Assembly: GCA_050084515.1 (NCBI GenBank)
Contig: CM114271.1
Coordinates: 37,944,001-38,008,000, forward strand
Direction: 5' to 3'
Length of the DNA stretch: 64,000 bases
Origin: Blasia pusilla
Lineage: Eukaryota
Shown here: positions 1 through 64,000 of the stretch, piece by piece
Numbering within the stretch: the first letter of the stretch is position 1
Layout: every line of letters begins with the position of its first letter
The notes under the pieces: model-generated
The model's input: only the letters and a program-made list of their open reading frames with translations
Databases searched by the model: none
Told to the model about the DNA's origin: nothing
Program-made: the position numbers and the translations under genes

Positions 1-1896
1 GAGTGGTGGTTAATCAATCTCCTTGCACCAAAAAACCGTTTGGTCCCAAACGAGAGTACAATAACATCATCAGAGGCGCATGCAAGAGGTGAGGTTACAT
101 GTGCTCCAATGAGTAGGTCGGTAGTCCCAGCAGGTGACCCAGGTACTACAAAAGGTAACCTTCCATGTGCAAGTAATACTGGCGAGGACCTTGAGAAACT
201 TGGGAGTGACAAAAAGGTAAGTATCCCTCTTAACCCCTGTGAAGTTTTTCCCCCTCCAATAATTTTTTAATTCTCTTGAACTTTCTCCACGTCTTTATTG
301 TCACCCCGTGATACTATCCAGATTGAGACTTATACCTTCTAGATCATGTGATACTCGTGATCTGGTAGTGTGATGACATTAGTTGGGGTTTTATAAGTAG
401 CAGGCTGATACTATGATACATGGGGTAAGGACTGTTCTATGGAAACTAATTTTGAATGTGGCGGATATTTAGGGTTTGGCTTTATCATAGGGTGGCTATT
501 TCCTTTGGAATTGATTCTTGTGGTTGTGGTGTACATGAAGGAAAGGAGGATGTCATGGTAGATAAGGGGTAGGGCCAGATAGTATCGAGACATTGGAGGG
601 ATCTTATACTTCCCTATTTTGAGAGGTCATATGTGACCTGATCTTAGAGGTGACCTACGAGTGTAGGTCACCCTTCCCTTTATGAGGAGTGGCAACCTTG
701 GAGAGGTTGACCTTCTCAGCCATACATGGCTGGGAAGGTCAACTTGGACCTTGGGTCATGGGTTAGTTGGTAGTTGGTCTCATGAGGGGACCATATGTGT
801 AGTTGTTAGGGAGCTAGTATGGGTACCCTACAGGTTGGTAGTGACCTGCTGGGAGGGAGGTGACTTTTGTGTAGAGGTCACCCATGGAGGTGCCTAGGGG
901 GATAAACCTTGGATGAGTCTCATTGGGAGCTCATCTCCTTTGGATTGAGACCCTTGTTGGGATCTGTGATACAATGCGATGTGCATGTATTGAGCCTAGA
1001 TTCTCTCTTGAAGAGCGGGCTAGGAGTGATCAATAAGGAGATCACACATTTTGGGAATCCTTGTGTATACTTTCTCTTGCTGTCACACCAATGCATATCT
1101 AAATCATGAGTATGGTTTTTTGGATGAAGCACGGTTGATTGCAAATTTCATCAGAGCTTACAGTCCGTATTCAACTTTATATCCTAAGGAGATGCACCCT
1201 GGTTCTGAATAGAAGACAAATTCGGACTCAATTTATGGTGTAGAGCAGGATTGTGGTGCTATGGGGTTTGCAAGAATTGCAAGCTAGTGTATCTTGACCA
1301 TGGCAGAAGAATTGTTGAAATCAAAGTGAGATTTTCACAATTGAGAAATCTATGCAATACGAAAGATGTGACAGGATTTGAAGAGATGGAGGCTTTTCAA
1401 TCCTGGTGGAGTTGCTCAAGAGTGGAGCAATTGAGGATCAGATTGTAGGGATGGAGTTCTTGAGACAATTCTGGTGAGGAAATTAGTGTCAATCCTGACG
1501 TGAGTGTGGGCAAGCCAGCAAGTGCATTGGCAATTTGTTGCTGATTTTGAGTGAAGTGTGCTTGATTCTGGACCAAATCAGATGACTTTTGGGTAGGAGG
1601 AAAATCAAGCAAGAAGCAAATGTAAGGAGGGAACAAAAGTGTTTGATTGTGGAGGATTTTTTGAGATCTCAATTCTTCATTCAAAAATCTGAGTCCAACA
1701 GTGAAAACAAGACCAGAAACGGATCTCATTTGAGAAAGATTGCAAAGGATTCCCTATAGCCGCGTAGATTCCTTCAGATGAGCAAAAAGAATAAGAGAGC
1801 AGCGTTGGAGGTGTTGTGCGAGGCATCACAGCTTAAGTTCTGATAGCCCTTGTTTGGAAAGTTGTAAGGAGTGAGGAGGAGGAGAGCTCTTCATTC

Positions 1897-3341
1897 AATC
1901 GGAACTGAAGTTTCGATTTCCCTTGTTGGTGAACGTGGTTTAGGCAAGGAAGAGGTTACGTGGTCAACTTTCCCTCAGTCAGAGGTTGAGAAAGTTTGGG
2001 GTGCCGCTAGTATGGAGGAACTAGCACCACTAGTTTGTAGCCGTTAGTGGAGCATAGCTAGGACTGCTAGCCACAATGTTAGTGGAGTTGAGGGAGGCAT
2101 GAGAACTTAAGTTCTGATTCAAGAGATCCCTCCCAAGAGGCAGTTTGGAGCAAGGCGGAGAAGTACGAATCGGAACTAAAGTTCTAATTCAACAGCAAGG
2201 GCCGAGTCACCTGAAGGGCGCGGCACGGCACGGCGTGGCAAGGATGACAAGGAGCTGAAAAAGGGATTTGGAACTCAAGTTCCATTTCAGAGCACAATTG
2301 AGCCAAGGCGTGGTTTAATTGCATGGTGGTCATCTTGATGGCGTAGCAGAGATTAGCACGGCGGGAGTGACAAGGAAGCAAGGAGGATTAGGTTCTCAAG
2401 TTCCAATTATGTATCAGTTGGAGAACAGTGGAGCATCTCAACTGCAGTTGACTACGGCATAGCATAGTGCGGCGGCGTAGGGAAGTGAAGTGAACTGAAG
2501 TGAGAAGGCAATCGGAACTTCAGTTCCCATTCTGCTCTTCACTTGTGGGCCTTCTCTACTGGAAGGTGGAGAGGATAGGAAAGAGGCAATCGGAACTCTA
2601 GTTCCCATTCCGCTCGTGCATTGTGGTGTGTCTTTTCTACATGGAGGTAGAGATGATAGGAAGGAGGCAATCAAAACTCTAGTTTTGATTCCGCTCCTCA
2701 ATTGTGGGTTCTCTTCAGGGAGGTGGAGAGGGTAGTGAGGGCAATCAAAACTACGGTTTTGATCCCCTTTGGCACGGCCCAAGAAGTGGGGTCGGCGTGA
2801 CTCTCAATTTCAGCACGGCATTCAGAGGAAGGAGAGGAAATTGGGAACTGAAGTTCCTATTCCGCTGCCTCTCAAGTGGGGTGCGGCTCTTCTTTAGGCG
2901 CGGCCAGGGAGGAAGGAGAAAGAATCAAAACTGTAGTTCCAATCCGCGGAGTGTCAAGGGGGCGCGGCTCTCCCTACCAAGGCGTTGCGCGGCATATGGA
3001 GTAGAGGGGGAGGAATGAGCAATTGGAACTGAAGTTCCAATTCCGTCATTCTTATGTCAAGTCAAGAAGGAAGGAGTGAGCCAAGAGCACTCAAAACTGA
3101 AGTTCCAGTTTGGCACTCTTTTAGGTGAAGGATTTTCAGACGCCCAAGTTTCAGACGAGTTGGAAAAGCGGCACAGCAATCGAAACCCAAGTTCCCATTG
3201 GGATCAGTCCATTGCCCTTGTATATTCCAAGGTAGTCTCTTTTGGTGCAGGAAAGAATCAGAATTGAAGTTCCCATTCCCACCTTAGTCTCCAGGATCCG
3301 GCGTTTGTGGCGCGGCGCGAATCAAAACTGAAGTTCCCATT
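1897..3341. repeat. Array of at least 14 imperfect 22-bp palindromes (consensus AATCGGAACT-NN-AGTTCCGATT) mostly spaced ~65-125 bp apart
   Basis: Copies start at about 1897, 2168, 2266, 2387, 2510, 2588, 2669, 2743, 2840, 2923, 3021, 3089, 3178, 3256 and 3320. Copies at 2669 and 3021 have perfectly paired 10-bp arms. Confidence 0.85.
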
Positions 3342-3899
3342 CACATGTGAGTTTGGTATAGCAAAGTGTGGCGGAGAAGTGAGCGGGAGGTGAGGCGGGT
3401 GAATCATGGGTATTCTCGGTGTTTCGAGGCTTTGACATGGGAGAGGTGTCGGAGGTGCAAGTGGGCATGAGAGGCGCAAGGACTTGGCAAGTTGATGCTG
3501 ATCGAGTTTAGCATAACTTCGAGGTCACCCATCCCAATTCTATTCCTCTAGAGTGCGCTTAACCGGAGAGTTCTATTCCATGTTGTGTTACCAACACACC
3601 CACAAGGAAGTGATGGATAGTTGTTGCACACAAGGGAATTTATTCCCTTACCTTGATGCTTATGGAGATGTTTGAAGAGTGATTTTTCGGAAACACACAT
3701 TGTGGATTAGTGCATTGGTGAGTGCATGGTACTACCGCGACTATTGTAGAGAACTTGGTGGAATGGATGTATACCACACTTGTCGGGAGTGACTTTGTGT
3801 GCAAGCTATTTGTCGAATGAGTAGCTTGTGGATTCGAATCGACCCTTGTGGCCGTCTCCCAGATCTCAAATGATTCGAGGATAGTTCTCATTTTGAGCT

Positions 3900-5129
3900 T
3901 GTGATACCCACAATTTTGTACTTTTGAAGAAATATATCTTTTTATTCAATGAAGACTCTTGTACATTATGATTTTGATTATTATTTATTATTATGAGGAG
4001 GAATGACTAAGATTAAAGTGAATCAAGAAGCTCCAAGGACAAGGCAGAGAGATGGAAGATCAAGGATTTGCCTAAGAGGAGAGGAGAATAAAATAACGAA
4101 GTCTCAAGACTCAGCAAGAAGCTTCGGAATGTCAACGAAGCTCAACGAAGCTCTGTCTATGAAGTGCTTTGCTCTATAACGAAGCATAACAAAGCAGGAA
4201 GAAGAAGAGAAAGAAGTACTTCGCTCTTGTACAAAGCGCGAAGCATGAAGCACCTTAAACTAGAACAAAGAATGGAGTGCTTCGTCTTCAAGAAGTCCAG
4301 CGAAGCAAAGCTAAGAATGAGTATGATTTCAAGCGACGCACCGTTAGAACAATTAGACTAGGAAAGGGCACGACCAATTGTATCAAATTGGTAGTTAGGA
4401 CAGTTTTTTTCTGCGGATTGACAGGGATCGTAGGAAAAGCTAAGAGAACCATAGATCTAGGTAGTTACAAATGCTGAAGAGACACCAGCTTCATCAAGAA
4501 CGCTTCGAATCTTTGGATCACTCCTACTCTAGCGAGTATTTAAGAAGCAAGACAGAAGCCATAATCATCACTCTCTTATGAAGTCCTTATGCTGTAGGAA
4601 TGGTCCGAGCAAGGGAGTAGTACCCCTCTCGAGCTTGTATACACCTTTGAAGTTTCCTCATTCTTCATGGAGTAGTAAAGCAATCATTCATTCATTCAGA
4701 TGTGCGAGGCTTATGTGTGAGTATTCTTTTTGGGTCTGCAGAGTGAATCAATCGAGCCCTTCTCATCAATGAAATAATCAACATGAGTTGTAGGAAATCT
4801 GTTTGACAGAGAGTAGCCTGCCGAGACGGATTGAGTTCCGAAAGTAGGAGAAGCCAACTTTCTTGTTGAGGTCTCTATGAGGTTTCTTGATATTGAGAGG
4901 AAATCTACCTGAGCATGTTGTCAATTCCACTAGAGAGAATTGAGAAAAGACCCCTTGGTACTAAGAAAGATCCAAATATATTGATAAGACATTGAATATA
5001 AATCATACACATTCAAATACAATTATTACAACATAATTGTAATTTCGAACTCTCTTTTCATCAAACAATGATCCTCTTGGGGATCAAACTTAGTAAACGA
5101 CTGTAAAATTGAAACTCTTGTACATTACA
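3900..5129 (+). repeat. 5' LTR of Athila-like element
   Basis: TGTGATAC...CATTACA; direct repeat of 11757-12982. Confidence 0.95.
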
Positions 5130-5146
5130 TATAGCAACAAACTTTT

Positions 5147-5166
5147 TGGTGCCGCTGCCGGGGATC
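5147..5166 (+). promoter_or_regulatory. Primer-binding site complementary to the tRNA-Asp 3' end
   Basis: TGGTGCCGCTGCCGGGGATC versus the canonical Athila-type TGGCGCCGTTGCCGGGGATC (2 mismatches); starts 17 nt after the LTR end. Confidence 0.8.
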
Positions 5167-5684
5167 ATATGCTTTGCTAAGGAGGGAGAGAGACACATGG
5201 GGAATCCAAGAGCGGGGAAAGAAGCCTCGTCTCCTAGAAGACCCAACCACTTAGTTCTTACTGAAGACCATCTGCTATCTCTAGCCATCCCCCTCAGACA
5301 ATGGATGAAAGAAAATAACAACCGATTTGCTGCATTGGTGCTAGAAAAGAGAGAACGATTAATAAGTATTTTCAATAAACCAGTCATCAAACGGTGCTTC
5401 GCCCATGAACGTCGGTTGTACTTGGTGATGACCCGGTACTTCTGTTTATGGGAGGAAAACCTGGCAGGAAGATTCAGAGCACCTGCACACTCCTGTGGGC
5501 TTAGGAATTAGAAAGATTTAATTTCCCTCCATGGACCCCTACCTTGTTGCGACCATGGGTGTGGAAGTAAGCTCCCGAATCCCACAAGGGACTCATGGAA
5601 GTCTCCCAACCCTCTTCACGAGATCAGCGAGTTGATCGACGCAATAAGCAACAAGAAGATCACCCGTCTTGAAGACCGCATGGG

Positions 5685-7560
5685 GTGTCTCCCAGTCTTC
5701 GTCTTTGCACTAAGCCCAAGAGCAAGAAGAGGGGCAGGAACACACTCCCCACCACGTCTCCTGCTAGTTTGCAGTCGGACGAAGAGTCAACCTGGAATCC
5801 CTTTGGGGACTCGGGGGACGACGAGCTGACCAAATCAACCAGATCGGAACCGCTGCCTCCTCCCTCTCGAGCATCAAGCCCGGGATCCAGCACCAGACCA
5901 TTTCCCATGGCCAACACTAGGAAGACGCTGCTAAGATACCCCACGTTTGCAGGGGGATGGCGAGATGATGTTGATAACTTTGTGCTTGAATTCACCCATG
6001 TAGCCAAGGCTAATGGGGAAGGCTCAGAGGAGGATTTGTTGCGAGTCTTTCCTGGCCTACTCAAGAAGCGAGCAAGCTAGTGGTACGAGGGTCTCAGAGC
6101 GGACGTCACGGAAACATGGAAAAGAGTACTGGAGGCCTTTCTTCATGACTTCTGTGACCAGGAGTTTGAGGACAGGCTTCTTACAAAGCTTCGCAACCTG
6201 AAACGTAAAAAGAAGGAAACTCTCCAGGAATACACACAAAGGTTTCAAAGCCTGGTGAATAAACTTGAACACACTACTACCTCACAATTGGTAGATTGGT
6301 TTGTGTCGGGATTGTCCAAAGAAATGGACTGGTACTGCCAGCGAGGCCAACGAGATTCCCTAGAAGCAGTCATAGCCTCCGCAGAGACGTACGAGGCCTC
6401 AGAGAAGTCCCGTAAAACACAAAGACGGCGTCACCAATGATGAGGTTCTTTGCAAACTAGTGCTTTGTCGGAGAATGAAGCGTCTTCCACAGACACGGAA
6501 TCCTCCATGGGGGACACTTCGGAGTCCTCGGGACTCCAAAAAAGATTTAAAATCTAAGCGGAAAAGAAAAAGCACGCACCACCACTCTCCCAAGCACTGA
6601 AGGAAAACCCGACCAACAAAGCACCTTCCCCAACGGTCGGAAAGTCCACGGAGGGGGACAGCGAGGAAGGCAAGCAAGTTGGCCATGGAAGAGCTAAGTA
6701 AGCAAATGGCGAAATTGAAGGTACATCTGGCGGCCCAGAAGGATCCTAGAAGACGACCAGGTCTGATGAGGCCCAACATCTGGTGCAGTACTTGCGGAAC
6801 CCAAGGGCATACTGCTCAGGAATGTCATACTCAGAGGGATTTACGTTGGATCCAGGAAGATCCCACTACAGAAGAAGGGTGGTATGAACCCAAACAGTGG
6901 GAAGGGTGCTATGCAATCCAAGCTGTGCCACCACCTAAGTCCCGACGAAGTTGGATTACCCGATATGTGCCTCCAGAATACGAGTAAAAGAGACCCCTAA
7001 CACAGATTATGGGCGCGTCGGCCTTCACGCCACCCATAAAAAGGAATTGTTGTTATAATTGCGGGGCAGTTGACCACAAGGCTAATAATTGCCCAAATCC
7101 AAAGCGACCAGTAGGACTCAATCCCTTGTGCGGAAATTGCAAGAAGGGTGGGCACACTGCAGTGGAATGCCCGGAGCCCAAGGTCCCGCGGTTGTTGGTA
7201 AAATATGTCAACACCCCAGCAGCCCAACCAGAGTCCAAGAATGACATAAATGTGCAACTCGTCTGAGTGGAAGAGTTAGGATCCCCCAGGCCAAGGCGAG
7301 TCACTATCAAGGAGGAGGACTCGGACAAAATGGCGGTCGAAGAATCATCGGACTGGCCCAAGGAGCTCCAAGAAACCGTTCTTGCTGTCACAACGAGGTC
7401 CAAGAATCAGACCGCTGGGACCCCGAAGGCAAGGAAAGGTGCTTTGTCTTCGCACGAAGCTAAGGACCCCAAGATGAAAAGTGTCGACGCCTTCCGCGCC
7501 GGGAAGGCCATCCTAAAAGGCAATGTTGACCCGGCCTTCGATCGAAGTCACCCTAAGTAA
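5685..7560 (+). pseudogene. gag of Athila-like element (stops/frameshifts) with three CCHC zinc knuckles
   Basis: YPTFAGGWRDDVDNF gag N-terminus; knuckles CSTCGTQGHTAQEC, CYNCGAVDHKANNC and CGNCKKGGHTAVEC. Confidence 0.85.
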
Positions 7561-7586
7561 TTCCATCAGGATATTGAGGACCAGGT

Positions 7587-10500
7587 TTGGGCTCAAGTGC
7601 GTCAAGACAAGGGGCCAGAAGGGAGGCAGACCACAGAGAAGACAAGAACCGGAACGACTCCGGAAGTGCAAGCCATCGCGACGTCACCTCTGGTCTTAGA
7701 AGCCTACGACTTACTCAGGGACTTGGCGTCAACCCCGGCCAATATAGCCTGCTGCAATTATTAATCGATAACCCGGTGTACGGAAAAATTTTGCAGGAGT
7801 GGAAGATAAGCCGTAGAAAACCCAAGAAGTTTGCAAAGAATCTACCAGAAGTGGATCTGTTCCGTATCGAAGTGAAAGATTTGGGAGCACTAGAGGTAGA
7901 GGTGGAGATTGAAGGACACACCATTAAGAAGGTCCCCATTGACTCAAGAAGCGGAATTAACATTATGACGGAACAAACGGCGCGGGCGCTAGGATACACG
8001 GAGTACGAGCCCACCGACAAGTATCTACGGTTTGCAGATCAGTCCCGGAAGCAATCCCTTAGACAACTCACTCAGATCCCGACCATGCTTGGCGGGGTGC
8101 TATTTCTGTTGGGCTACTTAGTATTGCAGCCCCTAACAGCCACTGGCTATCCTTTGCTTATTAGAAGACCCTGGCTGTACAGTGCGAGAGTGACGACAGA
8201 CTAGAAAAGGAGACGTTTCACGTTCCACGCTCCGGACCAGGTCTCCAAGCGGCTCATCAAGTTGTTGTGGAAATCACGACCATCCCAAGGAGAAACGCCA
8301 CCGACCGACGAAGGCTATACGTCAGATCAAGAGCAGACTATAGCTACTGAGTCCTCGTCCAATGTGTATAATTTAGAATGTTACGAAATAGACGAGGAGT
8401 CGATACCTAGCAAACAGAAGTCGACCCGAGAAGAAGAGAAGCTAGGTCATAGCACATTCCACTTTACAAAGAATATGGTTCAAGAAAAAGACTACGTACA
8501 GGTCAAAAGTCTCTACGCCTCTCAGCGGATTTGTCTCCAACCGAACTCATGAAGTATAAAAGATTATTGTTTGAGTATTTGGATTTGTTTGCATACTTCA
8601 TGGATGAAATGACAGGCATTCCAGCACGGTGTGGTGAACACCGAATTGACCTAAAAGAAGGTGCGGTCCCGGTACGAATGAGGCACTATCGCCTCAACCC
8701 GAAGTACTCGTTGTTAGTCAAGGACGAGATCGACCAGCGTCTCAGGGCAGGAATAATTTATCCCGTGTTAAGTAGCGAGTGGGTGTCTCCCATTGTGATT
8801 GTACCCAAAAAACAAACGGGAAAAATCAGAGTGTGCCACGATTATCGGAAATTGAATGCGGCCACCTTAAAGGACCATCACCTCCTACCTTTCACTGACA
8901 GTATTTTGGACAAAGTTTCCGGCCACGAGCGTTATACCTTTTTGGATGGATACTCGGGTTATAACCACGTATCCATACGAGAAAAAGATCGGCCCCTCAC
9001 AACTTTCACCACGGACTGGGAACTTTCGCGTATCGCGTAATGCCCTTTGGGTTATGCAATGCGCCAGCTACCTTCCAACGAATGATGATCTCCATCTTCC
9101 AAGAGTATCTACGGAAGTTTGTTGAAATTTTCCTGGACGATTTTTGTATCTTCAGTACTGAGGTGAACACTTGGAAAAATTAGAATTAACCCTCGCTCGT
9201 TTTCGCGAAGTGCATTTGTCCCTCCATCCGGAAAAATCGTATATTGCCATGAAACAAGGGATTTTGTTGGGGGACAGAGTGTCAGCTCAAGGAATTGAGG
9301 TCGACAAGGCCAAGGTGGATATTATCGTCGGATTGGAACCACCCACCAATCTCTTCCCCGGTTGAGGATGACGAACGCGGACCTCACACAATCCGTGGAT
9401 GACATCTTTCCCGATGAAGACCTGTTCCACATCACGGAGGACCAATCTTTTTATGAAGATATTTTGCAACCGTACTCTGCGACTACCCGCCCCTATGACA
9501 ACGGACGAACGAGCAGTCTTCTTACATAAGGTAGGACCATATGAGATATGTCAAGGGATACTATTCAAATTAGGTGCGGATGAAGAGTATCGGCGATGCT
9601 TGGAAGCAGAAGAAATCCCCCACGTCATCAGAGCCATGCATACGGCTAATTTTGGTGGACACTACGTTGTAAAAAATACCGTTAAGAAAATCTTGGCGGC
9701 ACGTTATTGGTGGCCAACTATGTACAAAGATGTAAGTAACTTTGTCCAAAGTTGTGATGTCTATCAAAGAGCAGGTCGGCCAACGGCTACCTCGCGGTGG
9801 CCTTTGGTACCCATCATGCCCCTAGCTCCTTTTGAAAAATGGGGTATTGACTTTATGGGCCCTATCTCCCCTGCTACTTGCCAAACACGGCGGAATTATA
9901 TCCTTATAGCCACCGAATATTGTACCAAGATGGTCAAGGCGGTGGCCACGCGAAAAGATGATAATGAGGCAGTGGCCAAATTTTTATACGAAATGATTAT
10001 CACTCGGTATGGCTGCCCATTGGAATTAGTAAGTGATTATGGCACTCACTTCTTGAACAAAACTATTGAGTCTCTAACTTCCCACTTTCTCATTAAGCAT
10101 CGGAAAACCACGCCCTACAACCCTAAAGCCAACGGGTTGAGGGAAAAATCTAACGGCCTGATCTGCCGGATATTGAATCGATTGACGGTAACATATTCCT
10201 ATGATTGGGAATTGAAAATCGCCGCGGCATTGTGGGCAAACCAAATAGCTGAGAAGGTTACTACAAAGTATACCCCGTTCTTCCTAACTTATGGCGTTCA
10301 TCCCTAAACACCTATTGAATGGGCTTTGCCCACTTATCGAGTCTTGGAAGGAACGAGAACAGAGGCAGTCGCCGAGGTTTCCGAGGGAAGAAATGAGACC
10401 TTAGTCGCATTGGAGGAAGCCCGCACCTTGTCTCTACGCCAGAAAAAGCATGTACAAGATGAACGCAAACAACATTTCAATCCACATCTCCGGCCGCAAT

Positions 10501-10720
10501 CTATAAACGCCGGGGACCTGGTGCTGTTGTATGATAACCGTCGGATAAAGTTCCCTGGAAAGTTAAAATTGAACTAGATGGGACCCTACCGGGTATTGGC
10601 CATCTATGATAACGGATCGCTACAGTTGGGGACCTTGCAGGCCAAATCTTTGCCCACTCGTGTCAATGGAATGCATGTTCGGCGGTATTATGAGCCTCAA
10701 CCCTACGCGGACTCAAACAG
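7587..10720 (+). pseudogene. pol of Athila-like element: aspartic protease, RT, integrase; RNase H deleted
   Basis: PIDSRSGINIM (protease), WVSPIVIVPKK..IRVCHDYRKLN, LDGYSGY, MPFGLCNAP, FLDD (RT); GHY..CQSC-type zinc motif, WGIDFMGP, LVSDYGTHF, NPKANG, GPY (integrase). Multiple stops and frameshifts. Confidence 0.9.
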
Positions 10721-11283
10721 GAGGAAGGGGGTGAGCGACTACCTTGAGCTTCGCAAAAGGGCGAAGCGCGAGGATACTGGGACTTTGCGAAGCGCGCAGC
10801 ATGATGTCTGGGAGCTTCACGAAGCAGCAAAGCGTGCGAGTTCTTGAGCTTTGCAAAGAAGCGAAGCGCCAAACTAACTGTTGCAGTTCCGGCGCCAACA
10901 CCAAGAGCCCGCATAACGTTGGGACTATATAAGCATCCCTACTGAACCAGACGGGTATTTTCATGGATGGAGTCACCACAAAGTTGCGGAGCAGACCAAA
11001 GCGGGGCGTTCACCGAGATCGACCTACCAGCATGCCTCATGAAGACTCCACTCCCATTCTGCGAAGTGCGGCCATACGTATGGTCAAGCTGTCACCAGAG
11101 CTGGTCGAAGCGCTTGAAGAGTGATCTTTGGCAACTTTCTTTCAAGCTAATTGGACATTGACATCGGGGGAACTCCTCGGGGAGCTTCACTCCTCGACTG
11201 CAGCAGCCAAGTTCTGAAGAAAGGGTCTTCGGTATCGAGCTCAGCCCCAACAATGGACACCGGATGACTGGCGCGCCACTTAT

Positions 11284-11715
11284 ATGCTACCGGCTGCTCC
11301 AGAGTATAAGTATGATACCGAGGCCCTAGTAAAACACAAAGATTTATTGACACTCGGTTGTGTCACATCGGATCGTCTGGGCAGGAATGGTTATAAGGCT
11401 ACGTCGTTGTCTCCGCCATTGTTTGGACAGTTTTGTAAGCATTTGATGACATTATTTTACCCCGCTCAATCTTACTACCTAACAAATAAGCTTGTCAGGA
11501 TGTGCTATATCCTTTGGAATCAGCACCTGGACCCCGAAGCACCGGGAGTCGACTTTGCTTCCTTTGTCGATGGGCACGTACGAGCAATGCTGAAGGCGCT
11601 TCATCCGAGCACAAAGTCCTTCTTGTCCCCCTTTACTATTCATGGTTGTTTAACGTCTACGCCTAAGTTTGATAGCTTAGAAGACACATTCATGGATTTA
11701 GAAGGAACATCATGA
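11284..11715 (+). pseudogene. Additional sense ORF remnant of unknown function between integrase and 3' LTR
   Basis: 143-aa open stretch inside the element, downstream of pol; extra 3' ORFs are common in Athila/Tat lineages. No motif recognised. Confidence 0.35.
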
Positions 11716-11740
11716 AGTGTTCGCCAAGGCGGCTCACATA

Positions 11741-11756
11741 TGAGGGAGGGGGTATA
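11741..11756 (+). promoter_or_regulatory. Polypurine tract
   Basis: TGAGGGAGGGGGTATA immediately before the 3' LTR. Confidence 0.85.
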
Positions 11757-12982
11757 TGTGATACAAACAATTTTTTACTTTTGAAGAAATATATCTTTTT
11801 ATTCAACAAAGACTCTTGTACATTATGATTTTGATTTTGATTTATTATTATGAGGAGGACAGAGTAAGATTAAAGTGAATCAAGAAGCTCCAAGGACAAG
11901 GCAAAGAGATGGAAGATCAAGGATTTGCCTAAGAGGAGAGGAGAATAAAATAACGAAGTCTCAAGACTCAGCAAGAAGCTTCGGAATGTCAACGAAGCTC
12001 AACAAAGCTTTGTCTACGAAGTGCTTTGCTCTATAACGAAGCATAACAAAGCAGGAAGAAGAAGAGAAAGAAGTACTTCGCTCTTGTACGAAGTGAGAAG
12101 CACGAAGCACCTTAAACAAGAACGAAGAATGGAGTGCTTCGTCTTCAAGAAGTCCAGCGAAGCAAAGCTAAGAATGAGTGTGATTTCAAGCGACGCACCG
12201 TTAGAACAATTAGACTAGGAAAGGGCACGACCAATTGTATCAAATTGGTAGTTAGGACAGTTTTTTTCTGCGGATTGACAAGGATCGTAGGAAAAGCTAA
12301 GAGAACCATAGATCTAGGTAGTTACAAATGCTGAAGAGACACCAGCTTCATCAAGAACGCTTCGAATCTTTGGATCACTCCTACTCTAGCGAGTATTTAA
12401 GAAGCAAGACAAAAGCCATAATCATCACTCTCTTATGAAGTCCTTATGCTGTAGGAATGGTCCGAGCAAGGGAGTAGTACCCCCTCGAGCTTGTATACAC
12501 CTTTGAAGTTTCCTCATTCTTCATGGAGTAGTAAAGCAATCATTCATTCATTCAGATGTGCGAGGCTTATGTGTGAGTATTCTTTTTGGGTCTGCAGAGT
12601 GAATCAGTCGAGCCCTTCTCATCAATGAAATAATCAACATGAGTTGTAGGAAATCTGTTTGACAGAGAGTAGCCTGCCGAGGAGTTGAGTTCGAAAGTAG
12701 GAGAAGCCAACTTTCTTGTTGAGGTCTCTATGAGGTTTCTTGATATTGAGAGGAAATCTACCTGAGCATGTTGTCAATTCCACTAGAGAGAATTGAGAAA
12801 AGATCCCTTGGTACTAAGAAAGATCCAAATATATTGATAAGACATTGAATATAAATCATACACATTCAAATACAATTATTACAACATAATTGTAATTTCG
12901 AACTCTCTTTTCATCAAACAATGATCCTCTTGGGGATCAAACTCAGTAAACGACTGTAAAATTGAAACTCTTATACATTACA
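11757..12982 (+). repeat. 3' LTR of Athila-like element
   Basis: Direct repeat of 3900-5129, ends CATTACA. Confidence 0.95.
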
Positions 12983-13141
12983 GAACTTCCACAATGTATA
13001 GTTAGACCTATCTAACTTCCCTTCATCCAACAGAGGAGGGCGAGCACGAACTGACGAAGAAGTAGCCATCTCTCAAGATTTTGTGCAAACACACTAGATC
13101 CCCAGATACAAAATACTGGAAAATCTACTACTCTGATACCA

Positions 13142-13539
13142 TATGAGAAAACAAAAAGTGAAAAAATCACTGAAATCTTTACAAGACTTAGAGATACAAA
13201 GCGGCCTAGTCCATCCGTGCGCTCACAGAAGAGCTTCGATGGAATCCTGAACATGGAGATAACTCGACATACGAGAATACACTACCGCTGCGGCTCCCGA
13301 CTATTTCACTTATAAGGAAACTAGGTTTTTTTACCTATTTTTCTTCATTTCTATTAATAGAAAATTTTGCATATTATAGGGTTAGAGAATCCTAGTAACG
13401 CTACTCCATAAACCACCTACGTCATGTTACTATGTCTCCTCTGAAGTTTAAGTCGGAACCATCAATCTAGGCTTCTCCTCATACGAGGGGGCCGATCTGA
13501 TTAATGGTGCTTAGAGAAGTGGATGTTGAGAATCCAACA
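13142..13539 (-). repeat. 5' LTR of the minus-strand tRNA-Met-primed element
   Basis: Reverse complement of 42955-43399; the minus strand starts TGTTGGATTCTC; adjacent to the PBS at 13131-13141. Confidence 0.85.
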
Positions 13540-15010
13540 CCGCATCCCTCCCACATTCCATCTATCCATCAACTCATTCTCCATCCCCACTCCATCCATT
13601 CGTTCTTCTCCCTCTAAAATCATCCATGAACCCCATCCTTCAATTCATTCCATCCCCCATCTATTTCTGCACTCCTTCTTTGTCCATCTATCCATGCATC
13701 CCATCTTACATCTATCATGTAGGTCTGCCAAAACATATCTTGGGCAAGATTTGAACTTGCATCATCAGGCCGATAGTTGAGTCTTCTACCACTAGCCCAC
13801 ACACTATTGTACGTACGTGTGCAAAAAATACAAAATTGTCATGTCTTGTAGGATAGATTCACGAGATCTAATAGAGCGCCTTTGAGGATATAGGAGCAAG
13901 GCCCCACGAGGTCGAGGATAACCAACAATGGCCACGGATAACCTTAGAGAGTAGGTTTTTCCTTAGTTTCGGCTCATTTGGAACCATATTGAGAAACTTA
14001 CTATTTTATGAGAGATTGTCAGAGAGTCACTTGATTTATTTGCAGATATTTTGGTATTTATCGTTTCAATGTTTGGATGCCATGAGTTAGCATGGGATCG
14101 TATGTGTTTGTGTATATGTTCAATGACAACGACGTATGTTATGTCATGATATGTATGCGCACAGCAAAATACATATAGAAATATTTTTTTTCCTTTTTGC
14201 ATATTTTTACTTTTTAAAACTCATATTTGTATTATTCTTTTTCAAAAATAATTCCCATATTCATATTATTTTATTTTTAAGTCTTTAAGGCTTAAAATCC
14301 ATACATAGAATAATAAATAAGTGATTTTAAAATATTAGATAATCTACGATAATAGTAAACTCATTGATATAATCCAATATGATAGTTTATTAGATCATAT
14401 AAAGTCTGAAAAGAATTTAATGATTACAAAAGCTTATCATTGGAGTTTTTTTTTAGAAAACTTTTCTTGTATTAAATAAAAAAATTTATTCAATCATTAG
14501 TCTGTTGCTGGATGGATATTTCTCAATTCTAAAATTTCAATTATTTTTGAAATAAAATAATAAAAATATGATTTTTTAAAATTAAAAAATTAAACAGTTA
14601 AAAAGATATTTCTATACGTATTAAATTTTTTTGCTCATGTACATACATTCATGTGTGGACTAGAGGTAGAAGACTCCACTACAAGTCTAATGGTGCAAGT
14701 TTAATTCTTGCCCAAGATATATTTTGGCACATCAAGATGATGGATGTACGGTGGGTCACATGGATGGATGGACGGAGACGGAGTTCATAAATAGATGGGG
14801 GATGGAATGCATGGATGGATGGTGTTAATAGATGGAGTTTGGAGGGAAAAGAATGGATAGATGGAATTGACGGATGGGATTAATGGATGAAGAGTGGATG
14901 GAGAAGGAGTTGATGGAGAGATGGGGTGAAAGGATAGAGTAATAATGGAAAGACATAATTGATGGACGGATGGAAGGTGGAAGGTGGAATGGATCCGGAT
15001 AGAGGGTGCA
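13540..15010. mobile_element. Non-autonomous long-TIR (foldback/MULE-like) element with AT-rich core
   Basis: TCCATC-rich 13540-13815 is the approximate reverse complement of GATGGA-rich 14640-15010, including a shared ~90-bp tRNA-like segment. No TSD found; ends uncertain. Confidence 0.5.
13837..14166 (+). mobile_element. 330-bp solo A-B terminal unit of the DNMT/PHD retroelement family
   Basis: Starts TGTCATGTCT, with CGAGATCTA at offset 25 as in 17024; ends ATGTATGCGCACAGCA; perfect 4-bp TSD AAAT. Confidence 0.8.
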
Positions 15011-16288
15011 ACACGTGGAAAAAGTAACGGATGAAGGGTGTATTTGAGATTGGGACCTATAGTTACGTGGTTGGCGACGGATATAGATTCAGCAAGCAAA
15101 CATCCTTAGCATCCTTCTTATCTTACATTTTACTTTATGTTCGAGAGTCTGATTTACGTGTGTCCATTTGTCACAATGTTGGTGAGGTGCTGAACCTTGA
15201 TCAACCTAATGTATGGATGAAAGCATGTTCTCAAAGGGTTGAGTTATTTTGGAGAGTTATGCCCATTGCATTTGAGAACTTGGCGATTGCGTAACATTGG
15301 GATAATTTGAGGTATTCTATTATTTGGGGAGATGATTATCTAGCAATGATCTAGAGGTTCATCAGGGAGACTATGTCTACTTAAACAAACAACACCTACG
15401 TCGACATTGGATGTGACCAAAGGGTGCATCATCTTGAGAGAGTTTGATGCATTGCCATATGTTATTCTTTTAGTGGAGGGACACAAAGATATGTTTTGGA
15501 AGGATCATATGCATAACTATGTGGTATATCACATTCATAGTATTGATGGTATGGTTTATTTGAGCTTAGCATTAGTTCTTCCACACTTGCATTGTATATT
15601 GTGTGGTTTTGACCATGGTGCAACCACTATGCTAGTTTGTGATAGGTGTTCGAGAAGGTGGTATATGGCATGTTAACGCCATCTCCCACTAAGGTTCCTC
15701 CGAGACAATGGATGTGCCCTAGATGTACATAGAATAGAGACTAGGTGGCCATAGATCCAGACTTATATTTTTGAGATGGAGGAAAAGAAGGCGATTAACT
15801 ATGGGATCGTATGATCACCCAACCTTTTTTCTCTTAGCGTCTTAGAGATGTATCTCATGGTAGGTTGGGATAGATGGCTATGTGGAGTTAGAAGGACCTA
15901 ACCACCAAGTACGGGGCCAATTGGAGATATTTTGGTACATGATCCTATCGATGTCTAGATGCTATGAGTGAGTGTGGTATCTTGTATGTTTATATATTTT
16001 TGGTGATAATCATATGTTTTTTTGTAGTGATATGTATGCGACTAAGCGCACGATAACTATCACGTCTTTTAGGATAGATTGACGAGTTTTGGTAGAGTGC
16101 CTTCCAATATATTGGAGAAAAGTCTCAAGAGGTTAAGGATGACCTATTGATACTTTGGAAACTAGAGAAAACAAGTTTCCCTTTTTGTGGGTTTATTTGG
16201 AGCTATATATAGAAACCTCCTATTTTGGGAAAGTTATCGATAGGAATAGAATTGAATTTCCACTTTGAGACCCTTGACCCTCTACAGC

Positions 16289-16734
16289 CATAGTTGCACA
16301 GAAACAGACATGCCCATCCTTGGGACAGACATGTCTAGACAAGTTTGCACATGCCCATCGACATTCCCAACGAGTCCTCCGTCCAGGTTGTTTTTATATC
16401 TTGGTGGCAAGCACGGGCTTGGGATGTGAGAACGGGTGCGGGCTCATATTAAGGGAGATGGCTAGGAATCAGTCCGCACGTAGCCCGCGGAGGGCTAGCT
16501 AAGCTCGAGCATGCTCTCCGCGGGCCTATCAATCATAGGCTTAGGGCAAGCCGGTGCAAGCTACAAAATATTTGACAAGTGCTTAGATTGGCTGTAGGCT
16601 GGTCGATCCCAGGTGTATGTTGCGGGCGGTCTGGGCTCAGGTCTGGGCCACAAGAATCCGCACCCGCACAGACATGTCTATCCTAGGTACGGACATAAGT
16701 CCGCAGACTCGGGCTTTCTCTATGTGCAAGCTTG
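16289..16734. mobile_element. hAT-type MITE
   Basis: TIRs CATAGTTGCAC...GTGCAAGCTTG; 8-bp TSD TCTACAGC/CCTACATC; absent from the homologous site near 54025. Confidence 0.75.
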
Positions 16735-18736
16735 CCTACATCAAGTCAAGAGCCAAGGAAGTGACATGCAAGCATAAGATACCATGGAGAGAGCTTGGGA
16801 GAGGAAAGGGGCTATATCTTGCAAGAGGAGAGAACTTTGGAGCTAGTTCTCTCTCTGTTCACACTAGAGCTGTGGTCCTCCTTACCTTTTGAGTAATCCA
16901 AGGATATTATTAAGAGAGTGGGTTTGGTTTGACTTGAGAGAGATGATTTGTGTGAGAAACATTTTTGCATATTGTGAGACATTTGAGTTCTTATGATTGA
17001 ATTGGATATATTTTGGTACATGATGTCACATCTGAGTGGCCGATAGGCCGAGATCTATCGTGGATAGGGTGGAGCCAGCGGACTATCTTGAGTGTAACTT
17101 TGTCCCACGATGTCGGATGAGGTTGAGGATAGGTCCATTGTGTCAGGAACGTCGTTTCTGACAACTTTCATGTTGAGATCTTTCACAGCCGGGTGACTTG
17201 TTGACCAGGTCACCCACCCCTAGTAACCTGTGCGCGCAGGTTACCAAGGGAAGGGCTATTTTTAGGGGAAGAGCCTTTTGGCTCTTCCCAACCCTATATA
17301 AGAGAGGAAGATGGCTTTCCTAAGCCATCTTTCTCATGTTGGGCCGTTGGAGCACCTCCCTTGTATGTGTGTGAGCTAAGACTAGGGTGCTAGCGTCTGG
17401 ATTCCTTGATAACACAGGGTGGACGAGGCTCGATATACCGATGTAGATTGAGGAGTGGAGTTTTAGGCCGGATGTGCCGTTTTTACTACTCTTTATTTTT
17501 ACATGAGAAAGATGGCAGGGGGTTGGTGGGAATTCGTTGTTTGCAGGCAGGCCAGCGAGTTGCCTCGGTTGGGGAGCCCCTGGAGGCGTGTGTGTGACGT
17601 TTTTTGTGTCATTTTTCTCTTCGGAAGGCCGTGGGCGGAAGCGTTGTCCATTTTTCTCAGATTTTTTGGTGTGCGGATTGATGGGGGGATGGAGAGCGAG
17701 TGTAGTGTGGTGGGGCGTCGGGTGTACGCAAGTGAGGGTGTCGAGAGAGAAGGAAAGGGCAGGTTTGGGTCTTGCAGCCACCGGGGGGCTGTCAAGTAAA
17801 GGCGGCTAGGTTAGGTCGCGAAAGCTAGAGTTAGGTCACGGACGGGTTGGGCGCGGACGGCAGACGGGCTGGTCGCGGACGGCGAGGGGCGCGGACGCCG
17901 CCTCCCCCCCCGCCATTTAGTGCCCTTCCCCAAACTTGGGGAGGCCCATAGGGGTGCGGGCCGCGGTCCAAAGTTTTCCCCCTCTCCAACGTGGTAGGAA
18001 TGGATGCTGTTGTAGCGAACGTGGTAGGACGGACGAGGTCGGTCCGGCGAACACGGTGCGCATGGGCAACGTGCGGGCAGGGAGGATGTCGACGTGGTGG
18101 GTGACCGGCAAGTTGGACAGCGGGCGTGACATGATGTTTTTGGGGCGCGACAGGGCATTGCGAGAGTTTACGATGGAGGGGCAGTGTGCATGATGCCGAC
18201 GGGTTGTCCGCATCTGTTGACGGGAGGATCGACGTGTTGGTCGAGGGGAGTGTTATATGGCGGAGATTATCATATCATGTGGAGGAGTGCATATTGACGG
18301 TGCAAAGAAAGTTGAGGCGTGATCAGGTTACCCATTTGAGTCCCTTTTCCCGCACTTGTCGTGTGTGATTGAGAGTGCTGGGTATCAGGTAGTAGTTGGT
18401 GCTAGATGGTTGCAGTGATGGTGACGAGTGTAGATTCTTTTCATATGTAGCATGTTGGTGGATATACGGCGGTTGCCGAGTAGGGGTCGCGTGTATGATC
18501 CGAGAGAGTGTCGCTAGGTTAGGTGAGTCAGTTGGGAGGCTCATGGTGAGCCCGAGTGTTGAGCGTGCGTGAGGCCGGGTATGTCATTACGGGATGGACG
18601 TTAGCATAGGTGAGCTAGTGAGGCGTGTGGGAGACTCTCGGTGAGTCTAAGTGCTTGAGCGGGTGAGACAGGGTTTGTCATCACGGCGTTCTTCCAGGGT
18701 TCGGAAGAACGGGGTAGTGCGAGCAGTGGTAGTGGT

Positions 18737-20421
18737 GTGACACGGAGTCGAGTGAGATACCGAGGGGTTACTAGTGAGGAGCTCCCTCGACATCCATCCG
18801 TGACTGGATCGTCATTACTGGACACTGGGTCTGGTGACGAGATCACCAACAGAGACAATAGTACTTGGCAGGAGATGGACGACATGGGCCATCGGGGCAT
18901 GCGTCGTTTCTCGGGTGCAGTGGGCACCATCGACTTAGATGATTTCATCCAGGAGTTTGACACATGGTGCGACTTCCAAGAGATACGGACCCCGACACGG
19001 TTCAACCCTTTCATGGCATGGAAGGGGTTGTTCCAGCACTTGGAGGGTCCTCCGATGGATGACTACATGGAGTTTCGATCACTATATTCAGTAGAGATCG
19101 ATGCCTGGAGGATGTATTGGGCTCCAGGGTATGTGTCCACTAGTGATCACGAGGCATATGATGGGATTGTGAGAGGAGAGAGACACACACCATCAGCCCG
19201 GAGACTAGATGGAGAGGAGGGCAATGAGACAGCGATGTGGCGAGAGACCTCTGGTGGTAGAGGTCCCACCCGCCCGGCCCAAGACAAAGTGGAGTTCTTC
19301 CGGCGGTTGGGGAAGAGCTACCAGGGTATGCACGCACCGACAAGGTGAAGAGTCTACAGGATTTTCAGCGACGATCGGGTGAGAGTTTGAGAGAGGCCTT
19401 CACACGCATGAGGAGGCTGATCATGGCTACGTTTGGAGTGACTGAGGCGTAATCAGTCCAGTATTGGTACGGGCTTCTGGACCGAGAACTACGGAGGAGA
19501 GTCCGAGATGCGGTGCTCATTCACACAGCGAAGCCCACATTGAAGGTGGTCTTTGAGTTGTCTGAGCGTATTGAGCTCAACATGAGTGAGGAGCAGGTAG
19601 TGACCGCTGGATTTTCTCGGGAGTCGACGGGTCCACGAGCGGTGGTGACCCCACAGGTGCCACAGCAAGCACCAGTACCACGGGAGCGGGCCAGTGTGCC
19701 TAGAGAGCAGGGCAGGTACCGTGAGCCTATGAGGCAACGACCCGCACCTACATATGTTGCCCAGCAGGGACCGATGTGGTCTTGTTGGACGTGTGGAGGG
19801 GCCCATAGGCTGAGAGACTGCCCACAGCATGGGAGAGGACCACCAGTGCCTCCGATTGCGCAAGAGCCACAAAGGATGGCCCCACCACAGCACCAGTGTG
19901 ACCATTGCCATAGATATGGTCACACTAGGGATAGATGTTTTGACCTTCGCCGAGGGGCACGTCCAGAGGTAGGCCGAGGGCCTGGGGGCAGTCATCTTGG
20001 AGGAGGTTGGGGAGTTCTTCCTGGACGTGGTGGTAGAGGACCACCACCAGCCAGAGGAGATGGAGCAGGAGCACCAGAGCCGGCGCTTCTCTCACGCATT
20101 GATCAGTTGGAGCAGAGGATTGCTGCCATGACGATGATGCAGCTTAGGGAAGGCACGGAGTTGCAAGCACCTAGTGTGACTCCAGTCTCTACCTCTTACC
20201 CTGACCCCGGTGTGGATCTCTCCAATATGGGATTCATGTGTAGTGCAGCCCAGGTTGAGGCAGCTGCAGTGGTGACTCGGGGTGCTGCGAGAGGCATTGA
20301 GCCATCGAGAGGTGGAGTTGAGATTGACCCACCAGAGGGGACCGATGGGCGGCAGGCCAGGGTTCCACAGTCGTTCACATTGTCGGAGGCACTACACACA
20401 CCATCGATGGTGCCTCGATGA
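18737..20421 (+). pseudogene. gag with two CCHC zinc knuckles
   Basis: RFSGAVGTIDLDDFIQEFDTWC; QRRSGESLREAFTRMRRL; CWTCGGAHRLRDC (19783-19821); CDHCHRYGHTRDRC (19897-19938). Frameshift near 19340. Confidence 0.85.
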
Positions 20422-20799
20422 CCAGCGGTGCCTACAGTTCAGGCAACTACGTCGACGTCACGAGGAGTTGGAGTGACAACTCCTATGCCGGCTTGAGTGG
20501 AGTCAGTGTCGACTATAGTGTTGGAGGTGGCCACTAGAGTGAGTCAGACTCGCTATTTTCCGCCTTAGAGTTGGCGACGTTGGGAGTTGGACCGATTGAG
20601 GTGTTCGGTTGGCCGCCACGTTGTGTGAGCGTGAGAGAGATAGCGCTTCTTGTTCAGAGGTAGTTGAGGAGGTGGTGGACTTGCCCTCAGAGCCGGTGCT
20701 TGGGACGTTCCCCATAGAGTCATGGCATGCGGCGGCGGTGAAGTTGGTAGATATGCCAGCTCGACCGGCCATAGAGCGAGAAGTGGTGACACCTGGAGT

Positions 20800-21190
20800 A
20801 GTGTTACTGGATAACCGAGCTGGAGTATTTCGCTTGGTTAGTTTGACGGGGATAGTATACCACCCGCAGCGCGTCCTACTTGATTCGGGAGCGCAACCCT
20901 TGATGTTAGGGAAGGCGGCGTGTTTAGCGTTGGGATTACGGAAGGCCGACATTGAGCCTTGTCCCTTCTAGATAAATACCTCGATTGGGGGCGTATCACC
21001 CACTCAGTATATGACTCGACAGGAGATTGTTGTGAGAGTCAGCCAGAGCATGCGACGGATAGTGCTATGGTGCGCACACATGCGATTACGACACTAGCTG
21101 AGTCGTACAATGTGTTGGTGGGGAGAACAGTGTTATATCCCCTAGGATTCATCCTTGACTTCTGGGAGGAGACCGTTGCTTATCGGCCAT
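20800..21190 (+). pseudogene. Retropepsin aspartic protease domain
   Basis: RVLLDSGAQPLMLG (Asp codon 20882-20884) and downstream YNVLVGRTVL. Confidence 0.85.
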
Positions 21191-21590
21191 GATGGCGGTC
21201 GGTCAGATGAGTCAGTTACCTGTGCAGTTAGCGGGACAAGGTGGTCGATCACGAGGCGAGTCTGTGACCACGTTGGCGGCTTTCACAGGTAGTGTTAGCT
21301 GGCCAGGAGAGTTGTTGGAGGGGAACGCACATGCGAAGGATGTCCCATTAGCGGATAGTCCCACGGAGAGACAGGCCATGGCGGGTGTCTCTTCCCATGT
21401 TAGCGATGCCTCTTCACCATTATGGGGTACGACTCAAGAGCTACAGAGGATGGCCGACGACCTCGTGAGGCAGGCGTGGAGTCATGTTTTTATCCCAGAG
21501 CAGCGAGAGTCACGTGGCGATCGGGCTCTTGGAGTGGAGACGATGACCCCACTAGATACCACACCTGTTGTGTGGCAGTGCCCAGAGGAG

Positions 21591-22550
21591 GGTGTTAGGG
21601 TGTTAGATCTCTTTGGAGGGATTAGCACCGGATTGGCGGCCATATTGCAGGCGGGCATACGGGTGCATCAGTACCTTTATGTGGAGAGAGATGAGACCGC
21701 ACGGCGAGTATCATTACGTCACGTGGCGAGATTGGTCCAGAGGTATCCTGAGTTGTTGTCGGTATCTGCAGTATGGGGATACCAGCATACACTACCCGCC
21801 AACATATCTTTGGTGGGGGCGCAGGATCTGGATAGAGTTGGCACCATTCATTTGGTGATTGCTGGATGGCTATGTCAGGGTCATTCATCAGCTGGCCGAG
21901 GATTTGGATTGCAGGATCCGAGGTCATGGATGCTTTGGGAGATGCTCCGAGTAGTACGACACTTGCAGGAGAGTCAGATATGTTCTCCAGCGTACATTTT
22001 GGAGAACGTGCCATTGTTGGGAGATACTCGTGCACGTGTGATGACGAGTGTACATTAGGTGAGGTCGTGGTTGGGACCTGTTGTGTTGTTAGATGCAGCG
22101 AGAGTTGGGTCACGTGCCCATTGTCCACGACTGTGGTGGACGAACCTGATACCATCAGAGGTACTGAGTCGAGCCTACAATGGAGTCCACAGAGCACCAC
22201 ATCTCACAGTGGATGCTATTTTGGACTCAGGGCGTCGATCTCAGGTGGTGACACGTGATGATAGACCACCATTGGCCACGGGCAATAGGGTGGGGGAGTT
22301 GAGGGCAGCCTTACCTACGTTGGTGAGCTTCCTAGCATCCCATGCCTTTCGTTAGGGAGGGCCAGGCATGATTTGGGATGAGGTGACCGGAGTATTGGAG
22401 GAGCCTACAGCAGATGAGCGCGAGCGTGCCATGGGGTTCACTACCGGTACTACGGCGGTGCCAGGGATGACTGAGACATCACGGAGACAGGTGTTGGGGC
22501 AGGCGATGGACCTCAACTGTCTCACATGGATAGTCAGCCTAGGTATGGCT
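21591..22550 (+). pseudogene. DNMT3-like C5 cytosine DNA methyltransferase domain within pol
   Basis: Motif I VRVLDLFGGISTG; motif IV LVIAGWLCQGHS (normally PCQ); motif VI YILENV; motif VIII RAHCPRLWWTNL; motifs IX/X ERERAMGF...RRQVLGQAM. All in one frame with two internal TAG stops. Confidence 0.92.
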
Positions 22551-22844
22551 GAGCAGAGACGGATGTGAGTGTCATCCATGCCGCCACGTCCACAAGTTGG
22601 ACCACTGCCTACAGGGTCTGTACAGGCATTGGCTGGGGGCCAGATGAGGAGAGATAGGCACCCATGGACTTCCTGGGACGTCGTTCGAGCAGAGAGTGCG
22701 AAGGCGGCTAGAGTAGCACATGTTCATTTTTCGGATGTGGAGCATGGTGTAGGAGGTCAGAGTGGAGTGGTTGTTGCGGAAGTGGCTAGGGTTGCTACAT
22801 AGCAACCAAAGCCGGAGGTTGAGTCCTCTCCGAGTGAGGTCACG

Positions 22845-24290
22845 ATGGAGACTTGGGAGCCTATGATAGGTCTCAAGTTGATAGGAGGAGAGCGACGGCG
22901 AGTTCATAGGTTTCTGAGAGGGCATGTCAGTTGTTTTGCCTTCATTATGAGAGACTTGGGTACGCTGAAGGGTCCCGGGATACGGATTGAGTTGGCTAGT
23001 GATACGCCGATCTTTCGTCGACCCTACAAGTATTCTGATATGGAGCGAGCCTTGATTCAGAGAGGAGTCGGAGGACTTGTTGGAGGCAGGACTTGTGGAG
23101 TTATCACATGGGGAGTATGCATCCGCCAGATCATGCCGGCAAAGAAGGATATGTATGGCAATTGGACGGATAGGCGGATGTGTGGAGATTACCGTCCTAT
23201 CAACCGACACACGAGGTCAGATCGGTATGCCATGCCTACTCGAGGAGATCTTTGATGCGGTAGGGCATGCAAAGATCTTGATTTTTAGATCTTCGTCTTT
23301 GGCTATCATCAGCTTCCTATCAGGTTGGAGGACAGGAGAAGACGACGATTCAGGGGATAGATCGGTTCGGGAGAGATTGCTTTATCGATGGCGGTTCTTA
23401 CCATTTGGGTTGAAGAACGCGCTGCGGAGTTTCAGAGTGATGGATGGATAGGATTCTGGCTGGCTTGGATTTTTGTGCGATGTTACATAGATGATATTCT
23501 TATCTTGAGTTCCACGGTTGAGGAGCATGAGCGACACTTGGAGGAGGTGTTTCGGCGATTGCAGTTACATGGACTGAAGTTACATCCAGGCAAGTGCAGA
23601 TTCCTTTAGGAGCAGATTGAGTACTTGGGACACACCATATACCCGAGTGGGTTAGGCGTTCAATAGACGAAGGTAGAGGCTATTGCGCAGATTCCACGCC
23701 TTATAGATGTGAGTCGAGTCCGAGCATTTCTTGGATTGGCGAACTTCTATCGACGGTATGTCAAGGGTTTTAGTGCGATCGCAAAGTCTTTGACCTTGTT
23801 GACGAGACTTGATCAGGTGTGGTTGTGGGGAGATGATCAAGAACGAGCATTTCAGAGCTCAGGGCAGGTTGAGCGTCCTCACCCATTTTACTGAGAGACC
23901 GGTTCGGGTCGCCCATTCCAATTACATACGGATTGGAGCATGTTGGGTCTAGGAGCAGTGCTTACTCAGAGGGATGACGAGGAGAGGGAGTTCGTTGTGG
24001 CTTACGCGAGCCGATCGAACATCATTGCAGAGGCAAAGCAAAAACGGCCTACGAGGGAGAGTGCTTGGCTGCGGTGTGGGCCATGGCACATTTCAGGTGC
24101 TATTTATTCCGCAACCCTTTCACACTTATATCGATCATCAGCCATTGAGGTGGTTGATGGAGTCCGACAAGCTTACGGGAAAGCTTGCCGGGTGGGCTCT
24201 ATTATCTGCAGGAGTATGAGTTTGAGGTGGTTCATAGGCCAGGTCGGTTGAACCAAGATGCGGATGGGTTGAGTCGTAACCCATGTCCGA
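22845..24290 (+). pseudogene. Reverse transcriptase and RNase H (many frameshifts)
   Basis: PIFRRPYKYS; RRMCGDYRPIN; FLPFGLKNA; CYIDDILI (23481-23504); LKLHPGKC; LHTDWS..GLGAVLTQ; VAYASRS; DHQPL; DADGLSR. Confidence 0.92.
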
Positions 24291-24489
24291 GTCGAGAGAG
24301 GCGACCGAAGCTCGATGGCACGGAGAGAGTGATGAGGAGATGGTGCCGGTTGGCATGCATTTGCCTATCTTTGTTGGTTGACTATGGCGGGTCGACCCAC
24401 AAGTGATGACTCGTGGTGGGGTTGGATGATGAGTCTTTGGATCCGGAGGTCGGTGAGGAGGCGGTGGTGGTCGTGATATCCATGACGAT

Positions 24490-25920
24490 GTGGAGGTTGT
24501 GGAGTTCTTGCGCACTGGCGTCATAGCGAGCACAATGAGTGCTAGGGAGCGGGATCGGATCCTACAGAGAGCCAAGAGGTTCAAGTGGGAGGGGACTCAC
24601 ATTTTGCGGATATGGGGAGATGGTAGGATACGAGTGGTACCTCATCCTTCCCAGCAAGCACGTGTAGTGCGACATGCCCATGAGGAGTTGGGACATTTCG
24701 GAGTAAAGCGTATTTACGACTTACTCAGGTGTTCGATATTGGTGGCGCGGCATGCATACTGGGGTACAGAAGTTTGTGGCCAGATGTATGGTATGTGACA
24801 GAGTGCAAGCATCCTTCAATGCTCCCACTCCGCCGTTACATCCTTTGCCAATTATGGGTTTAGGCTATCGGTGGAGTTTAGACTTTGCGGGACCTTTGCC
24901 ATTGATAGGGCGTCATCATAGGTACGTGTTGGTCATGGTGGAGCATTTCTCCAAGTGGATAGAGTTGGTGGCACTACCAGACAAGGCGAGCAAGGGAACA
25001 GCTTATGCATTTCTAGATCGTGTGCTTAGTCACTTTGGTGCACCGGCGGAGGTGTTGACTGACCAAGGTACCGAGTCCAAGGGAGAGTTTCAGGCCTTGT
25101 GTGATCAGGCGCTGATAGATCACCGTACCACATCCAGGGATCATCCTGAGGCGGATGGGTTGGCGGAGAGAGTGGTACAGACGGTGAAGAGAGGATTGCG
25201 CAAGTATGGCTTGCAGCACGGACAGTTGAGGGAGTGGGACCTACAGTTGCCATGGTTGGCTATGGGTTATCGCTTTAGTCGGCAGGCATCCTTGGCTTCA
25301 TTTTCACCGTACTTTTTGCTCTTTGGGAGAGAGCCTGATTTACCTGCAGCGATTCGACGTGACATGACGGAGGTGTTAGATCTTGATGATCCAGATGTGT
25401 GGGTGCAAGCATGTTCTCAGAGGGCAGAAGTTTTTCGTAGAGTTATGCCTATGGCCTTTGAGAACTTAGCTATTGCCCAACATAGAGATACATTGAGGTA
25501 CGCGACCATTCGTGGAGGAGGTTATCGTCCAGGGATTAGGAGGTTTCATCCTGGAGATTACATGTATTTACAACAGGCGGCACCCACGACGCTAGATGTC
25601 ACTGCAAGGCGCACGATCCTACGTGTGCGCGAGGTATTACCGACCGGAGTCCTCATGTTGGAGGGACGGGATGGCATGGTTTGGAAGGATCATGTGCGCA
25701 ATTGTGCGCCATGTCATCTTTCGAACGTAGATGGGACAGTGGATCCGAGCTTGGCAGTGGTACCTGCAGGCTTGAGGTGTATGTTGTGCGGATCTGCGAG
25801 GGGTGCAGCCACCATGTTGGTATGTGATGGTTGTTCTCGAGGGTGGCATATGTCATGTCTGACCCCCCCCCTCTTGATGTGGTTCCCACGGGACGATGGA
25901 TGTGTTCGAGATGTGTATAG
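24490..25920 (+). pseudogene. DDE integrase with C-terminal PHD finger
   Basis: HAHEELGHFG..CMVC; SLDFAGP; LTDQG; GLAERVVQTVK; then CMLC-x10-CDGC..WHMSCLTPPL, continuing after a poly-C frameshift (25863-25871) as DVVPTGRWMCSRCV-stop (25918-25920). Confidence 0.92.
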
Positions 25921-27059
25921 GGTAGTAGGTCATGTCGAGAGATGTGATATTTTCTATATCGGAGTTGGGGGATCCAAGCGCCCGGCTAGGGGCGGTTGAG
26001 TGATCTCCATGTATATGTATGAGTTGATTTTTGTACATGTGTGGATCGACCCGTGTGTGGGGAAGATCGGTGTTGTGTGGTGTAGATGTGACCAGCGATG
26101 TATGTTGTGTAGCGATATGTATGCGCACGACAATGATCTTCTCGATGTCAAGATCTAAATGTCATGAATTAGTGTGGTATCTTATGTGTTCATGTGTGTA
26201 TTAGGTGACAAGGATATATGTTGTGTAGCGATGTGTATGTACATGACATCTACTAACTCGTCTTCATTAATCCATATTTCAATTCTTCTTGAATATTATG
26301 AAGATTTCAATGAACTTCTTCATAGGTTCAAATCTCACGAGAGCCACAGAGAGTGTTGTAACACAAGAGTACAATGTGACCTAAATCTCCCGTACTCAAT
26401 TCCTTTCAAGAGTTAACTTGAAGATCTCTTCTAGAATTAGTAACTTTGTCATTGAAGAAGTCCAGAAAACTCAAGGCCTAAGGCATTCATATCTACCCTT
26501 GCACATTCTTCCGCTTCAAGGATGCAGTCAAACCTTGTTAAAACAACCTACGTTTGCACCTAGTGACCTACAATCAAAGTTCTTCAACTTCTCTAAGGAG
26601 AATTGCACCCATAAAGAAATCTTCTTCTCCTCATGTTGTAGAATTGTTAGACTCTTTGGTGACACCAAGAAAGAACTACCACACTTTGAAGAAATATTCT
26701 TGGATTATATGACAAAAGCTTTGGTCCTTCCAAGGTGGTAGCACACATTTCACACTAAGTCAAGTATCATCTTTCCGATTTAGAAAGTTAATCAAGACCC
26801 CAGATAGACATGATCTTAAATACAAACTATTCTTAATCTTAACGATTCTTAGAGGTGTTTATGGCTTATGCTTATGTGTAGACCATATCAAAATACTTTT
26901 TTCCTTAAGAAATGATGTGAGAAGGCCAAATGCGTCATCCTAGCACCATGCTCTAGCTATACTAGTTAGCATGCTTGTGCTTGCGCACATAAAGAATTTT
27001 TTAATAATTTAGAAATATTTTTATTTCAGAATTTAAATATAGTTTCCACTTTCTTACAT

Positions 27060-27495
27060 CTTGCCCTTGAGCCCGTGCCCTGCCCACCTCGAGCCTACAT
27101 CTGCCCGCTTGGAGCCTGCCCTAGGCCACACCCAATGAGCTTTGAGCCCGCGCCTGCGTGGCCGTAGCCCACACCTGCCCGCCCAGAGCCCGCACTTGCC
27201 CGCCTAGCCTCACACCGCCCTCCCTAGTCTATACTCTGCTGCCCCAGCCCGCACCTGCCCGCCTAGAGCCCGCGTCTGCGTCTTAGCCTACGCCCAATCA
27301 GCCTTGACCCCATGCCTGCCCGCCCCAAGCCCCCACTTGCCCGCCTGGAGCCCGCGCCCGCCCGCTCGGAGCTCGCGCCTGCCCGCTTGGAGCTCGCGCT
27401 TGCCCACCTTGAGCCTGCCCTACGAGCCACGAAAGGGGTGTGGGTCGGGCATGTCCGCGAACATGTCTGGACTTGTCCGTTTCCGTGCAACCTTG
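27060..27495. mobile_element. Truncated hAT-type MITE with GC-rich GCCCGC/GAGCCC subrepeats
   Basis: Right end GTCCGTTTCCGTGCAACCTTG matches the family TIR; interior resembles the reverse complement of 38806-39713. Confidence 0.65.
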
Positions 27496-27619
27496 TGCAT
27501 AGCTTGTGAAGGGAAGGGATTAATGATGCTACACACAAATTCAAACTTTTTTCCTGTTGCCCATAACATATGAAACATTTTCTTGCTGTCCAATTGCCAC
27601 GTGTCAATAGAAGGGCCTT

Positions 27620-28620
27620 AAAAAATAGGTTTCAATAATAAAATTTAAAATTTATGTTAAAATTTTTGATATTTTATTTTATTTTCAAATTTAAGTCTAA
27701 TTTCCATTTTTTAATCTTAAAAGAGTAAGAAAATTTCACCAAATTTTAAATATAATTTCTATTTTCTAAAATCTTAGAAGAGTAATAACATTTCACACTT
27801 CTTTGTAATTACAATCCTCCATTCAAATTTAAATGATATCCCAATTCCCTAAGTAATTTAAAATTACCCTTCCATAGAATTTAAAAAAAATGCACTCCTT
27901 CTCTATGAAAATTTATTTTCTCTTCCCATCAAATATGAGTTGATGGCTAAAATTCTAAAATTTTGATTTTTTTCAAAATTATTTTAATTTATTAATATTT
28001 ATAATCATCCATTATAATATTTAAAAAATTATTAATTGATGAATATCTCTTCTTTCTATTCTACTCAAATCCATGTTCCTTCCTCTAATCCCTATCTATT
28101 TCTACCCATCTAATATGATTCAATCAAAAAAATTCAAACATGTTGTCTATTTTGTTTCACTATCTTGTCCTATTATGCACATGGGGTGGCCAATTATTAT
28201 ATAGATTAATGAAATATTTTCCCTTTTCCATTCAAGCTTATATTCCTTTCCCAAAATATCAACCTTGAATTAACATGATTATTTTAAAAGACAATCATAT
28301 TTTTAATTTTCAAATCTAAAATTTTATTTTTTTCTTAAATCTTAGAAGAGTAATAACATTCCACCCCACTAAATAATTCCACCCTTCCATAAAATTTAAA
28401 TAATATCTACTCCTTCTCTATTAAAATTAGTTTTCCCTTCCCATCAAATATGAATCAAAGGAAAAACTTGAAAATTTTTGGCTACTATCTATTTATCTCA
28501 ATTTTACACTCACTATCATCAATTATAATGTCAATTAATTTAATTAATTATTTTAAAAATATTTTCCTCTTCCATTCAAATTCAGTAAATTTTTCTGTAC
28601 CCATCTTATAGTGAGTTAGT
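27620..28620. repeat. AT-rich dispersed repeat (internally duplicated; inverted relatives at ~47400-47920 and ~58000-58400)
   Basis: Shared blocks such as AAATCTTAGAAGAGTAATAACATT at ~27768 and ~28337, with a reverse-complement-like copy near 47885-47910. Confidence 0.5.
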
Positions 28621-30371
28621 AATAGTAATCTAGTGGTAATCTATTTTGTCTTACTTTATCTTATAAGGTAGCCCATTAGTCTTATGAAAGCTTCCCATAG
28701 GAATATGAAGAGATTCGTCACTACACAGAATATGCGTAAGGCCCACTAGAGAATACACATGGCGTACTCACATCGGGAAAATAAAGGGAATCATAGGGTC
28801 AATGGGTTATAAAGGGGGTCGGTGGAAGTGTGGTTTGAAGAAGCATAAAGAAGAAAGATCCTAGCCCTCTCCGAATAATTAGTAGGCCCGCCTAGTGGTT
28901 GAACGTTGAGGTGCGCAAAGTTTTATACATATTCAACTCCCATTGGTTTATAAACTCTTCATCTGTCCTATTTTTCTTTTCAAAACATATTTTACCCATA
29001 TGTTGACCGATGAAGTAAAGTGGGGCGAAGTCTCATGACTAGTCAATGAGCGCCCTACATTTGGGAAGAGTTCAATTAGATCGACCCAAGTCTCTTCCCG
29101 TAGCTGATTTTGACCCCAAATGCTTTTCCCTTTCCCTTCGCATTTATGCCTAGAGATGTAAGTCATTTTGTGTTCAAATAACGGTTGATTTCCTCATTCA
29201 TGCTATAAATGAACAGAATTGGAGTAATCTTACGACCTACTAGTAGTGTAGCGGACTGACATGGTGACTTGGTCCAGGACTCTAGCTGTGCCACCGCAGC
29301 ACATAATGCCAAATTCGAAAGAATGACGACAATCCTCGAGCGTCCCGACGTTCCGTAAAAGGTAACTGCGTTGAGCTGACAAGTGCACATGTTCTCAACA
29401 ACTACTAGCGGTTTGGGGTCCGAGTCCATCCCGTGATGGACAAGGAGTCTCGGACCGATTGGCTTTCTTTGGAGCATTGAGTTATGTAGTAATCAGTAGT
29501 AGGGTATTCTTCCAGTAATACATGCATGGCCACCTTGTGTCACAGTTGTGCCTATCAATCAATTCCCTCTGCACACTGTGAATTATTCTCCGTTCCGGAG
29601 GGGGTGTGGTGACAAAGATGGCGTACGGTAGCACTACATGACTCATGGCTCACAACTTTGCCACCGAATGTGATGAGCATAAAGTGATCGAAACGGGTGA
29701 AATCGCGGTGTGGTAAGTACAAGGTCCTATGTGTGCGTCGTAACTTCATCGCATAGTTCATTGCATGTCCATCGCATTATTCGCATTATTATGGACCACA
29801 CGTAATTTACGTGGAGTTGAAAGCGTGAAGAGCACATACACTCGGTATATAGAGGTCTAAGTAGTGCGAGCCAAGTGATGACTACGGCTCAAGTGTAACT
29901 GTGTAACCTGGAGATAAGTACGATTGTTGGTTTATTGTCAAAGCTTGTACCCCGTGTACCTAGGTTGATCACTTGTACTTATGAAGAAGTCAAGTGTTGT
30001 AGAATCTAGAGTAGAGTTACCGGGGATCTACGCTACACCCGAGCTTCAAACCTTCGAATTATGCAGATCATAAAATGTATTGGGACGGTTGTTTATCTTA
30101 TTTCCCGATCACTAGCTTGAGCGACACTTTCAGCTCCAAAAACACCGAGGAAAGGCCTAGCACATGATTTTGTCGATGATAAGGAAGTTAAATAGGATGT
30201 GCCAAGGAATCCGATTCTTGGGGAAAATAAGGAAATTGTGAGAAATCTATGAAGAATCAGTTTGTTTCCATGAGATTCACACGGAAGAAAAACACTAGGA
30301 GTCTCTTCAAAACTTCTTCATTATGTCCATCGCGTTGCATAGGTTAGGGTCCGGAACCAGCTATAAGGTGT

Positions 30372-33300
30372 CTCATGCTCCGGCGGCGGAGCTCTACGGG
30401 ATGGCGGCGGTGCTCCACGGGGATGGCAGCGGGGAGGGGAAGGAGATGGTGGGATGGAGGATGGAGGGGGGTCGTGTGTTATGTCAAAACGGAGATACCG
30501 ACTTCCTCTACGTTTTGATCCGTATTAGGGTCCTCTTTGTTGTCTCGTTTTGTTGTAATGTTTTGAATGTTTCCAAGACAACTCATGTTGTTATTTCACA
30601 CCACCCCTCTTTTTTTTCTCTATGTCCTTATTCTGTAGCCACACACGTTCCTCGTTCACGTTTGACCCATGTTTTTTATCCCTTATCCCACTCTATTCCC
30701 ATCTATTTTTTCCATCTATTCTTTTTCCATATCACTAGTACCTCCATACTATCTCTACATTATTTGGGGAAGGGGTTGGGCCATATGTCATAGGTAAGAT
30801 AAGATGGTAGATGAGAGTTCATACTAGGGAGAGCATTTTCGTGGACGGGAAGAGAGTCAGTTACCATTAGGGCTAGTTCAAATGGGGGTTGTGGGGCGGA
30901 TTTTGGCGGGGTTTGTCTCTCGAGTTTGACGGAGGGGGTCATGTTCTCTTCTTGGTGAGAGGTGTCCATGCCTAGACCCACATCAGCCCCTCGTGTAGGG
31001 GCTCGTGGATCGTCTAGCCGGGATACGAAATGCCCTTGTTGTCCCGAATTCTTCTTTCGTTCAGGAATTCGGAACCATTTAGCGGCTAAACATCCTGAAT
31101 TTGATAGATTCGGATGGGTGGTTCCTCCAATCGATCATGGATGCTTACCGGTGCTTCATGCATCATCGCCTCCTCCCGAGGCATGGGAGTGGTTGAGGTC
31201 CCACCTTGGCAGTATCACACGTCTCTTTCGGACCCGTTTTTGCTGCCCGAGGTTGTTTCATAGGATCCCCCATGCTATTCAGGATGAGCTTCGCTAGTCT
31301 TTCATCCTTCCCTTATCTAGGATTGCACTTGATCCTATGGATGATCTCTCGTGATATCTACTACTTCTCCTTCCACGATGGTGTCTTTGCTTTACCCGAG
31401 GAGGGAAAGCTGGCCATAGAGAGGTTGTGGCCCGATTGCGGCGCTTTCGAGGAGGTGATTGGGAGTCTCTGCAGAGCGAGTTCGTGGCATATGCCAGAGG
31501 TAGCACTCCACGTGGTTTCCCAGCACACGATCTTGTAGATGCCAGATTGCGACGATGTAGGAGACTTGGGCGAGCCGGGGAGTACTCGCGAGCGGCTCGT
31601 GCGCTCTGCCCCATGGATATGGCTCCTCCTTCCACTGTTACCATTGACGCCCTCCGGAGGCTACACCCTCGTCCAGTGGTTGACATCCCAACATTTGTAC
31701 GTGACTTCCATCCTGACACGACCTTATGCCTAGAGTCGTCCCTCTTTGCACGGGCACTCGGGCGTTCCCCTAGGATAGCAGCTGGAGGGTTGTCCGGTAT
31801 GATGTACGAACACCTTTGTGATTGCTTTCCCTTTGAGGACTCTGCTAGCGGCTTTTCCGAGTTGCTTCAAGTTGCCTCTCACCTAGCTCAGGGGAGAGTG
31901 CCAACAGCAGTAGGCTAGGTATTGGGGGCGGGGCGACTTTTGGCGTTATCGAAGGAGGGTGGAGGGATCCGTCCGATTGCCAAAGGGGAGGTGCTCTTGC
32001 GGTTGGTGAGTCGCACTATCGCTTTGCAGTTCCGTGAGGCTTTCCAGTCACATCTGAGTCCGCACCAGTTCGGAGTGGCCACGCCAGCCGGTTGTGAGGC
32101 TGTAGCCTTAGGTTTGAGGGCTTGTTTAGATATACATCCGGAGTGGGTGGTTCTCCAAGTTGACGTGGAGAACGCTTTAACTCAGTGTCTCGGGCAGCAA
32201 TCTTCACGGAGTTGAGAGATGCAAGGGGTCCCATAGCGAGCCTGATTCTCTTCGTGCATGCTTTTTATGGGGCTCCCTCGGCTCTCTATTTTCACCACGG
32301 TAGGTTCGAGGAGGAGGTCACGGTCTTCGAGTCTGCTACCGGGACGTGTCAGGGTGATCCCTGGGTGGTGCATTGTTTGCTTTGGCTCATTATCGAGCGG
32401 TTCTTTCTACGGTGGAGGCTTTCCCGGGTTGCATTTTCCCTTCGTTGGCAAATGATACTCACATTGTCGGCCCTGGAGACTTGGTTGTTCTTGCATTTCA
32501 GCACTTTTCAGCACAGTTGGCACACGTCGGCCTCGTGGTGAAGGTGGGAAAGTGCAAGGCTTGGTCTTCATTAGGCTGGTCAGCGGATATTCATTTACCC
32601 GACGGTTTTTTGATACCTGCTAGAGGGCTTTGCGTCTTGGGAGTCCCACTCGAGAGCCAAGACTTTGTATCGAGTTTTGTGGCGGCGGCTCTTACCGAGG
32701 ATCTTCTTCATGTCAACGATCTCACGAGGATTGGTGACCCTCAAGTAGCTTATGGAATCCTCTCGTCATGTTTTGCCCGTAGACTTGGTTATCTGTGTAG
32801 AACCGTGTGGGCGACTAGCCATATTTCTTCCTTGTATAGATTCTTTGATAGAAAGATTATGCAGGCGTTTGGGGATCTTCTAGGACCCGGCTCATTAGAG
32901 TGCCCCGCGAGGGAGTTAGCTCGTAGACAGGCTTCTTGGCCGATTGCCTTTGGTGGAGTAGGGCTCATAGCGACTGAGTTAGTGGCGTCTTCAGCCTTTT
33001 TAGGGAGTTGGGCCACTATAGCACCCTTCCTTTGCTCCTGATTTTTGGTTAGGGATAGACTGCTACTTTTACAGTACGTTTCCCAGGTTGAGGATGGTCT
33101 TTTCCCAATTCAGTCTTCACTCATAGCTTGTAGAGACTCCCTTCTTGTTGAGGCTAGAGCAGTTCTTCCCGCTTTCTCTTCGCTAGTTACCTCCGGACAG
33201 TCTGGGCTCCAATCTTCTTTGATGGAAGCCCACTTTGATGCATTTTTTAGAGCTACTATGTCGGACAGGAATATCCCCATGGAGGTTCGGGCCCGTATTC

Positions 33301-34224
33301 GCTCTTGCTCCGGAAAGGGGGAAGGCTCATGGGTGGGGGCTCGTCCCCTCATCCCGGCTTTCCGCATCGCACCACTTACCTACACTACATCGATGAGGTT
33401 CCGACTGGGCCTGCCCCAACCAACGGTGATTGGTTTGACACATTGCGAGTGTCACTAGAGTCTGGATCCACTTGGTGTGCATTTGGCACGGTGTCCAGTT
33501 GGGGGTGAGAGGATAGCCACTCACAATGTTGTGCAAGATATTATGTTCTCTATTGCTCGGGAGAGTGGATTCCATGTACAAAGAGAGAGGCACTACTCCA
33601 TGCGGGATTCCCTTATCCGTGCTGATCTCTACATGACGAGGGAGTCTGAGGTGGTGGTAGCGGATGTTGTAGTGACTGATCCTACGCGGGAGGCAGTGCG
33701 AGCCCAAGTGGTAGCACAAGGGAGATTGCTACAAGGAGCGGCGGCTGCGGCGGCGGTCAAGAAGACCCACATTTATAGTCGACTTCATGACGGACATCGA
33801 TTTATCCCCCTAGCCATTCAGATGTACGGGGCGATGGGGGAGAGGTTTGACTCATTCTTTACGGATTGCACCCATCATCTCCAGTTGAGAAATGGGTTGT
33901 CCTTAGCCACTGCGATACTTTATTGTAGGCAACGGGTCTCCATAGCTTTGCAGCGTGCCCAGCCAAATGGGCTTCTGCGGCGGGCTCATGCGGTTGGAGA
34001 CGCCAATGCTAGAGGCCCACTTAGTAGTAGTCATAGTTCTCTAGGTGTTGCTGATATTGTCTCTGCTGTTGGTGATTTTGGTCGTTAGGGTTGAAGGCCC
34101 CCTTCTTTCTCCTCGGGGCCGGTTCCGGCCTCTTGAGGTCTATTTTTTGGGTCTCCATGCCTCCTCTTTTGTATCGTGATGGGTTTCCCATCCTTTTTCT
34201 ACATATATATATTTTTATTCTCTC
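30372..34224 (+). mobile_element. CRE-like non-LTR retrotransposon with restriction-like endonuclease, apparently full length, degenerate
   Basis: Perfect 12-bp TSD GCTATAAGGTGT (30360-30371 and 34225-34236); single broken ORF with zinc finger, RT and RLE. Confidence 0.88.
30968..34088 (+). pseudogene. Non-LTR ORF: C2H2 zinc finger - RT - CCHC - PD-(D/E)xK endonuclease
   Basis: CPCC..RNHLAAKH; GGIRPIAKGEVLLRL; PHQFGV; VDVENA; GTCQGDP; SLANDTHIVG; CECH..HLARC; THNVVQD; RADL..ADVVVTDP; FIPLAIQMYG. Confidence 0.88.
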
Positions 34225-35221
34225 GCTATAAGGTGTTGGTTGCTTATCGCTTATGTGTAACTAGCACCTCAAAGCACCTATCCATTAATTAATTACTTCC
34301 TATGGCGAGTTGGCAAGTGCAACAAGCCACAACGTTAAGTGGTTCTATTACTCGAACTAGTTCAATTTTCTGCTGGGAATTTGGAAAAAAAGATTAATCT
34401 ATAGCCGATAAACCCCTCGAGGGGTCGGGGCGTATTGTTAAGGAAGTCTGTTTTTGTTTCAACTTTCTTACGGCTAAACTCACAAAAGTCTCGGTTTTTC
34501 TCAAGACAAACCTTCAATTCTCTCTTCATAACTTTTCGCCTTAGCATTAGATTTTCCCCTCTTCTTAAATTTTGGTTGTTTCCAACCAAAATTTTCTGCC
34601 TTTCCACATATAGACTAGTTTTTCCGTAGTTGTAAAATTCATTCTCATATCAGTATTCCACGTATGGATCTGGTTCACAATCCGAGACCCTAGTCCATCC
34701 CAAAGAGTAGACAGAAAGTCGTCCCGAACCGTGGACAGATCCAGTCAACCCAATTAGATGTCGATATGAACGCGGAAATATGTATCGGAAAAGAAGCATG
34801 CGGGTTCACTACGGTCAGGTCTACATAGCCACGGACAAAGGGTCTAGGAAGGTTCTAGAAGTTGCCCAGTACAGAGCAACCGGATGTGAGTACACACACG
34901 AGGTGAAAACTGGTGCCGTAAAGACTCGTTCAACTGTTACTCCATTCACGACCTTTACAATGGGCCAGGGAATTTTAAGAATCTAGGAGTTTAGGACACA
35001 AATCAAACTCATCGGATTATGAGTATGATACGATACACCGATTAGTATTAATTAGGACGAATGCTCAGGTCTTTATAATGAGCTCGGGTCTCCCTCACCT
35101 CTGCATTGCAGTATCACTCACTCACCTCTAGTGCCTCTCTGCTCTCTAGATCGATCTTCCTCCGAGTTCTGCGTCACGAGGGCTCACTCTCGCTTTCACT
35201 TCAGATCTCGTGTTTTCACAG

Positions 35222-35399
35222 ATGGGTTCATTCGAGCAAGCGATTAACCTGGCTGTGCCAGTGACCGCCCTCTGGGCTGCCCTGAAGGAACAAGATACAC
35301 TTTTCCCCAAGCTCTTACCGGAGGCCATCACCAGCATTGAGCTTATCGAGGGTGGAGAAGGACAAATTGGCTCAATCCGAAAGATCACATTTGGCGCAT
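35222..35399 (+). CDS. PR-10/Bet v 1 (SRPBCC) family protein, exon 1
   Basis: MGSFEQAINLAVPVTALWAAL..LFPKLLPEAITSIELIEGGEGQIGSIRKITFG with the glycine-rich loop; GTAAG donor at 35400; TATA-like TTTATAAT near 35072. Confidence 0.9.
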
Positions 35400-35884
35400 G
35401 TAAGCTAATCTTCGTCCCATCGAGTTCTTCAGTGACTGCATGAAATGAATGTGTGCACTTGAGCTATCTCGATGTATCATAATGAGGATCGCCATGATCG
35501 GTTGTATACTGGATTCATATAGACGAATTTCTCGCGCGCAGTGTAATAGTGAAATTAACGATTGAAGTTACTCCACATGATGATAGATGTAACCATCCAA
35601 GATTATGAGGGAGAAGAATTCGGTGTAGGATGAATGATGACGCATACTTATGGTAGCTCATGTTCTGGATTGCTGTGACAATTTCGTTCACAGGAAGATC
35701 TTGAGAAAATTTCGTAGTTATTTTGTTGCGACTTTTCTACAACTGACTGGACCAAGCTAGCGCGTTGAACAGAAATTTTTCTTTATGAATCAAAAACGTT
35801 TTGACGAAATCTTTGAGTTGTGAAGTTATTACTCATGAATTCGAATGTTGTCCTCCCTGTCACTTCCCCACGCCTGGATTGCAG

Positions 35885-36168
35885 CGGCTCCCCCCGGCTC
35901 ATTCGTGAAGGAGAAGCTGACCGCCCTCGACGAAGCAGCCGGTAAAGTCACCACCGAAGAAATTGAGGGAGGACATCTCGTCTTAGGCTTCACTAAGTGG
36001 GTTACCGTCATGACAGTCAGTGGCGGGGCGGACAAGTCAAATGTGACCTTCGAATTCACCTACGAGGGTGGCTCAGAGAATGTCATTCCTGTGGCCGTCG
36101 AACAAACCAAGGGAGCAACCGTAGCGCTGTTCACGAAACTCGAAGAGTACATCAAAAGCAACGCCTAG
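35885..36168 (+). CDS. PR-10/Bet v 1 family protein, exon 2 (spliced product 153 aa)
   Basis: TTGCAG acceptor at 35884; phase-1 join keeps frame; FVKEKLTALDE..EIEGGHL..LFTKLEEYIKSNA-stop is a typical Bet v 1 C-terminal helix. Confidence 0.9.
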
Positions 36169-36549
36169 ATTCTTGCCACCTCTTATGGGGTTTAAACCAT
36201 CGGGATGTCCTTGCCGAATAGAACTAAAGGCTTGTCTAATCATCGTTTATTAAAGGAAATGTGTGGCTACTTAGGACGTCGACTACAGAGTTCCAATACT
36301 CGAGTTTTGAAATGTTCGCCGTGGTGACTCTGTCTGTTTACCCGGCCGTGCGTTAATATTAATGTTGCGTGATTTGGTGTTCACTTGCCATCTTGTACCA
36401 GATAGTGGCAAGAAAACAATATCGTGTTTGCCGCTAGCTACGATGAGTTGTAGCAAAATTGTCCCGCGATGCTCACCATGAAAATTGTATTGACTTCAAT
36501 TAATTAAAGAGAATTTACAGAATATCAGCAGTAAGGAGAATTTATTAAC

Positions 36550-37030
36550 TGCCGAGTCTTGATCTGTATATGGCCATGAAGTCTTCTTGAATCGAATGAA
36601 TCGGTCTGGCCAGCTTGAATGCTTTGAAACAGTATTGGGAAATGACCGGATGAAATTTCACATAAGTACATCAGCGCTACGATTGGCCTCCGGGTCGATC
36701 ACTCCAGAAATTGACATTTCTGATGGTGCTCGCATGCTCAATTCCCTTCTTTGTCAGATCTTTTGGATGAGCTACAGTACCAACTCTAATGAGAAAAAAA
36801 AATTTTAAATGCCGATTCTTGATCTCCATATGACCATGAATTCTTCTCGAATCGAATGAATCGGCCTGGCCAGATTGGATGCATTCTTATACATTGGGAA
36901 ATGATCAGATGAGAATTGGCATAGCTACATCGACGCAGCGATTGGCCACCGGATTGATCACTCCAGAGATCGAAGTTTCCGCTGGTGTACGCGTGCTCAA
37001 TTCCCTTCTTTGTCCGATATTTTGGGTGAG
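36550..37030. repeat. Diverged ~260-bp tandem duplication downstream of the PR-10 gene
   Basis: TGCCGA.TCTTGATCT...CTCAATTCCCTTCTTTGTC occurs at 36550 and again at 36810. Confidence 0.8.
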
Positions 37031-38805
37031 CTCGTGGGTTGTTTGGCCCAGCTAGGAGGTTGTATTTTACATTAGCATGAGAAAGAGATGTCTCGGTCGA
37101 GCTCGAGTGATATCAACGGCGTCAAGTACTGATCCACCACCATGAATGTAGTCGAGATGGCGTAATCTTGGAGAGCTAGTCATGTATTTGGATTGCTCCT
37201 GCAGTTCTTCGATTAATTCTTGGGATTTTGAACAACGTGGGTGCTCCTTCAAATTCCGGAACCCGCATTTTCTCTGAAAAAACTCCCGTTAAGTAATTTA
37301 ATTTGAATTTAATGGATCACTGATTTAAAAGCATCGCAAGTTGCAATTGAAAGATGCTCGAGATGATGATCGAGGAAGAGTTAGTACCTTAATAATGTCC
37401 TTATAAGTTCGTACAACTCACCGAGGAATATGGCATGCAAAGCCGTACATACGTACACCACGGGCCAGGATACCCGATACTTACTAGCAAATTTCAAGGA
37501 TAGAAATGCTCTTGCGATCCGACGGATCACAATCAATCGGTTCAAGCGTTCCTTATTCAAAGCAATATGGATCCGTGAAATCTTTAGGAGTGACAGCTAC
37601 TGTACAATTTCACACTTTCAAAGGCGAGCAAGAAGTCAAAGAATACAAGATATAGCGGTTTCGTTTATTACAACGTCTGCATTGGATTCGTACCACAAAG
37701 CCCTCTCATTTGTAAGCAGAGATAGATTTTTTGTTTCTCTAAAGCTGCCCTTTTCCCGAAATGGAATGTCGTGGGGTGGGCAATGCTTCAAGAGAGGCAA
37801 GCACTGATATGGCTCGGCGTCATTCACTAAAGCGTATTTGCTGCATATCCACCACGCCCAAATTTCCAGGATTTGAGATATTTGCTATGTTTCCCAGGTC
37901 CACGCGTCAATACCAAGTTCCGTTTCCCGAGATCTATGGGAGCAGTCGGACAATAAGTGGTAAGAGGGCAACAAAAATTAAAATCTTCTATGGAATCTCA
38001 TGTACTCATGGGCCTCACGCCTTTTACATGAGTCACATGTGCTTCATCTAACTTGTCCCAAAAGTTATATGAGTGTCTTTAATTATAAAAATGTATTTTA
38101 TAATAAGTTTTTTTCCTAAAAAGGACAAGGACAAAGAATGAAAATAACATCCCATTGAGGAGGAAATCAAGAAATGTCCAATGGAATGAAAAAAAAATTA
38201 CATCAAGCCAACATAAGCACAAAATCAACAAACTACATTATTAATAGTATGAAACAAATTGGACAAAGGATACAAGTGGTTGGTGAAATGTGAATAAACG
38301 TCGAGATGAGCTACCCCAAAGCACTTTGTCTCAACGTATAACGGTAAATCTCATGTTCGCTGTAAGGCCACCAAATTGCATTTCCCAAAATAAATAGTGA
38401 CCATATGAGAGAAGGAGCAAGGTGATGATTCTCAAACGAGTGGTGAGCACATGTTTTCAAGAAAATATCAAAAGACACATGTAAGCTAGTGCCCAAATAA
38501 GTCCACTACAAAAGGAATAAATCCATAAGTTGCATGTCTCATACTATAACTTAACTCATGGATTCTTGTTGTAGCTTTGATCACAAAATCTAAAGTATGT
38601 GTCGCTCAACACATCAAATCACAACATGATGGAGCAACAACCACCACATCATCTAATATCTGTAATCTATCTCAAGACATAACAAGACCAACTCTTCAAC
38701 GAGAGATTCTTTGTATTGTAGAAGATAGGATAGCTGCTCTTGCCCAACGGTATATCCTTCACTACTAGCCACCGATGCTATATCGGATTCCTCTCTAATG
38801 ACATC

Positions 38806-39713
38806 CAAGGTTGCATAGAAACGGACATGTGCGGCCCGCACCCGAGCCTGCCTTGGAGCCCGCTACCTAAGCCCAATTTGACCCAGCGTGCGCCCATTGC
38901 ATGGCCCGTAGGACGGGCTCAGGGCGGGCTAGGTACGGGCTCAAGACGGGCACTCTAGGGATCGGGTGGGCAAGCATGGGCTCAACACTGATTGGGCAGG
39001 GGCCCTGGACGGGCAGGTGCGGCCTCAAGGCGGGGAGGCGCATGCTCTAGGCGGGCACGCGCGGGGGCTTTGGGCGGGCAGGTGCGGGCTCCAGGCGGAC
39101 AAGGGCGGGCTCCGTGCAGGCAATTTTGATTGGGCGCGGGCTAGGGAGGGCAGGCACGGGCTAGGGCAGGCAAGCGTGGGCTTAGGGCTGATTGGGCGGG
39201 GGCTCTGGGTGGGCAGGTGCAGGCATCTGCAAGCTTGGGGCGGGCAGGTGCCGGCTCTGGGCGCACAGGTGTGGGCTCGAGGCAGGCAGACGTGGGCTAC
39301 AGCGGGCAGACGCGGGCTCAGGGCTGATTGGGCGAGGAATCAAAGTGGGCACACGCAGATCAGAGCGGGCACGGGCTCAAGGCTGATTGGGCGAAGGCTT
39401 TGGACGGGTAGGTGCACGCTCCAAGCGGGCAAGTGCAGGCTCCAAGCGGGCAGGCGCGGGCTCAAGGGCCTCGTGCAGGCCTTGAGTCGGCACCCAGGGC
39501 GTGCAAGGTGAGTTCGAGGCTCGCACCGAGCTTGCCTCAGGCTGGTTGAGGGCCACACAACGGCTACAAGGTGTGGGCGGGCTTGGATGCGGGCTGGGGT
39601 GCGGGCCCCGAGTACCAGAGCCCGCACGGACATGTCCGTTATCCATAAGGCGGACATAAGTCCGTGGATATGAACATATCCACGGATACGTAATTTTTCC
39701 ATGTGCAACCTTG
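38806..39713. mobile_element. hAT-type MITE (long, GC-rich)
   Basis: TIRs CAAGGTTGCAT...GTGCAACCTTG; 8-bp TSD ATGACATC/ATGAAGTC. Confidence 0.8.
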
Positions 39714-40419
39714 ATGAAGTCATATATGGTCGTTCCTTCTTCACCATATACACGTCGGAGAAATTCTATATGGATACCCTAGCCTTTGCATCAATGGGCT
39801 CCATACATACACAATTTGACACACCTTTGTCAGCCATGCCCAGCTATTGTACCCACAAATGAATGCAGACTAGCTTGATGTATGTCAAAGAATGCCTTAG
39901 AGAGAATGTTGGAAAAGTTTTTTATGCAAATTCTCAAAGATATGCTCTTGAAATCGATGAAGCCCTTTGTTAATCAGCTGACTAAGAGGGAGTAGAATTG
40001 CTTGCATAGCAAGAGGAAGAAGAGCTCAGGAAGATCTCAATTATAGTTGATAAGGTTAGACAACAAAGAATTTATGATTGAAAATTACTTTAAGAAATAC
40101 AACAAACCTCTACGGGTTTGTTGTAGGTCAATTCCTCTTGTATGTCTTCCTTGCTCTTTCAACACTTTATTACCCTACTACTTCCTTCCTTTCTGATTTT
40201 ACAATCTCCTTAAGGGCATTAACAATTCATATTCTTAAGGCACTTCTTTTGATACCATATAGATCACTTCTCCCCCTTTCAATTGATTCTTATATTTCTT
40301 AAAGTAATTTTCAATCATAGATTTATCATTTTCTAATGTTATTCTCTCCATCTAAATTTATTGTAGATGGATTCCACTACTTTTATTATGGTCAATATCC
40401 TAGTACTTTCACAAGCTAA

Positions 40420-40655
40420 GGAGAGCATAATTGCCATGGGTCAGGCGCGAGAGCAGACATGATTTCCGGCACCAGTAGTGCAACAATGTGGACTTCAAGA
40501 GAGGAATGTGGCACCACGAGCTCAAGGAGCTTATGGTGAGCATGTTCCATACAGACTTGCACCATCATATGTAGCGCAACAACAGCCGCCAAGAGTTATT
40601 TGTTGGGCAAGTGATGGAGCCCACATCCAACAGGTTTGCTCCCATCAGGATAGTA
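40420..40655 (+). pseudogene. gag fragment of the DNMT/PHD retroelement family
   Basis: APSYVAQQQPPRVICWASDGAHIQQVCSHQ resembles APTYVAQQGPMWSCWTCGGAHRLRDCPQH at ~19745-19830. Confidence 0.55.
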
Positions 40656-40955
40656 CAAGGGTGTACGCGGATAAAGTCTGTGTCTCTGGACTTGTCTTTG
40701 TCCACGGACATGTCCATACGGGCCCGGATGCGGGTTCCTTGAGCCCGCATTTCGGCCTGAACTCCGCCCCGCGCACACCAAGCATTCCACCCTGGCCCGG
40801 CCAGTGCGCATCATGCCCGGCGCCCGTTTCTTGGTCAAACCCGCGTGGTGGACAAGTTGGGCCCACATCGCGCCCTCCGATTCATCGCCTTGGGCCCTAG
40901 CCTGCATACGGGCTCTAGGGCCCGCGTATAGCCCGCAATGGAGCCCACATTTCAA
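40656..40955. mobile_element. One end of a hAT-type element related to the MITE family
   Basis: Starts CAAGGGTGTACGCGGATAAAGTC with GGACATGTCC and GGGCCC subterminal motifs; the other end was not found. Confidence 0.5.
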
Positions 40956-41614
40956 TAGGATTTAATTACCTAATTATCATTAATTTTCCCTATTTATCTA
41001 ATTTTTTAGTGATATTTGGATTAGGCTCCAAATTTTGTATGGTGCCTTGATAGCTAAGGGCTTTCAGGTTACTAGGAATTTTGGAGAAATCCCTTGGGTG
41101 CCTTTTGGGGATACTTGGATATTATTTGGGATCAACTTGGATATTTGCGCTCCTTGTTGCATCCTAAAGAAACTCCAATTGACTCCACATTAGGTGAGTG
41201 TTTGTGAGTGTGGAAATCTCTTGTTTCACTAAAAATTTTGGTGATTTTGAGATTTCCGATTCTTAGATCCGAGTGTTTTGATTTGTTTCATTGGTTCTCC
41301 TCAACATATCGGGGATGTGGAGGTGATCAAGGAACCTTATCAAAACACGCCCATATCTACCTATTTCCTTTGAGTGCCCAACCCTAAACTTAGACCGATG
41401 TTCCATCATTCACGCGCCCGTACATTCTAAGCCATTTTTCTAGCATCTCGCATCATTATCTTTTCGGTATTTTCTTATCTCACCCCATACATTTCTTTCC
41501 CTTGTATTTTTAAAAGATTTTGTTATCTTCTTCATCCAAGGAAATTGTCTAGTGGGGTTGGATCATCGAGAGTGAGAGAGAATCGAAACGAGTCCAATGT
41601 TGGTGCCAAAAGGC

Positions 41615-41925
41615 CAAGGTTGCATATGGATAAAGTTCATGTCCGTGGACTTATGTCTGTCCTATGGAAGGACTTGTCCGTATGGGCCCCACCTTTCCCT
41701 TCTTTCTCATTCCCCTTACTTGCTTCGTGTTCCATAATCGCCCATTTCTTCCTCCCTCCACCTCCACTCCCTCCTCCCTTACTCCTCCTCTCATCCTTGC
41801 CTTGCCTTCCATCATGGACTAAAAGTGTGGATCCCCCCTCTTGGAACCCATGTCCATGGACATGTCCAGACTTGTTCGTCCATGGCGATCTTAAGGAAGG
41901 ACTTGTCCATTTTTGTGCAACCATT
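41615..41925. mobile_element. hAT-type MITE (~310 bp)
   Basis: TIRs CAAGGTTGCA...TGCAACCATT; TSD CAAAAGGC/CAAGAGGC; highly similar to 58590-58907. Confidence 0.85.
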
Positions 41926-42954
41926 CAAGAGGCAAAGAGCAAATTCAAGGAATGATTTCAATATGGCCGTAAGAGAGGCATGGTTAGACTGGTTTTTCTA
42001 GCTTTCTTTAGATAAGAGATGATCCTACATTTTGAGGGATATGGATGCTTTCCATGACTACACCTTGGAATTGCAGAGATTGTCCAATAGAGTGGCAAAG
42101 GCATTTAACTACGAAGTGGATGCTACGGAGGCTGATAGGGTAACTAAATTTTATGCCCAACAAGGTGTTAACCTGGAGAGAGCATATGTCAATCTCAAGA
42201 CATATAAGGATGAGAAGCAGAATGCTGCAGAGTCGGCTCTTCTAGAAAGATTCTGTGTAGAGTTAAGAAGTGTTCAACGTCTTTCAAGGAACGTAGTACT
42301 TCTCTGGGGCTGACATTGACCGTTCCATATGCAATAACATTGATTTCTGATAAGAATGTAGTAGTAGGACATGACCCGAGCGATATTGTGGGAATCAGTT
42401 TACATGGAATTATGTACCATTGTAAAATAAACCTGAACCCATGGCTTTAGGGAAGAAATGTACTATTGCATGAAGGTGTATAAGGAATCACCTCTATCTA
42501 GATCTAGAAAATTGATGATGCTCGAGAAGTTATTTGCGAGTATTTTATATCGCATTGTTGTTCGCATGGTGGGAAGGTTGATCGAGGATCCACCACGTGC
42601 CATTTTTTCATATTGGAATGGTGAACACCTTAAAAATTGGCTGCGAGTATGCCATAACTTGAAGAACGGTGTTGAACGGCGGACTGACCCTTTTCTGTAT
42701 TTGCCCAATCAATTGATCATAATTCCACTGCTTACATATTTAAACTTTGAACTGCTACCACCCAGGGTAACCACATCAAGTCCAGAGTTCTTCATACAGA
42801 ATTAACGCTTTGTTCTCTTAACCCTCTCAGTTCTTAATCTGAAAAATGACTCACACGCCCAAAATTATCCTATCTTCACTATTCTTGCATTACTATTACT
42901 CTGTTTTCTTCTTTTTCACTCACTTCTGGTCCTGAACTACTCCCTTCAACCTCT

Positions 42955-43399
42955 TGTTGGATTCTCAGCATCCACTTCTCTAAGCACCATTAATATGATC
43001 GGCCCCCTTTGTATGAGGAGAAGCCCAGATTGATGGTTCCGACTTAGACGTCGAAGGAGTCATAGTAATATGACGTAAGTGGTTTACGGAGTAGCGTTAC
43101 TAGGATTATCTAACCCTATATTGCATGAGGGTGCGGGGCACCTTGATGCGTCGCGAGGATCGGGGCATACCCCGAAATTTTTCTATTAATAGAAACAAAG
43201 AAAAGTAGGTAAAACCCCTGGTTTCCCAAGTAGTGAAATAGTCGGGAGCCGCAGCGGTAGCGCTTTCTCGTATGTCGAGTTATGTCCATTTTCAGGTTCT
43301 ATCAAAGCTCTTTTGTGAGCGCACGGACGAACTAAGCCACTTTGTATCTCTAAGTTTTGTAAAGATTTCAGTGATTTCGTCACTTTCTATTTTCTCACA
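42955..43399 (+). mobile_element. Solo LTR (tRNA-Met-primed family)
   Basis: TGTTGG...CTCACA with perfect 5-bp TSD CCTCT; homologous to 13142-13539. Confidence 0.9.
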
Positions 43400-44798
43400 C
43401 CTCTCCCAATGTTAATCTGGGAAATTCAACTAATACTTCCTTCCCCTTCTTGCTTGATACCTCTGCTACTAATTGGCACTTAAATGTAGGCAGTAATTTT
43501 ACTCCTAACATCTGCCACTGATTATTCCTAGCATTATACGTGAATGCTTCGGTTTGTAACTCAGAATACTTCAACAAAGTGTAGGAGTCACCCTCTAGAC
43601 CGTTGTTCTGGCCTCTAATGAATCCTTCAGCAATACTTGCATCCAAAACAGTAACAATCAGAACTGCCTCACCAACTAGAAAGTAAATCAGAACAGCTCT
43701 TGGCAATTGTTGATTCGTAATCTTGATCCTTTGGCTCCAAATGCGCTCTCATCTCTTGCACATGAGTAACTTAGCCTCTAGGGACAAATTTACACACACT
43801 CATCTACTCTCTTGGAGGTCTCTTCAACAATCTCCAGTCTTACATCCAACTTTTTTGTCAAGGATTTGGATCCTTGCTTCACTTCTGGCTTCTACCACGT
43901 TAATTTTATCTACTGTACGCTCCTTGCACGGTTTGCTCTTGTTCTCTGTCTGATTCTAGCAGGGTTTATGCAATTAAGCACATCTTGGGAACTTCTATCT
44001 CTCTCAATTCCTCCATCTTTGGCACTCTGGCCTCCTTGACGAGAGCATCTTGATCTCGGCACGGGCGATTCGATCCTTCTGTCAAACTCTGGGTTTCGGT
44101 CATCAATTTTGTAAACTGATTGTGGTTCCAGGCAATTGAATGACATCTCTATCACATTCTCATTCTCATTCCTCTCTTCATTGGCGCTCTGGCCTCCTTG
44201 TCGACAAGAGCTTGGTTCCGGCACCGGCGATTCGGTCCTTCTGCCAATCTCTGGAATCTTGCTACTAATTCTGTAAATTGCTTGTGGTTCTAGGCAATTA
44301 GATAGCAATTCTATCACATCCTCTTACTCAATCATGCTCATTCCATTCCCAACTCTTCATTCACAAATCTATCACATGCACATACTCAAATTCAGCAACA
44401 TTCTACTTTACTAAGTCAATTTTCTTCACAAAAAGTGCCCATGCAAGTCACTGTACTCCGCAGGAAGTTTGCCTGTTTGGTCGCCTTCGTTGAGTTTAAG
44501 CCGACTTCTCCTCTACACTTCCCAGTGATAGTGTTTCTAGGTTTACCGTGATTTCCGAGTATGTTTCCTCCTCGTTGGCTTCTCCTTTTAGGGTATATAC
44601 ATGAGTGAACAAAATGCTGAGGCTCCGTGCTCTTACTCCTCAACCTAGCTACCTACTACTACAGATAAGTTACTAACCCAAAACCTAACCCAACCGAGTT
44701 AGGGTATCCGCTAACTTTTCTCCTTTTCCATTTTTCTATCAGCGGTTATCTCGTATACGCGACTACTCAAATAATTTACGGAATAATTTAAGCTACTC

Positions 44799-45240
44799 TT
44801 GTCACTCAACAAACGACGGGTAAATCTAAGAGAGTTGGAAAAGATGAGATGTCTCGAAATAGCATCAAATGTTGTCCAGCTTGCGGTTGCCCTTCTTGGT
44901 ACCATGGAGACTGTCCACAAGCGTGGGGTTTTTCATACCGACCTCCATGCTAGGAACTTGTTCATCCATTTTGGATCCAACTCTAGCCGATACATCGGCG
45001 TTGGAGATTGGGGAAATGCCATGTGGATTGATGAAATCGTAGAGTCTCCTCATAGATGGTGGAGACTCCAGCATCTATGAGCATGAATAGAAAAATCATG
45101 TTGGGCATATAGCACGGAAGTTGATATCAGGGCCGCAGAATCTCCCTCTTAGCAAGGCCACTGAAATCTATGCCGTATGAATGATTATGAAAAATTTGAA
45201 CTATGTAACATACAACCTCTCTGTTGGGAATGCCTAAGCG
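44799..45240 (+). pseudogene. Protein kinase-like fragment
   Basis: VHKRGVFHTDLHARNL (catalytic loop HxDxxxxN) and IGVGDWGNA (DFG equivalent); followed by stops. Confidence 0.65.
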
Positions 45241-45733
45241 AACGTGAGATTTAATTATTTGGAAAGGATTCAAAAGTGGGATTAGCTCCAAATCCCTCTG
45301 ATTGCAAAAGCTTAAAGTTTCTTATTGCATATATCAGAGCAAATGCGAAAGTATTAGCTATAGACAATATAAATTCGGGATTAAGGCCAGTCACAATGGT
45401 AGAGTGATTGTAAATCCATTTGAGGATTGGATATTTTTCATGAGAATGAAAGACTTGGTTCAAAAAGTTGAATGTGTTACTATGAATTTTTGTAAATGAT
45501 TAATCTTGATTGATGTACGAATGTATCGTGTGTCATCGTATCACTATTATTGGAATATTCCTAAGTCACCTTTCTTTTTGTATTTTGGTAAAAGACAAGA
45601 TGGAGTTGCCACCTAATGAAGACCCTAGCCCTCACAAAAATAAGGACGATGGATGAGTTCTGATCGCCTTGTACATAGTGGTGCTCCTCCCTGAACCTTT
45701 CGTGGGGAGGGTGCTCCAAATAATAGCAAGGTA

Positions 45734-46442
45734 ATGTCTCGTCTCTCACAATTGGAGAGTTTAATAACAAATTCCCAAAAAAAATTTGATTTAGTCCCGG
45801 AATGCAATGTTTTGAAGGGGAAGTATGAACAACTATCTGAGGAGCACATCAGACTGAAGAGAGAGATGGAGAGGCTTTTGAACGAATCTACTGCCAGAGA
45901 TGACCTCCATAGAAGGCAAAGAGCTCTAATGGTTGACCACACATAGCAGTGGAGGAGAGCATACTAGAACATCATGGCAAGATGACAACAAGAGATGGAT
46001 GAACTGTTGCGATGGAGAGCAAGGGGTAACGTGGGAGAACTCACCCCCGAGACAATTCTACTTGAAAGAGGTTGATAGGATATTATTTCAACCTATCGAG
46101 CAATTGTGGCCTCTAGCTCTACGCGCAACATAGGACAATGTCGTAGATCCAAATGCTGCAAACTATGCCTCTATGATGTTGGCACCAACACCTCTTAATC
46201 CGAGCACACAAGTGCAAGATCTTCCAAATTGGATGAAGGCAATCATAGTAAGTGAAGGAGAGGCTCTCACACCAAACAATTGGCCAAAATGCATGATCTG
46301 CTTCAACCCCATTGTTGCAGAAGGTTGCTACATGACAAGCACATGTAAAGCTTGTTATTGGCATCCATACTATCTTCAAAAGGCCATGCTACTATCTCAC
46401 AAGTGTCCAACTTGTAGACAATCTTGGTCAGGGAGACTCTAA
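45734..46442 (+). pseudogene. Coiled-coil plus degenerate RING-finger ORF remnant
   Basis: Heptad-like KYEQLSEEHIRLKREMERL; CMICFNPI..C..CYWH..HKCPTCRQSW. Confidence 0.5.
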
Positions 46443-48039
46443 CATCTTTTCAGCATATCTTTCCGCTCTCCTGATGGCAATTCACCACCCACATATCGCA
46501 AGAAAACCCAAGAGCAAGAAAATTTCACTTTCAATTTGGGACATCGTAGCCTCCGATCAAACTATAACCCCGAAGTGAATATATATAGATGGGGTGGTTC
46601 AAGAAAAAATCCCTCGTCAGCAGAGGATTGATCGGGCAATGCGAGCATGGCTGGTCCGCTTTATGCACATGTACAATTGAGGAGAGCTCATCCACGGAAT
46701 AGTCATTGATCTCCAAATCGAGAGGCGGAAAACTTCTTCTTTGCTCCGGCGTTGAATCCAGAAGAACTTTGAGACGCCCTCAACACAACTCGATAACTTG
46801 TGCTAAACCATCATCAAAATCAAGTGGTGGATGACCTTGTTTTGAGGAGACTCGAATTGATCTTGCCACCTTTCTTATGGCAAGATATTCCTCAAAGGAC
46901 TGAAGGCGGATATCCTTGAACATACTATTATCCTCGTCGAATACAAGAGGAACTCTTTGGATTCTTCAAGAGAGAGTGGGAGATATTTCCGACACATCCA
47001 ACATAAGAAACAGATGATGGTGAAGCCGATTTTAAGTTGGAAAGGGCTATTCCTCATGGAGGTGGGACGCGCGTGACTAGAGCTAGGGGAAGAGGAGGAA
47101 GAGTTGGTGAGACGTCTGCACTGGTGTTACATATATCTGATGATGAATCAGATTAGATAGAATGAGTTCATATTTATATCTTTGTATAAGTATTGGGTTA
47201 TTCTCAATCCAGATGTTTTGGGGAGTACTTCTCATTTGTTGTAAATATATTTTCAAAAAGATTCAAAATATTCCAATAAGGAGACTTGTGAATGTGAGCT
47301 GATCACGAATGTTATCCATGAACTGAGTTCATGAAATTGATGAAAGTTTTCCCTTGGGTTATAAGTCCTAGGATAAGGTGGAGGGTACGATAATTGAAAT
47401 GTTTGTTTGATATAAATTTCAATATTTTATTTATTACTAACTCCTCAAAATTTGCTAATTCCTTAAAATAAGTGATTTTCTTTTATTTATTGAAAGATGG
47501 GGATTGGAAAAGGGATGAATTTTTTTCCAACATTCATGAAAGAAAATATATGTTTGAATTGAATTGTAAAGGAAAATAATGTATGAATTGTGTTTAGTGA
47601 CCAATATTGCATGGGATAGAATTCGAAAGGGATTTGAATGGAATAGAAAACAAAAATTATTTATTAATTCATCTTTTATTTAATACTATACTAGGTGAAT
47701 ATAAATATTGAAAATGGTAGATAAAGAAATTATTTGTGCCTCGATTCATATCTAATGGAAAGGGAAATTGAATTTTAATGGAGAAGGAATAGATTTGGTT
47801 CAAATTTTATGGAAGGGTGAATTTACTTACAAGACACGATATCATTTACATTTGAAATCAAGATTATAATTACTTACAAGAGTGAAATGTATTAACTCTT
47901 CTAAGATTTTATAGAATAGTGCAGATGGTCCCCAAGTTACATCAATCACTCTAACAAAGTCTCAACCCAAATTAAGTTGTAACTACAACTTAAAAAATGA
48001 CCTTTTGGACCCAAAGAAGTAAAAATTGGATGAAAAAAA

Positions 48040-49580
48040 ATCTTGAATTTTTCATCTTGTCCAACGTTCCAACCTTGAGCTGAAATTTCGCCCACATGAT
48101 CCCCAAGATGGATGTTCCACTCTTGCCAAGTTTCAAGCAAAATGGAGTTGTGAGCAAAACCTCATAAATTAACAAGTCCTTTTTTTACCCAAACCATCAC
48201 ACCTTCTATCGAATTAAGGTTTTTTCATTTTTCATCTTGTCCAACTTTCTAGTCTTGAGCTGAAATTTGGCCCACATGGTTCCCAAGGTGCATGTTCCAC
48301 TCTTGCCAAGCTTCAAGCAAAATGGAGTTGTGAGCAAAACCTCAAAAATTAACAAGTCCTTTTTTTACCCAAACCATCACACCTTCTATCAAAGTAAGGT
48401 TTCTTCATTTTTCATCTTGTCCAACTTTCCCATCTTGAGCTCCAAAATGGCTCACAGGGTCTCCAAGGTGCATGTTATACTCTTGCCAAGTTTGAAGAAA
48501 AATGGAGTTGGGACCACAAGCTCAAAAATTGGTAAGTCCTTTTTTGACCTGAACCATCACACCTTCCATAGAAATAAGGTTTTCTCATTTTTCATCTTAT
48601 CCACATTTCTCATCTTGAGCTGAAATGAGGCCCACATAGTCTCCAAGGTCCATCTAGTACTCTTGTTAGGTTTCAAGCAAAATGGAGTTGAGACCACAAG
48701 CTCAAAAAATTTTGAGTCTTTTCTTGACCCGAACCATCAAACTTTCCAAAGAAATAGGGTTTTTTCATTTTTCATCTTGTCCAACTGTCCCATCTTGAGC
48801 TGAAATTTGGTCCACATAGTCTCCAAGATGCAGCTAACCCTCTTGCCAAGTTTCAAGAAAAATACCATTGGGACCATAAGCTCAAAAATTGGTAAGTCCT
48901 TTTTTGACTCGAACCATCAAACCTTCTATCAAAATAAGATTTTTTTATTTTACATCTTGTCCAACTTCCCCACCTTGAGCTGAAATTTGGCCCACATTGT
49001 CCCTAAGGTGCATATTCAACTCTTGCCAAGTTTCAAGGAAAATTAAGTCGTGAGAAAAACCTCACAAATTATTAACTCCTTTTTTGACCTAAACCATCAA
49101 ACCTTGAATGAAAAGAAGGTCTTTTCATTTTTCATCTTGTCCAACTTTCCCATCTTGAGCTGAAATTCCGCCCATATGGTCCCCAAGGTACATCTACCCT
49201 CTTGCCAAGTTTCAAGAAAAATGGAGTTGTGAGCAAAACCTCACAAATTAATAACTCCCTTTTGGACCTAAACCATTAAACCTTGAATGAAAAGAAGATC
49301 TTTTCATTTTTCATGGTGTCCAAATTTTCCATCTTGAGTTGAAATTTTTCCCACATGGTCTCCAAGATGTATCTAGTAGTCCTACCAAGTTTCACCCAAA
49401 ACGGATTTGTGACCAAAACCTCAAAAATAGGTAAGTACGTTTTGGCCTCGAACCATTAAACCTCCAATGAAAAGGAGGTTTTTCATTTTTCACCATGTCC
49501 AACTTTCCCAAGTTGTTTTTGTAGCATTCTTGCAAAGTTTTGAGCAAAATGGAGTTGTGACCACGAGCTCAAAAATCATA
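48040..49580. repeat. 180-bp tandem repeat, about 8-9 copies
   Basis: TTTTCATCTTGTCCAAC recurs every ~180 bp from ~48049 to ~49490. Confidence 0.92.
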
Positions 49581-50046
49581 CTTACCAATTTGATTTTCAA
49601 TGTAAAAATCAATGCTTTATTAGGGTGAAGGTTATAAAAAGGAATGTCATAAAAATGACATTCTTACAATAGTCAACACAAAAAAATTTGCTACAACTAT
49701 ATACTAATCCATCTCACTAAACTCACTAATTACTCTTTTAGTCTAGGTCTATGGTTGGATCGGGTAGATTAAGATGTAAGCGGTAATTTGGCGACTCAAT
49801 AGTTCAAAGCCGGGTGGATCGGCGACAAGTTCCTATTGCAATTGTTTCATCATCGGAGGAAATGTATGAGCTATTCATGCCATGATTAATGGATTGAGAT
49901 TTTGGAACCATATATATGAAAACATCATTATCATTAGGCTCATCAACTAAGTCCACCGTTTCAACACTCAAAGATTGTGGAGGAGTATCCCGCACAGGTT
50001 CACTAGACTTGGTGGAATAATTCTGAACTCCTATTTGTGCAACAAT

Positions 50047-51605
50047 CTAAGGGTTGTAGGTTGTGTTAGGAGAAGTGCTAGGTAGATTGGATTGGCTTGA
50101 AGTCCTCTGTTGTTGCTCTTCCTCGTGTTCTCGAATCCAATGTTCCATTTTAGCATCATCTTCGTCTATTTTAGGCCCCTCGGAGTCAAAATTTTCAGTA
50201 TTGCCGATATGAGTATCCTCTCTCCCTTTGATGCCATGAATTCCACATATCACATCCACCTCCTCTAGGTCCTCATCTTGCAAGTCAAGGTTAACTTCAT
50301 GATTACCATTAAGGTTTCTTGCATGCAAGCTAGATTCACTGCCATCTTCTACTACCCGTCTAGCTTGTTCTTTTCCATCCCTTTCAAAAAGTAGTTTTTC
50401 ATGAAAGAGCAATTGTCTTGATTTCTGAGAAATACCCTTGTCTCCAAACCATGAGTTTGTGTAGATGTACACCAAATCTAGGGCAAACTCACTGGTCAAT
50501 TTATTCTTGTGCTTGTTGTGGATGAAACCATAACTACTCCAATTTCTCTCCACTAAACAAGATGAAACCACTTGTGCTAATATGGACTTAGCCACAGAGC
50601 GCAATGTTGGTACATCTTGACCGTGCATGCTCCACTAATCAAAGGGGCCAAATTAATCAACAACTTCCCTACCAAACTCATCCATAAATAGTTCCTGATA
50701 GTTCACAATGTTGCCAAACTCTCGCAAGCAAGTAGCCACATAAGAATTAGCCTCGGTGACATTGAGGCCATGCATCCTATTTGCATAAATTTTTAGATAT
50801 TATTTGAAATCTCTTATGCATTCAACATTTGAAGTGACGTCTTGGACACTATCAAGAAGATTTTAAGGGGCGAGAATGTAGCCTATTGCATGTAATTTGT
50901 TGTGGATAAGTGCCCACCGCCTAGAAATAATATCGACCATATCCGTAGCTCTAAACATTATGAAAAAATAACCGCGACGCCTCCCACCCACACCAGGCCA
51001 TGGAGTTATATGAAAAGAACGAGTCTCTTCTATTATCTAAAAAATATGGCAATAAATACGCCCCGTTATTACTTTATGACCATCACACTCTCTCAACAAA
51101 ATAATAGTTGGTTGAGCCGTAGAAAACAACTCCTCACCCTCAATCCAAAAATTAGGATTGGCATAGTAGTCTTAATCTCTCGTGCCTTCTCGTTTTGCCT
51201 TGCATCCCTACCATTGAAATAACCCCTAAAACCATTGGTGGCAACCATGGCATGGAACGCCTCCCTCAATTCTAAGATGCGTCCCAACATGATAATTTTT
51301 TTGGCAAAGCATGTGTTTGCAGGAAGCAAAAATTGTCTCTTCCTTGGATTGGTTTCCATGAATTTGGCCATCACCCAAGATGTAGTCTTCACAAATACTA
51401 CCATCTCACAAGCTTGTGCAAAAATCCTGTCCAACCAAGGCCATTTATCCCATTCTTTGTAGACTAGATCAAGAGAATGTGATACGCATCCACCCCAAAG
51501 AATATGAGGGAACTTTGCTTCGGTAAGTTTCCTTGATTCTCGCTCATTGCAAGCATTTTCCGTCACAAGTTGCAACACATTCTTTGGACCGATGCGCATG
51601 ATAGT
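50047..51605 (-). pseudogene. hAT transposase relic (DUF659-like region and C-terminal dimerisation domain), 5' part missing
   Basis: IGPKNVLQLVTENA; FPHILWGGCVSHSLDL; HGQDVPTLRSVAKSILAQVVSSCLVERNWSSYGFIHNKHKNKL. Confidence 0.88.
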
Positions 51606-51677
51606 CCTCTGGATTTACCTGTCGCCATTCGTCAAGATGTTGTTGAGGTGTTGAACCTCAATGACCCTAATGTATGG

Positions 51678-52975
51678 TGTGATACCCACAATTTTGTACT
51701 TTTAGAGATTTATACATTTTGATTCAAGGAATACAGATTCTATGAAGTGAAGATTGTACATATAAGATTGTTTTAGATATTATGTTTGTGAATTGGAAGA
51801 ATGAGTAATATTGAAATGGATCACAAAGCTCCTACGGCAAGGCAGAGAGGTGGAAAATCAAGGATTTGCCTTAGAGGAGATGGAAATGCAGTAACAAAGT
51901 CTAAAGACTAAGAGCGAAGCTTGGAAAAGACAACGAAGCCTTATTAAGAGCTTGTTAATGAAGTGCTTTGCTCGTGAACGAAGCATGATGAAGACAAAGA
52001 GGAAGAAGTACTTCGCTCTTCAGCAAAGCACGACGAATGAAGCACATGGAACAATAGCAAAGAATGCAGCAATTCATCCTTAGGAAGAGCTTCGTCCTCA
52101 AGGGAAGAAGAAGAAGTTTAGACTTCGCAGCGAAGCGAAACTAAGACTTGAAGTGATTTCAAGCGGCACACTGTAAGAATAGTTAAACTAGGAAGAGGCG
52201 CGACTTTTTGAACCAGATAGGAAGTTAGGACAGTTACGCCAAGTGGATTCATAGCGATCATAGGAAAAGATAAGAGAACCGTAGATTAAGGTAGTTACAA
52301 ACTCTCAATAGACACTAGATTCGTAAGAGACGCTTCAGATCTTTGGACCTACTACTACCTCGGAAGATATTTAAGAAGCATGAAAATAGCTATCATCATC
52401 ATTCTTTCACAAAGTCCTTATGCTGTAGGAATAGTCCGAGCAAGGGAGTAGTACCCTCTCGAGCTTGTATAACACTTTGAAGCTTACTCATTCTTGATGG
52501 AGTAGTAAAGCACTCATTTCTTCATTCTGATGTGCGATGCCTATGTTTGAGAATTTTTATTGGGTCTGCACAGTGAAGAGTGAATCAGGAGAACACTTCC
52601 ATCATTAGAATAATCAACAAGGAGTTTTAAGAAATTTTTTCGACAGAGAGTAGCCTACCTAGACGGATTTAGTTTTGAAAGTAGGAGAAGCCAGCTTCTT
52701 GTTGAGGTTTCTGTGAGGTTCTTTGATGTTGAGTAAAGATCTACCTGAGCGTGAATTCAATTCCATTGGAGAGAAGCGAGGAAAGAAATATTGGTACTAA
52801 TAGAGAGAAGAATACACTGATAAATGATTGAATCCGAATTGTAAACACTTAACTACAACTATTGCAAGATAAATGCCATCTTGAACTCTCTTTCTACATA
52901 ATCGTGATCCTCTTGGGGATCGAACTCATTAAATTACTGTAAAAAGATCAATTCTTAAACTTTTGATATATTACA
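51678..52975 (+). mobile_element. Solo LTR related to the Athila-like element
   Basis: TGTGATACCCAC...ATTACA with perfect TSD TATGG; colinear with, but diverged from, 3900-5129. Confidence 0.92.
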
Positions 52976-54237
52976 TATGGATGTGAGCGTGTTCTCAAAG
53001 GGCAGAATTCTTTCATAGAGTGATGTCCATGGCATTTGAGAACTTGGCGATATCTATTACATAGCGTCGGTACGTTCAAGTATGTGACTATTCGGGGAGG
53101 TGGTTATTGACCAACTATCCAAAGGTTTCATCAGGGAGATTGTGTCAACTTATAACAAACGGCACCTACGACATTGGATGTGATCAAGGCATATTATCTT
53201 GAGAGTGGATGATGTTTTGCCATCTGGAGGGACGCGATGGTATGATTTGGAAGAATCATGTGCGTAACTTTGCGACATATCACCTTTCTAACAATGATGA
53301 TACAGTTGATCTAAGCTTAACAATAGTTCTTGCAGGCTTGCACTATATGTTGTGTGGTTGTGCCCGTAGTGCAGCTACTATGCTAGTCTATGATGGATGT
53401 TCGAGAGGATGGCATATGGCATGTCTGACGCCACCTCTCACTAGAGTTCCTCGGGGACAATGAATATGCCTCAGATGTACATAGAGTAGGTAGTTATAGA
53501 TTTCGACTTGTGTCTACGATATGGATGACAAGAAGGCGACTAACAATGGGGCCACATGAATATCCAGAATTTTTGCTCTTAGCATCCTAGAGATGTATAT
53601 AATGATAGGGAAGGATACATGGCTATCTGGAGTTAGAGAGACCTAACCACCAAATAAGGGGGTAATTGGAGATATTTTGATACTTATCACCTCGATGTTT
53701 GGATACCATGAGTTAGCATGGGATCGTGTGTGTTTGTGTGTGCATTCAGTGATAGTGATGTATGTTGTGTAGCGTTATATGTGGCACAATAGTTGTCATA
53801 TATTTTAGGGTAGATCGACTAGATCTAGTAGAGCACCTTCTAGGATAATGGAGGAAAGCCTCAAGAGGTCGAGGGTGACCTGCTGGGGCTACAGATAACC
53901 TGAGAGAGGAGGTTTCCCCTTCGTTTCAGCTCATTGGGAGCCATACATAGAAACTTACTATTTCAAGTAAGTTTCCATTTTGAGCATAGTTTCCTTTCCA
54001 TTTTGGAAAGTTGCCTTTGACCCCCTATAGTAGATCAAGAGCCAAGGATGTGACTTGCGAGCATAGGTTACCGTGGAGAGGGCTTGGGAGAGGGAAGGGG
54101 ATATACCTAAAGAGAGAGAGCTTTGGAGCTCATTCTCTCTATGTTGAACCTCTTGGCATGAGGCGATGGAGCTATGGTCCTCCTTGCCTTGAGTATATAA
54201 CCCAAGCCTCTCATTAGGAGACTCGGTTAGGTTTGAC

Positions 54238-54300
<63 letters not shown>
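54238..54300. repeat. (GA)n microsatellite within the A2 repeat
   Basis: About 30 GA units; the homologous site near 16936 has only a few. Confidence 0.95.
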
Positions 54301-54304
<4 letters not shown>

Positions 54305-54455
54305 GTTGAGAATGTTAATTGATTTATTTGAGATATTTTGGTACTTATTGTCTTAATATTTGAATGCTATGAGCTAGCATGGGATCATGTGTGTTTTTAT
54401 GTGTATTCGGTGATAGCAATGTATGTTTTGTAGTGATGTGTAGGCGCACGTTAAG

Positions 54456-55260
54456 TTTTCATTTCTTCCAAGTATGTAGTCTTGCCATGAAACTTTATCA
54501 AAAAATTTATTGGAGTTCTTTGAAAAACTTTGCAAAGGCCAATGGCAAATGGGTCTTTAACCAAAAGTCAAAAAATGCAAAAGTCATTCTAGACCTTGGT
54601 AATTAGATTGAGACGAAGAAAAGACTTCTTTATTTTTCATTTCTTCCAAGTATATGCTCTTGCCCTGAAATTTTGTTACCTTATTTATAAGAGTGCTTCT
54701 AGAAATTTTGGAAAATTTTATAGCAATCAAAAGTCCAAAAAAGCAAAGGTCATTGTAAACTTTGGGGATTAAATCAGGAAAGAAAAAAGGACTTGTAGAT
54801 TTTTTTCAATTTTTTCCTTCTATATGATCTTGCCTTGAAATTTTGGCAACTTTTATATGGGAAAATTTACCTTACCTTGAAAATTTGTCATGTTTTTTAT
54901 ACAAGTGTTCCCAAAAACCTTTCAAAATTTCATGGCAAATGGATGTTCAACCCAAAGTAAAAAAATCCAAGGTCATTCTAGACCTTGGTGAGTAGACAAA
55001 AAAAGAAAAAAATGACTTGTGTATTTTTCATTCATTCCAAGTATATGCTCTTGCCTTGAAACTTTACCATTTTTTTATAGGAGTATTTCCAAAAATCGTG
55101 AAAAAATTCATGCCAATTGGATGTTGAACTTAAAGTCCAAAAATACAAAGGTCATTCTAGACCTTGGTGATTGGATCAAGAAAGAAAAATGAACTTAGGT
55201 TTTTTTTTTCCTTGTATATGCTCTTGCCTTGAAACTTTATAAACCTTTTTTGAAGTAGTG
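54456..55260. repeat. Diverged ~180-bp tandem repeat, about 4-5 copies
   Basis: TTCCAAGTATATGCTCTTGCC.TGAAA and GTCATTCTAGACCTTGGT motifs recur at ~180-210 bp spacing. Confidence 0.75.
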
Positions 55261-58200
55261 TTTTAAAAAACCTTGCAAACATTTTATAAGTGTTTCCCTA
55301 AAAGTTTGTTGCAAAGTTGTTTTAAAGAGTGTTCCCTTGCAAAGTTTTTTGTTACACATTTTGATTATTTTCTCTACTACTTACTTATTTCCCACGTGAT
55401 GCATTTGATTACAGGCATGGAAAAAAAAAACCACAAATCGAGATATAGAGTAAAGTTCTTACACACATGTTGAATGTATAGAATGTAACATCATGAAAAT
55501 TGAAGAATAAAAACCTCATCTCCCTCATTCATTTAAAGAAAAGATTAACAATAGCTTATTTTGTAACTCTCCTAATTTGGCAAAATGAAAACTAGTAATT
55601 TCTTGCAAGTACAATGCACTTGATTAAATTAAATTTTATGGAAATGAAAATAATCATAGTGAGATTCTTAATTGACTTTCTAAATTTTTTTAATTAATTT
55701 TGGCTGAAAGAAGCTATCACAGATTTCTCTATCTCCCACTTCAGGGGTAAAAAACTACTCATTTTGATCCTTTTTTTTAATATAGTTTTAATTTCCCTTT
55801 TATCCAACCTTGGAAAAAACCTAAAATCACTTTCATCCTTTTGAAGAATATTTATTTTCCACTCTTTCATGTGTATCCTCTCTCATTTTTCCAAAATGAC
55901 ATGTTATTTCTCCTCCAAATTTAATTAGAAATTTCAGTTTTGAATTAATCTTATGTAAATATTAATAAATAGCTATAAAAAATTTTTTTGAATTTTTTTA
56001 ACTATGAAGGATCTTAGCTCATTTTGAGGACCAAGGAATGAGCAATACTTCGAAATTTGTCCATGAAGCTATATAATGAAGCCTATTCTTAATTTTAACC
56101 TATACTTAGCTGAAAAGTAGAACGAGGGGAAGGTTTTAATAATTATATTTTTTCATTATTTTTCATTTAAAGACTTTAAAATAAAATTTCATGAAATAAA
56201 ATTCCCAATGAAATCTTCCAAAGTTCCAAACTCTCCCTCATATTTATCATCTTTTCTCATTTGAAAATTTGAATTTATTTTTTCTAAATTTATATCAAAA
56301 ATATTCTATCCAAAATTGATTTTCAAGTTTAGTTTGGAGGGAGATTTAATTTAAATTTTGAGGAAAAAATATAAAAAAGACATTTTGACAAGAATTATTC
56401 TTAAAAAAATAATAGTTCTAACCCATCTTTATTTTATTTTTTCATTTTTTTAATGTTAAATCCATATGTGTGTAATAACTTCACATTATTATCCTCCATA
56501 TGTGAGTGGTTTTAATTCCAATCATTTTACCTAGTGCATTGTGTAGGAAAATAAATTTCTAGCATACTAAACTTGTAAATTTATAAAATTTTATCTAAAA
56601 ATAAATTTGATCTAACTACAAAAACCTTTTCCCATTTAATTTTTATCTGAGTATAAGATAAAATCAAACATTAATTTAGAGGCTTCACGTATGGCACTCG
56701 TGGAGAGCTTCTCAAAATGAGTTCCAATCAATAAGAATATAGTATGTTGAATTTCCATAGTTTAACATCCAAAAAGCTTAGGGATAAATAGTAAATTTAA
56801 ATTTCCACATAATAAATATATTTCTATTAATGAAACCCTATTTTTTAAAATAGAAATTTATTATTATTAATTCCAAGAGAAATTAGTTTGAGCATATTTA
56901 TTTGATTATTTTTCTAAGCCTCATGATCAAATTTTTCTCCCCACCAAACTAAAAAAAAAAAGAAATGAAAGTCACTCTTATCCTTTTAAAGAACACATGT
57001 TCTTTCCCTCTTCGATAACTATCCTTCCTCATTTTTTCCAAAATAATAAGTAATTTCCCCTAGAAACCAATTTTTGAGTTTGAAAATTTCTTATTTTCCA
57101 TTAAATGTAACAATTTTATTATCATTTTTCAAATGAAAAAGAAAAATCATATGAGGGAGACTTATAATTTTTTATTAAGAAAGAGAAAATTTTCAACAAA
57201 GTTTTCTTTTAAAATAAAAATTACGTTTATCTCTTTCCTCTTTCTCTCCTTACTATGGGATACTCCTAGAAGTGATGGGCTGCATGAGCATTCATGCAAT
57301 CCATCACTTTGTTGGTGGGTTTTATGAAATAAGAAAAGAACTTAGAAATTAATGAAAGTTAGTAGGATGAAAATAAAGATCACATGATCTCTAAAAACTT
57401 GAATGAAAGGCTCCAACATTTTTGCCTTCATCTCCTTTGTGTACATTTTCTTGTACACATCCCACTCATGCACTCATGGAATAAAGCTATCTTCATGAAC
57501 ATTTGACGATTTTTAAGGAACTTCTTCATCTTGTCTACATCAATCCCCATTTAATGAATTGAGTTTCTTTTTTAATCATTATCAAAAAATTAAACCAAAT
57601 GTATACAAAGATATCATACATGAATGTGATCAAAGCTCTACAAAGATATCATTTCTACATGATATCCTTGAATATTTATTTTTTTCTTTGTGAAAAGGAC
57701 GAATTTATGTGTAAAGAATCAAACTATGCCAATTTCTCTCAGATTTCCTTATTTTCCAATAAAAATGAAAAAATTGAATAACGTCTGAAAAATGATAACT
57801 TCTTCTAAAATGCCAAATTCACTAGTTGGTTAGATTTGAGGTTTGAAATAAAACTATTGCACATTATATTGAGACTGTTTGCAGAAGCTTTTGATACTTC
57901 TAGCTAGATTTTACTTTTGAGAAAATTGGAAACTACCTTGCAAGACTTTGAATTGGCTTAATCTATAATATGATTGGCGATCTCATATGCATATTAAGAC
58001 AATATAGTGAGATAATAAGATAAAACAACAGCAAACTTGGAATTTTATCTCTTAATTCACACTTGATGTTTAGAGAAGCGAAAATGAATAGAAGAGGGAA
58101 ATCATTTCATTAATTAGAATTAACTAATGATTTAATTAATGTGTGTTATTTTGATGGGAGGAATGGAGGGGCAAGAGTAAGTATTGTTTAAAATTTTATT

Positions 58201-58589
58201 GAATGGTGGAATTATTTAGGGGAGTGGGATATTATTTATATTTTAATTGAATATTGGGATTATTTAGAAGAGTGGAATGTTATTATTCCTTTCAGATTTA
58301 AGAAAATAAAATTCTATTTTAATTTTTAAATAAAAACTATGATTATTTGAAAAATAAAATATTCTCATGTGTAAGCATAGGCATGCTAACTAGTTTAGTT
58401 AAATCGATGATTGTAATCTTCTTCCATAAATAAATATTCTATTTTCATCATTACGAAACTAAAAATCAGGTGTTTTATTACTAATCTACACTATGAAGGG
58501 CGTTAGCAATTTTATACAGGATCATGTATAAAACGAACTTATGTCCGTCCCTAGGATGGACGTGTCTATGCGGGCCCAAGTACCTACGA

Positions 58590-58907
58590 CAAGGTTGCAT
58601 GTGGACAAAGTCCTTGTCTGTGGACTTATGTCCGTCCTATGGAAGGACTTATCCGTATGGGCCCCATCTTTCCCTTCTTTCTCATTCCCCTTACTTGCCT
58701 TTGTGTTCCATACTCCCCCATTTCTTCCTCCCTCCACCTCCACCTCCACTCCCTCCTCCGTCATTGTTGCTCTCTTCCTTGTTTTGCCTTCCATCATGGA
58801 CTAAAAGTGTCGGTCCCACCTCTTGGAACACATGTCCATGGACATGTGCAGACTTGTCCATCCATGTCCGTCCTAAGGAAGGAATTGTCCATTTTTGTGC
58901 AACCATG
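58590..58907. mobile_element. hAT-type MITE nested in an older relative (~58518-59200)
   Basis: TIRs CAAGGTTGCA...TGCAACCATG; TSD ACCTACGA/ACCTACGG. Confidence 0.85.
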
Positions 58908-59248
58908 ACCTACGGCCCGCACTCAAGCCCACCCTCGGAGCTTGTTGAGCCCTTTCCGATTTTGTGGCTCAGGCCCGCACATGGTGTGCTAGGCCACCAT
59001 TGGATGGGCTCGCGGCCCAGAGCTTGCCTTGCGAGCCTCAGGTCTACCCAATTGTGATCGAATCTGCCATGTGTAGGGTGTGTGGGGGCCAAGACGCGGG
59101 CCACAAAACCGGTGTGGGCTCAACTAGCCTGGGTGCCCTCTACGGGCTCGGATACGGGCTGTGGGTATCTGAGCGGCATGCTCATTCCCCTATAATCTAG
59201 ATTTTATAAGGACATGGAAAGAGGAAAGAAGAGAGAGTAAGAGAGAAG

Positions 59249-59552
59249 CAAGGTTGCATGTGGAAAAAGTCCATGTCCTCGGACATGCCCAAGTCCGTCA
59301 TATGGAAAGACTTGTCCATGTGAGCCCCACCTCCCCCTTCTTTCTCATCCCTCCCACTTGCCTCCACTTAACGCACTTTCCCCTTTCTTCCTTTCCCCAC
59401 CTCCATTCCCTCCCTCGTAATTGCTCCGTCCGCCCCTACCTTGCCTTCCACCACGTGCTATAAGTGTGGGCCCCACCTCTTACACTCCATGTCCACACTT
59501 GTCCGTCCATGTCTATCTTAAGGACGGACTTGTCCATTTTTGTCCAACCATG
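59249..59552. mobile_element. hAT-type MITE
   Basis: TIRs CAAGGTTGCA...TCCAACCATG; TSD GAGAGAAG/GAGATAAG. Confidence 0.85.
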
Positions 59553-59696
59553 GAGATAAGACTAATTATAAAAAGGTGATAAATTTCTCATAAGAAAGGG
59601 AAGAATAAGGAAATTTAATATCTAATTTTCCATAAGAGAAGAAAAGTCAAATAAGTTTGAATTTTCAATAAGGATAAAAACAAGAGGGAGAAATTT

Positions 59697-59969
59697 TCAA
59701 TTAAGAGTATTCCATGCGGATTTTTTTAAGAACTGGCAAATTTTGATCAAGAGAGGGGAATAGAGATCAAAAATAATTTGGAAGACGTAAGGAAAGGGAG
59801 CTAAGATAAGGGAACAAGCGACAAAATCACTTTGCTCATAAAAAATAACATCATGACTTATAATAAGTTTCCTAGAGGATGGAATGTAGTATTTATATTC
59901 CTTAGTTCCATCAGTATGGTCAATTAAGATACATCTCTCATATTTGGAAAAAATATCACATAATATCAT
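59697..59969 (-). pseudogene. Ty1/copia pol fragment (region C-terminal to the integrase core)
   Basis: RCILIDHTDGTKEYKYYIPSSRKLIISHDVIFYE resembles the copia pattern CIFLGY...KGYR.Y.P...IISRDV.F.E. Confidence 0.65.
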
Positions 59970-60789
59970 CCCTCGTTTTATATTTGAAGGTAGGGATAAG
60001 GATTGTATGAATTATTTGTCCTTTAGTTCCAAAAAGGCTATTACTTTATTCTAGATGATAATTTGTATATACTTGCTATTTCACTTGTCTAATCCTACAC
60101 ATGTCCTTTTCTTATTTTTCACCTTTAATATCTAAAAATACTAGTAAGGGATAGCTAATAATTCTCTAACTTTAAATTAGATTATGAAAAAATATAAGTA
60201 TTACATAAGTAGAAAAAAATTCTTCCAAATTTTCATAATTGAAAGTGCATTGTGCAAGAAACTTAGATTACATTAATACTTGAGACTAATAGATATAATT
60301 CAAATTCAATATTATTTTAAAGTGTTGGTTTTATAAACCATTTTCTTTCTAGTTGTACACTATCTCATATGCTGTCATATCATGTTTTTTATTTGTCCAT
60401 CATGCAACTAAAATGTTCAAAGGTAAAAAAATCTCCTTGTAAATAAAACATAAAAAATTATTTAAACAAAACTTATGAATCATTTCAAATCAAAATGAAA
60501 TCGTAACCAACTGTTTGTGGATGAACCGTAGCTTAATGGTAGCATTGGGTTGGATCAACCCAAGAACACACAAACATTCTTTCATCTACATGGCAGCCTT
60601 CATAAACATTTCCTAGCATAAACCCTCTTTATAAAATCCTCTCCCTTCCCATGGAAAGGGAGAGGATTTTCCATGGGAAGGGTAGAGAGGGAGAATCCAT
60701 CGCCTTCCTTCTATTCCATCCCTACCCCTTGTGAGAAGATGTCGATAGACAATAGGGGAAGGGAGGGTTAAAGATAATGGAAATAGAAG

Positions 60790-60985
60790 TTTGATATACA
60801 ACATCCACTTCTCATTTAGCTCCATTAGTCTGATCCATCCCTTCTATGAAGAGAAACTTAGAATTCTAAGTGGATGGCCCCGACTTAGACTTCGAAGGAA
60901 TCATAGTTATATCATAGAGACGATTTACTAAGTAGAGAATTATTATAATGACCTAACCCTATTTTGCACTAGGATGCGAGGTTGT
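60790..60985 (+). repeat. Degenerate LTR fragment of the 42955-43399 family
   Basis: Shared colinear blocks CATCCACTTCTC, CCGACTTAGAC.TCGAAGGA.TCATAGT and CTAACCCTAT. Confidence 0.65.
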
Positions 60986-63900
60986 TCAAATTATATTTAC
61001 CTTCCATAGACAAGATAGGGACGAACCCTTCTTTGTTCCTTTCAAGAGTGGAGGTAGAGATGGGGCAAAGAGTGAGAAAGGGAATTAAGGTTGGTGGAGG
61101 AACCCTCCGTTCCCTTCACAAAGGACAAGAAAATAGAGAAAGGCATCAAAATTTTGGAGGCAATCTTTCCTTCTCTCCAAAGGTACCAAGATGGATGAGC
61201 CTTTCTTTGGAAGACGAGAGAGGATAGCTCTTCCCATAGGATTTGGTGAAGATGTAAAGTGAGTGCAATGATGCAGATAAGCTCTACAAAGGTGAAAGGC
61301 GCTCTTGCCGTGTGGGAAGCAACAAATTTTAGACGGTGACCATGAAATTCTCTGCAAATATGTGACACTTGAAAGGTTGAGTGGTGCTCCATCTAGATTC
61401 ATGAGTGGAGTGGACGGAAAATACCAGTGAGTACATGGACCATAGTAACGGAAATTGCGGCTAGCCGTTTGCGACCTGTAAGATCTATGCGTCCAACGGA
61501 AATTGCCCTAAGGTCTGCGGCCTTCCCATTTTAGTGGCTCTAGACACATGCGCTTTCTGAAGCAGGCCTTTCTGAGACATGTGACAGGGATGGCCGAAAA
61601 AGATGTGTTTTTAAGTCAAATAGATCATTTCCTTATTTACAAATACTAATACCACGAAAATCTTTTCATAACATATTTCCGTAGGATTAGACACATGCAA
61701 CTTTGGTGTGTGCAACCACAAGAATTCGGCCATGGTGCTTTCATTGGTGTGTCAAATGTCATTTCGTCACACATTTCAGACCTAGTCTCATCGTTCTTCG
61801 GGTTGACCGACTCTTGCAGACAAATGGTCCATTTCTCCTGCTTTCTGTAAGTCGCGAAGGTAATTCCACCATCGCTGACCTACTGTCGCAGAGCTCGAGA
61901 CCTACTGTCGCAGAGCAACTATATTCTCTACATCAGGACTATTTTACATCAGAGCGTGTCAAGGAGCAAATTTGAGCCGGTGCGGTAGAGTCAACTAAGG
62001 TATAGTAACTCGCTTGTTTGCAATGAGAAAAGTTCCTCTGCTGCTGCTGGTGACTGTATTAGCAGTTTCATTGCCCGCCCGCGACCTTCATTCCCAGATT
62101 CCTCTCCAGCGCCCGCCAGAGCCCATCACAGAGCCTACTGCTAGTAAGTTACTCACCCGGTTGTTCCAGATCCAGCAGATTTGAAGGCGTATCCCAAAGA
62201 GAGGGAACTGAGCTAATACTGAAACGCTAACACATGCACGATGAGGAAGGAAGACAAAAAGAAAAACAGAGGTGAAGCAGCTCTCCGGCACAACGCTAAC
62301 CCTCGCTACTAGCAAACTCTCAGTTCATTTCCTATCCAATACGAAGTTTCCTTTCCTTTCCTTTCCTTTCCTTTTCTCAGTTCATTTCCTCTCCTGTCAT
62401 TATGTGGTTTACCGAGCCGTTTTAATTAGAGGTTTTCGACTTTCATTTTTTAGGACTGATGACCTAGCTTCTCGATCACACAGTCCAACTTACCACTAAT
62501 CCCCTTGGTTTCCTGCCTTTGTTTTCCTTGCTGAGGGCTATTCATGTAGCGTTGCAATAGTAGATAATCATCTTCGTGTGACCTCATTAAATATAGTGAG
62601 TTTGTGACGATGGTTTGACCTCATAAGATCTAGAGATCTCTTCACTTAGACGGTCCTGAATCAAATAACAAAAGCGTCAATCGCGGCCGATTTCTGTGTC
62701 GCTCTATTGCAGTGCTATGAATCACTCCAACCTTCGTTCTCAAACCAACCTACACCAGGGTTTACGGAACAGAATGTGAGAGCACAGTGGAGGATGAGTA
62801 GAACATTCCCTCTCAGGATACACCATGGAGCGCAACGACATTAAATCCGAAGGCTCCGATCCGCGAGAGAGAAGTAGAAGAAGAAAGACCGGCCCATGTA
62901 AAGCTAGAGCTTCGTAGTATACGCAAGCCAGTCAGGAGACTCTGGGTTGACTATGTGTATTGACAGGGTCGCAAGATTTGGAAGGATGCTATGGGGATTT
63001 CCTTGTGTGCCCTAGAAAAACAGTCAGAAGAATGTGTTCCACGGAGAGAAAAAGTACTGAACATGTGATCACGTTGGAAACTGAAGTGAACACACGAAAG
63101 GGAGATGGAGGAATCTCAGGACCCTGTTACATCATGATCCATGGATAACCTGCAGATAAATGACGCAACGCAGCAATGATAGGATGATTGTTCAGCACCA
63201 AGTCACAAACATCTATCAACACCACGTGCTTAAACAAAACCGTTGGGGTGAGCTAAACTTTCTGTCACGAGACGGCTTTTCTACAGAATTTGGATATAAT
63301 TCAATCGTTAGTGGTATGAGAGAATAAGTAGTTCAAGGAAGGGCTCTACCTTTGTCTCTACCTCCTGCACAAGCAACAGACTACTTGACTCATGATCAAA
63401 GCGAAGTGATTTACCATCCTCTAAATGTAATCTGATACATGACTTAAACACTACATACTCAATTTGTGAAGCATTCTCGCTAGCGATTATACCAAACAGC
63501 TTTAATTTCGAATGCGTTTGAAAACATTTATGTACATTTACATAGAAGTTTTTCTGCCTGTTTAAATGCGCCAATTGCGAGCTCGCTAGGATGTTGATGT
63601 CCGTCAGCTAGAATACAGACTATCACAAAAACTCACTTCTGTAGTCAGGAATAACAAACCTTTATCATTGTACGGTAGCCACAATCGCTGCTCTGTAGCG
63701 AAAAGTATCGTCTAGGCTCTGGCTGCAGGCGACGAAGAGACGCATAGCTTATCTTCTAAGTACAGTCGCATCTTCCTTCCTACCTCTACCCGGACACTTG
63801 AAGAAAGAAAAGTAAAAGTACACGCCAGCCATCTGTAGCTGTGTCGGCCTTCATGGAAGCCCTCTCTGATTTTGAAGGTTCAGGCCTCTCGAGCTCGACC

Positions 63901-64000
63901 CGAATCATCTCTGTACTGAGCCCTTCCGAGCATATCGAATACACTTCTTCTATTCTTGAAGACAGAGATGATGACAACGGCTAGGTTTGGTCGATCATGA

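Follow-up and report, generated by a model that had tools for sequence, protein, structure and literature searches.

The closest described counterpart of the elements analysed here is KnitGypsy-Dnmt3 of the green alga Klebsormidium nitens, for which a figure legend reports 'the structure of repeats ... of a DIRS retrotransposon' together with a Gypsy domain composition (de Mendoza et al. 2018, PMC5890265, Fig. 4c legend), and the name 'Gypsy-DNMT3' has been used for streptophytes (bioRxiv 10.64898/2026.05.21.726589). Compared by that description rather than by K. nitens sequence, the two have in common A-coding-B-A-B repeats, a green-lineage host and a Gypsy-type Pol in which a Dnmt3-like C5 methyltransferase is embedded; the host here has a different, AT-rich genome. 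Neither a PHD finger (0 occurrences) nor a PBS, PPT, palindromic joint or target-site duplications (TSDs) come up in the main text of that paper, and its supplements may hold more (PMC5890265). PAT, Ngaro, VIPER and TOC elements share the order A1-internal-B1-A2-B2, and in them the enzyme genes are followed by the internal B1-A2 pair (PMC4157794). However, their enzyme is a tyrosine recombinase and their insertions lack a TSD, whereas the present family has a DDE integrase, TG..CA ends, a 4-bp TSD and a Ty3-like reverse transcriptase (RT); by analogy, we regard the likeness as convergent or as a shared logic of integration from joined cDNA. Self-priming is known from Tf1/sushi and the plant Tcn1 clade, which are described as having no tRNA PBS and a transcript start complementary to the sequence directly after U5 (PMC6317226). 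These elements, which we liken by features and not by phylogeny, have ordinary LTRs and chromodomains, whereas a permuted LTR and a PHD-bearing integrase are found here. In insertion sequences of the IS3 and IS30 families, DDE transposases of the rve type act on a circle junction, where a short spacer (2 bp in our family) separates the two element ends; this spacer is lost on insertion, which makes a short TSD. These insertion sequences are DNA transposons whose junction is made by circularisation, whereas here the junction would lie within a reverse-transcribed LTR and circularisation would create A|B.

The window, a 64,000-nucleotide stretch of the Blasia pusilla genome, contains one complete element, one solo copy and two truncated copies, all on the forward strand. 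An earlier note on this DNA overstated the novelty of their architecture, since the repeats of KnitGypsy-Dnmt3 had already been likened to those of DIRS (PMC5890265). The layout itself is not new; our data suggest that what is newly readable is the mechanism, because the PPT, self-primer and palindrome of the family suggest how a split-repeat layout is copied and inserted.

Judged by their sequence, the blocks belong to one Ty3/gypsy-type retrotransposon family with the order gag-PR-Dnmt3-like DNMT-RT-RH-DDE integrase-PHD, and the family is real. The complete element (17024-26132; 9109 bp, GC ~54%, TG..CA ends) is flanked by the perfect 4-bp TSD ATGA (17020-17023 and 26133-26136), and self-BLASTN found no direct repeat of at least 60 bp between its two ends; it has the form A-int-B without LTRs. 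Its A1 (17024-17500) begins with TGTCACATCT and is followed by gag in two frames (18659-20421, with two CCHC-type zinc knuckles within 19453-20421), an aspartic protease region with an LLDSGAQ motif (20600-21190), a C5 cytosine DNA methyltransferase domain (PF00145, 21585-22800, interrupted by in-frame stops), a frameshifted reverse transcriptase and RNase H (22803-24283), and an integrase with an H2C2 zinc domain, an rve DDE core and a C-terminal PHD finger (24535-25999), of which the ORF 24707-25999 is open. B (25996-26132) ends with ...ATGTATGCGCACGACA. The coding region is decayed, with several in-frame stops and frameshifts, but Pfam domains rve, Integrase_H2C2, PHD and DNA_methylase were recognised in ORFs of the window, and an intact relative of 2811 aa, P0158, is collinear with the element. 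Among solved structures, P0158 matches Ty3 Gag-Pol best (7q5b, E 1.4e-93); its DNMT portion matches DNMT3A/3B at ~3e-6, which makes the domain in the window Dnmt3-like by way of this relative, and its integrase matches PFV IN at 1.9e-17. Across 332 relatives the zinc and DDE-region columns of the integrase are invariant, and its closest named relative is from Coleochaete scutata (72%). The family has a very high copy number in the host species. The DNMT and PHD domains of 17024-26132 were absent from the earlier note.

The two truncated copies were said to end in pol-B1-NN-A2-B2, and the block coordinates, junctions and TSDs all check out. In copy 1, an integrase C-terminus/PHD remnant (15048-15732, equal to positions 8209-8897 of the complete element) precedes a PPT-like purine/G run AAGTACGGGGCC (15907-15918) that abuts B1 (15920-16055); after the spacer AC (16056-16057), A2 (16058-17000) begins with TATCACG, or TATCACGTCT, with G>A at base 2, and its extra length relative to the other A copies is probably due to an internal insertion around 16240-16746. 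The complete element inserted into B2 of this copy, separating its first 23 nt (17001-17023, the last four being the duplicated target ATGA) from the remainder (26137-26248, after the second ATGA at 26133-26136), which ends with ...TACATGACA. In copy 2, pol remnants lie within 51612-53489 as two pieces, 51612-51677 and 52975-53489, separated by a solo-LTR-like insert of another gypsy family (~51795-52944); the stretch 52978-53489 and 15048-15732 of copy 1 match positions 8209-8902 of the complete element. A PPT-like run AAATAAGGGGG (53652-53662) abuts B1 (53665-53791), followed by the spacer GT (53792-53793), A2 (53794-54325, starting with TGTCATATAT and carrying a (GA)n microsatellite near its 3' end) and B2 (54326-54453), with an A2/B2 boundary good to ~3 nt. 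The junctions B1-AC-A2 (16055/16058) and B1-GT-A2 (53791/53794) are thus confirmed, as are the complete A-gag-pol-B and the solo A-B with perfect 4-bp TSDs. The solo unit (13837-14166; A ~13837-14031, starting with TGTCATGTCT, B ~14032-14166) has the TSD AAAT (13833-13836 and 14167-14170). It is nested inside an inverted-repeat element.

Self-BLASTN aligned A blocks 13830-14006 and 53786-53963 (78%) and B blocks 14037-14144 and 53663-53770 (81%), 53665-53772 and 54326-54433 (B1 and B2 of copy 2, 81%), and 15920-16040 and 54326-54446 (75%), indicating that the A/B repeats are homologous and do not resemble each other by chance. B ends lie at 14166, 16055, 26132, 26248, 53791 and 54453, of which only 26132 has the exact terminal sequence ...ATGTATGCGCACGACA, the others being decayed variants. 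A weak point is that the A of the complete element has little in common with the three older A copies beyond the first ~10 nt, the remaining similarity being faint; we class it as A by where it lies and by its terminal motif. B-AC-A joints with an A of the 17024 type are present in reads of the host species. A motif at 'offset 25' in all four A copies, to which the earlier note had pointed, is too weak to carry weight.

The split direct repeats on a DDE-integrase gag-pol element recur in metagenome relatives and in the host species and are real and family-wide. Four complete A1-int-B1-NN-A2-B2 relatives have 4-bp TSDs, two of them perfect (L043, ATCA/ATCA; L078, CATT/CATT; L035, GCAT/ACAT; L072, ATTA/ACTA), and of 54 loci that extend 1200 bp or more past the integrase, 12 have a B1/B2 pair. 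In the ~52%-identity group, B-NN-TGTCATG occurs in 14 loci (11 distinct), and the spacer is always purine-pyrimidine in the 11 distinct loci (GC 5, GT 3, AC 2, AT 1). Roughly every second copy is without A2-B2: in the L035 group this holds for 11 of 22 distinct loci, in the close group for 7 of 9, and in the window for the complete copy. Distant GC-rich relatives conserve the palindromic joint, yet no second B was found within the 1.8-8 kb of downstream sequence of L053, L055, L062 and L067. Unit or solo forms with perfect TSDs are represented by the window (ATGA, AAAT), L004 (TACA) and L026 (CCAA); L030 is without a TSD. DNA contigs from two studies and RNA reads of the host species show joints of 17498-17501 to 25994-26006, and these coincide exactly with the previously predicted A end and B start, confirming 17500 as the end of A1 and the start of B in the complete element. 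RNA reads also run past 26132 into GT and TGTCACG... (44 and 81 reads), and in X3 contigs 26133 and 17024 are linked across a single letter (B-AC-A). Both the A|B and B-AC-A joints in the contigs belong to the window's own subfamily.

Three signals of the family escaped the earlier note: a PPT, a self-priming site and a palindromic joint. A tRNA-type PBS is absent, as had been noted before. In the complete element, a TATA box (17295-17301) is followed after 23 nt by a segment (17324-17339) that is the perfect 16-nt reverse complement of the putative PBS directly after A1 (17501-17516). More generally, the RNA is predicted to start ~25-30 nt downstream of the TATA box in A, and its first 10-16 nt are complementary to the sequence directly after A1, which, on this pairing, we take to be a Tf1-type self-priming site. 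The complement measures 12 nt in the L002/L006 subfamily and 10-15 nt in the L035 group; the pairing covaries in three subfamilies, with a compensatory change on both sides in L043. A complement of at least 10 nt is present at the A end in six of the eight A copies that precede internal sequence (the exceptions are L004 and L030), while 16 of 19 A copies that precede B2 have none, two are explained by an inverted A copy, and one has only a distant 9-mer. RNA coverage in the host species does not fall off upstream of the predicted start (16920-17303), where it is as deep as on the downstream side; reads derived from A2 would account for it, and the start site remains predicted. In L035, L072, L078, L006, L002 and all window copies, B1 is immediately preceded by a G run; in the complete element it is TAGGGGCGG (25987-25995), at the end of pol and abutting B. 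Of the tRNA/PPT-independent replication proposed earlier, the lack of a tRNA PBS therefore stands, whereas PPT-independence does not, the tract lying before B1 and not before A2 where it had been sought; nor is the element unprimed, given the self-priming PBS after A1. The B-NN-A joint is a conserved palindrome, GACA-GC-TGTC, in which the TG of A faces the CA of B across the 2-bp spacer, and the A2|B2 joint is, to the nucleotide, the last base before the PBS and the first base after the PPT.

We consider it likely that split-repeat copies are permuted proviruses, derived from a cDNA with a B-NN-A LTR whose ends are joined and which is opened at the internal palindrome and integrated. With a self-primer PBS and a G-run PPT, standard retroviral reverse transcription should yield exactly such an LTR. 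The replication-competent genomic form would be A1-PBS-internal-PPT-B1-NN-A2-B2 within a 4-bp target duplication, and the cDNA would be a conventional molecule in which U3 begins at B and U5 ends at the last base of A. Its termini might be joined by ligation to a two-LTR circle, by an end-to-end jump of RT or by end joining after strand transfer, and A2|B2 would be the U5 end joined to the U3 start. Integrase would then cut the palindrome of the 5' LTR in a circular or end-joined substrate, much as DDE transposases of the IS3/IS30 type work on a circle junction, and insert those TG/CA ends, not the PBS/PPT-defined LTR termini, and the outcome would be a circularly permuted provirus with the split direct repeat layout. 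We infer both the joining and the cutting from the sequence, and feasibility is supported by reports of retroviral integrases cutting 2-LTR circles at their palindromic LTR-LTR junction, where facing CA..TG ends give a product usable for integration (PMC1180852, PMC1905944, PMC4372172). Among retroviruses such cleavage is a minor or salvage pathway, acting on a palindrome that is itself the end-to-end joint; in our family it would be an obligatory step on a templated palindrome. The CA-NN-TG junction had been read as that of a circle; because the PBS follows A1 and the PPT precedes B1, it is not where cDNA ends meet but lies within the LTR, and the end-to-end-like joint is A2|B2. A-int-B and solo A-B copies could come from one-LTR circles, from cutting of both palindromes, or from later B1xB2 and A1xA2 recombination; the last origin, proposed before, is compatible with the data since TSDs are retained. 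Copies such as 17024-26132 have no 3' R and should be dead ends. With A2-B2 missing from so many copies, however, A-int-B could itself be the chief direct product, a point against this model.

If integrase can cut either palindrome of a two-LTR form, the mirror image, A-B-NN-A-int-B, would be expected as often as the observed form, yet none was seen among ~9 loci with an informative 5' end, so that the permutation model needs an unexplained 5'-LTR preference or the sample is too small. The distant GC-rich relatives in which no second B was found, the even RNA depth on both sides of the predicted start, and the A1 copies L004 and L030 without a complement likewise weigh against the model. No special rule is required if A1-int-B1-NN-A2-B2 is the sole primary product, copied whole from a long RNA, with a longer cDNA trimmed by integrase at TG/CA, A2|B2 a relic of one ancestral end joining, and the unit and solo forms arising later by B1xB2 and A1xA2 recombination. 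RNA reads spanning both B-NN-A and A|B, which imply that transcripts contain A2-B2, and the perfect TSDs of unit and solo forms, as recombination predicts, agree with this. We nevertheless judge it unlikely: when the self-primer acts at the PBS and the first jump lands in R of A2, B2 would never be copied under the established retroviral scheme, from which we could derive no pathway to the B2 right end without an end-to-end join. Moreover, the B repeats are only ~110-180 bp long and ~300-900 bp apart, and recombinants making up at least half of the copies seem high, though possible for old copies. In caulimoviruses, the same template jumps without strand displacement naturally produce a one-LTR open circle. 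A pararetrovirus-like cycle drawing on this, in which the unit A-int-B replicates from an extrachromosomal one-LTR circle giving terminally redundant RNA, palindrome integration is a side reaction, and split-repeat copies are more-than-unit-length insertions able to restart the cycle, would accommodate TSD-bearing unit forms as common as split-repeat forms and the caulimovirus polyprotein 8r0s as second-best solved match for the RT. It appears very improbable in view of the full integrase and PHD finger kept under conservation (332 relatives), the very high copy number in the host species, the clean TSDs on split-repeat copies and a gag with zinc knuckles as the only such gene, with no movement-protein or pararetrovirus capsid-type gene in the element.

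Chance could have placed a short A-B element or solo LTR beside a truncated gypsy end, or ordinary LTR elements could have lost the B part of the 5' LTR; both split-repeat copies in the window are 5'-truncated, which makes their own TSDs uncheckable. We give this hardly any weight, as 13 distinct metagenome loci and the host species share the joint with its 2-bp purine-pyrimidine spacer, the PBS lies directly after A1 in six of eight cases, and the TSDs of relatives enclose the whole A1...B2 unit rather than A2-B2; chance adjacency is contradicted by joint and TSD placement alike. A database family suggested before as a possible match, Troyka, was set aside as irrelevant, being described with 3-bp TSDs, CG..CG ends and animal hosts, against 4-bp TSDs and TG..CA here. 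The identical A1...B1-A2-B2 layout (PMC4157794) would also suit a DIRS/PAT/Ngaro-type element mobilised by tyrosine recombinase, but domain content and TSDs contradict that identity and make it extremely unlikely: domain searches found no tyrosine recombinase domain and an rve DDE integrase instead, insertions have 4-bp TSDs and TG..CA ends, and the RT is nearest to Ty3.

Every coordinate, block, spacer and target-site duplication (TSD) listed in the earlier note proved correct on re-checking. The complete element (17024-26132; 9109 bp, GC ~54%) starts with TGTCAC, ends with CGACA and has ATGA on either side, and self-BLASTN found no terminal direct repeat within it. The coding order on its plus strand is gag (two zinc knuckles), aspartic protease, C5 DNA methyltransferase (PF00145, matched in the ORF at 21159-22058), reverse transcriptase (RT) with RNase H, and integrase, the last with H2C2 and rve domains and, at its C-terminus, a PHD finger. 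P0158, an intact relative of 2811 aa, is collinear with this element, and several in-frame stops and frameshifts break the window copy; PF00145 is likewise matched in P0158 and in another relative protein, P0011. The complete element has inserted in the B block of an older, AT-rich copy, 23 nt from the start of that block; of this older copy the last ~700 bp of pol, B1, an AC spacer, a long A2 and a split B2 remain (15048-17023 and 26137-26248). The GC-rich unit element (A-internal-B) thus sits inside the B2 of a copy of its own family (17001-17023 / 26137-26248), a position that may reflect either chance or targeting, perhaps via the PHD finger. The second truncated copy (51612-54453) has the same tail apart from the spacer (pol-B1-GT-A2-B2), and a piece from another family that resembles a solo LTR interrupts this copy. 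At 13837-14166 stands a solo A-B flanked by a perfect duplication of AAAT. Similarity between the A block of the complete element and the older A copies is marginal.

Among longer proteins, 332 relatives of the integrase-PHD ORF were found at E≤0.001, the closest named one being a Coleochaete scutata transcript (72%); others belong to Haematococcus, Pleodorina, Volvox, Tetrabaena and Chromochloris, and several of the relatives contain PF00145. Of the solved structures, P0158 matches Ty3 Gag-Pol best (E 1.4e-93), and its methyltransferase part is closest to DNMT3A/3B (~3e-6). When this part was used as the query for a named Klebsormidium protein, 2 and 3 matches were returned, none of them named; the ESM Atlas gave a lead (0.88) to a streptophyte DNA-methylase cluster. 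In some lineages the methyltransferase domain lies between RNase H and the integrase and not before the RT (the relative protein P0054, which additionally carries a G-patch, and the metagenome loci L053, 2906-3949, and L067, 3626-4618), so that the position of the captured domain differs within the clade. Scanning metagenome contigs with an alignment of the integrase-PHD relatives yielded 80 loci (L numbers) with integrase identities of 43-79%, to none of which the 5' untranslated region (17024-18700) matched by BLASTN.

Four of these loci contain complete A1-internal-B1-NN-A2-B2 elements, NN being a 2-bp spacer, with 4-bp duplications outside A1 and B2 (L043, ATCA/ATCA; L078, CATT/CATT; L035, GCAT/ACAT; L072, ATTA/ACTA). 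A complete element of this family normally has the split layout; the earlier note's interpretation holds to this extent family-wide, although it missed the polypurine tract (PPT) and the self-primer described below. Unit forms are flanked by TACA/TACA (L004), CCAA/CCAA (L026) and GGTT/TGTT (L002), and by no TSD in L030, and the perfect 4-bp TSDs across the window and the relatives are ATGA, AAAT, ATCA, CATT, TACA and CCAA. After setting aside 26 of the 80 loci with less than 1200 bp following the integrase, a simple BLAST criterion detected a B1/B2 pair in 12 of the remaining 54. A B-end motif search in 35 loci of the ~52% group found B-NN-TGTCATG in 14 (11 distinct places) and B followed by unrelated flank in 11, with no match in 10; in the close (~75%) group, B-NN-A occurs at two distinct places (L006/L007 and L014/L015) and B followed directly by flank at seven. 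One of these places holds a rearranged copy, in which an inverted A copy follows A2 in place of B2 (L014, 3361-3878; same place as L015). In L071 a second, distant element (10754-13363; ~40% integrase identity) begins right after the B end of the first and has its own B1 (12705-12866), GT spacer, A2 and B2 (13200-13363).

The spacer is always purine-pyrimidine (GC 5, GT 3, AC 2, AT 1, with AC and GT in the window), and these counts point to a 10-bp palindrome, GACA-GC-TGTC, as the ancestral joint. We infer that the spacer variants are the transitions expected of deamination at the palindrome's CAG/CTG sites. The palindrome is conserved as CACGACA-GC-TGTCATG in the distant GC-rich loci L053, L055, L062 and L067, where it stands 0.7-3 kb past the integrase; no second B was found there within the 1.8-8 kb of downstream sequence examined.

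In retroviral reverse transcription, U5 ends one base before the primer-binding site (PBS) and U3 begins one base after the PPT. The earlier note had reported no PPT before A2; a G run stands directly before B1 and is absent before B2. It reads ...CTGGGGGGGG in L035/L072/L078 and ...CTAGGGGGGCG in L006; the old copies of the window have AAGTACGGGGCC and AAATAAGGGGG, and its complete element has TAGGGGCGG. The note had likewise found no tRNA PBS; a priming site is present directly after A1, as the complement of a putative self-primer. The A block contains a TATA box, and the stretch beginning ~25-30 nt past it is the reverse complement of the sequence right after A1. In the complete window element, 17324-17339 pairs perfectly with 17501-17516 over 16 nt, the pairing beginning 23 nt after TATATAA (17295-17301). 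The corresponding pairs are AGTTCTTTGAGT with ACTCAAAGAACT in the L002/L006 subfamily and AGTTTTTCTAGA(ATT) with (AAT)TCTAGAAAAACT in the L035 group; the three pairs differ in sequence and keep complementarity and position, and in L043 both the primer and the PBS carry a change. In a control comparison, 6 of the 8 A copies that precede internal sequence had a complement of 10 nt or more at the A end, whereas 16 of the 19 A copies preceding B2 had none; two of the three exceptions are due to the inverted A copy of L014/L015, and the third is only a 9-mer, 650 nt away. A 10-nt complement in L080 was too weak to count as a PBS. A short hairpin, AGATGGC..GCCATCT (17311-17334), overlaps the predicted RNA start and so places two instances of the PBS-sense motif close to the primer segment.

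At the A2-B2 joint, the last base before the PBS is joined to the first base after the PPT (...TTCAAT followed by ATACATGAG in L072/L078, ...CATTTTC followed by AGTTGTGG in L006). The same joint was found in the host species, Blasia pusilla, when two DNA-contig runs from two studies (X1 and X3) and two RNA-seq runs, all with the same species label, were mapped to 15000-26500 with a likeness of 90%. In these runs the family proved very abundant. Joints of 17498-17501 to 25994-26006 occur in many X1 contigs, four X3 contigs and RNA reads, and coincide exactly with the A end inferred from primer pairing and with the B start just after the G run; the joint sides are 20-27 nt long for many in X1 and reach 73 nt in RNA and 48 nt in X3. 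RNA reads running past 26132 continue with GT followed by TGTCACGTCC... (44 and 81 reads), and in X3 contigs 26133 is joined to 17024, a single letter separating the two. The window's own subfamily is thus also present in the genome as B-AC-A and as A joined to B, and both joints are transcribed. The first mates are mostly of the minus strand, so the transcripts would be sense if the libraries were of the usual stranded kind.

Given the observed layout, TSDs, PPT position, covarying primer complement, conserved palindrome and DNA and RNA joints, we consider the best explanation to be that the LTR of the cDNA is B-NN-A and that the integrated copy is a permutation opened at the palindrome. By the standard scheme, these PBS and PPT positions should yield (B-NN-A)-PBS-internal-PPT-(B-NN-A), an ordinary two-LTR molecule. 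Its RNA would start ~25-30 nt downstream of the TATA box in A, and its termini would be the base that opens B and the base that closes A; joining them would give A2-B2, that is, the U5 end against the U3 start. The integrase would then cut the palindrome of the 5' LTR in the joined molecule and insert it at a target cut staggered by 4 bp, one spacer being lost and the TG of A and the CA of B being left as the integrated ends. The same substrate could give A-internal-B, from a one-LTR circle or by use of one end of each palindrome, and A-B as the complementary piece. These two forms could equally be later B1xB2 and A1xA2 recombination products, as the earlier note had proposed. Since R would stand at both RNA ends in the split form only, A-internal-B copies, 17024-26132 among them, should be non-functional from the moment of insertion. 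Against the permuted-cDNA scheme counts the lack of any mirror form (A-B-NN-A-internal-B) among about nine loci with an informative 5' end, which leaves exclusive use of the 5' LTR palindrome unexplained; on short contigs the mirror form is indistinguishable because its local joints all equal those of the observed form. Junction-motif matches upstream of pol in L077 were judged to be chance, as they lie inside an open frame with 2-3 mismatches; L076 has one at 4027. Extending the permuted-cDNA scheme, we think it possible, if somewhat short of probable, that this green-lineage clade never integrates via its reverse-transcribed DNA termini: the integrase would act in the manner of an IS3/IS30-type transposase, its att site being the templated palindrome GACA-GC-TGTC within the LTR, end-joining of the cDNA (a two-LTR circle or equivalent) would be obligatory, a functional provirus would in every case be the cDNA in circularly permuted form, and the split repeats of tyrosine-recombinase elements would embody the same logic reached independently.

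Split direct repeats have been regarded as a mark of tyrosine-recombinase retroelements. The DIRS order (PAT/Ngaro/VIPER) shares them with the present family; however, those elements use a tyrosine recombinase and insert without a TSD, whereas only an rve integrase and clear TSDs are found here. The order PR-RT-RH-INT, the Ty3-like RT and the TG..CA termini are those of Ty3/gypsy elements, the 4-bp TSD falls within their range of 4-5 bp, and if the LTR is B-NN-A, the PPT lies directly before U3 and the PBS directly after U5; in place of two identical terminal LTRs, complete relatives show A1...B1-NN-A2-B2. With a Dnmt3-type C5 methyltransferase within the Pol polyprotein and DIRS-like repeats (A-coding-B-A-B), the family fits a known kind, Gypsy-DNMT3 / KnitGypsy-Dnmt3. 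In KnitGypsy-Dnmt3 of Klebsormidium nitens, a Dnmt3 is embedded in a gypsy Pol (de Mendoza et al. 2018, PMC5890265), and the legend of Fig. 4c equates its repeat structure with that of a DIRS element; our comparison, by domain content and repeat layout, follows this published description. It is the sole published mention of such repeats on a gypsy element, the only paper found by full-text search for 'KnitGypsy', and the parts of it consulted give no mechanism. A 2026 preprint names 'Gypsy-DNMT3' of streptophytes, with no discussion of repeats in the parts consulted. The architecture is therefore already in print once. As far as our searches go, the mechanistic reading is new and testable, and the literature searched describes neither a PBS nor a PPT nor a palindromic att site in split-repeat integrase elements.

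Self-priming in Tf1/sushi and Tcn1 has the same arrangement as the primer complement here, at the predicted RNA 5' end, as far as the consulted part of PMC6317226 describes it; Tf1/sushi differs in LTR layout and in accessory domain, a PHD finger and no chromodomain having been found here. Gypsy-7a_cRei of Chlamydomonas has a PHD finger and 'LTR subparts', and the account consulted describes it with ordinary left and right LTRs. Troyka, suggested in the earlier note as possibly covering this architecture, was rejected as unrelated, given its 3-bp TSD and CG..CG termini in the portion of PMC12440569 consulted, against 4 bp and TG..CA here. Circle-junction transposition of IS3/IS30 and, in the accounts consulted, integrase cleavage of retroviral 2-LTR junctions would resemble the proposed scheme in logic, not by descent.

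With a primer site, PPT, TATA box and palindromic end-to-end site readable in the sequence, the scheme is concrete and testable: it specifies the RNA start and the cDNA ends, and tells the templated joint from the one formed by joining. If true, circular or end-joined cDNA would be a required intermediate and not a dead end, and retroviral-type integrases would be functionally linked to bacterial DDE transposases that use circle junctions. An LTR finder that looks for a pair of identical terminal repeats, with a tRNA PBS and with a PPT ahead of the 3' repeat, will overlook this very abundant family or annotate it wrongly.

With hAT remnants, gypsy elements and a GC content of 44%, the window looks like plant-type nuclear DNA. 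At 3900-12982 lies a conventional Ty3/gypsy LTR retrotransposon, with RVT_1 and integrase domains between LTRs of 1230 bp (3900-5129 and 11757-12982) that are 97.3% identical; the solo-LTR-like piece within the pol remnant of the second truncated copy (51795-52944) is a ~78% copy of this family's LTR. The solo A-B lies in the left arm of an inverted-repeat element (13591-14865), of which 13591-13828 and 14168-14253 pair with 14865-14539 at 80-84%. A ladder of self-matches marks a tandem array of roughly 8 copies with a period of ~180 bp (48047-49510), and hAT transposase remnants with the hAT dimerisation domain and DUF659 (50047-51614, minus strand) lie directly upstream of the second truncated copy. 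A (GA)n microsatellite (54220-54300) lies at or near the A2-B2 joint of that copy, as does a (TG)n tract in L043 (~11630-11650), the two copies being unrelated.

Follow-up and report, generated by a model that had tools for sequence, protein, structure and literature searches.

A DNMT3-like cytosine methyltransferase encoded in a decayed Ty3/gypsy-type retrotransposon of Blasia pusilla and in its bryophyte relatives

Described elements and the layout of the Blasia copy

In the passages of de Mendoza et al. (2018; PMC5890265) that deal with them, retrotransposons carrying a DNA cytosine methyltransferase (DNMT) are reported from dinoflagellates and from one charophyte alga. KnitGypsy-Dnmt3 of the charophyte Klebsormidium nitens is described there as a Gypsy-type element with DIRS-like repeats and with a Ka/Ks of <0.2 in its DNMT, whereas SymbioDIRS-Dnmt3 and SymbioLINE-Dnmt of Symbiodinium are other retrotransposons that bear cytosine-5 methyltransferases (C5-MTases). 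In the available text of a review (PMC6338049), such elements are said to be absent from land plants. A full-text literature search returned no paper on a retrotransposon-borne DNMT in bryophytes or other land plants; the figures and supplements of PMC5890265 and PMC12344493 might list copies. The sequence-only reading that preceded this analysis knew of no characterised land-plant example. That remains accurate in so far as we found no published description, but public bryophyte genome annotations already contain many copies, entered as 'hypothetical proteins'. Liverworts and peat mosses harbour elements of the Gypsy-DNMT3 kind, which are transcribed in Blasia pusilla and have a large sister group in chlorophytes, with two domain orders; these retrotransposons carry an enzyme that is normally used to silence them.

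The window analysed here is a stretch of 64,000 nucleotides of the B. pusilla assembly. It contains, on the plus strand that carries all of the features described below, a Ty3/gypsy-type element of 9.2 kb (~17038–26245) with the domain order Gag (two CCHC knuckles), protease (PR) and DNMT, followed by reverse transcriptase (RT), RNase H (RH), integrase (INT) and a PHD finger. The element begins with the terminal repeat A1 (17038–17500, start approximate), which is placed by A-to-B joints, by read depth and by the layout seen in the related loci L042, L053 and L054. A leader without protein similarity (17501–18874) extends from A1 to the start of gag, where residue 1 of the Marchantia protein P0123 aligns at 18875. 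Gag (18875–20520, frames 2 then 1; tblastn with P0123 residues 1–525) carries two CCHC zinc knuckles, which read CWTCGGAHRLRDC and CDHCHRYGHTRDRC in translation, and is interrupted by three premature stops (19450, 20419, and 20494). The aspartic protease (20606–21200; tblastn with P0123 residues 547–745, and translation), with the sequence LLDSGAQ, has two premature stops (20969 and 21190) and a frameshift; the protease of the intact relative L028 matches Asp_protease_2.

The DNMT3-like C5-MTase, taken together with its linker and tail, occupies 21201–22799, its assignment resting on PF00145 and on sequence and fold matches in the PDB. Its core spans 21525–22565, and its motif I starts at 21591. 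An in-frame stop with the context TAG CAA CCA (22800–22808), conserved at the homologous site in relatives, marks the end of ORF1. The RT (22809–24038; tblastn with P0129 residues 696–1039; RVT_1, 6.9e-14) continues in the same frame and contains six premature stops, the RVT_1 and RNase H matches on the frame shared with the DNMT spanning 22803–24040. The position of the DNMT between the protease and the RT, as proposed in the sequence-only reading, is thus borne out by the upstream LLDSGAQ protease and by the downstream RT match in the same frame. RNase H (24044–24298; tblastn, RT_RNaseH and RT_RNaseH_2) is frameshifted and includes two stops, and the integrase (24475–25920; Pfam Integrase_H2C2, rve and PHD) consists of an H2C2 zinc domain, an rve core and, at its C terminus, a PHD finger (~25778–25873). 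No premature stop is present in the integrase-PHD segments within 24475–25920. The terminal repeat B1 (25996–26245; joints and read depth), which includes an internal duplication of ~119 bp, follows.

The components of a Gypsy-DNMT3 element, namely RVT_1, RNase H, rve integrase, Gag, PR, and a DNMT in the polyprotein frame, are all found. When compared with KnitGypsy-Dnmt3 by its published description only, as given in the relevant passages, the present family has, like it, a Gypsy domain set, a polyprotein that includes an unpermuted domain of DNMT3 type, and a DNMT under purifying selection (Ka/Ks <0.2 there, 0.09–0.17 here). A-coding-B-A-B repeats in place of plain LTRs, as described for KnitGypsy-Dnmt3, were seen here in L042, L053 and L054, with A-to-B joints in the genome of the window as a further sign of them. 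The hosts differ, being land plants (liverworts and Sphagnum) in the present case. No K. nitens sequence was seen by name among the relatives matched in our sequence searches. SymbioDIRS-Dnmt3, as far as it is described in the same source, also carries a DNMT3-like domain within Pol, and its repeats are laid out in the same way; two domain orders coexist among the Symbiodinium elements, as they do in the two types discussed here. The Symbiodinium elements, however, rely on a tyrosine recombinase or a LINE endonuclease, whereas the present family has a DDE integrase (rve) and, in addition, a PHD finger, Gag, and a protease. The analysis adds to the sequence-only reading the conserved leaky-stop context, the DIRS-like repeats in the relatives, and a chlorophyte sister clade with another slot for the DNMT.

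The methyltransferase domain and its family

The unpermuted C5-MTase domain is encoded at 21591–22802. A search for PF00145 in the translation had been proposed together with the sequence-only reading, and the window frame, with X placed at the stops, does match this profile at 24.1 bits against a curated cut-off of 22 (E 2.8e-5), the scores of its relatives being higher (35.6 for P0123 and 51.1 for ORF1 of L028). The Protein Atlas contributed generic PF00145 clusters only. When the window frame is compared with the PDB by phmmer, the catalytic domain of DNMT3A ranks first (E 1.3e-5), followed by DNMT3B/3C and then by DRM2 (0.036) and HhaI (~0.9). Query residues 11–196 and 285–318 align with residues 6–171 and 235–268 of the DNMT3A chain, and since the alignment is colinear, the domain is unpermuted, as had been claimed. 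A family profile built from 15 sequences yields the same ranking with much lower E values (DNMT3A 8.5e-23, 3C 3e-20, and 3B 3e-19, as compared with 1e-9 for tobacco DRM, 5e-8 for DRM2, ~5e-6 for HaeIII/HhaI, and 6e-5 for DNMT2), and DNMT1 is absent from its PDB matches at ≤1e-3. In the AlphaFold2 model of the domain (pLDDT 82.5, pTM 0.85), the fold is also closest to DNMT3B/3A/3C by Foldseek (E ~2e-17, TM 0.75–0.79 on the target), and the top 48 among the matches listed are all DNMT3. Among solved structures, the domain is nearer to DNMT3 than to DNMT1, DNMT2, DRM or the bacterial enzymes, in agreement with its initial description as DNMT3-like.

With the motifs numbered by the I–X scheme of C5-MTases, motifs I, IV, VI, VIII, IX, and X follow one another in the canonical, unpermuted order, both in the alignment with DNMT3A and in family alignment A1. 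The motif strings quoted in the sequence-only reading are indeed found in the translation of the window, where they occur in VRVLDLFGGISTG, IAGWLCQGHS, ILENVPLLG, SRAHCPRLWWTNL, ADERERAMGF, and RRQVLGQAMD. Host DNMT3s (animal DNMT3A/B/C, and the plant DNMT3 with DUF3444 in the passages available from Yaari et al. 2019; PMC6453930) provide the best match for the catalytic domain, which, unlike that of DRM, is unpermuted. Nevertheless, the identity to human DNMT3A/B is only ~18–20% in a structural alignment, and in the element the domain is fused to Gag-PR. PWWP, ADD, and DUF3444 are absent from ORF1 of P0123 and L028, in which Pfam detects PF00145 and the protease only, and the PHD finger is located on the integrase, not on the DNMT.

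The catalytic residues of the window copy are not intact. LCQ stands in motif IV (codon CTA at 21870) and HCPR in motif VIII (TGT at 22122), while ENV is kept, and the DNMT is interrupted by three premature stops (22056, 22353, and 22566). The element as a whole has 17 premature stops and at least seven frameshifts and lacks its 3' repeat set. As a result of the stops, the frameshifts, and the altered motifs IV and VIII, the window copy is dead and unable to make the enzyme. By contrast, intact relatives retain the catalytic PCQ, ENV, and RxR motifs; residues C105, Q106, E148, and N149 are invariant in family alignment A1, in which PCQ is the rule.

Of 368 candidate stretches of metagenome sequence, 250 encode relatives, and 80 loci were retained. 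The A-type set comprises 58 copies (57 loci and the window), in which PR is visible upstream of the DNMT in 44, RT downstream in 41, and both in 31. The order PR-DNMT-RT holds in every A-type copy with visible neighbours, and neither RT nor RH lies upstream of the DNMT in any of the 58. The named relatives, with identities of up to 72%, belong to Marchantia polymorpha, M. paleacea, Riccia sorocarpa, Calypogeia fissa, and Sphagnum spp.; the window is placed with named bryophyte relatives in a clade of 13 rows (SH-aLRT 98), and subclades at 47–50% include L028–L030, L035, P0136, and P0140. Most of the close bryophyte-type metagenome copies are degenerate as well. When 22 related loci were scored over the whole length of the DNMT, only two were free of stops in this domain.

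Comparison of the DNMT of the window with those of 21 relatives gives a dN of 0.23–0.30 and an omega of 0.09–0.17, and comparison of its RT with those of eight relatives gives an omega of 0.12–0.18, these omega values being approximate, as dS has reached saturation (~2) in comparisons of the window with its relatives. The corresponding medians in clade B are 0.25 for DNMT, 0.26 for RT, and 0.26 for INT. These estimates point to purifying selection as strong on the DNMT as on the RT, so that the dN/dS calculation suggested with the sequence-only reading shows a constrained domain. Within the close bryophyte-type group, omega is ~0.55, a mix of selection and of decay after insertion.

It could be argued that a host DNMT3 gene, or a fragment of a pseudogene, entered just one gypsy copy by chance and does nothing for the element, and the broken state of the window DNMT, with its three stops and two altered motifs, would suit such an origin. 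This one-off capture is refuted, and may be regarded as extremely improbable, by the domain order shared by all 31 copies with both neighbours visible, with no conflicting order, by the occurrence of the arrangement in several liverwort and moss genera, and by the low omega against relatives in which the catalytic residues are invariant. The DNMT is a family feature, and since it is also under purifying selection, the signs of a one-off capture named in the sequence-only reading, such as family copies lacking the domain or evolving neutrally, did not appear. The window element is thus very probably a dead, 3'-truncated copy of a bryophyte Ty3/gypsy-type family in which Gag-PR-DNMT is followed by RT-RH-INT-PHD.

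The stop codon after the methyltransferase

The sequence-only reading described a single frame shared by the DNMT and the start of the RT and broken only by four stop codons. The frame 21189–23072 does contain exactly four, i.e., 22056 TAG, 22353 TAG, 22566 TGA, and 22800 TAG, but the fourth is not a product of decay; it is a conserved feature of the family. A stop is found at the site homologous to 22800 in 39 of the 40 A-type copies that retain the 5' end of RT, whereas in clade B any stop in that span occurs in one of 16 copies. Because of this conservation, ORF1 corresponds to Gag-PR-DNMT, and the DNMT is not simply embedded in one pol frame with four random stops. The codon used is TAG in 29 of the 39 copies and TAA in 10. 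The next codon is CAA or CAG in 38 (CAA in 36), and the third codon, counted from the stop, starts with two pyrimidines in all 39, being CCC in 30 and YYA in seven, including the window (six of them after CAR). In L028, an open Gag-PR-DNMT frame of 1369 residues ends with TAG CAG TTA and is followed by ~1050 open codons of RT-RH-INT-PHD. The alignment around the stop covers 147 nt in seven copies. Seven gene models end 59–65 residues past the DNMT, and those that end at the conserved stop come from Marchantia, Calypogeia, and, in one case, a metagenome.

The type I leaky-stop motif of tobamoviruses is given as UAG_CAR_YYA by Firth and Brierley (2012; PMC3542737). The sequence of the window, TAG CAA CCA, fits it. 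Such a motif needs no RNA structure. The conserved UAG-CAA-CCA thus probably ends ORF1, with Gag-PR-DNMT as the main predicted product and with Gag-PR-DNMT-RT-RH-INT-PHD produced by low-level readthrough of the stop codon. In that case, synthesis of the methyltransferase would keep pace with that of the capsid protein rather than with that of the RT and integrase. The type I stop of tobamoviruses and the gag-UAG-pol junction of gammaretroviruses likewise place an in-frame UAG between an abundant upstream product and the polymerase. The present arrangement differs from both in having the protease and a methyltransferase upstream and in that most copies have CAA CCC, and readthrough is here a prediction only. 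The leaky-stop context amounts to a concrete, testable statement on the amount of methyltransferase relative to RT and integrase.

A less likely explanation is that the conserved UAG is a true terminator, so that its frame yields Gag-PR-DNMT alone, and that RT-RH-INT is produced by reinitiation, internal entry, or a spliced or subgenomic RNA, or is supplied in trans. Annotated Marchantia and Calypogeia proteins terminate at this very stop, its contexts are mostly CAA CCC and not the optimal CAR YYA, and RNA reads of ≥95% likeness cover RT-INT more deeply than Gag-DNMT, although this difference could be due solely to divergence from the copies that are expressed. On the other hand, ORF2 stays in frame with ORF1 across lineages in which synonymous sites are saturated, and the presence of CAA or CAG after nearly every stop points to constraint at the nucleotide level, both of which argue against a true terminator.

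Repeats, transcripts, origin, and possible function

No A1/A2 pair that would form LTRs around the element was detected by self-BLAST or by sensitive local alignment, the best score of 25 being below the shuffle maximum of 33, and an LTR pair was thus rejected. Motifs of the tRNA-Met primer-binding type were found six times, compared with 4.6 expected by chance, with none near the element. A clear DIRS-like A-coding-B-A-B arrangement is present in three of the nine A-type loci examined (L042, L053, and L054), with A repeats of ~340 bp at 88–92% identity and B repeats of ~113 bp at 89–94%. In the window copy the expected A2-B2 is absent, and self-comparison reveals no A-like sequence after B1. 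A direct joint of 17498–17501 to 25994–26008, as expected in other copies of the family, is nevertheless found in many variants of DNA contigs and in 17 RNA reads, and contigs also contain a joint of 26100 to 26220 in the B1 region. Read depth of the family peaks in the bins 16834–17501, has its highest bin at 25852–26185, and collapses after ~26245.

Three RNA runs contributed 227, 308, and 278 reads on the element at ≥95% likeness, mostly in sense over RT-INT, while the depth over the DNMT is low, 0–1 in most bins. Most of the reads are 95–99% alike, and over half of them overlap the element stretch only in part. All 24 reads that cross 21871 have C at this position, which restores the proline codon in motif IV. 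The reads come from sister copies and not from the window copy; sister copies of B. pusilla with the motif IV proline are therefore transcribed in sense.

In a sister clade found in chlorophyte algae, the DNMT is placed between RNase H and the integrase. Independent capture of DNMT3-like genes by the bryophyte-type (PR-DNMT-RT) and chlorophyte-type (RH-DNMT-INT) elements, as opposed to one capture that later moved, would agree with these different slots, with the position of the two types on opposite sides of a midpoint root (weak support, 76), and with the recurrent capture documented for other lineages in the passages cited from PMC5890265. We consider two captures possible but doubtful, since the backbones are close. 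The integrase of the window is 51% identical to those of the chlorophyte-type P0146 and P0150, as compared with 27–29% for the other gypsy element in the window; the C-terminal PHD finger is common to both types; and their DNMTs match each other strongly, with E of 1e-57 and below. It is tempting, if speculative, to picture an old gypsy-like lineage across the green plants that combines DIRS-like split repeats with a methyltransferase of DNMT3 type and an integrase tipped by a PHD finger; it would predate the chlorophyte–streptophyte split and would have persisted into land plants. In the land-plant branch the DNMT might have been transferred to the ORF of Gag and protease, in front of a leaky UAG of the tobamovirus type, so that it would be produced in the same proportion as the capsid and be packaged for methylation of the cDNA of the element, and DNMT3 genes may have been exchanged with the hosts.

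Chromoviruses are Ty3/gypsy elements with a chromodomain at the C terminus of the integrase. The present family is similar in having a chromatin-reader module at the same end, but the reader is a PHD finger and not a chromodomain. The best PDB matches of this finger are CHD4, PHF12, PHF21A, KDM5, ATXR5, and UHRF1, and from what these proteins bind it may recognize histone H3 unmethylated at Lys4. We can tentatively speculate that the DNMT enters the particles together with Gag and would there methylate newly made cDNA of the element or its new insertion, and that the PHD-tipped integrase would direct insertion to H3K4-unmethylated chromatin. Cleavage of the enzyme from the polyprotein, proposed in the sequence-only reading along with packaging and methylation of cDNA or insertion sites, is likewise conjectural. 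Action in trans, on host chromatin, rival elements, or RNA, or as a decoy against host silencing, and not on its own cDNA, is an equally tentative proposal. It would be favoured by the large amounts of DNMT expected alongside Gag if the enzyme is part of ORF1, and by one LINE-borne DNMT of Symbiodinium, for which the relevant passages of PMC5890265 report no DNA methylation in yeast and discuss RNA methylation. The fold and motifs of the domain, which are those of a DNA C5-MTase nearest to DNMT3, speak against this proposal. In Marchantia, an experimentally tractable plant for which methylation mutants exist, the benefit that a transposon draws from carrying a DNMT could be tested directly in a land plant.

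Of the remaining sequence in the window, 10 other long ORFs match only pieces of hAT elements in Pfam. The 5' end of the element is abutted by the 3' remnant of a related element on the same strand (15079–17035), consisting of an integrase C terminus, to which residues 1452–1667 of P0146 align at 15079–15726 (tblastn), and of B/A-like repeats; this remnant has ~71–72% nucleotide similarity to 25802–26239 and 52976–54449.

Methyltransferase domain and decay of the window copy

The plus-strand frame 21189–23072 of the window is interrupted on translation by just four stops (TAG at 22056, TAG at 22353, TGA at 22566, and TAG at 22800). With stops read as X, it matches Pfam PF00145 at 24.1 bits (E 2.8e-5; curated cut-off 22 bits), and its top phmmer match among all PDB chains is the DNMT3A catalytic domain (E 1.3e-5), in a colinear alignment that pairs query residues 11–196 with chain residues 6–171 and 285–318 with 235–268. 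DNMT3B and DNMT3C follow, and then DRM2 (0.036) and HhaI (~0.9). A 15-member family profile returned DNMT3A (8.5e-23), DNMT3C (3e-20), and DNMT3B (3e-19), as well as tobacco DRM (1e-9), DRM2 (5e-8), HaeIII and HhaI (~5e-6), and DNMT2 (6e-5), with no match to DNMT1 at E ≤1e-3. The AlphaFold2 model of the domain (pLDDT 82.5, pTM 0.85) is most similar in Foldseek to DNMT3B, DNMT3A, and DNMT3C (E ~2e-17, target-normalised TM 0.75–0.79, 18–20% identity). These Pfam, phmmer, profile, and Foldseek matches therefore establish a DNMT3-like, unpermuted C5-MTase, as the sequence-only reading had claimed when it proposed the PF00145 search.

The layout of the element, all on the plus strand, follows from tblastn with Marchantia and metagenome relatives, Pfam matches, and a count of lesions. 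Gag (18875–20520) contains two CCHC knuckles, three stops, and one internal frameshift, and is followed by an aspartic protease (PR, 20606–21200, LLDSGAQ) with two stops and frameshifts. DNMT (21201–22799), with three stops, ends at the TAG at 22800, beyond which reverse transcriptase (RT) extends up to 24038 with six stops. RNase H (RH, 24044–24298) has two stops, and the integrase (INT, 24475–25920), comprising H2C2, rve, and a C-terminal PHD finger, has none, although it carries two frameshifts. In total, 17 premature stops and at least seven frameshifts were counted. Motif IV reads GWLCQG in the window copy versus GWPCQG in its relatives, which thus keep the PCQ motif that was to be sought in them; motif VIII reads AHCPR versus AHRPR. 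Full-length DNMT is free of stops in only 2 of the 22 related type A loci scored. The window copy cannot encode an active enzyme. Observed/expected CpG is 0.63 in DNMT, 0.78 in the element, and 0.68 in the whole window, and TpG+CpA is higher in the element (1.22–1.38 versus 1.09), a pattern that is compatible with methylation-driven decay but does not tell host from self-methylation.

Two domain orders and selection on DNMT

Of the relatives returned by the protein search, 142 were of comparable length and 41 were longer. Named sources are Marchantia polymorpha, M. paleacea, Riccia sorocarpa, Calypogeia fissa, and several Sphagnum species (identity up to 72%), and one further relative is labelled as a bacterial MAG. 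Judging from its nearest relatives, the window copy belongs to a bryophyte. When 1.84 billion representative sequences were searched with a profile, there were 13,643 matches at E ≤1e-3 (2,626 at ≤1e-10 and 547 at ≤1e-30), the best 150 of which are mostly 1,000–3,400 residues long. In a metagenome scan, relatives were found in 250 of 368 candidate stretches; 80 loci were retained, and mapping of domains on these and on the window copy separated two types.

Type A, with 58 copies counting the window, has the order Gag-PR-DNMT-RT-RH-INT-PHD; PR lies upstream of DNMT in 44 copies and RT downstream in 41, 31 copies show both, and none of the 58 has RT or RH upstream. Type B (23 loci, DNMT identity 35–42%) has the order RT-RH-DNMT-INT-PHD, with RT or RH upstream in 19, INT downstream in 22, and RT downstream in none of the 23; its named hosts are the chlorophyte algae Haematococcus lacustris, Monoraphidium neglectum, Chromochloris zofingiensis, and Cymbomonas tetramitiformis. 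In a quick IQ-TREE analysis of 52 DNMT rows, rooted at the midpoint and including no named host DNMT3, the window groups with copies from Calypogeia, Marchantia, Sphagnum, and metagenomes in a clade of 13 rows (SH-aLRT 98), and the two types lie on opposite sides of the root, with a weak support of 76.

The dN/dS comparison proposed in the sequence-only reading was made by the Nei-Gojobori method on codon alignments, leaving out stop codons. For DNMT of the window against 21 type A relatives, omega is 0.09–0.17 (dN 0.23–0.30), with dS saturated at ~1.8–2.7; for RT against eight relatives it is 0.12–0.18. Within the close type A group of 23 (the window plus 22 loci), median omega is 0.55 for DNMT (from 249 of the 253 pairs), 0.43 for RT, and 0.49 for PR, values to be expected where most of the divergence postdates insertion. 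In type B, DNMT is open in all 23 loci and shares one open frame of 1,129–3,609 codons with the integrase in 20 of them; median omega is 0.25 for DNMT, 0.26 for RT, and 0.26 for INT, but most pairs were too saturated, leaving 59 of 253, 18 of 91, and 47 of 190, respectively. Judging from these codon alignments, with dS saturated in the key comparisons, selection has retained DNMT with a strength equal to that seen for the core enzymes of the retroelement.

DNMT is thus a feature of the family. A one-off capture, which would have left other copies lacking the domain or carrying it out of frame and evolving neutrally, is rejected, since the PR-DNMT-RT order recurs in type A relatives with no conflicting order, and omega is low.

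Separately, a public record assigns protein P0016, as a DNA cytosine methyltransferase, to a bacterial MAG (Candidatus Obscuribacterales). P0016 is almost the same as DNMT of the eukaryotic retroelement in L028 (their tree branches measure 0.032 and 0.033), and its source is probably a mis-binned eukaryotic contig. Two chlorophyte-type loci contain internal repeats: in L057, positions 1–3492 and 6557–10048 are a 99.97% identical 3.5-kb segment with a spacing of 6,556 bp, and L069:1–1648 is a perfect 824-bp tandem duplication. These hint at head-to-tail arrays, or at variants with a common RT-RH but a different downstream part.

A conserved stop codon after DNMT

Where the 5' end of RT is preserved (40 type A copies), a stop occupies the homologous codon in 39, being missing only in L019, and the peptide on either side of it is conserved and in the same frame. 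The stop precedes the start of the RT alignment by 18 codons in the majority of copies; the distance is 19 codons in the window, 20 in L035, and 25 in the L028–L030 subclade. Its context is TAG CAA CCC in 22 copies, TAA CAA CCC in eight, TAG CAA CCA in two, and TAG CAG TTA in two, with one copy each of TAG CAA TCA, TAA CAA CCA, TAG CAA CCT, TAA CAA CTC, and TAG TAG CCA. In type B, any stop in the corresponding span is found in 1 of 16 copies. Seven independent gene models (five from Marchantia, one from Calypogeia, and one from a metagenome) terminate at this codon, 59–65 residues past DNMT. Locus L028 appears open throughout, with a 1,369-codon Gag-PR-DNMT frame followed by TAG CAG TTA and ~1,050 open codons of RT-RH-INT-PHD. 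The earlier account of one frame with four stops was right in frame and count, but the fourth stop, conserved across the family, does not represent decay.

The window context, TAG CAA CCA (22800–22808), fits UAG_CAR_YYA, described as the type I leaky-stop motif of tobamoviruses (PMC3542737). Conservation of the stop suggests that ORF1 comprises Gag-PR-DNMT, and that RT-RH-INT-PHD would be produced via readthrough.

Beyond the observed domain make-up, conserved catalytic motifs of relatives, purifying selection, conserved stop context, and transcription of sister copies, a mode of action of the element can be proposed. The methyltransferase would be made within Gag-PR-DNMT in capsid-like amounts and released by the element's own protease, and the freed enzyme would target the element cDNA or the insertion site, an idea put forward for DIRS-type elements (de Mendoza et al. 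2018, PMC5890265). For the PHD finger of the integrase, the closest matches are those of CHD4, PHF12, PHF21A, KDM5, ATXR5, and UHRF1. Several of these read unmethylated H3K4, and such reading would direct insertion to silent chromatin.

In its main text, the 2018 paper places DNMT-bearing retrotransposons in Symbiodinium and Klebsormidium only, and passages of PMC12344493 and bioRxiv 10.64898/2026.05.21.726589 refer to "streptophytes", citing that paper alone. A review holds that land plants lack such elements (PMC6338049). As the sequence-only reading had supposed for land plants, full-text searches of the literature returned no description of a bryophyte retrotransposon-borne DNMT, although figures or supplements may list copies. 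Here, the host range of these elements is widened to include land plants. The Klebsormidium element may or may not share the proposed leaky stop at the end of ORF1 and the occurrence of two domain orders.

Element ends, transcription, and neighbouring sequences

No LTR pair flanking the window copy was found. Three of the nine type A loci examined (L042, L053, and L054) have split direct repeats in an A-coding-B-A-B layout, with A of ~340 bp (88–92% identity) and B of ~113 bp (89–94%). It corresponds to the arrangement that the 2018 paper (PMC5890265) calls DIRS-like for the Klebsormidium Gypsy-Dnmt3 element and details for the Symbiodinium DIRS-type element. RNA reads from three runs and a set of DNA contigs, all with the same species label, were mapped to 16500–26500. 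Positions 17498–17501 were joined to 25994–26008 in 17 of the RNA reads and in many variants among the contigs, a joint that corresponds to the A-to-B junction seen elsewhere in the family. Read depth has maxima at 16834–17501 and 25852–26185 and falls away past ~26245. From joints and depth, therefore, A1 ends at 17500, B1 spans ~25996–26245, and A2-B2 is absent from the window copy.

The three runs gave 227, 308, and 278 mapped RNA reads, mostly 95–99% alike, more than half of which cover the stretch only partly; the reads therefore stem from sister copies. They are strand-biased, representing sense transcripts over RT-INT if the libraries were stranded, with few over DNMT. All 24 reads across 21871 have C versus T in the window copy, so the transcribed sister copies have the motif IV proline.

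A motif of ~30–35 nt (...GTTGTGTAGCGATATGTATGC...) lies near the ends of B-like repeats at 26093–26128 and 26210–26245, and also at 16020–16050, thus in the window copy and an adjacent remnant; RNA reads of diverged sister copies anchor there, and it may be a conserved terminal or priming signal. Integrase C-terminus/PHD fragments of diverged members of the same group (15079–15726 and 53221–53478) and B-like units of ~110–150 bp (14037–14162, 15920–16040, 53663–53782, and 54326–54449), at ~71–80% nucleotide identity, surround the DNMT copy with remnants of its relatives.

A second, unrelated Ty3/gypsy element at 3900–12982 has 1.23-kb LTRs (3900–5129 and 11757–12982, 97.3% identical), RT near 8519–9353, and integrase near 9459–10628; it is without DNMT, and its RT and integrase are just 27–29% identical to those of the DNMT element. 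The GC-rich plus-strand region 30299–34088 contains long stop-interrupted ORFs, one of 577 codons with two internal stops, that have no Pfam match, and is possibly another degenerate mobile element. The tandem array at 48047–49510 (period 180 bp, 8.1 copies, 82% matches) looks like a satellite, and hAT-type transposase fragments with a hAT dimerisation domain and DUF659 occupy 50047–51614 on the minus strand.

Follow-up and report, generated by a model that had tools for sequence, protein, structure and literature searches.

What does the integrase of a methyltransferase-bearing retrotransposon carry at its C-terminus, and which of the element's enzymes does that part serve? Chromodomain targeting is the textbook chromatin-reading route of plant Gypsy elements. 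For a 64,000-nucleotide stretch of the Blasia pusilla genome (hereafter the window), a sequence-only reading had proposed an integrase that ends in a PHD finger rather than a chromodomain, is co-encoded with a DNMT3-like domain, and uses the finger to steer insertion to H3K4-unmethylated chromatin.

The proposed C4HC3 pattern, which appears once a frameshift in a run of cytosines is corrected, proved to be a property of the family. In the window copy the ligands are spaced C-x2-C, C-x2-C, H-x2-C and W-x-C-x2-C, with the codon of the first cysteine at 25778 and that of the last at 25912-25914. A Pfam profile search confirmed the domain assignment in the window (PF00628, E 7.9e-8, 25760-25870) and, over the whole profile, in a sister copy (E 1.2e-11; 44.9 bits against a cut-off of 24). 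The open frame at 24707-25999 joins ligands one to six to the integrase core (rve, E 6.2e-14) and Integrase_H2C2. Searching the genome (390 Mb, 26 contigs) for the finger returned at least 150 matches, 90-100% identical among those listed; 26 of the 30 best carry all eight ligands in frame, three break at the C-run (the window copy included) and one has a stop. As these 30 were chosen by a query that holds ligands one to six, the count is unbiased only for ligands seven and eight and the stop codon. The window element is a dead copy of an abundant family whose integrase ends in a genuine PHD finger. Four sister copies (L016, L022, L028 and L030) contain short, indel-dense stretches within sequence of 90-94% identity; these might reflect noise from assembling repeats, a cause that could equally underlie some of the C-run breaks.

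Fusion of the finger to the integrase, in place of a chromodomain, held as well. Since a single residue separates the last cysteine from the stop codon (Table 1), no chromodomain lies behind the finger, and PF00385 was absent from 15 long relatives, 35 aligned members and the domain lists of the 240 hits listed; a chromodomain 3' of the finger is thereby ruled out. When the element was set side by side with chromoviruses of the same genome, their chromodomain was found to follow the integrase C-terminal module at the place of the finger. Integrase cores are 27-31% identical to those chromoviruses and 26% to another Gypsy. Judged from this alignment, finger and chromodomain share one slot, with no sign that one replaced the other. 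The genome also holds a high-copy, chromodomain-bearing Gypsy (L159-L164; at least 150 matches listed). Just before the finger, at 25700-25720, the three residues of a P-C-H motif are invariant in 24 aligned integrases, and C-x-P-C-H is present in 134 of the 240 relatives listed; the motif is possibly an extra metal site.

Table 1 Positions of the element's parts and of two related fragments within the window
Feature	Position	Strand	Evidence and remarks
Decayed finger of related fragment	15590..15732	+	7/8 ligands, frame break
Terminal repeat A, 5' end, begins TGTC	17024..17500	+	Recurs 3' as B-A-B in 22/30 copies
Gag-like region, two Cys/His knuckle-like motifs, broken	18659..20800	+	ORFs; gag inferred from position
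Aspartic protease-like region, LLDSGA motif, broken	20800..21150	+	Translation
DNMT3-like C5 cytosine methyltransferase, dead (stops, altered catalytic motif)	21585..22550	+	PF00145, E 7.5e-6; tblastn
In-frame TAG in CAR-YYA (type I readthrough) context	22800..22808	+	TAG in 19/19 mappable copies
Reverse transcriptase and RNase H, broken	23112..24204	+	tblastn with relatives
Integrase zinc-binding domain and catalytic core	24631..25400	+	PF17921, PF00665; tblastn
Beta-rich integrase C-terminal module, in the slot of the chromovirus GPY/F module, P-C-H at end	25550..25720	+	Five strands in model; side-by-side with a chromovirus of the genome
C4HC3 PHD finger	25778..25914	+	Ligand spacing, PF00628, sister copies, solved-structure matches; frame broken in C-run 25863-25871
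Stop codon of family pol, TAG	25918..25920	+	One residue past last Cys; 525 exact genome matches versus 12 with an A-, C- or G-starting codon
Terminal repeat B, ends GACA	25995..26132	+	Window copy is A...B, without second A-B
Decayed finger of related fragment	53340..53485	+	6/8 ligands, stop

A further claim, that two more copies within the window still have this finger, fell away. The sequences at 15590 and 53340 are degraded remnants, 67-70% alike to the main copy, with ligands missing and frames broken (Table 1), and tblastn with relatives found no integrase core, reverse transcriptase (RT) or DNMT match beside either finger.

The element spans 17024-26132 and comprises repeat A, gag-like and protease-like regions, DNMT, RT, RNase H, integrase, PHD finger and repeat B. 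Its order of protease, RT, RNase H and integrase is that of Ty3/Gypsy (tblastn with relatives), and the best solved match of one relative is Ty3 Gag-Pol (E 5e-102). The gag-like region gave no Pfam gag match and the protease-like region no Pfam match on the window; the LLDSGA motif of the latter we take to be an aspartic protease signature. Instead of two identical LTRs bracketing the coding region, the family has split repeats, laid out A-coding-B-A-B in 22 of 30 copies, with B alone at the 3' end in the other eight (the window copy and seven more); relatives L075 and L115 have split repeats too. The two A repeats differ at 4-32 of ~475 sites (14 copies). The ends, TGTC..GACA, and a 4-bp target duplication—ATGA around the window copy, and present in 13 of the 14 copies that have both flanks—are those of a DDE-integrase-type insertion. 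Troyka elements, described with CG..CG ends and a 3-bp duplication (PMC12440569), were ruled out as the source of the odd repeats by these same two features. At the inner B|A joint of sister copies (for example L008:2060-2105), GACA, two bases and TGTC follow one another. This joint resembles the circle junction of unprocessed cDNA ends, and the layout of the element is that of a two-LTR circle cut open within one of its LTRs. Inspection by eye revealed no obvious tRNA primer site after repeat A.

Element-like DNA makes up 9.3% of twenty evenly chosen 10-kb stretches of the genome (3.5% at ≥85% identity), and copies are spread along the whole of the longest contig. Yet pol is broken in all copies seen in the genome, the longest open frame at a match being 665 codons among the 150 matches listed. 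In each of three RNA runs from one study, ~1,000 reads mapped along the element, most of them to a single strand (sense, assuming a conventional library) and at 90-95% identity for the most part; at that identity, the reads come from sister copies or subfamilies.

Beyond this genome, the full C4HC3 pattern is present in 179 of the 240 relatives listed, and many of the others are partial proteins. Hosts among the relatives listed include Calypogeia, Marchantia, Riccia, Sphagnum, Klebsormidium, Haematococcus, Pleodorina, Volvox and Tetrabaena, and the closest named integrases are from liverworts. Compared with 18 metagenome loci, the finger has a pN of 0.16-0.30 against a pS of 0.68-0.93, which argues for strong constraint across hosts; the within-genome count of 7 synonymous and 8 nonsynonymous changes (28 codons, 30 copies) is uninformative because the set was chosen by protein score. 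A tree of 71 sequences and 315 columns, subsampled from 240 proteins and 80 loci with a single distant integrase as root, puts the PF00628-bearing K. nitens integrases in one branch with the element (support 0.95). The deep nodes of the tree are weak, so it does not settle the order of DNMT moves.

One set of relatives, which we call algal-type (proteins P0189, P0228 and P0229; loci L100, L105, L116, L122, L123, L124 and L129), encodes RT, RNase H, DNMT, integrase and PHD finger followed by a Tudor-like barrel. The alignment shows a further domain after the barrel, with DPFxGxG and (T)SPP/WF motifs that we presume to be amino-methyltransferase-like; PF02086 matched weakly in 3 of 15 long relatives, and the best match in an atlas search (0.88) is a lead only. 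Direct repeats of at least 60 bp were found in none of the seven algal-type loci (L100-L129 set).

What might the finger read? Its best solved matches are PHF12, CHD4, KDM5A/B PHD1, DPF, BHC80, ATXR5, BAZ2, AIRE and UHRF1, most of which we take to be readers of the unmodified H3 N-terminus, and it superposes on the ATXR5-H3 structure with an rmsd of 0.9 Å over 47 columns. PHD fingers that read H3K4me3 generally have an aromatic cage with a tryptophan two residues before the histidine ligand. At this position none of the 179 full fingers is aromatic and 170 have glycine, which sets them apart from H3K4me3 readers. The residues that contact H3 in KDM5B PHD1 (L325, D328 and P347/G349/W351; PMC4225485) are largely kept among the same 179 fingers: the aspartate after the third cysteine in 169, the proline in 157, the glycine in 148 and the tryptophan in 158. 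The finger thus has both parts of an unmodified-H3 pocket, the A1 site (PxGxW, with leucine two before the third cysteine) and the R2-binding aspartate; the nearest fingers keep the A1 pocket, and 17 of those 18 keep the aspartate. In fold and in this pocket it is like the H3K4me0 readers KDM5B PHD1, ATXR5 and BHC80, but the subclade finger does not have an acidic K4 anchor. An acid at two to five residues before the first cysteine occurs in none of the 18 nearest fingers as against 120 of 161 distant ones, and the equivalents of KDM5B D308 and E321 and of ATXR5 Asp44 are Ala, Ala and Ser in the family. The 18 nearest fingers are net basic, with a median of three acidic and five basic residues compared with seven and three in distant fingers. 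This basic-finger subclade (window 25760-25914; P0001-P0134 near clade) mostly has the stop codon discussed below, and the fingers of most algal relatives are acidic. The missing acid is not fatal to K4me0 reading, since the ATXR5 PHD holds K4 through backbone carbonyls only (PMC5499861).

A predicted complex of the finger, two zinc ions and host H3 residues 1-31 scored 0.44 (best control 0.03), with 96% of contacts agreeing between runs and a partner pLDDT of at least 55; in calibration, scores of 0.60 or below came from 5 of 78 true complexes and from all four passing mismatches, and as similar complexes are already solved the prediction may simply reproduce known structures, so it weakly suggests H3 binding. 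Of 30 insertion flanks, 15 were repeat-like, versus 118 of 380 background pieces (p 0.04), a faint hint of insertion bias given that the background pieces come from 20 stretches, are not independent, and that selection after insertion could also shape flanks. No target sequence preference was seen in 14 insertion sites.

By fold and A1/R2 pocket the finger matches unmodified-H3 readers, with K4-specific reading weakened in this subclade. The proposed reading of H3K4 state thus stands in part: the nearest solved fingers and the kept pocket speak for it, while the lost acidic anchor and the net basic charge speak against it. Our preferred reading, to which we assign a probability of about 0.55, is that the finger would tether the integrase to H3 N-termini and disfavour H3K4me3 chromatin. 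The loss of acids and the basic charge of the 18 nearest fingers would also suit a finger that no longer reads H3 in this subclade and has become structural, a basic DNA- or nucleosome-contacting part of the integrase, or a binder of another protein. The invariant P-C-H just upstream could tie such a finger to the integrase, and the ATXR5 PHD has a non-histone part in cofactor binding (PMC5499861); we nevertheless regard this as unlikely, since the A1 pocket and, in nearly all nearest fingers, the R2-binding aspartate are kept and the H3 prediction is weakly positive. That the finger is a decaying passenger without current function could be argued from the broken pol of every genome copy seen, but a pN far below pS across hosts largely refutes it and 26 of 30 copies are whole, which leaves this explanation scarcely credible.

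The position of the DNMT relative to the finger bears on which enzyme the finger serves. An in-frame TAG parts the DNMT from the RT in the window copy and in all 18 sister copies (of 20) that hold the site, and 17 of the 19 mappable copies have CARYYA behind it. Exact matches to the TAG in the genome number 750, against 19 with an A-, C- or G-starting codon, in patterns whose downstream context was fixed and whose count leaves other T-starting codons outside; together with the same site in other hosts, this rules out a random or deamination stop. UAG CAR YYA is the type I readthrough signal (PMC2754532, PMC11166343), with an efficiency of 6-10% in stable plants (PMC2754532), and here it stands in frame with coding sequence on both sides, as a readthrough site does. 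Among 22 metagenome loci with the DNMT before the RT, 11 have an in-frame TAG-CAR-YY (ten of these loci are closely related and carry a different sixth base), three broken ones have stop-CAATCA, and eight do not have the site, four of these being fully open. The CAR context is kept in all 14 related loci that have a DNMT-RT stop. In relative L052, 1369 open codons precede and 1047 follow a single TAG CAG TTA (L052:5083-5091), the only stop in its ~2,400 codons. We infer that gag-protease-DNMT would be the abundant product and RT-integrase-PHD the rare one, made by readthrough. No description of a readthrough-type stop in this lineage was found in open-licence full text.

The co-encoded DNMT3-like domain itself was borne out: besides the PF00145 match (Table 1), the enzyme of an intact relative matches DNMT3A/B/C first (E 5e-8), and the Pro-Cys motif is kept in 14 of 18 sister copies. 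Among 120 long relatives, 67 carry a DNMT in the same protein (64 directly before the integrase, three before the RT), 38 pass from RNase H to integrase with no DNMT between them, most of these beginning too near the RT for upstream content to be visible, and 15 are too short. The DNMT thus takes two positions and the finger is always at the integrase end. In the algal-type loci no stop falls between RNase H, DNMT and integrase (7/7). Protein P0217 combines protease, RT, RNase H, integrase and PHD finger in a single chain that contains no DNMT, and it groups with DNMT-bearing elements (support 0.98).

The ADD domain of DNMT3 consists of a GATA-like knuckle and an all-Cys PHD-like finger adjoining the catalytic domain. 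The finger here is of another type: it has a histidine ligand, unlike ADD, and sits ~1,000 codons past the DNMT, beyond the conserved stop. ADD families gave no match to it at E 0.1 (window) or 0.01 (35 aligned members), and DNMT3 ADD is absent from the best 60 of its 78 solved matches; canonical C4HC3 spacing and the missing ADD match rule out ADD identity. A functional substitution, by which the finger would do ADD's job and guide or activate methylation on H3K4-unmethylated chromatin, was the sequence-only reading's model. The two domains do travel together, in 67 of the 120 long relatives and mostly side by side, and the uninterrupted algal-type chain of DNMT, integrase and PHD could be reader plus writer, so the model is more plausible there. 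For the element in the window we consider it improbable, as the finger is a canonical C4HC3 lying far downstream of the DNMT and of a conserved leaky-type stop, and stays on the integrase when the DNMT moves or, as in P0217, is lost. Were the TAG a true stop, RT-integrase-PHD would come from a separate shorter RNA or from reinitiation, and an in-frame ATG 15 codons past the TAG in this family (+3 in one related group) and the deeper RNA on the RT-integrase half (~8-25 versus ~0.1-11 on the gag-DNMT half) would fit. We think this rather unlikely: in L052 the 24 codons that follow the stop include no Met and an exact CAR YYA is kept, the CAR context persists in every related stop-bearing locus, RNA depth is confounded by 3' bias and cross-mapping, and no splice joint was among the 15 joints listed (46 more were not listed). 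With a leaky stop between DNMT and finger, the integrase is the likelier enzyme for the finger to serve than the methyltransferase, and the DNMT probably acts for the most part independently of the finger. The role of retrotransposon DNMTs has been called unclear (PMC5890265).

On the preferred reading, tethering of the integrase by its finger, the element would make a gag-protease-DNMT protein and, by occasional UAG readthrough, a less abundant extended protein that also contains RT, RNase H, integrase and PHD. Once reverse transcription is complete, the integrase would insert the cDNA with a 4-bp staggered cut, as the observed duplications indicate, while the C-terminal PHD would bind the free H3 N-terminus (A1-R2-T3) on target nucleosomes, a step suggested by the kept pocket residues. 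Without a methyl-lysine cage, the finger would bind H3K4me3 tails poorly and so tilt insertion away from active promoters; promoter avoidance is the least secure step in this subclade, whose fingers are without an acid to anchor K4. Being produced at Gag level, the DNMT would most likely act inside the particle on cDNA of the element itself, or on new insertions, with no need of the PHD. More speculatively, and in a reading less likely than not to hold in full, these parts may be read together as a green plant and algal Gypsy lineage with a modular epigenetic kit on its integrase. The algal chain (RT, RNase H, DNMT3-like, integrase, PHD, Tudor-like barrel, amino-methyltransferase-like) would be a reader-guided insert-and-mark machine; in the present branch the DNMT would have moved before a leaky stop, to be made and packaged at Gag level and methylate cDNA ahead of its insertion; the integrase with its PHD tether would be supplied by the rare readthrough product, and the finger, whose charge changed at the same time, may read another surface.

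In REM1 of Chlamydomonas, the PHD reportedly lies in a separate antisense ORF. More generally, PHD is a widespread accessory domain of mobile elements, among them CR1-like LINEs, REM1 and Chlamys (PMC6673714, PMC8557442), and PHD-transposon fusions have been reported (Grau-Bove et al., bioRxiv 10.1101/2021.11.30.470311); PHD-bearing transposons, as described in the available parts of these sources, do not unite DNMT3 with a PHD at the integrase end. In chromoviruses (for example MAGGY; Gao et al. 2008, cited in PMC6673714 and in the Grau-Bove preprint; REXdb, PMC6317226) a histone reader likewise occupies this slot, but there it is a chromodomain in an element with two LTRs and here it is a PHD with split repeats. 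KnitGypsy-Dnmt3 of Klebsormidium nitens (de Mendoza et al. 2018, PMC5890265) shares the Gypsy domains, a DNMT3-like domain and DIRS-like split repeats. That paper puts the DNMT in the Pol ORF, whereas in this element the leaky-type stop follows it; in this subclade the DNMT does not share an ORF with RT and integrase, and in another subclade the frame between them is open. The term PHD occurs nowhere in the accessible main text and supplementary files of PMC5890265. As noted above, the relatives in this branch include PF00628-bearing integrases of K. nitens, which supports common descent with the K. nitens elements. Relative to KnitGypsy-Dnmt3, the lineage here is far wider (liverworts, moss, chlorophytes) and makes up ~9% of a 200-kb genome sample. 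EpiLTRs/DAM-LTRs (bioRxiv 10.64898/2026.05.21.726589) also combine a reader and one or more methyltransferases in one LTR element; they have a chromodomain and a DNMT4-sister enzyme, with PHD not named in the portion available, as opposed to PHD and DNMT3-like here. PHD on retrotransposons and Gypsy-DNMT3 fusions were therefore already known, and we found no paper naming the integrase-terminal PHD or the leaky stop of this lineage. Neither an integrase-terminal PHD with DNMT3 nor an algal DNMT-integrase-PHD chain was found in open-licence full text; Supplementary Table 6 of Grau-Bove et al. may list fusions of this kind.

The window contains other mobile and repetitive DNA. A second, unrelated broken Gypsy (RT, integrase), taken as an outgroup, occupies 7578-10307. 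A 1.2-kb repeat occurs three times (3900-5129, 11757-12982 and 51678-52944); two copies, 97% alike, lie around 5130-11756 and are possibly the LTRs of that second Gypsy. Broken ORFs at 31355-34088, for which Pfam gave a weak DUF7169 match only, look to us like a non-LTR retrotransposon with a restriction-like endonuclease. A hAT transposase remnant (PF05699, PF04937) lies on the minus strand at 50047-51614, a tandem array with a ~180-bp unit at 47922-49510, GC-rich 21-bp arrays in opposite orientation at 27067-27430 and 38958-39467, and a 1.4-kb element with long inverted arms at 13558-14924.

If readthrough here runs at the 6-10% reported for the signal (PMC2754532), the leaky stop predicts about ten times more DNMT than integrase; such an excess would point to action in the particle, not to PHD-guided methylation. 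The natural variants of the lineage, with the DNMT before the stop, fused to the RT, fused to the integrase or absent, permit these arrangements to be compared. A PHD finger in the chromodomain slot of elements that make up several percent of a land-plant genome would be a second route to chromatin, addressable with existing histone-mark maps.
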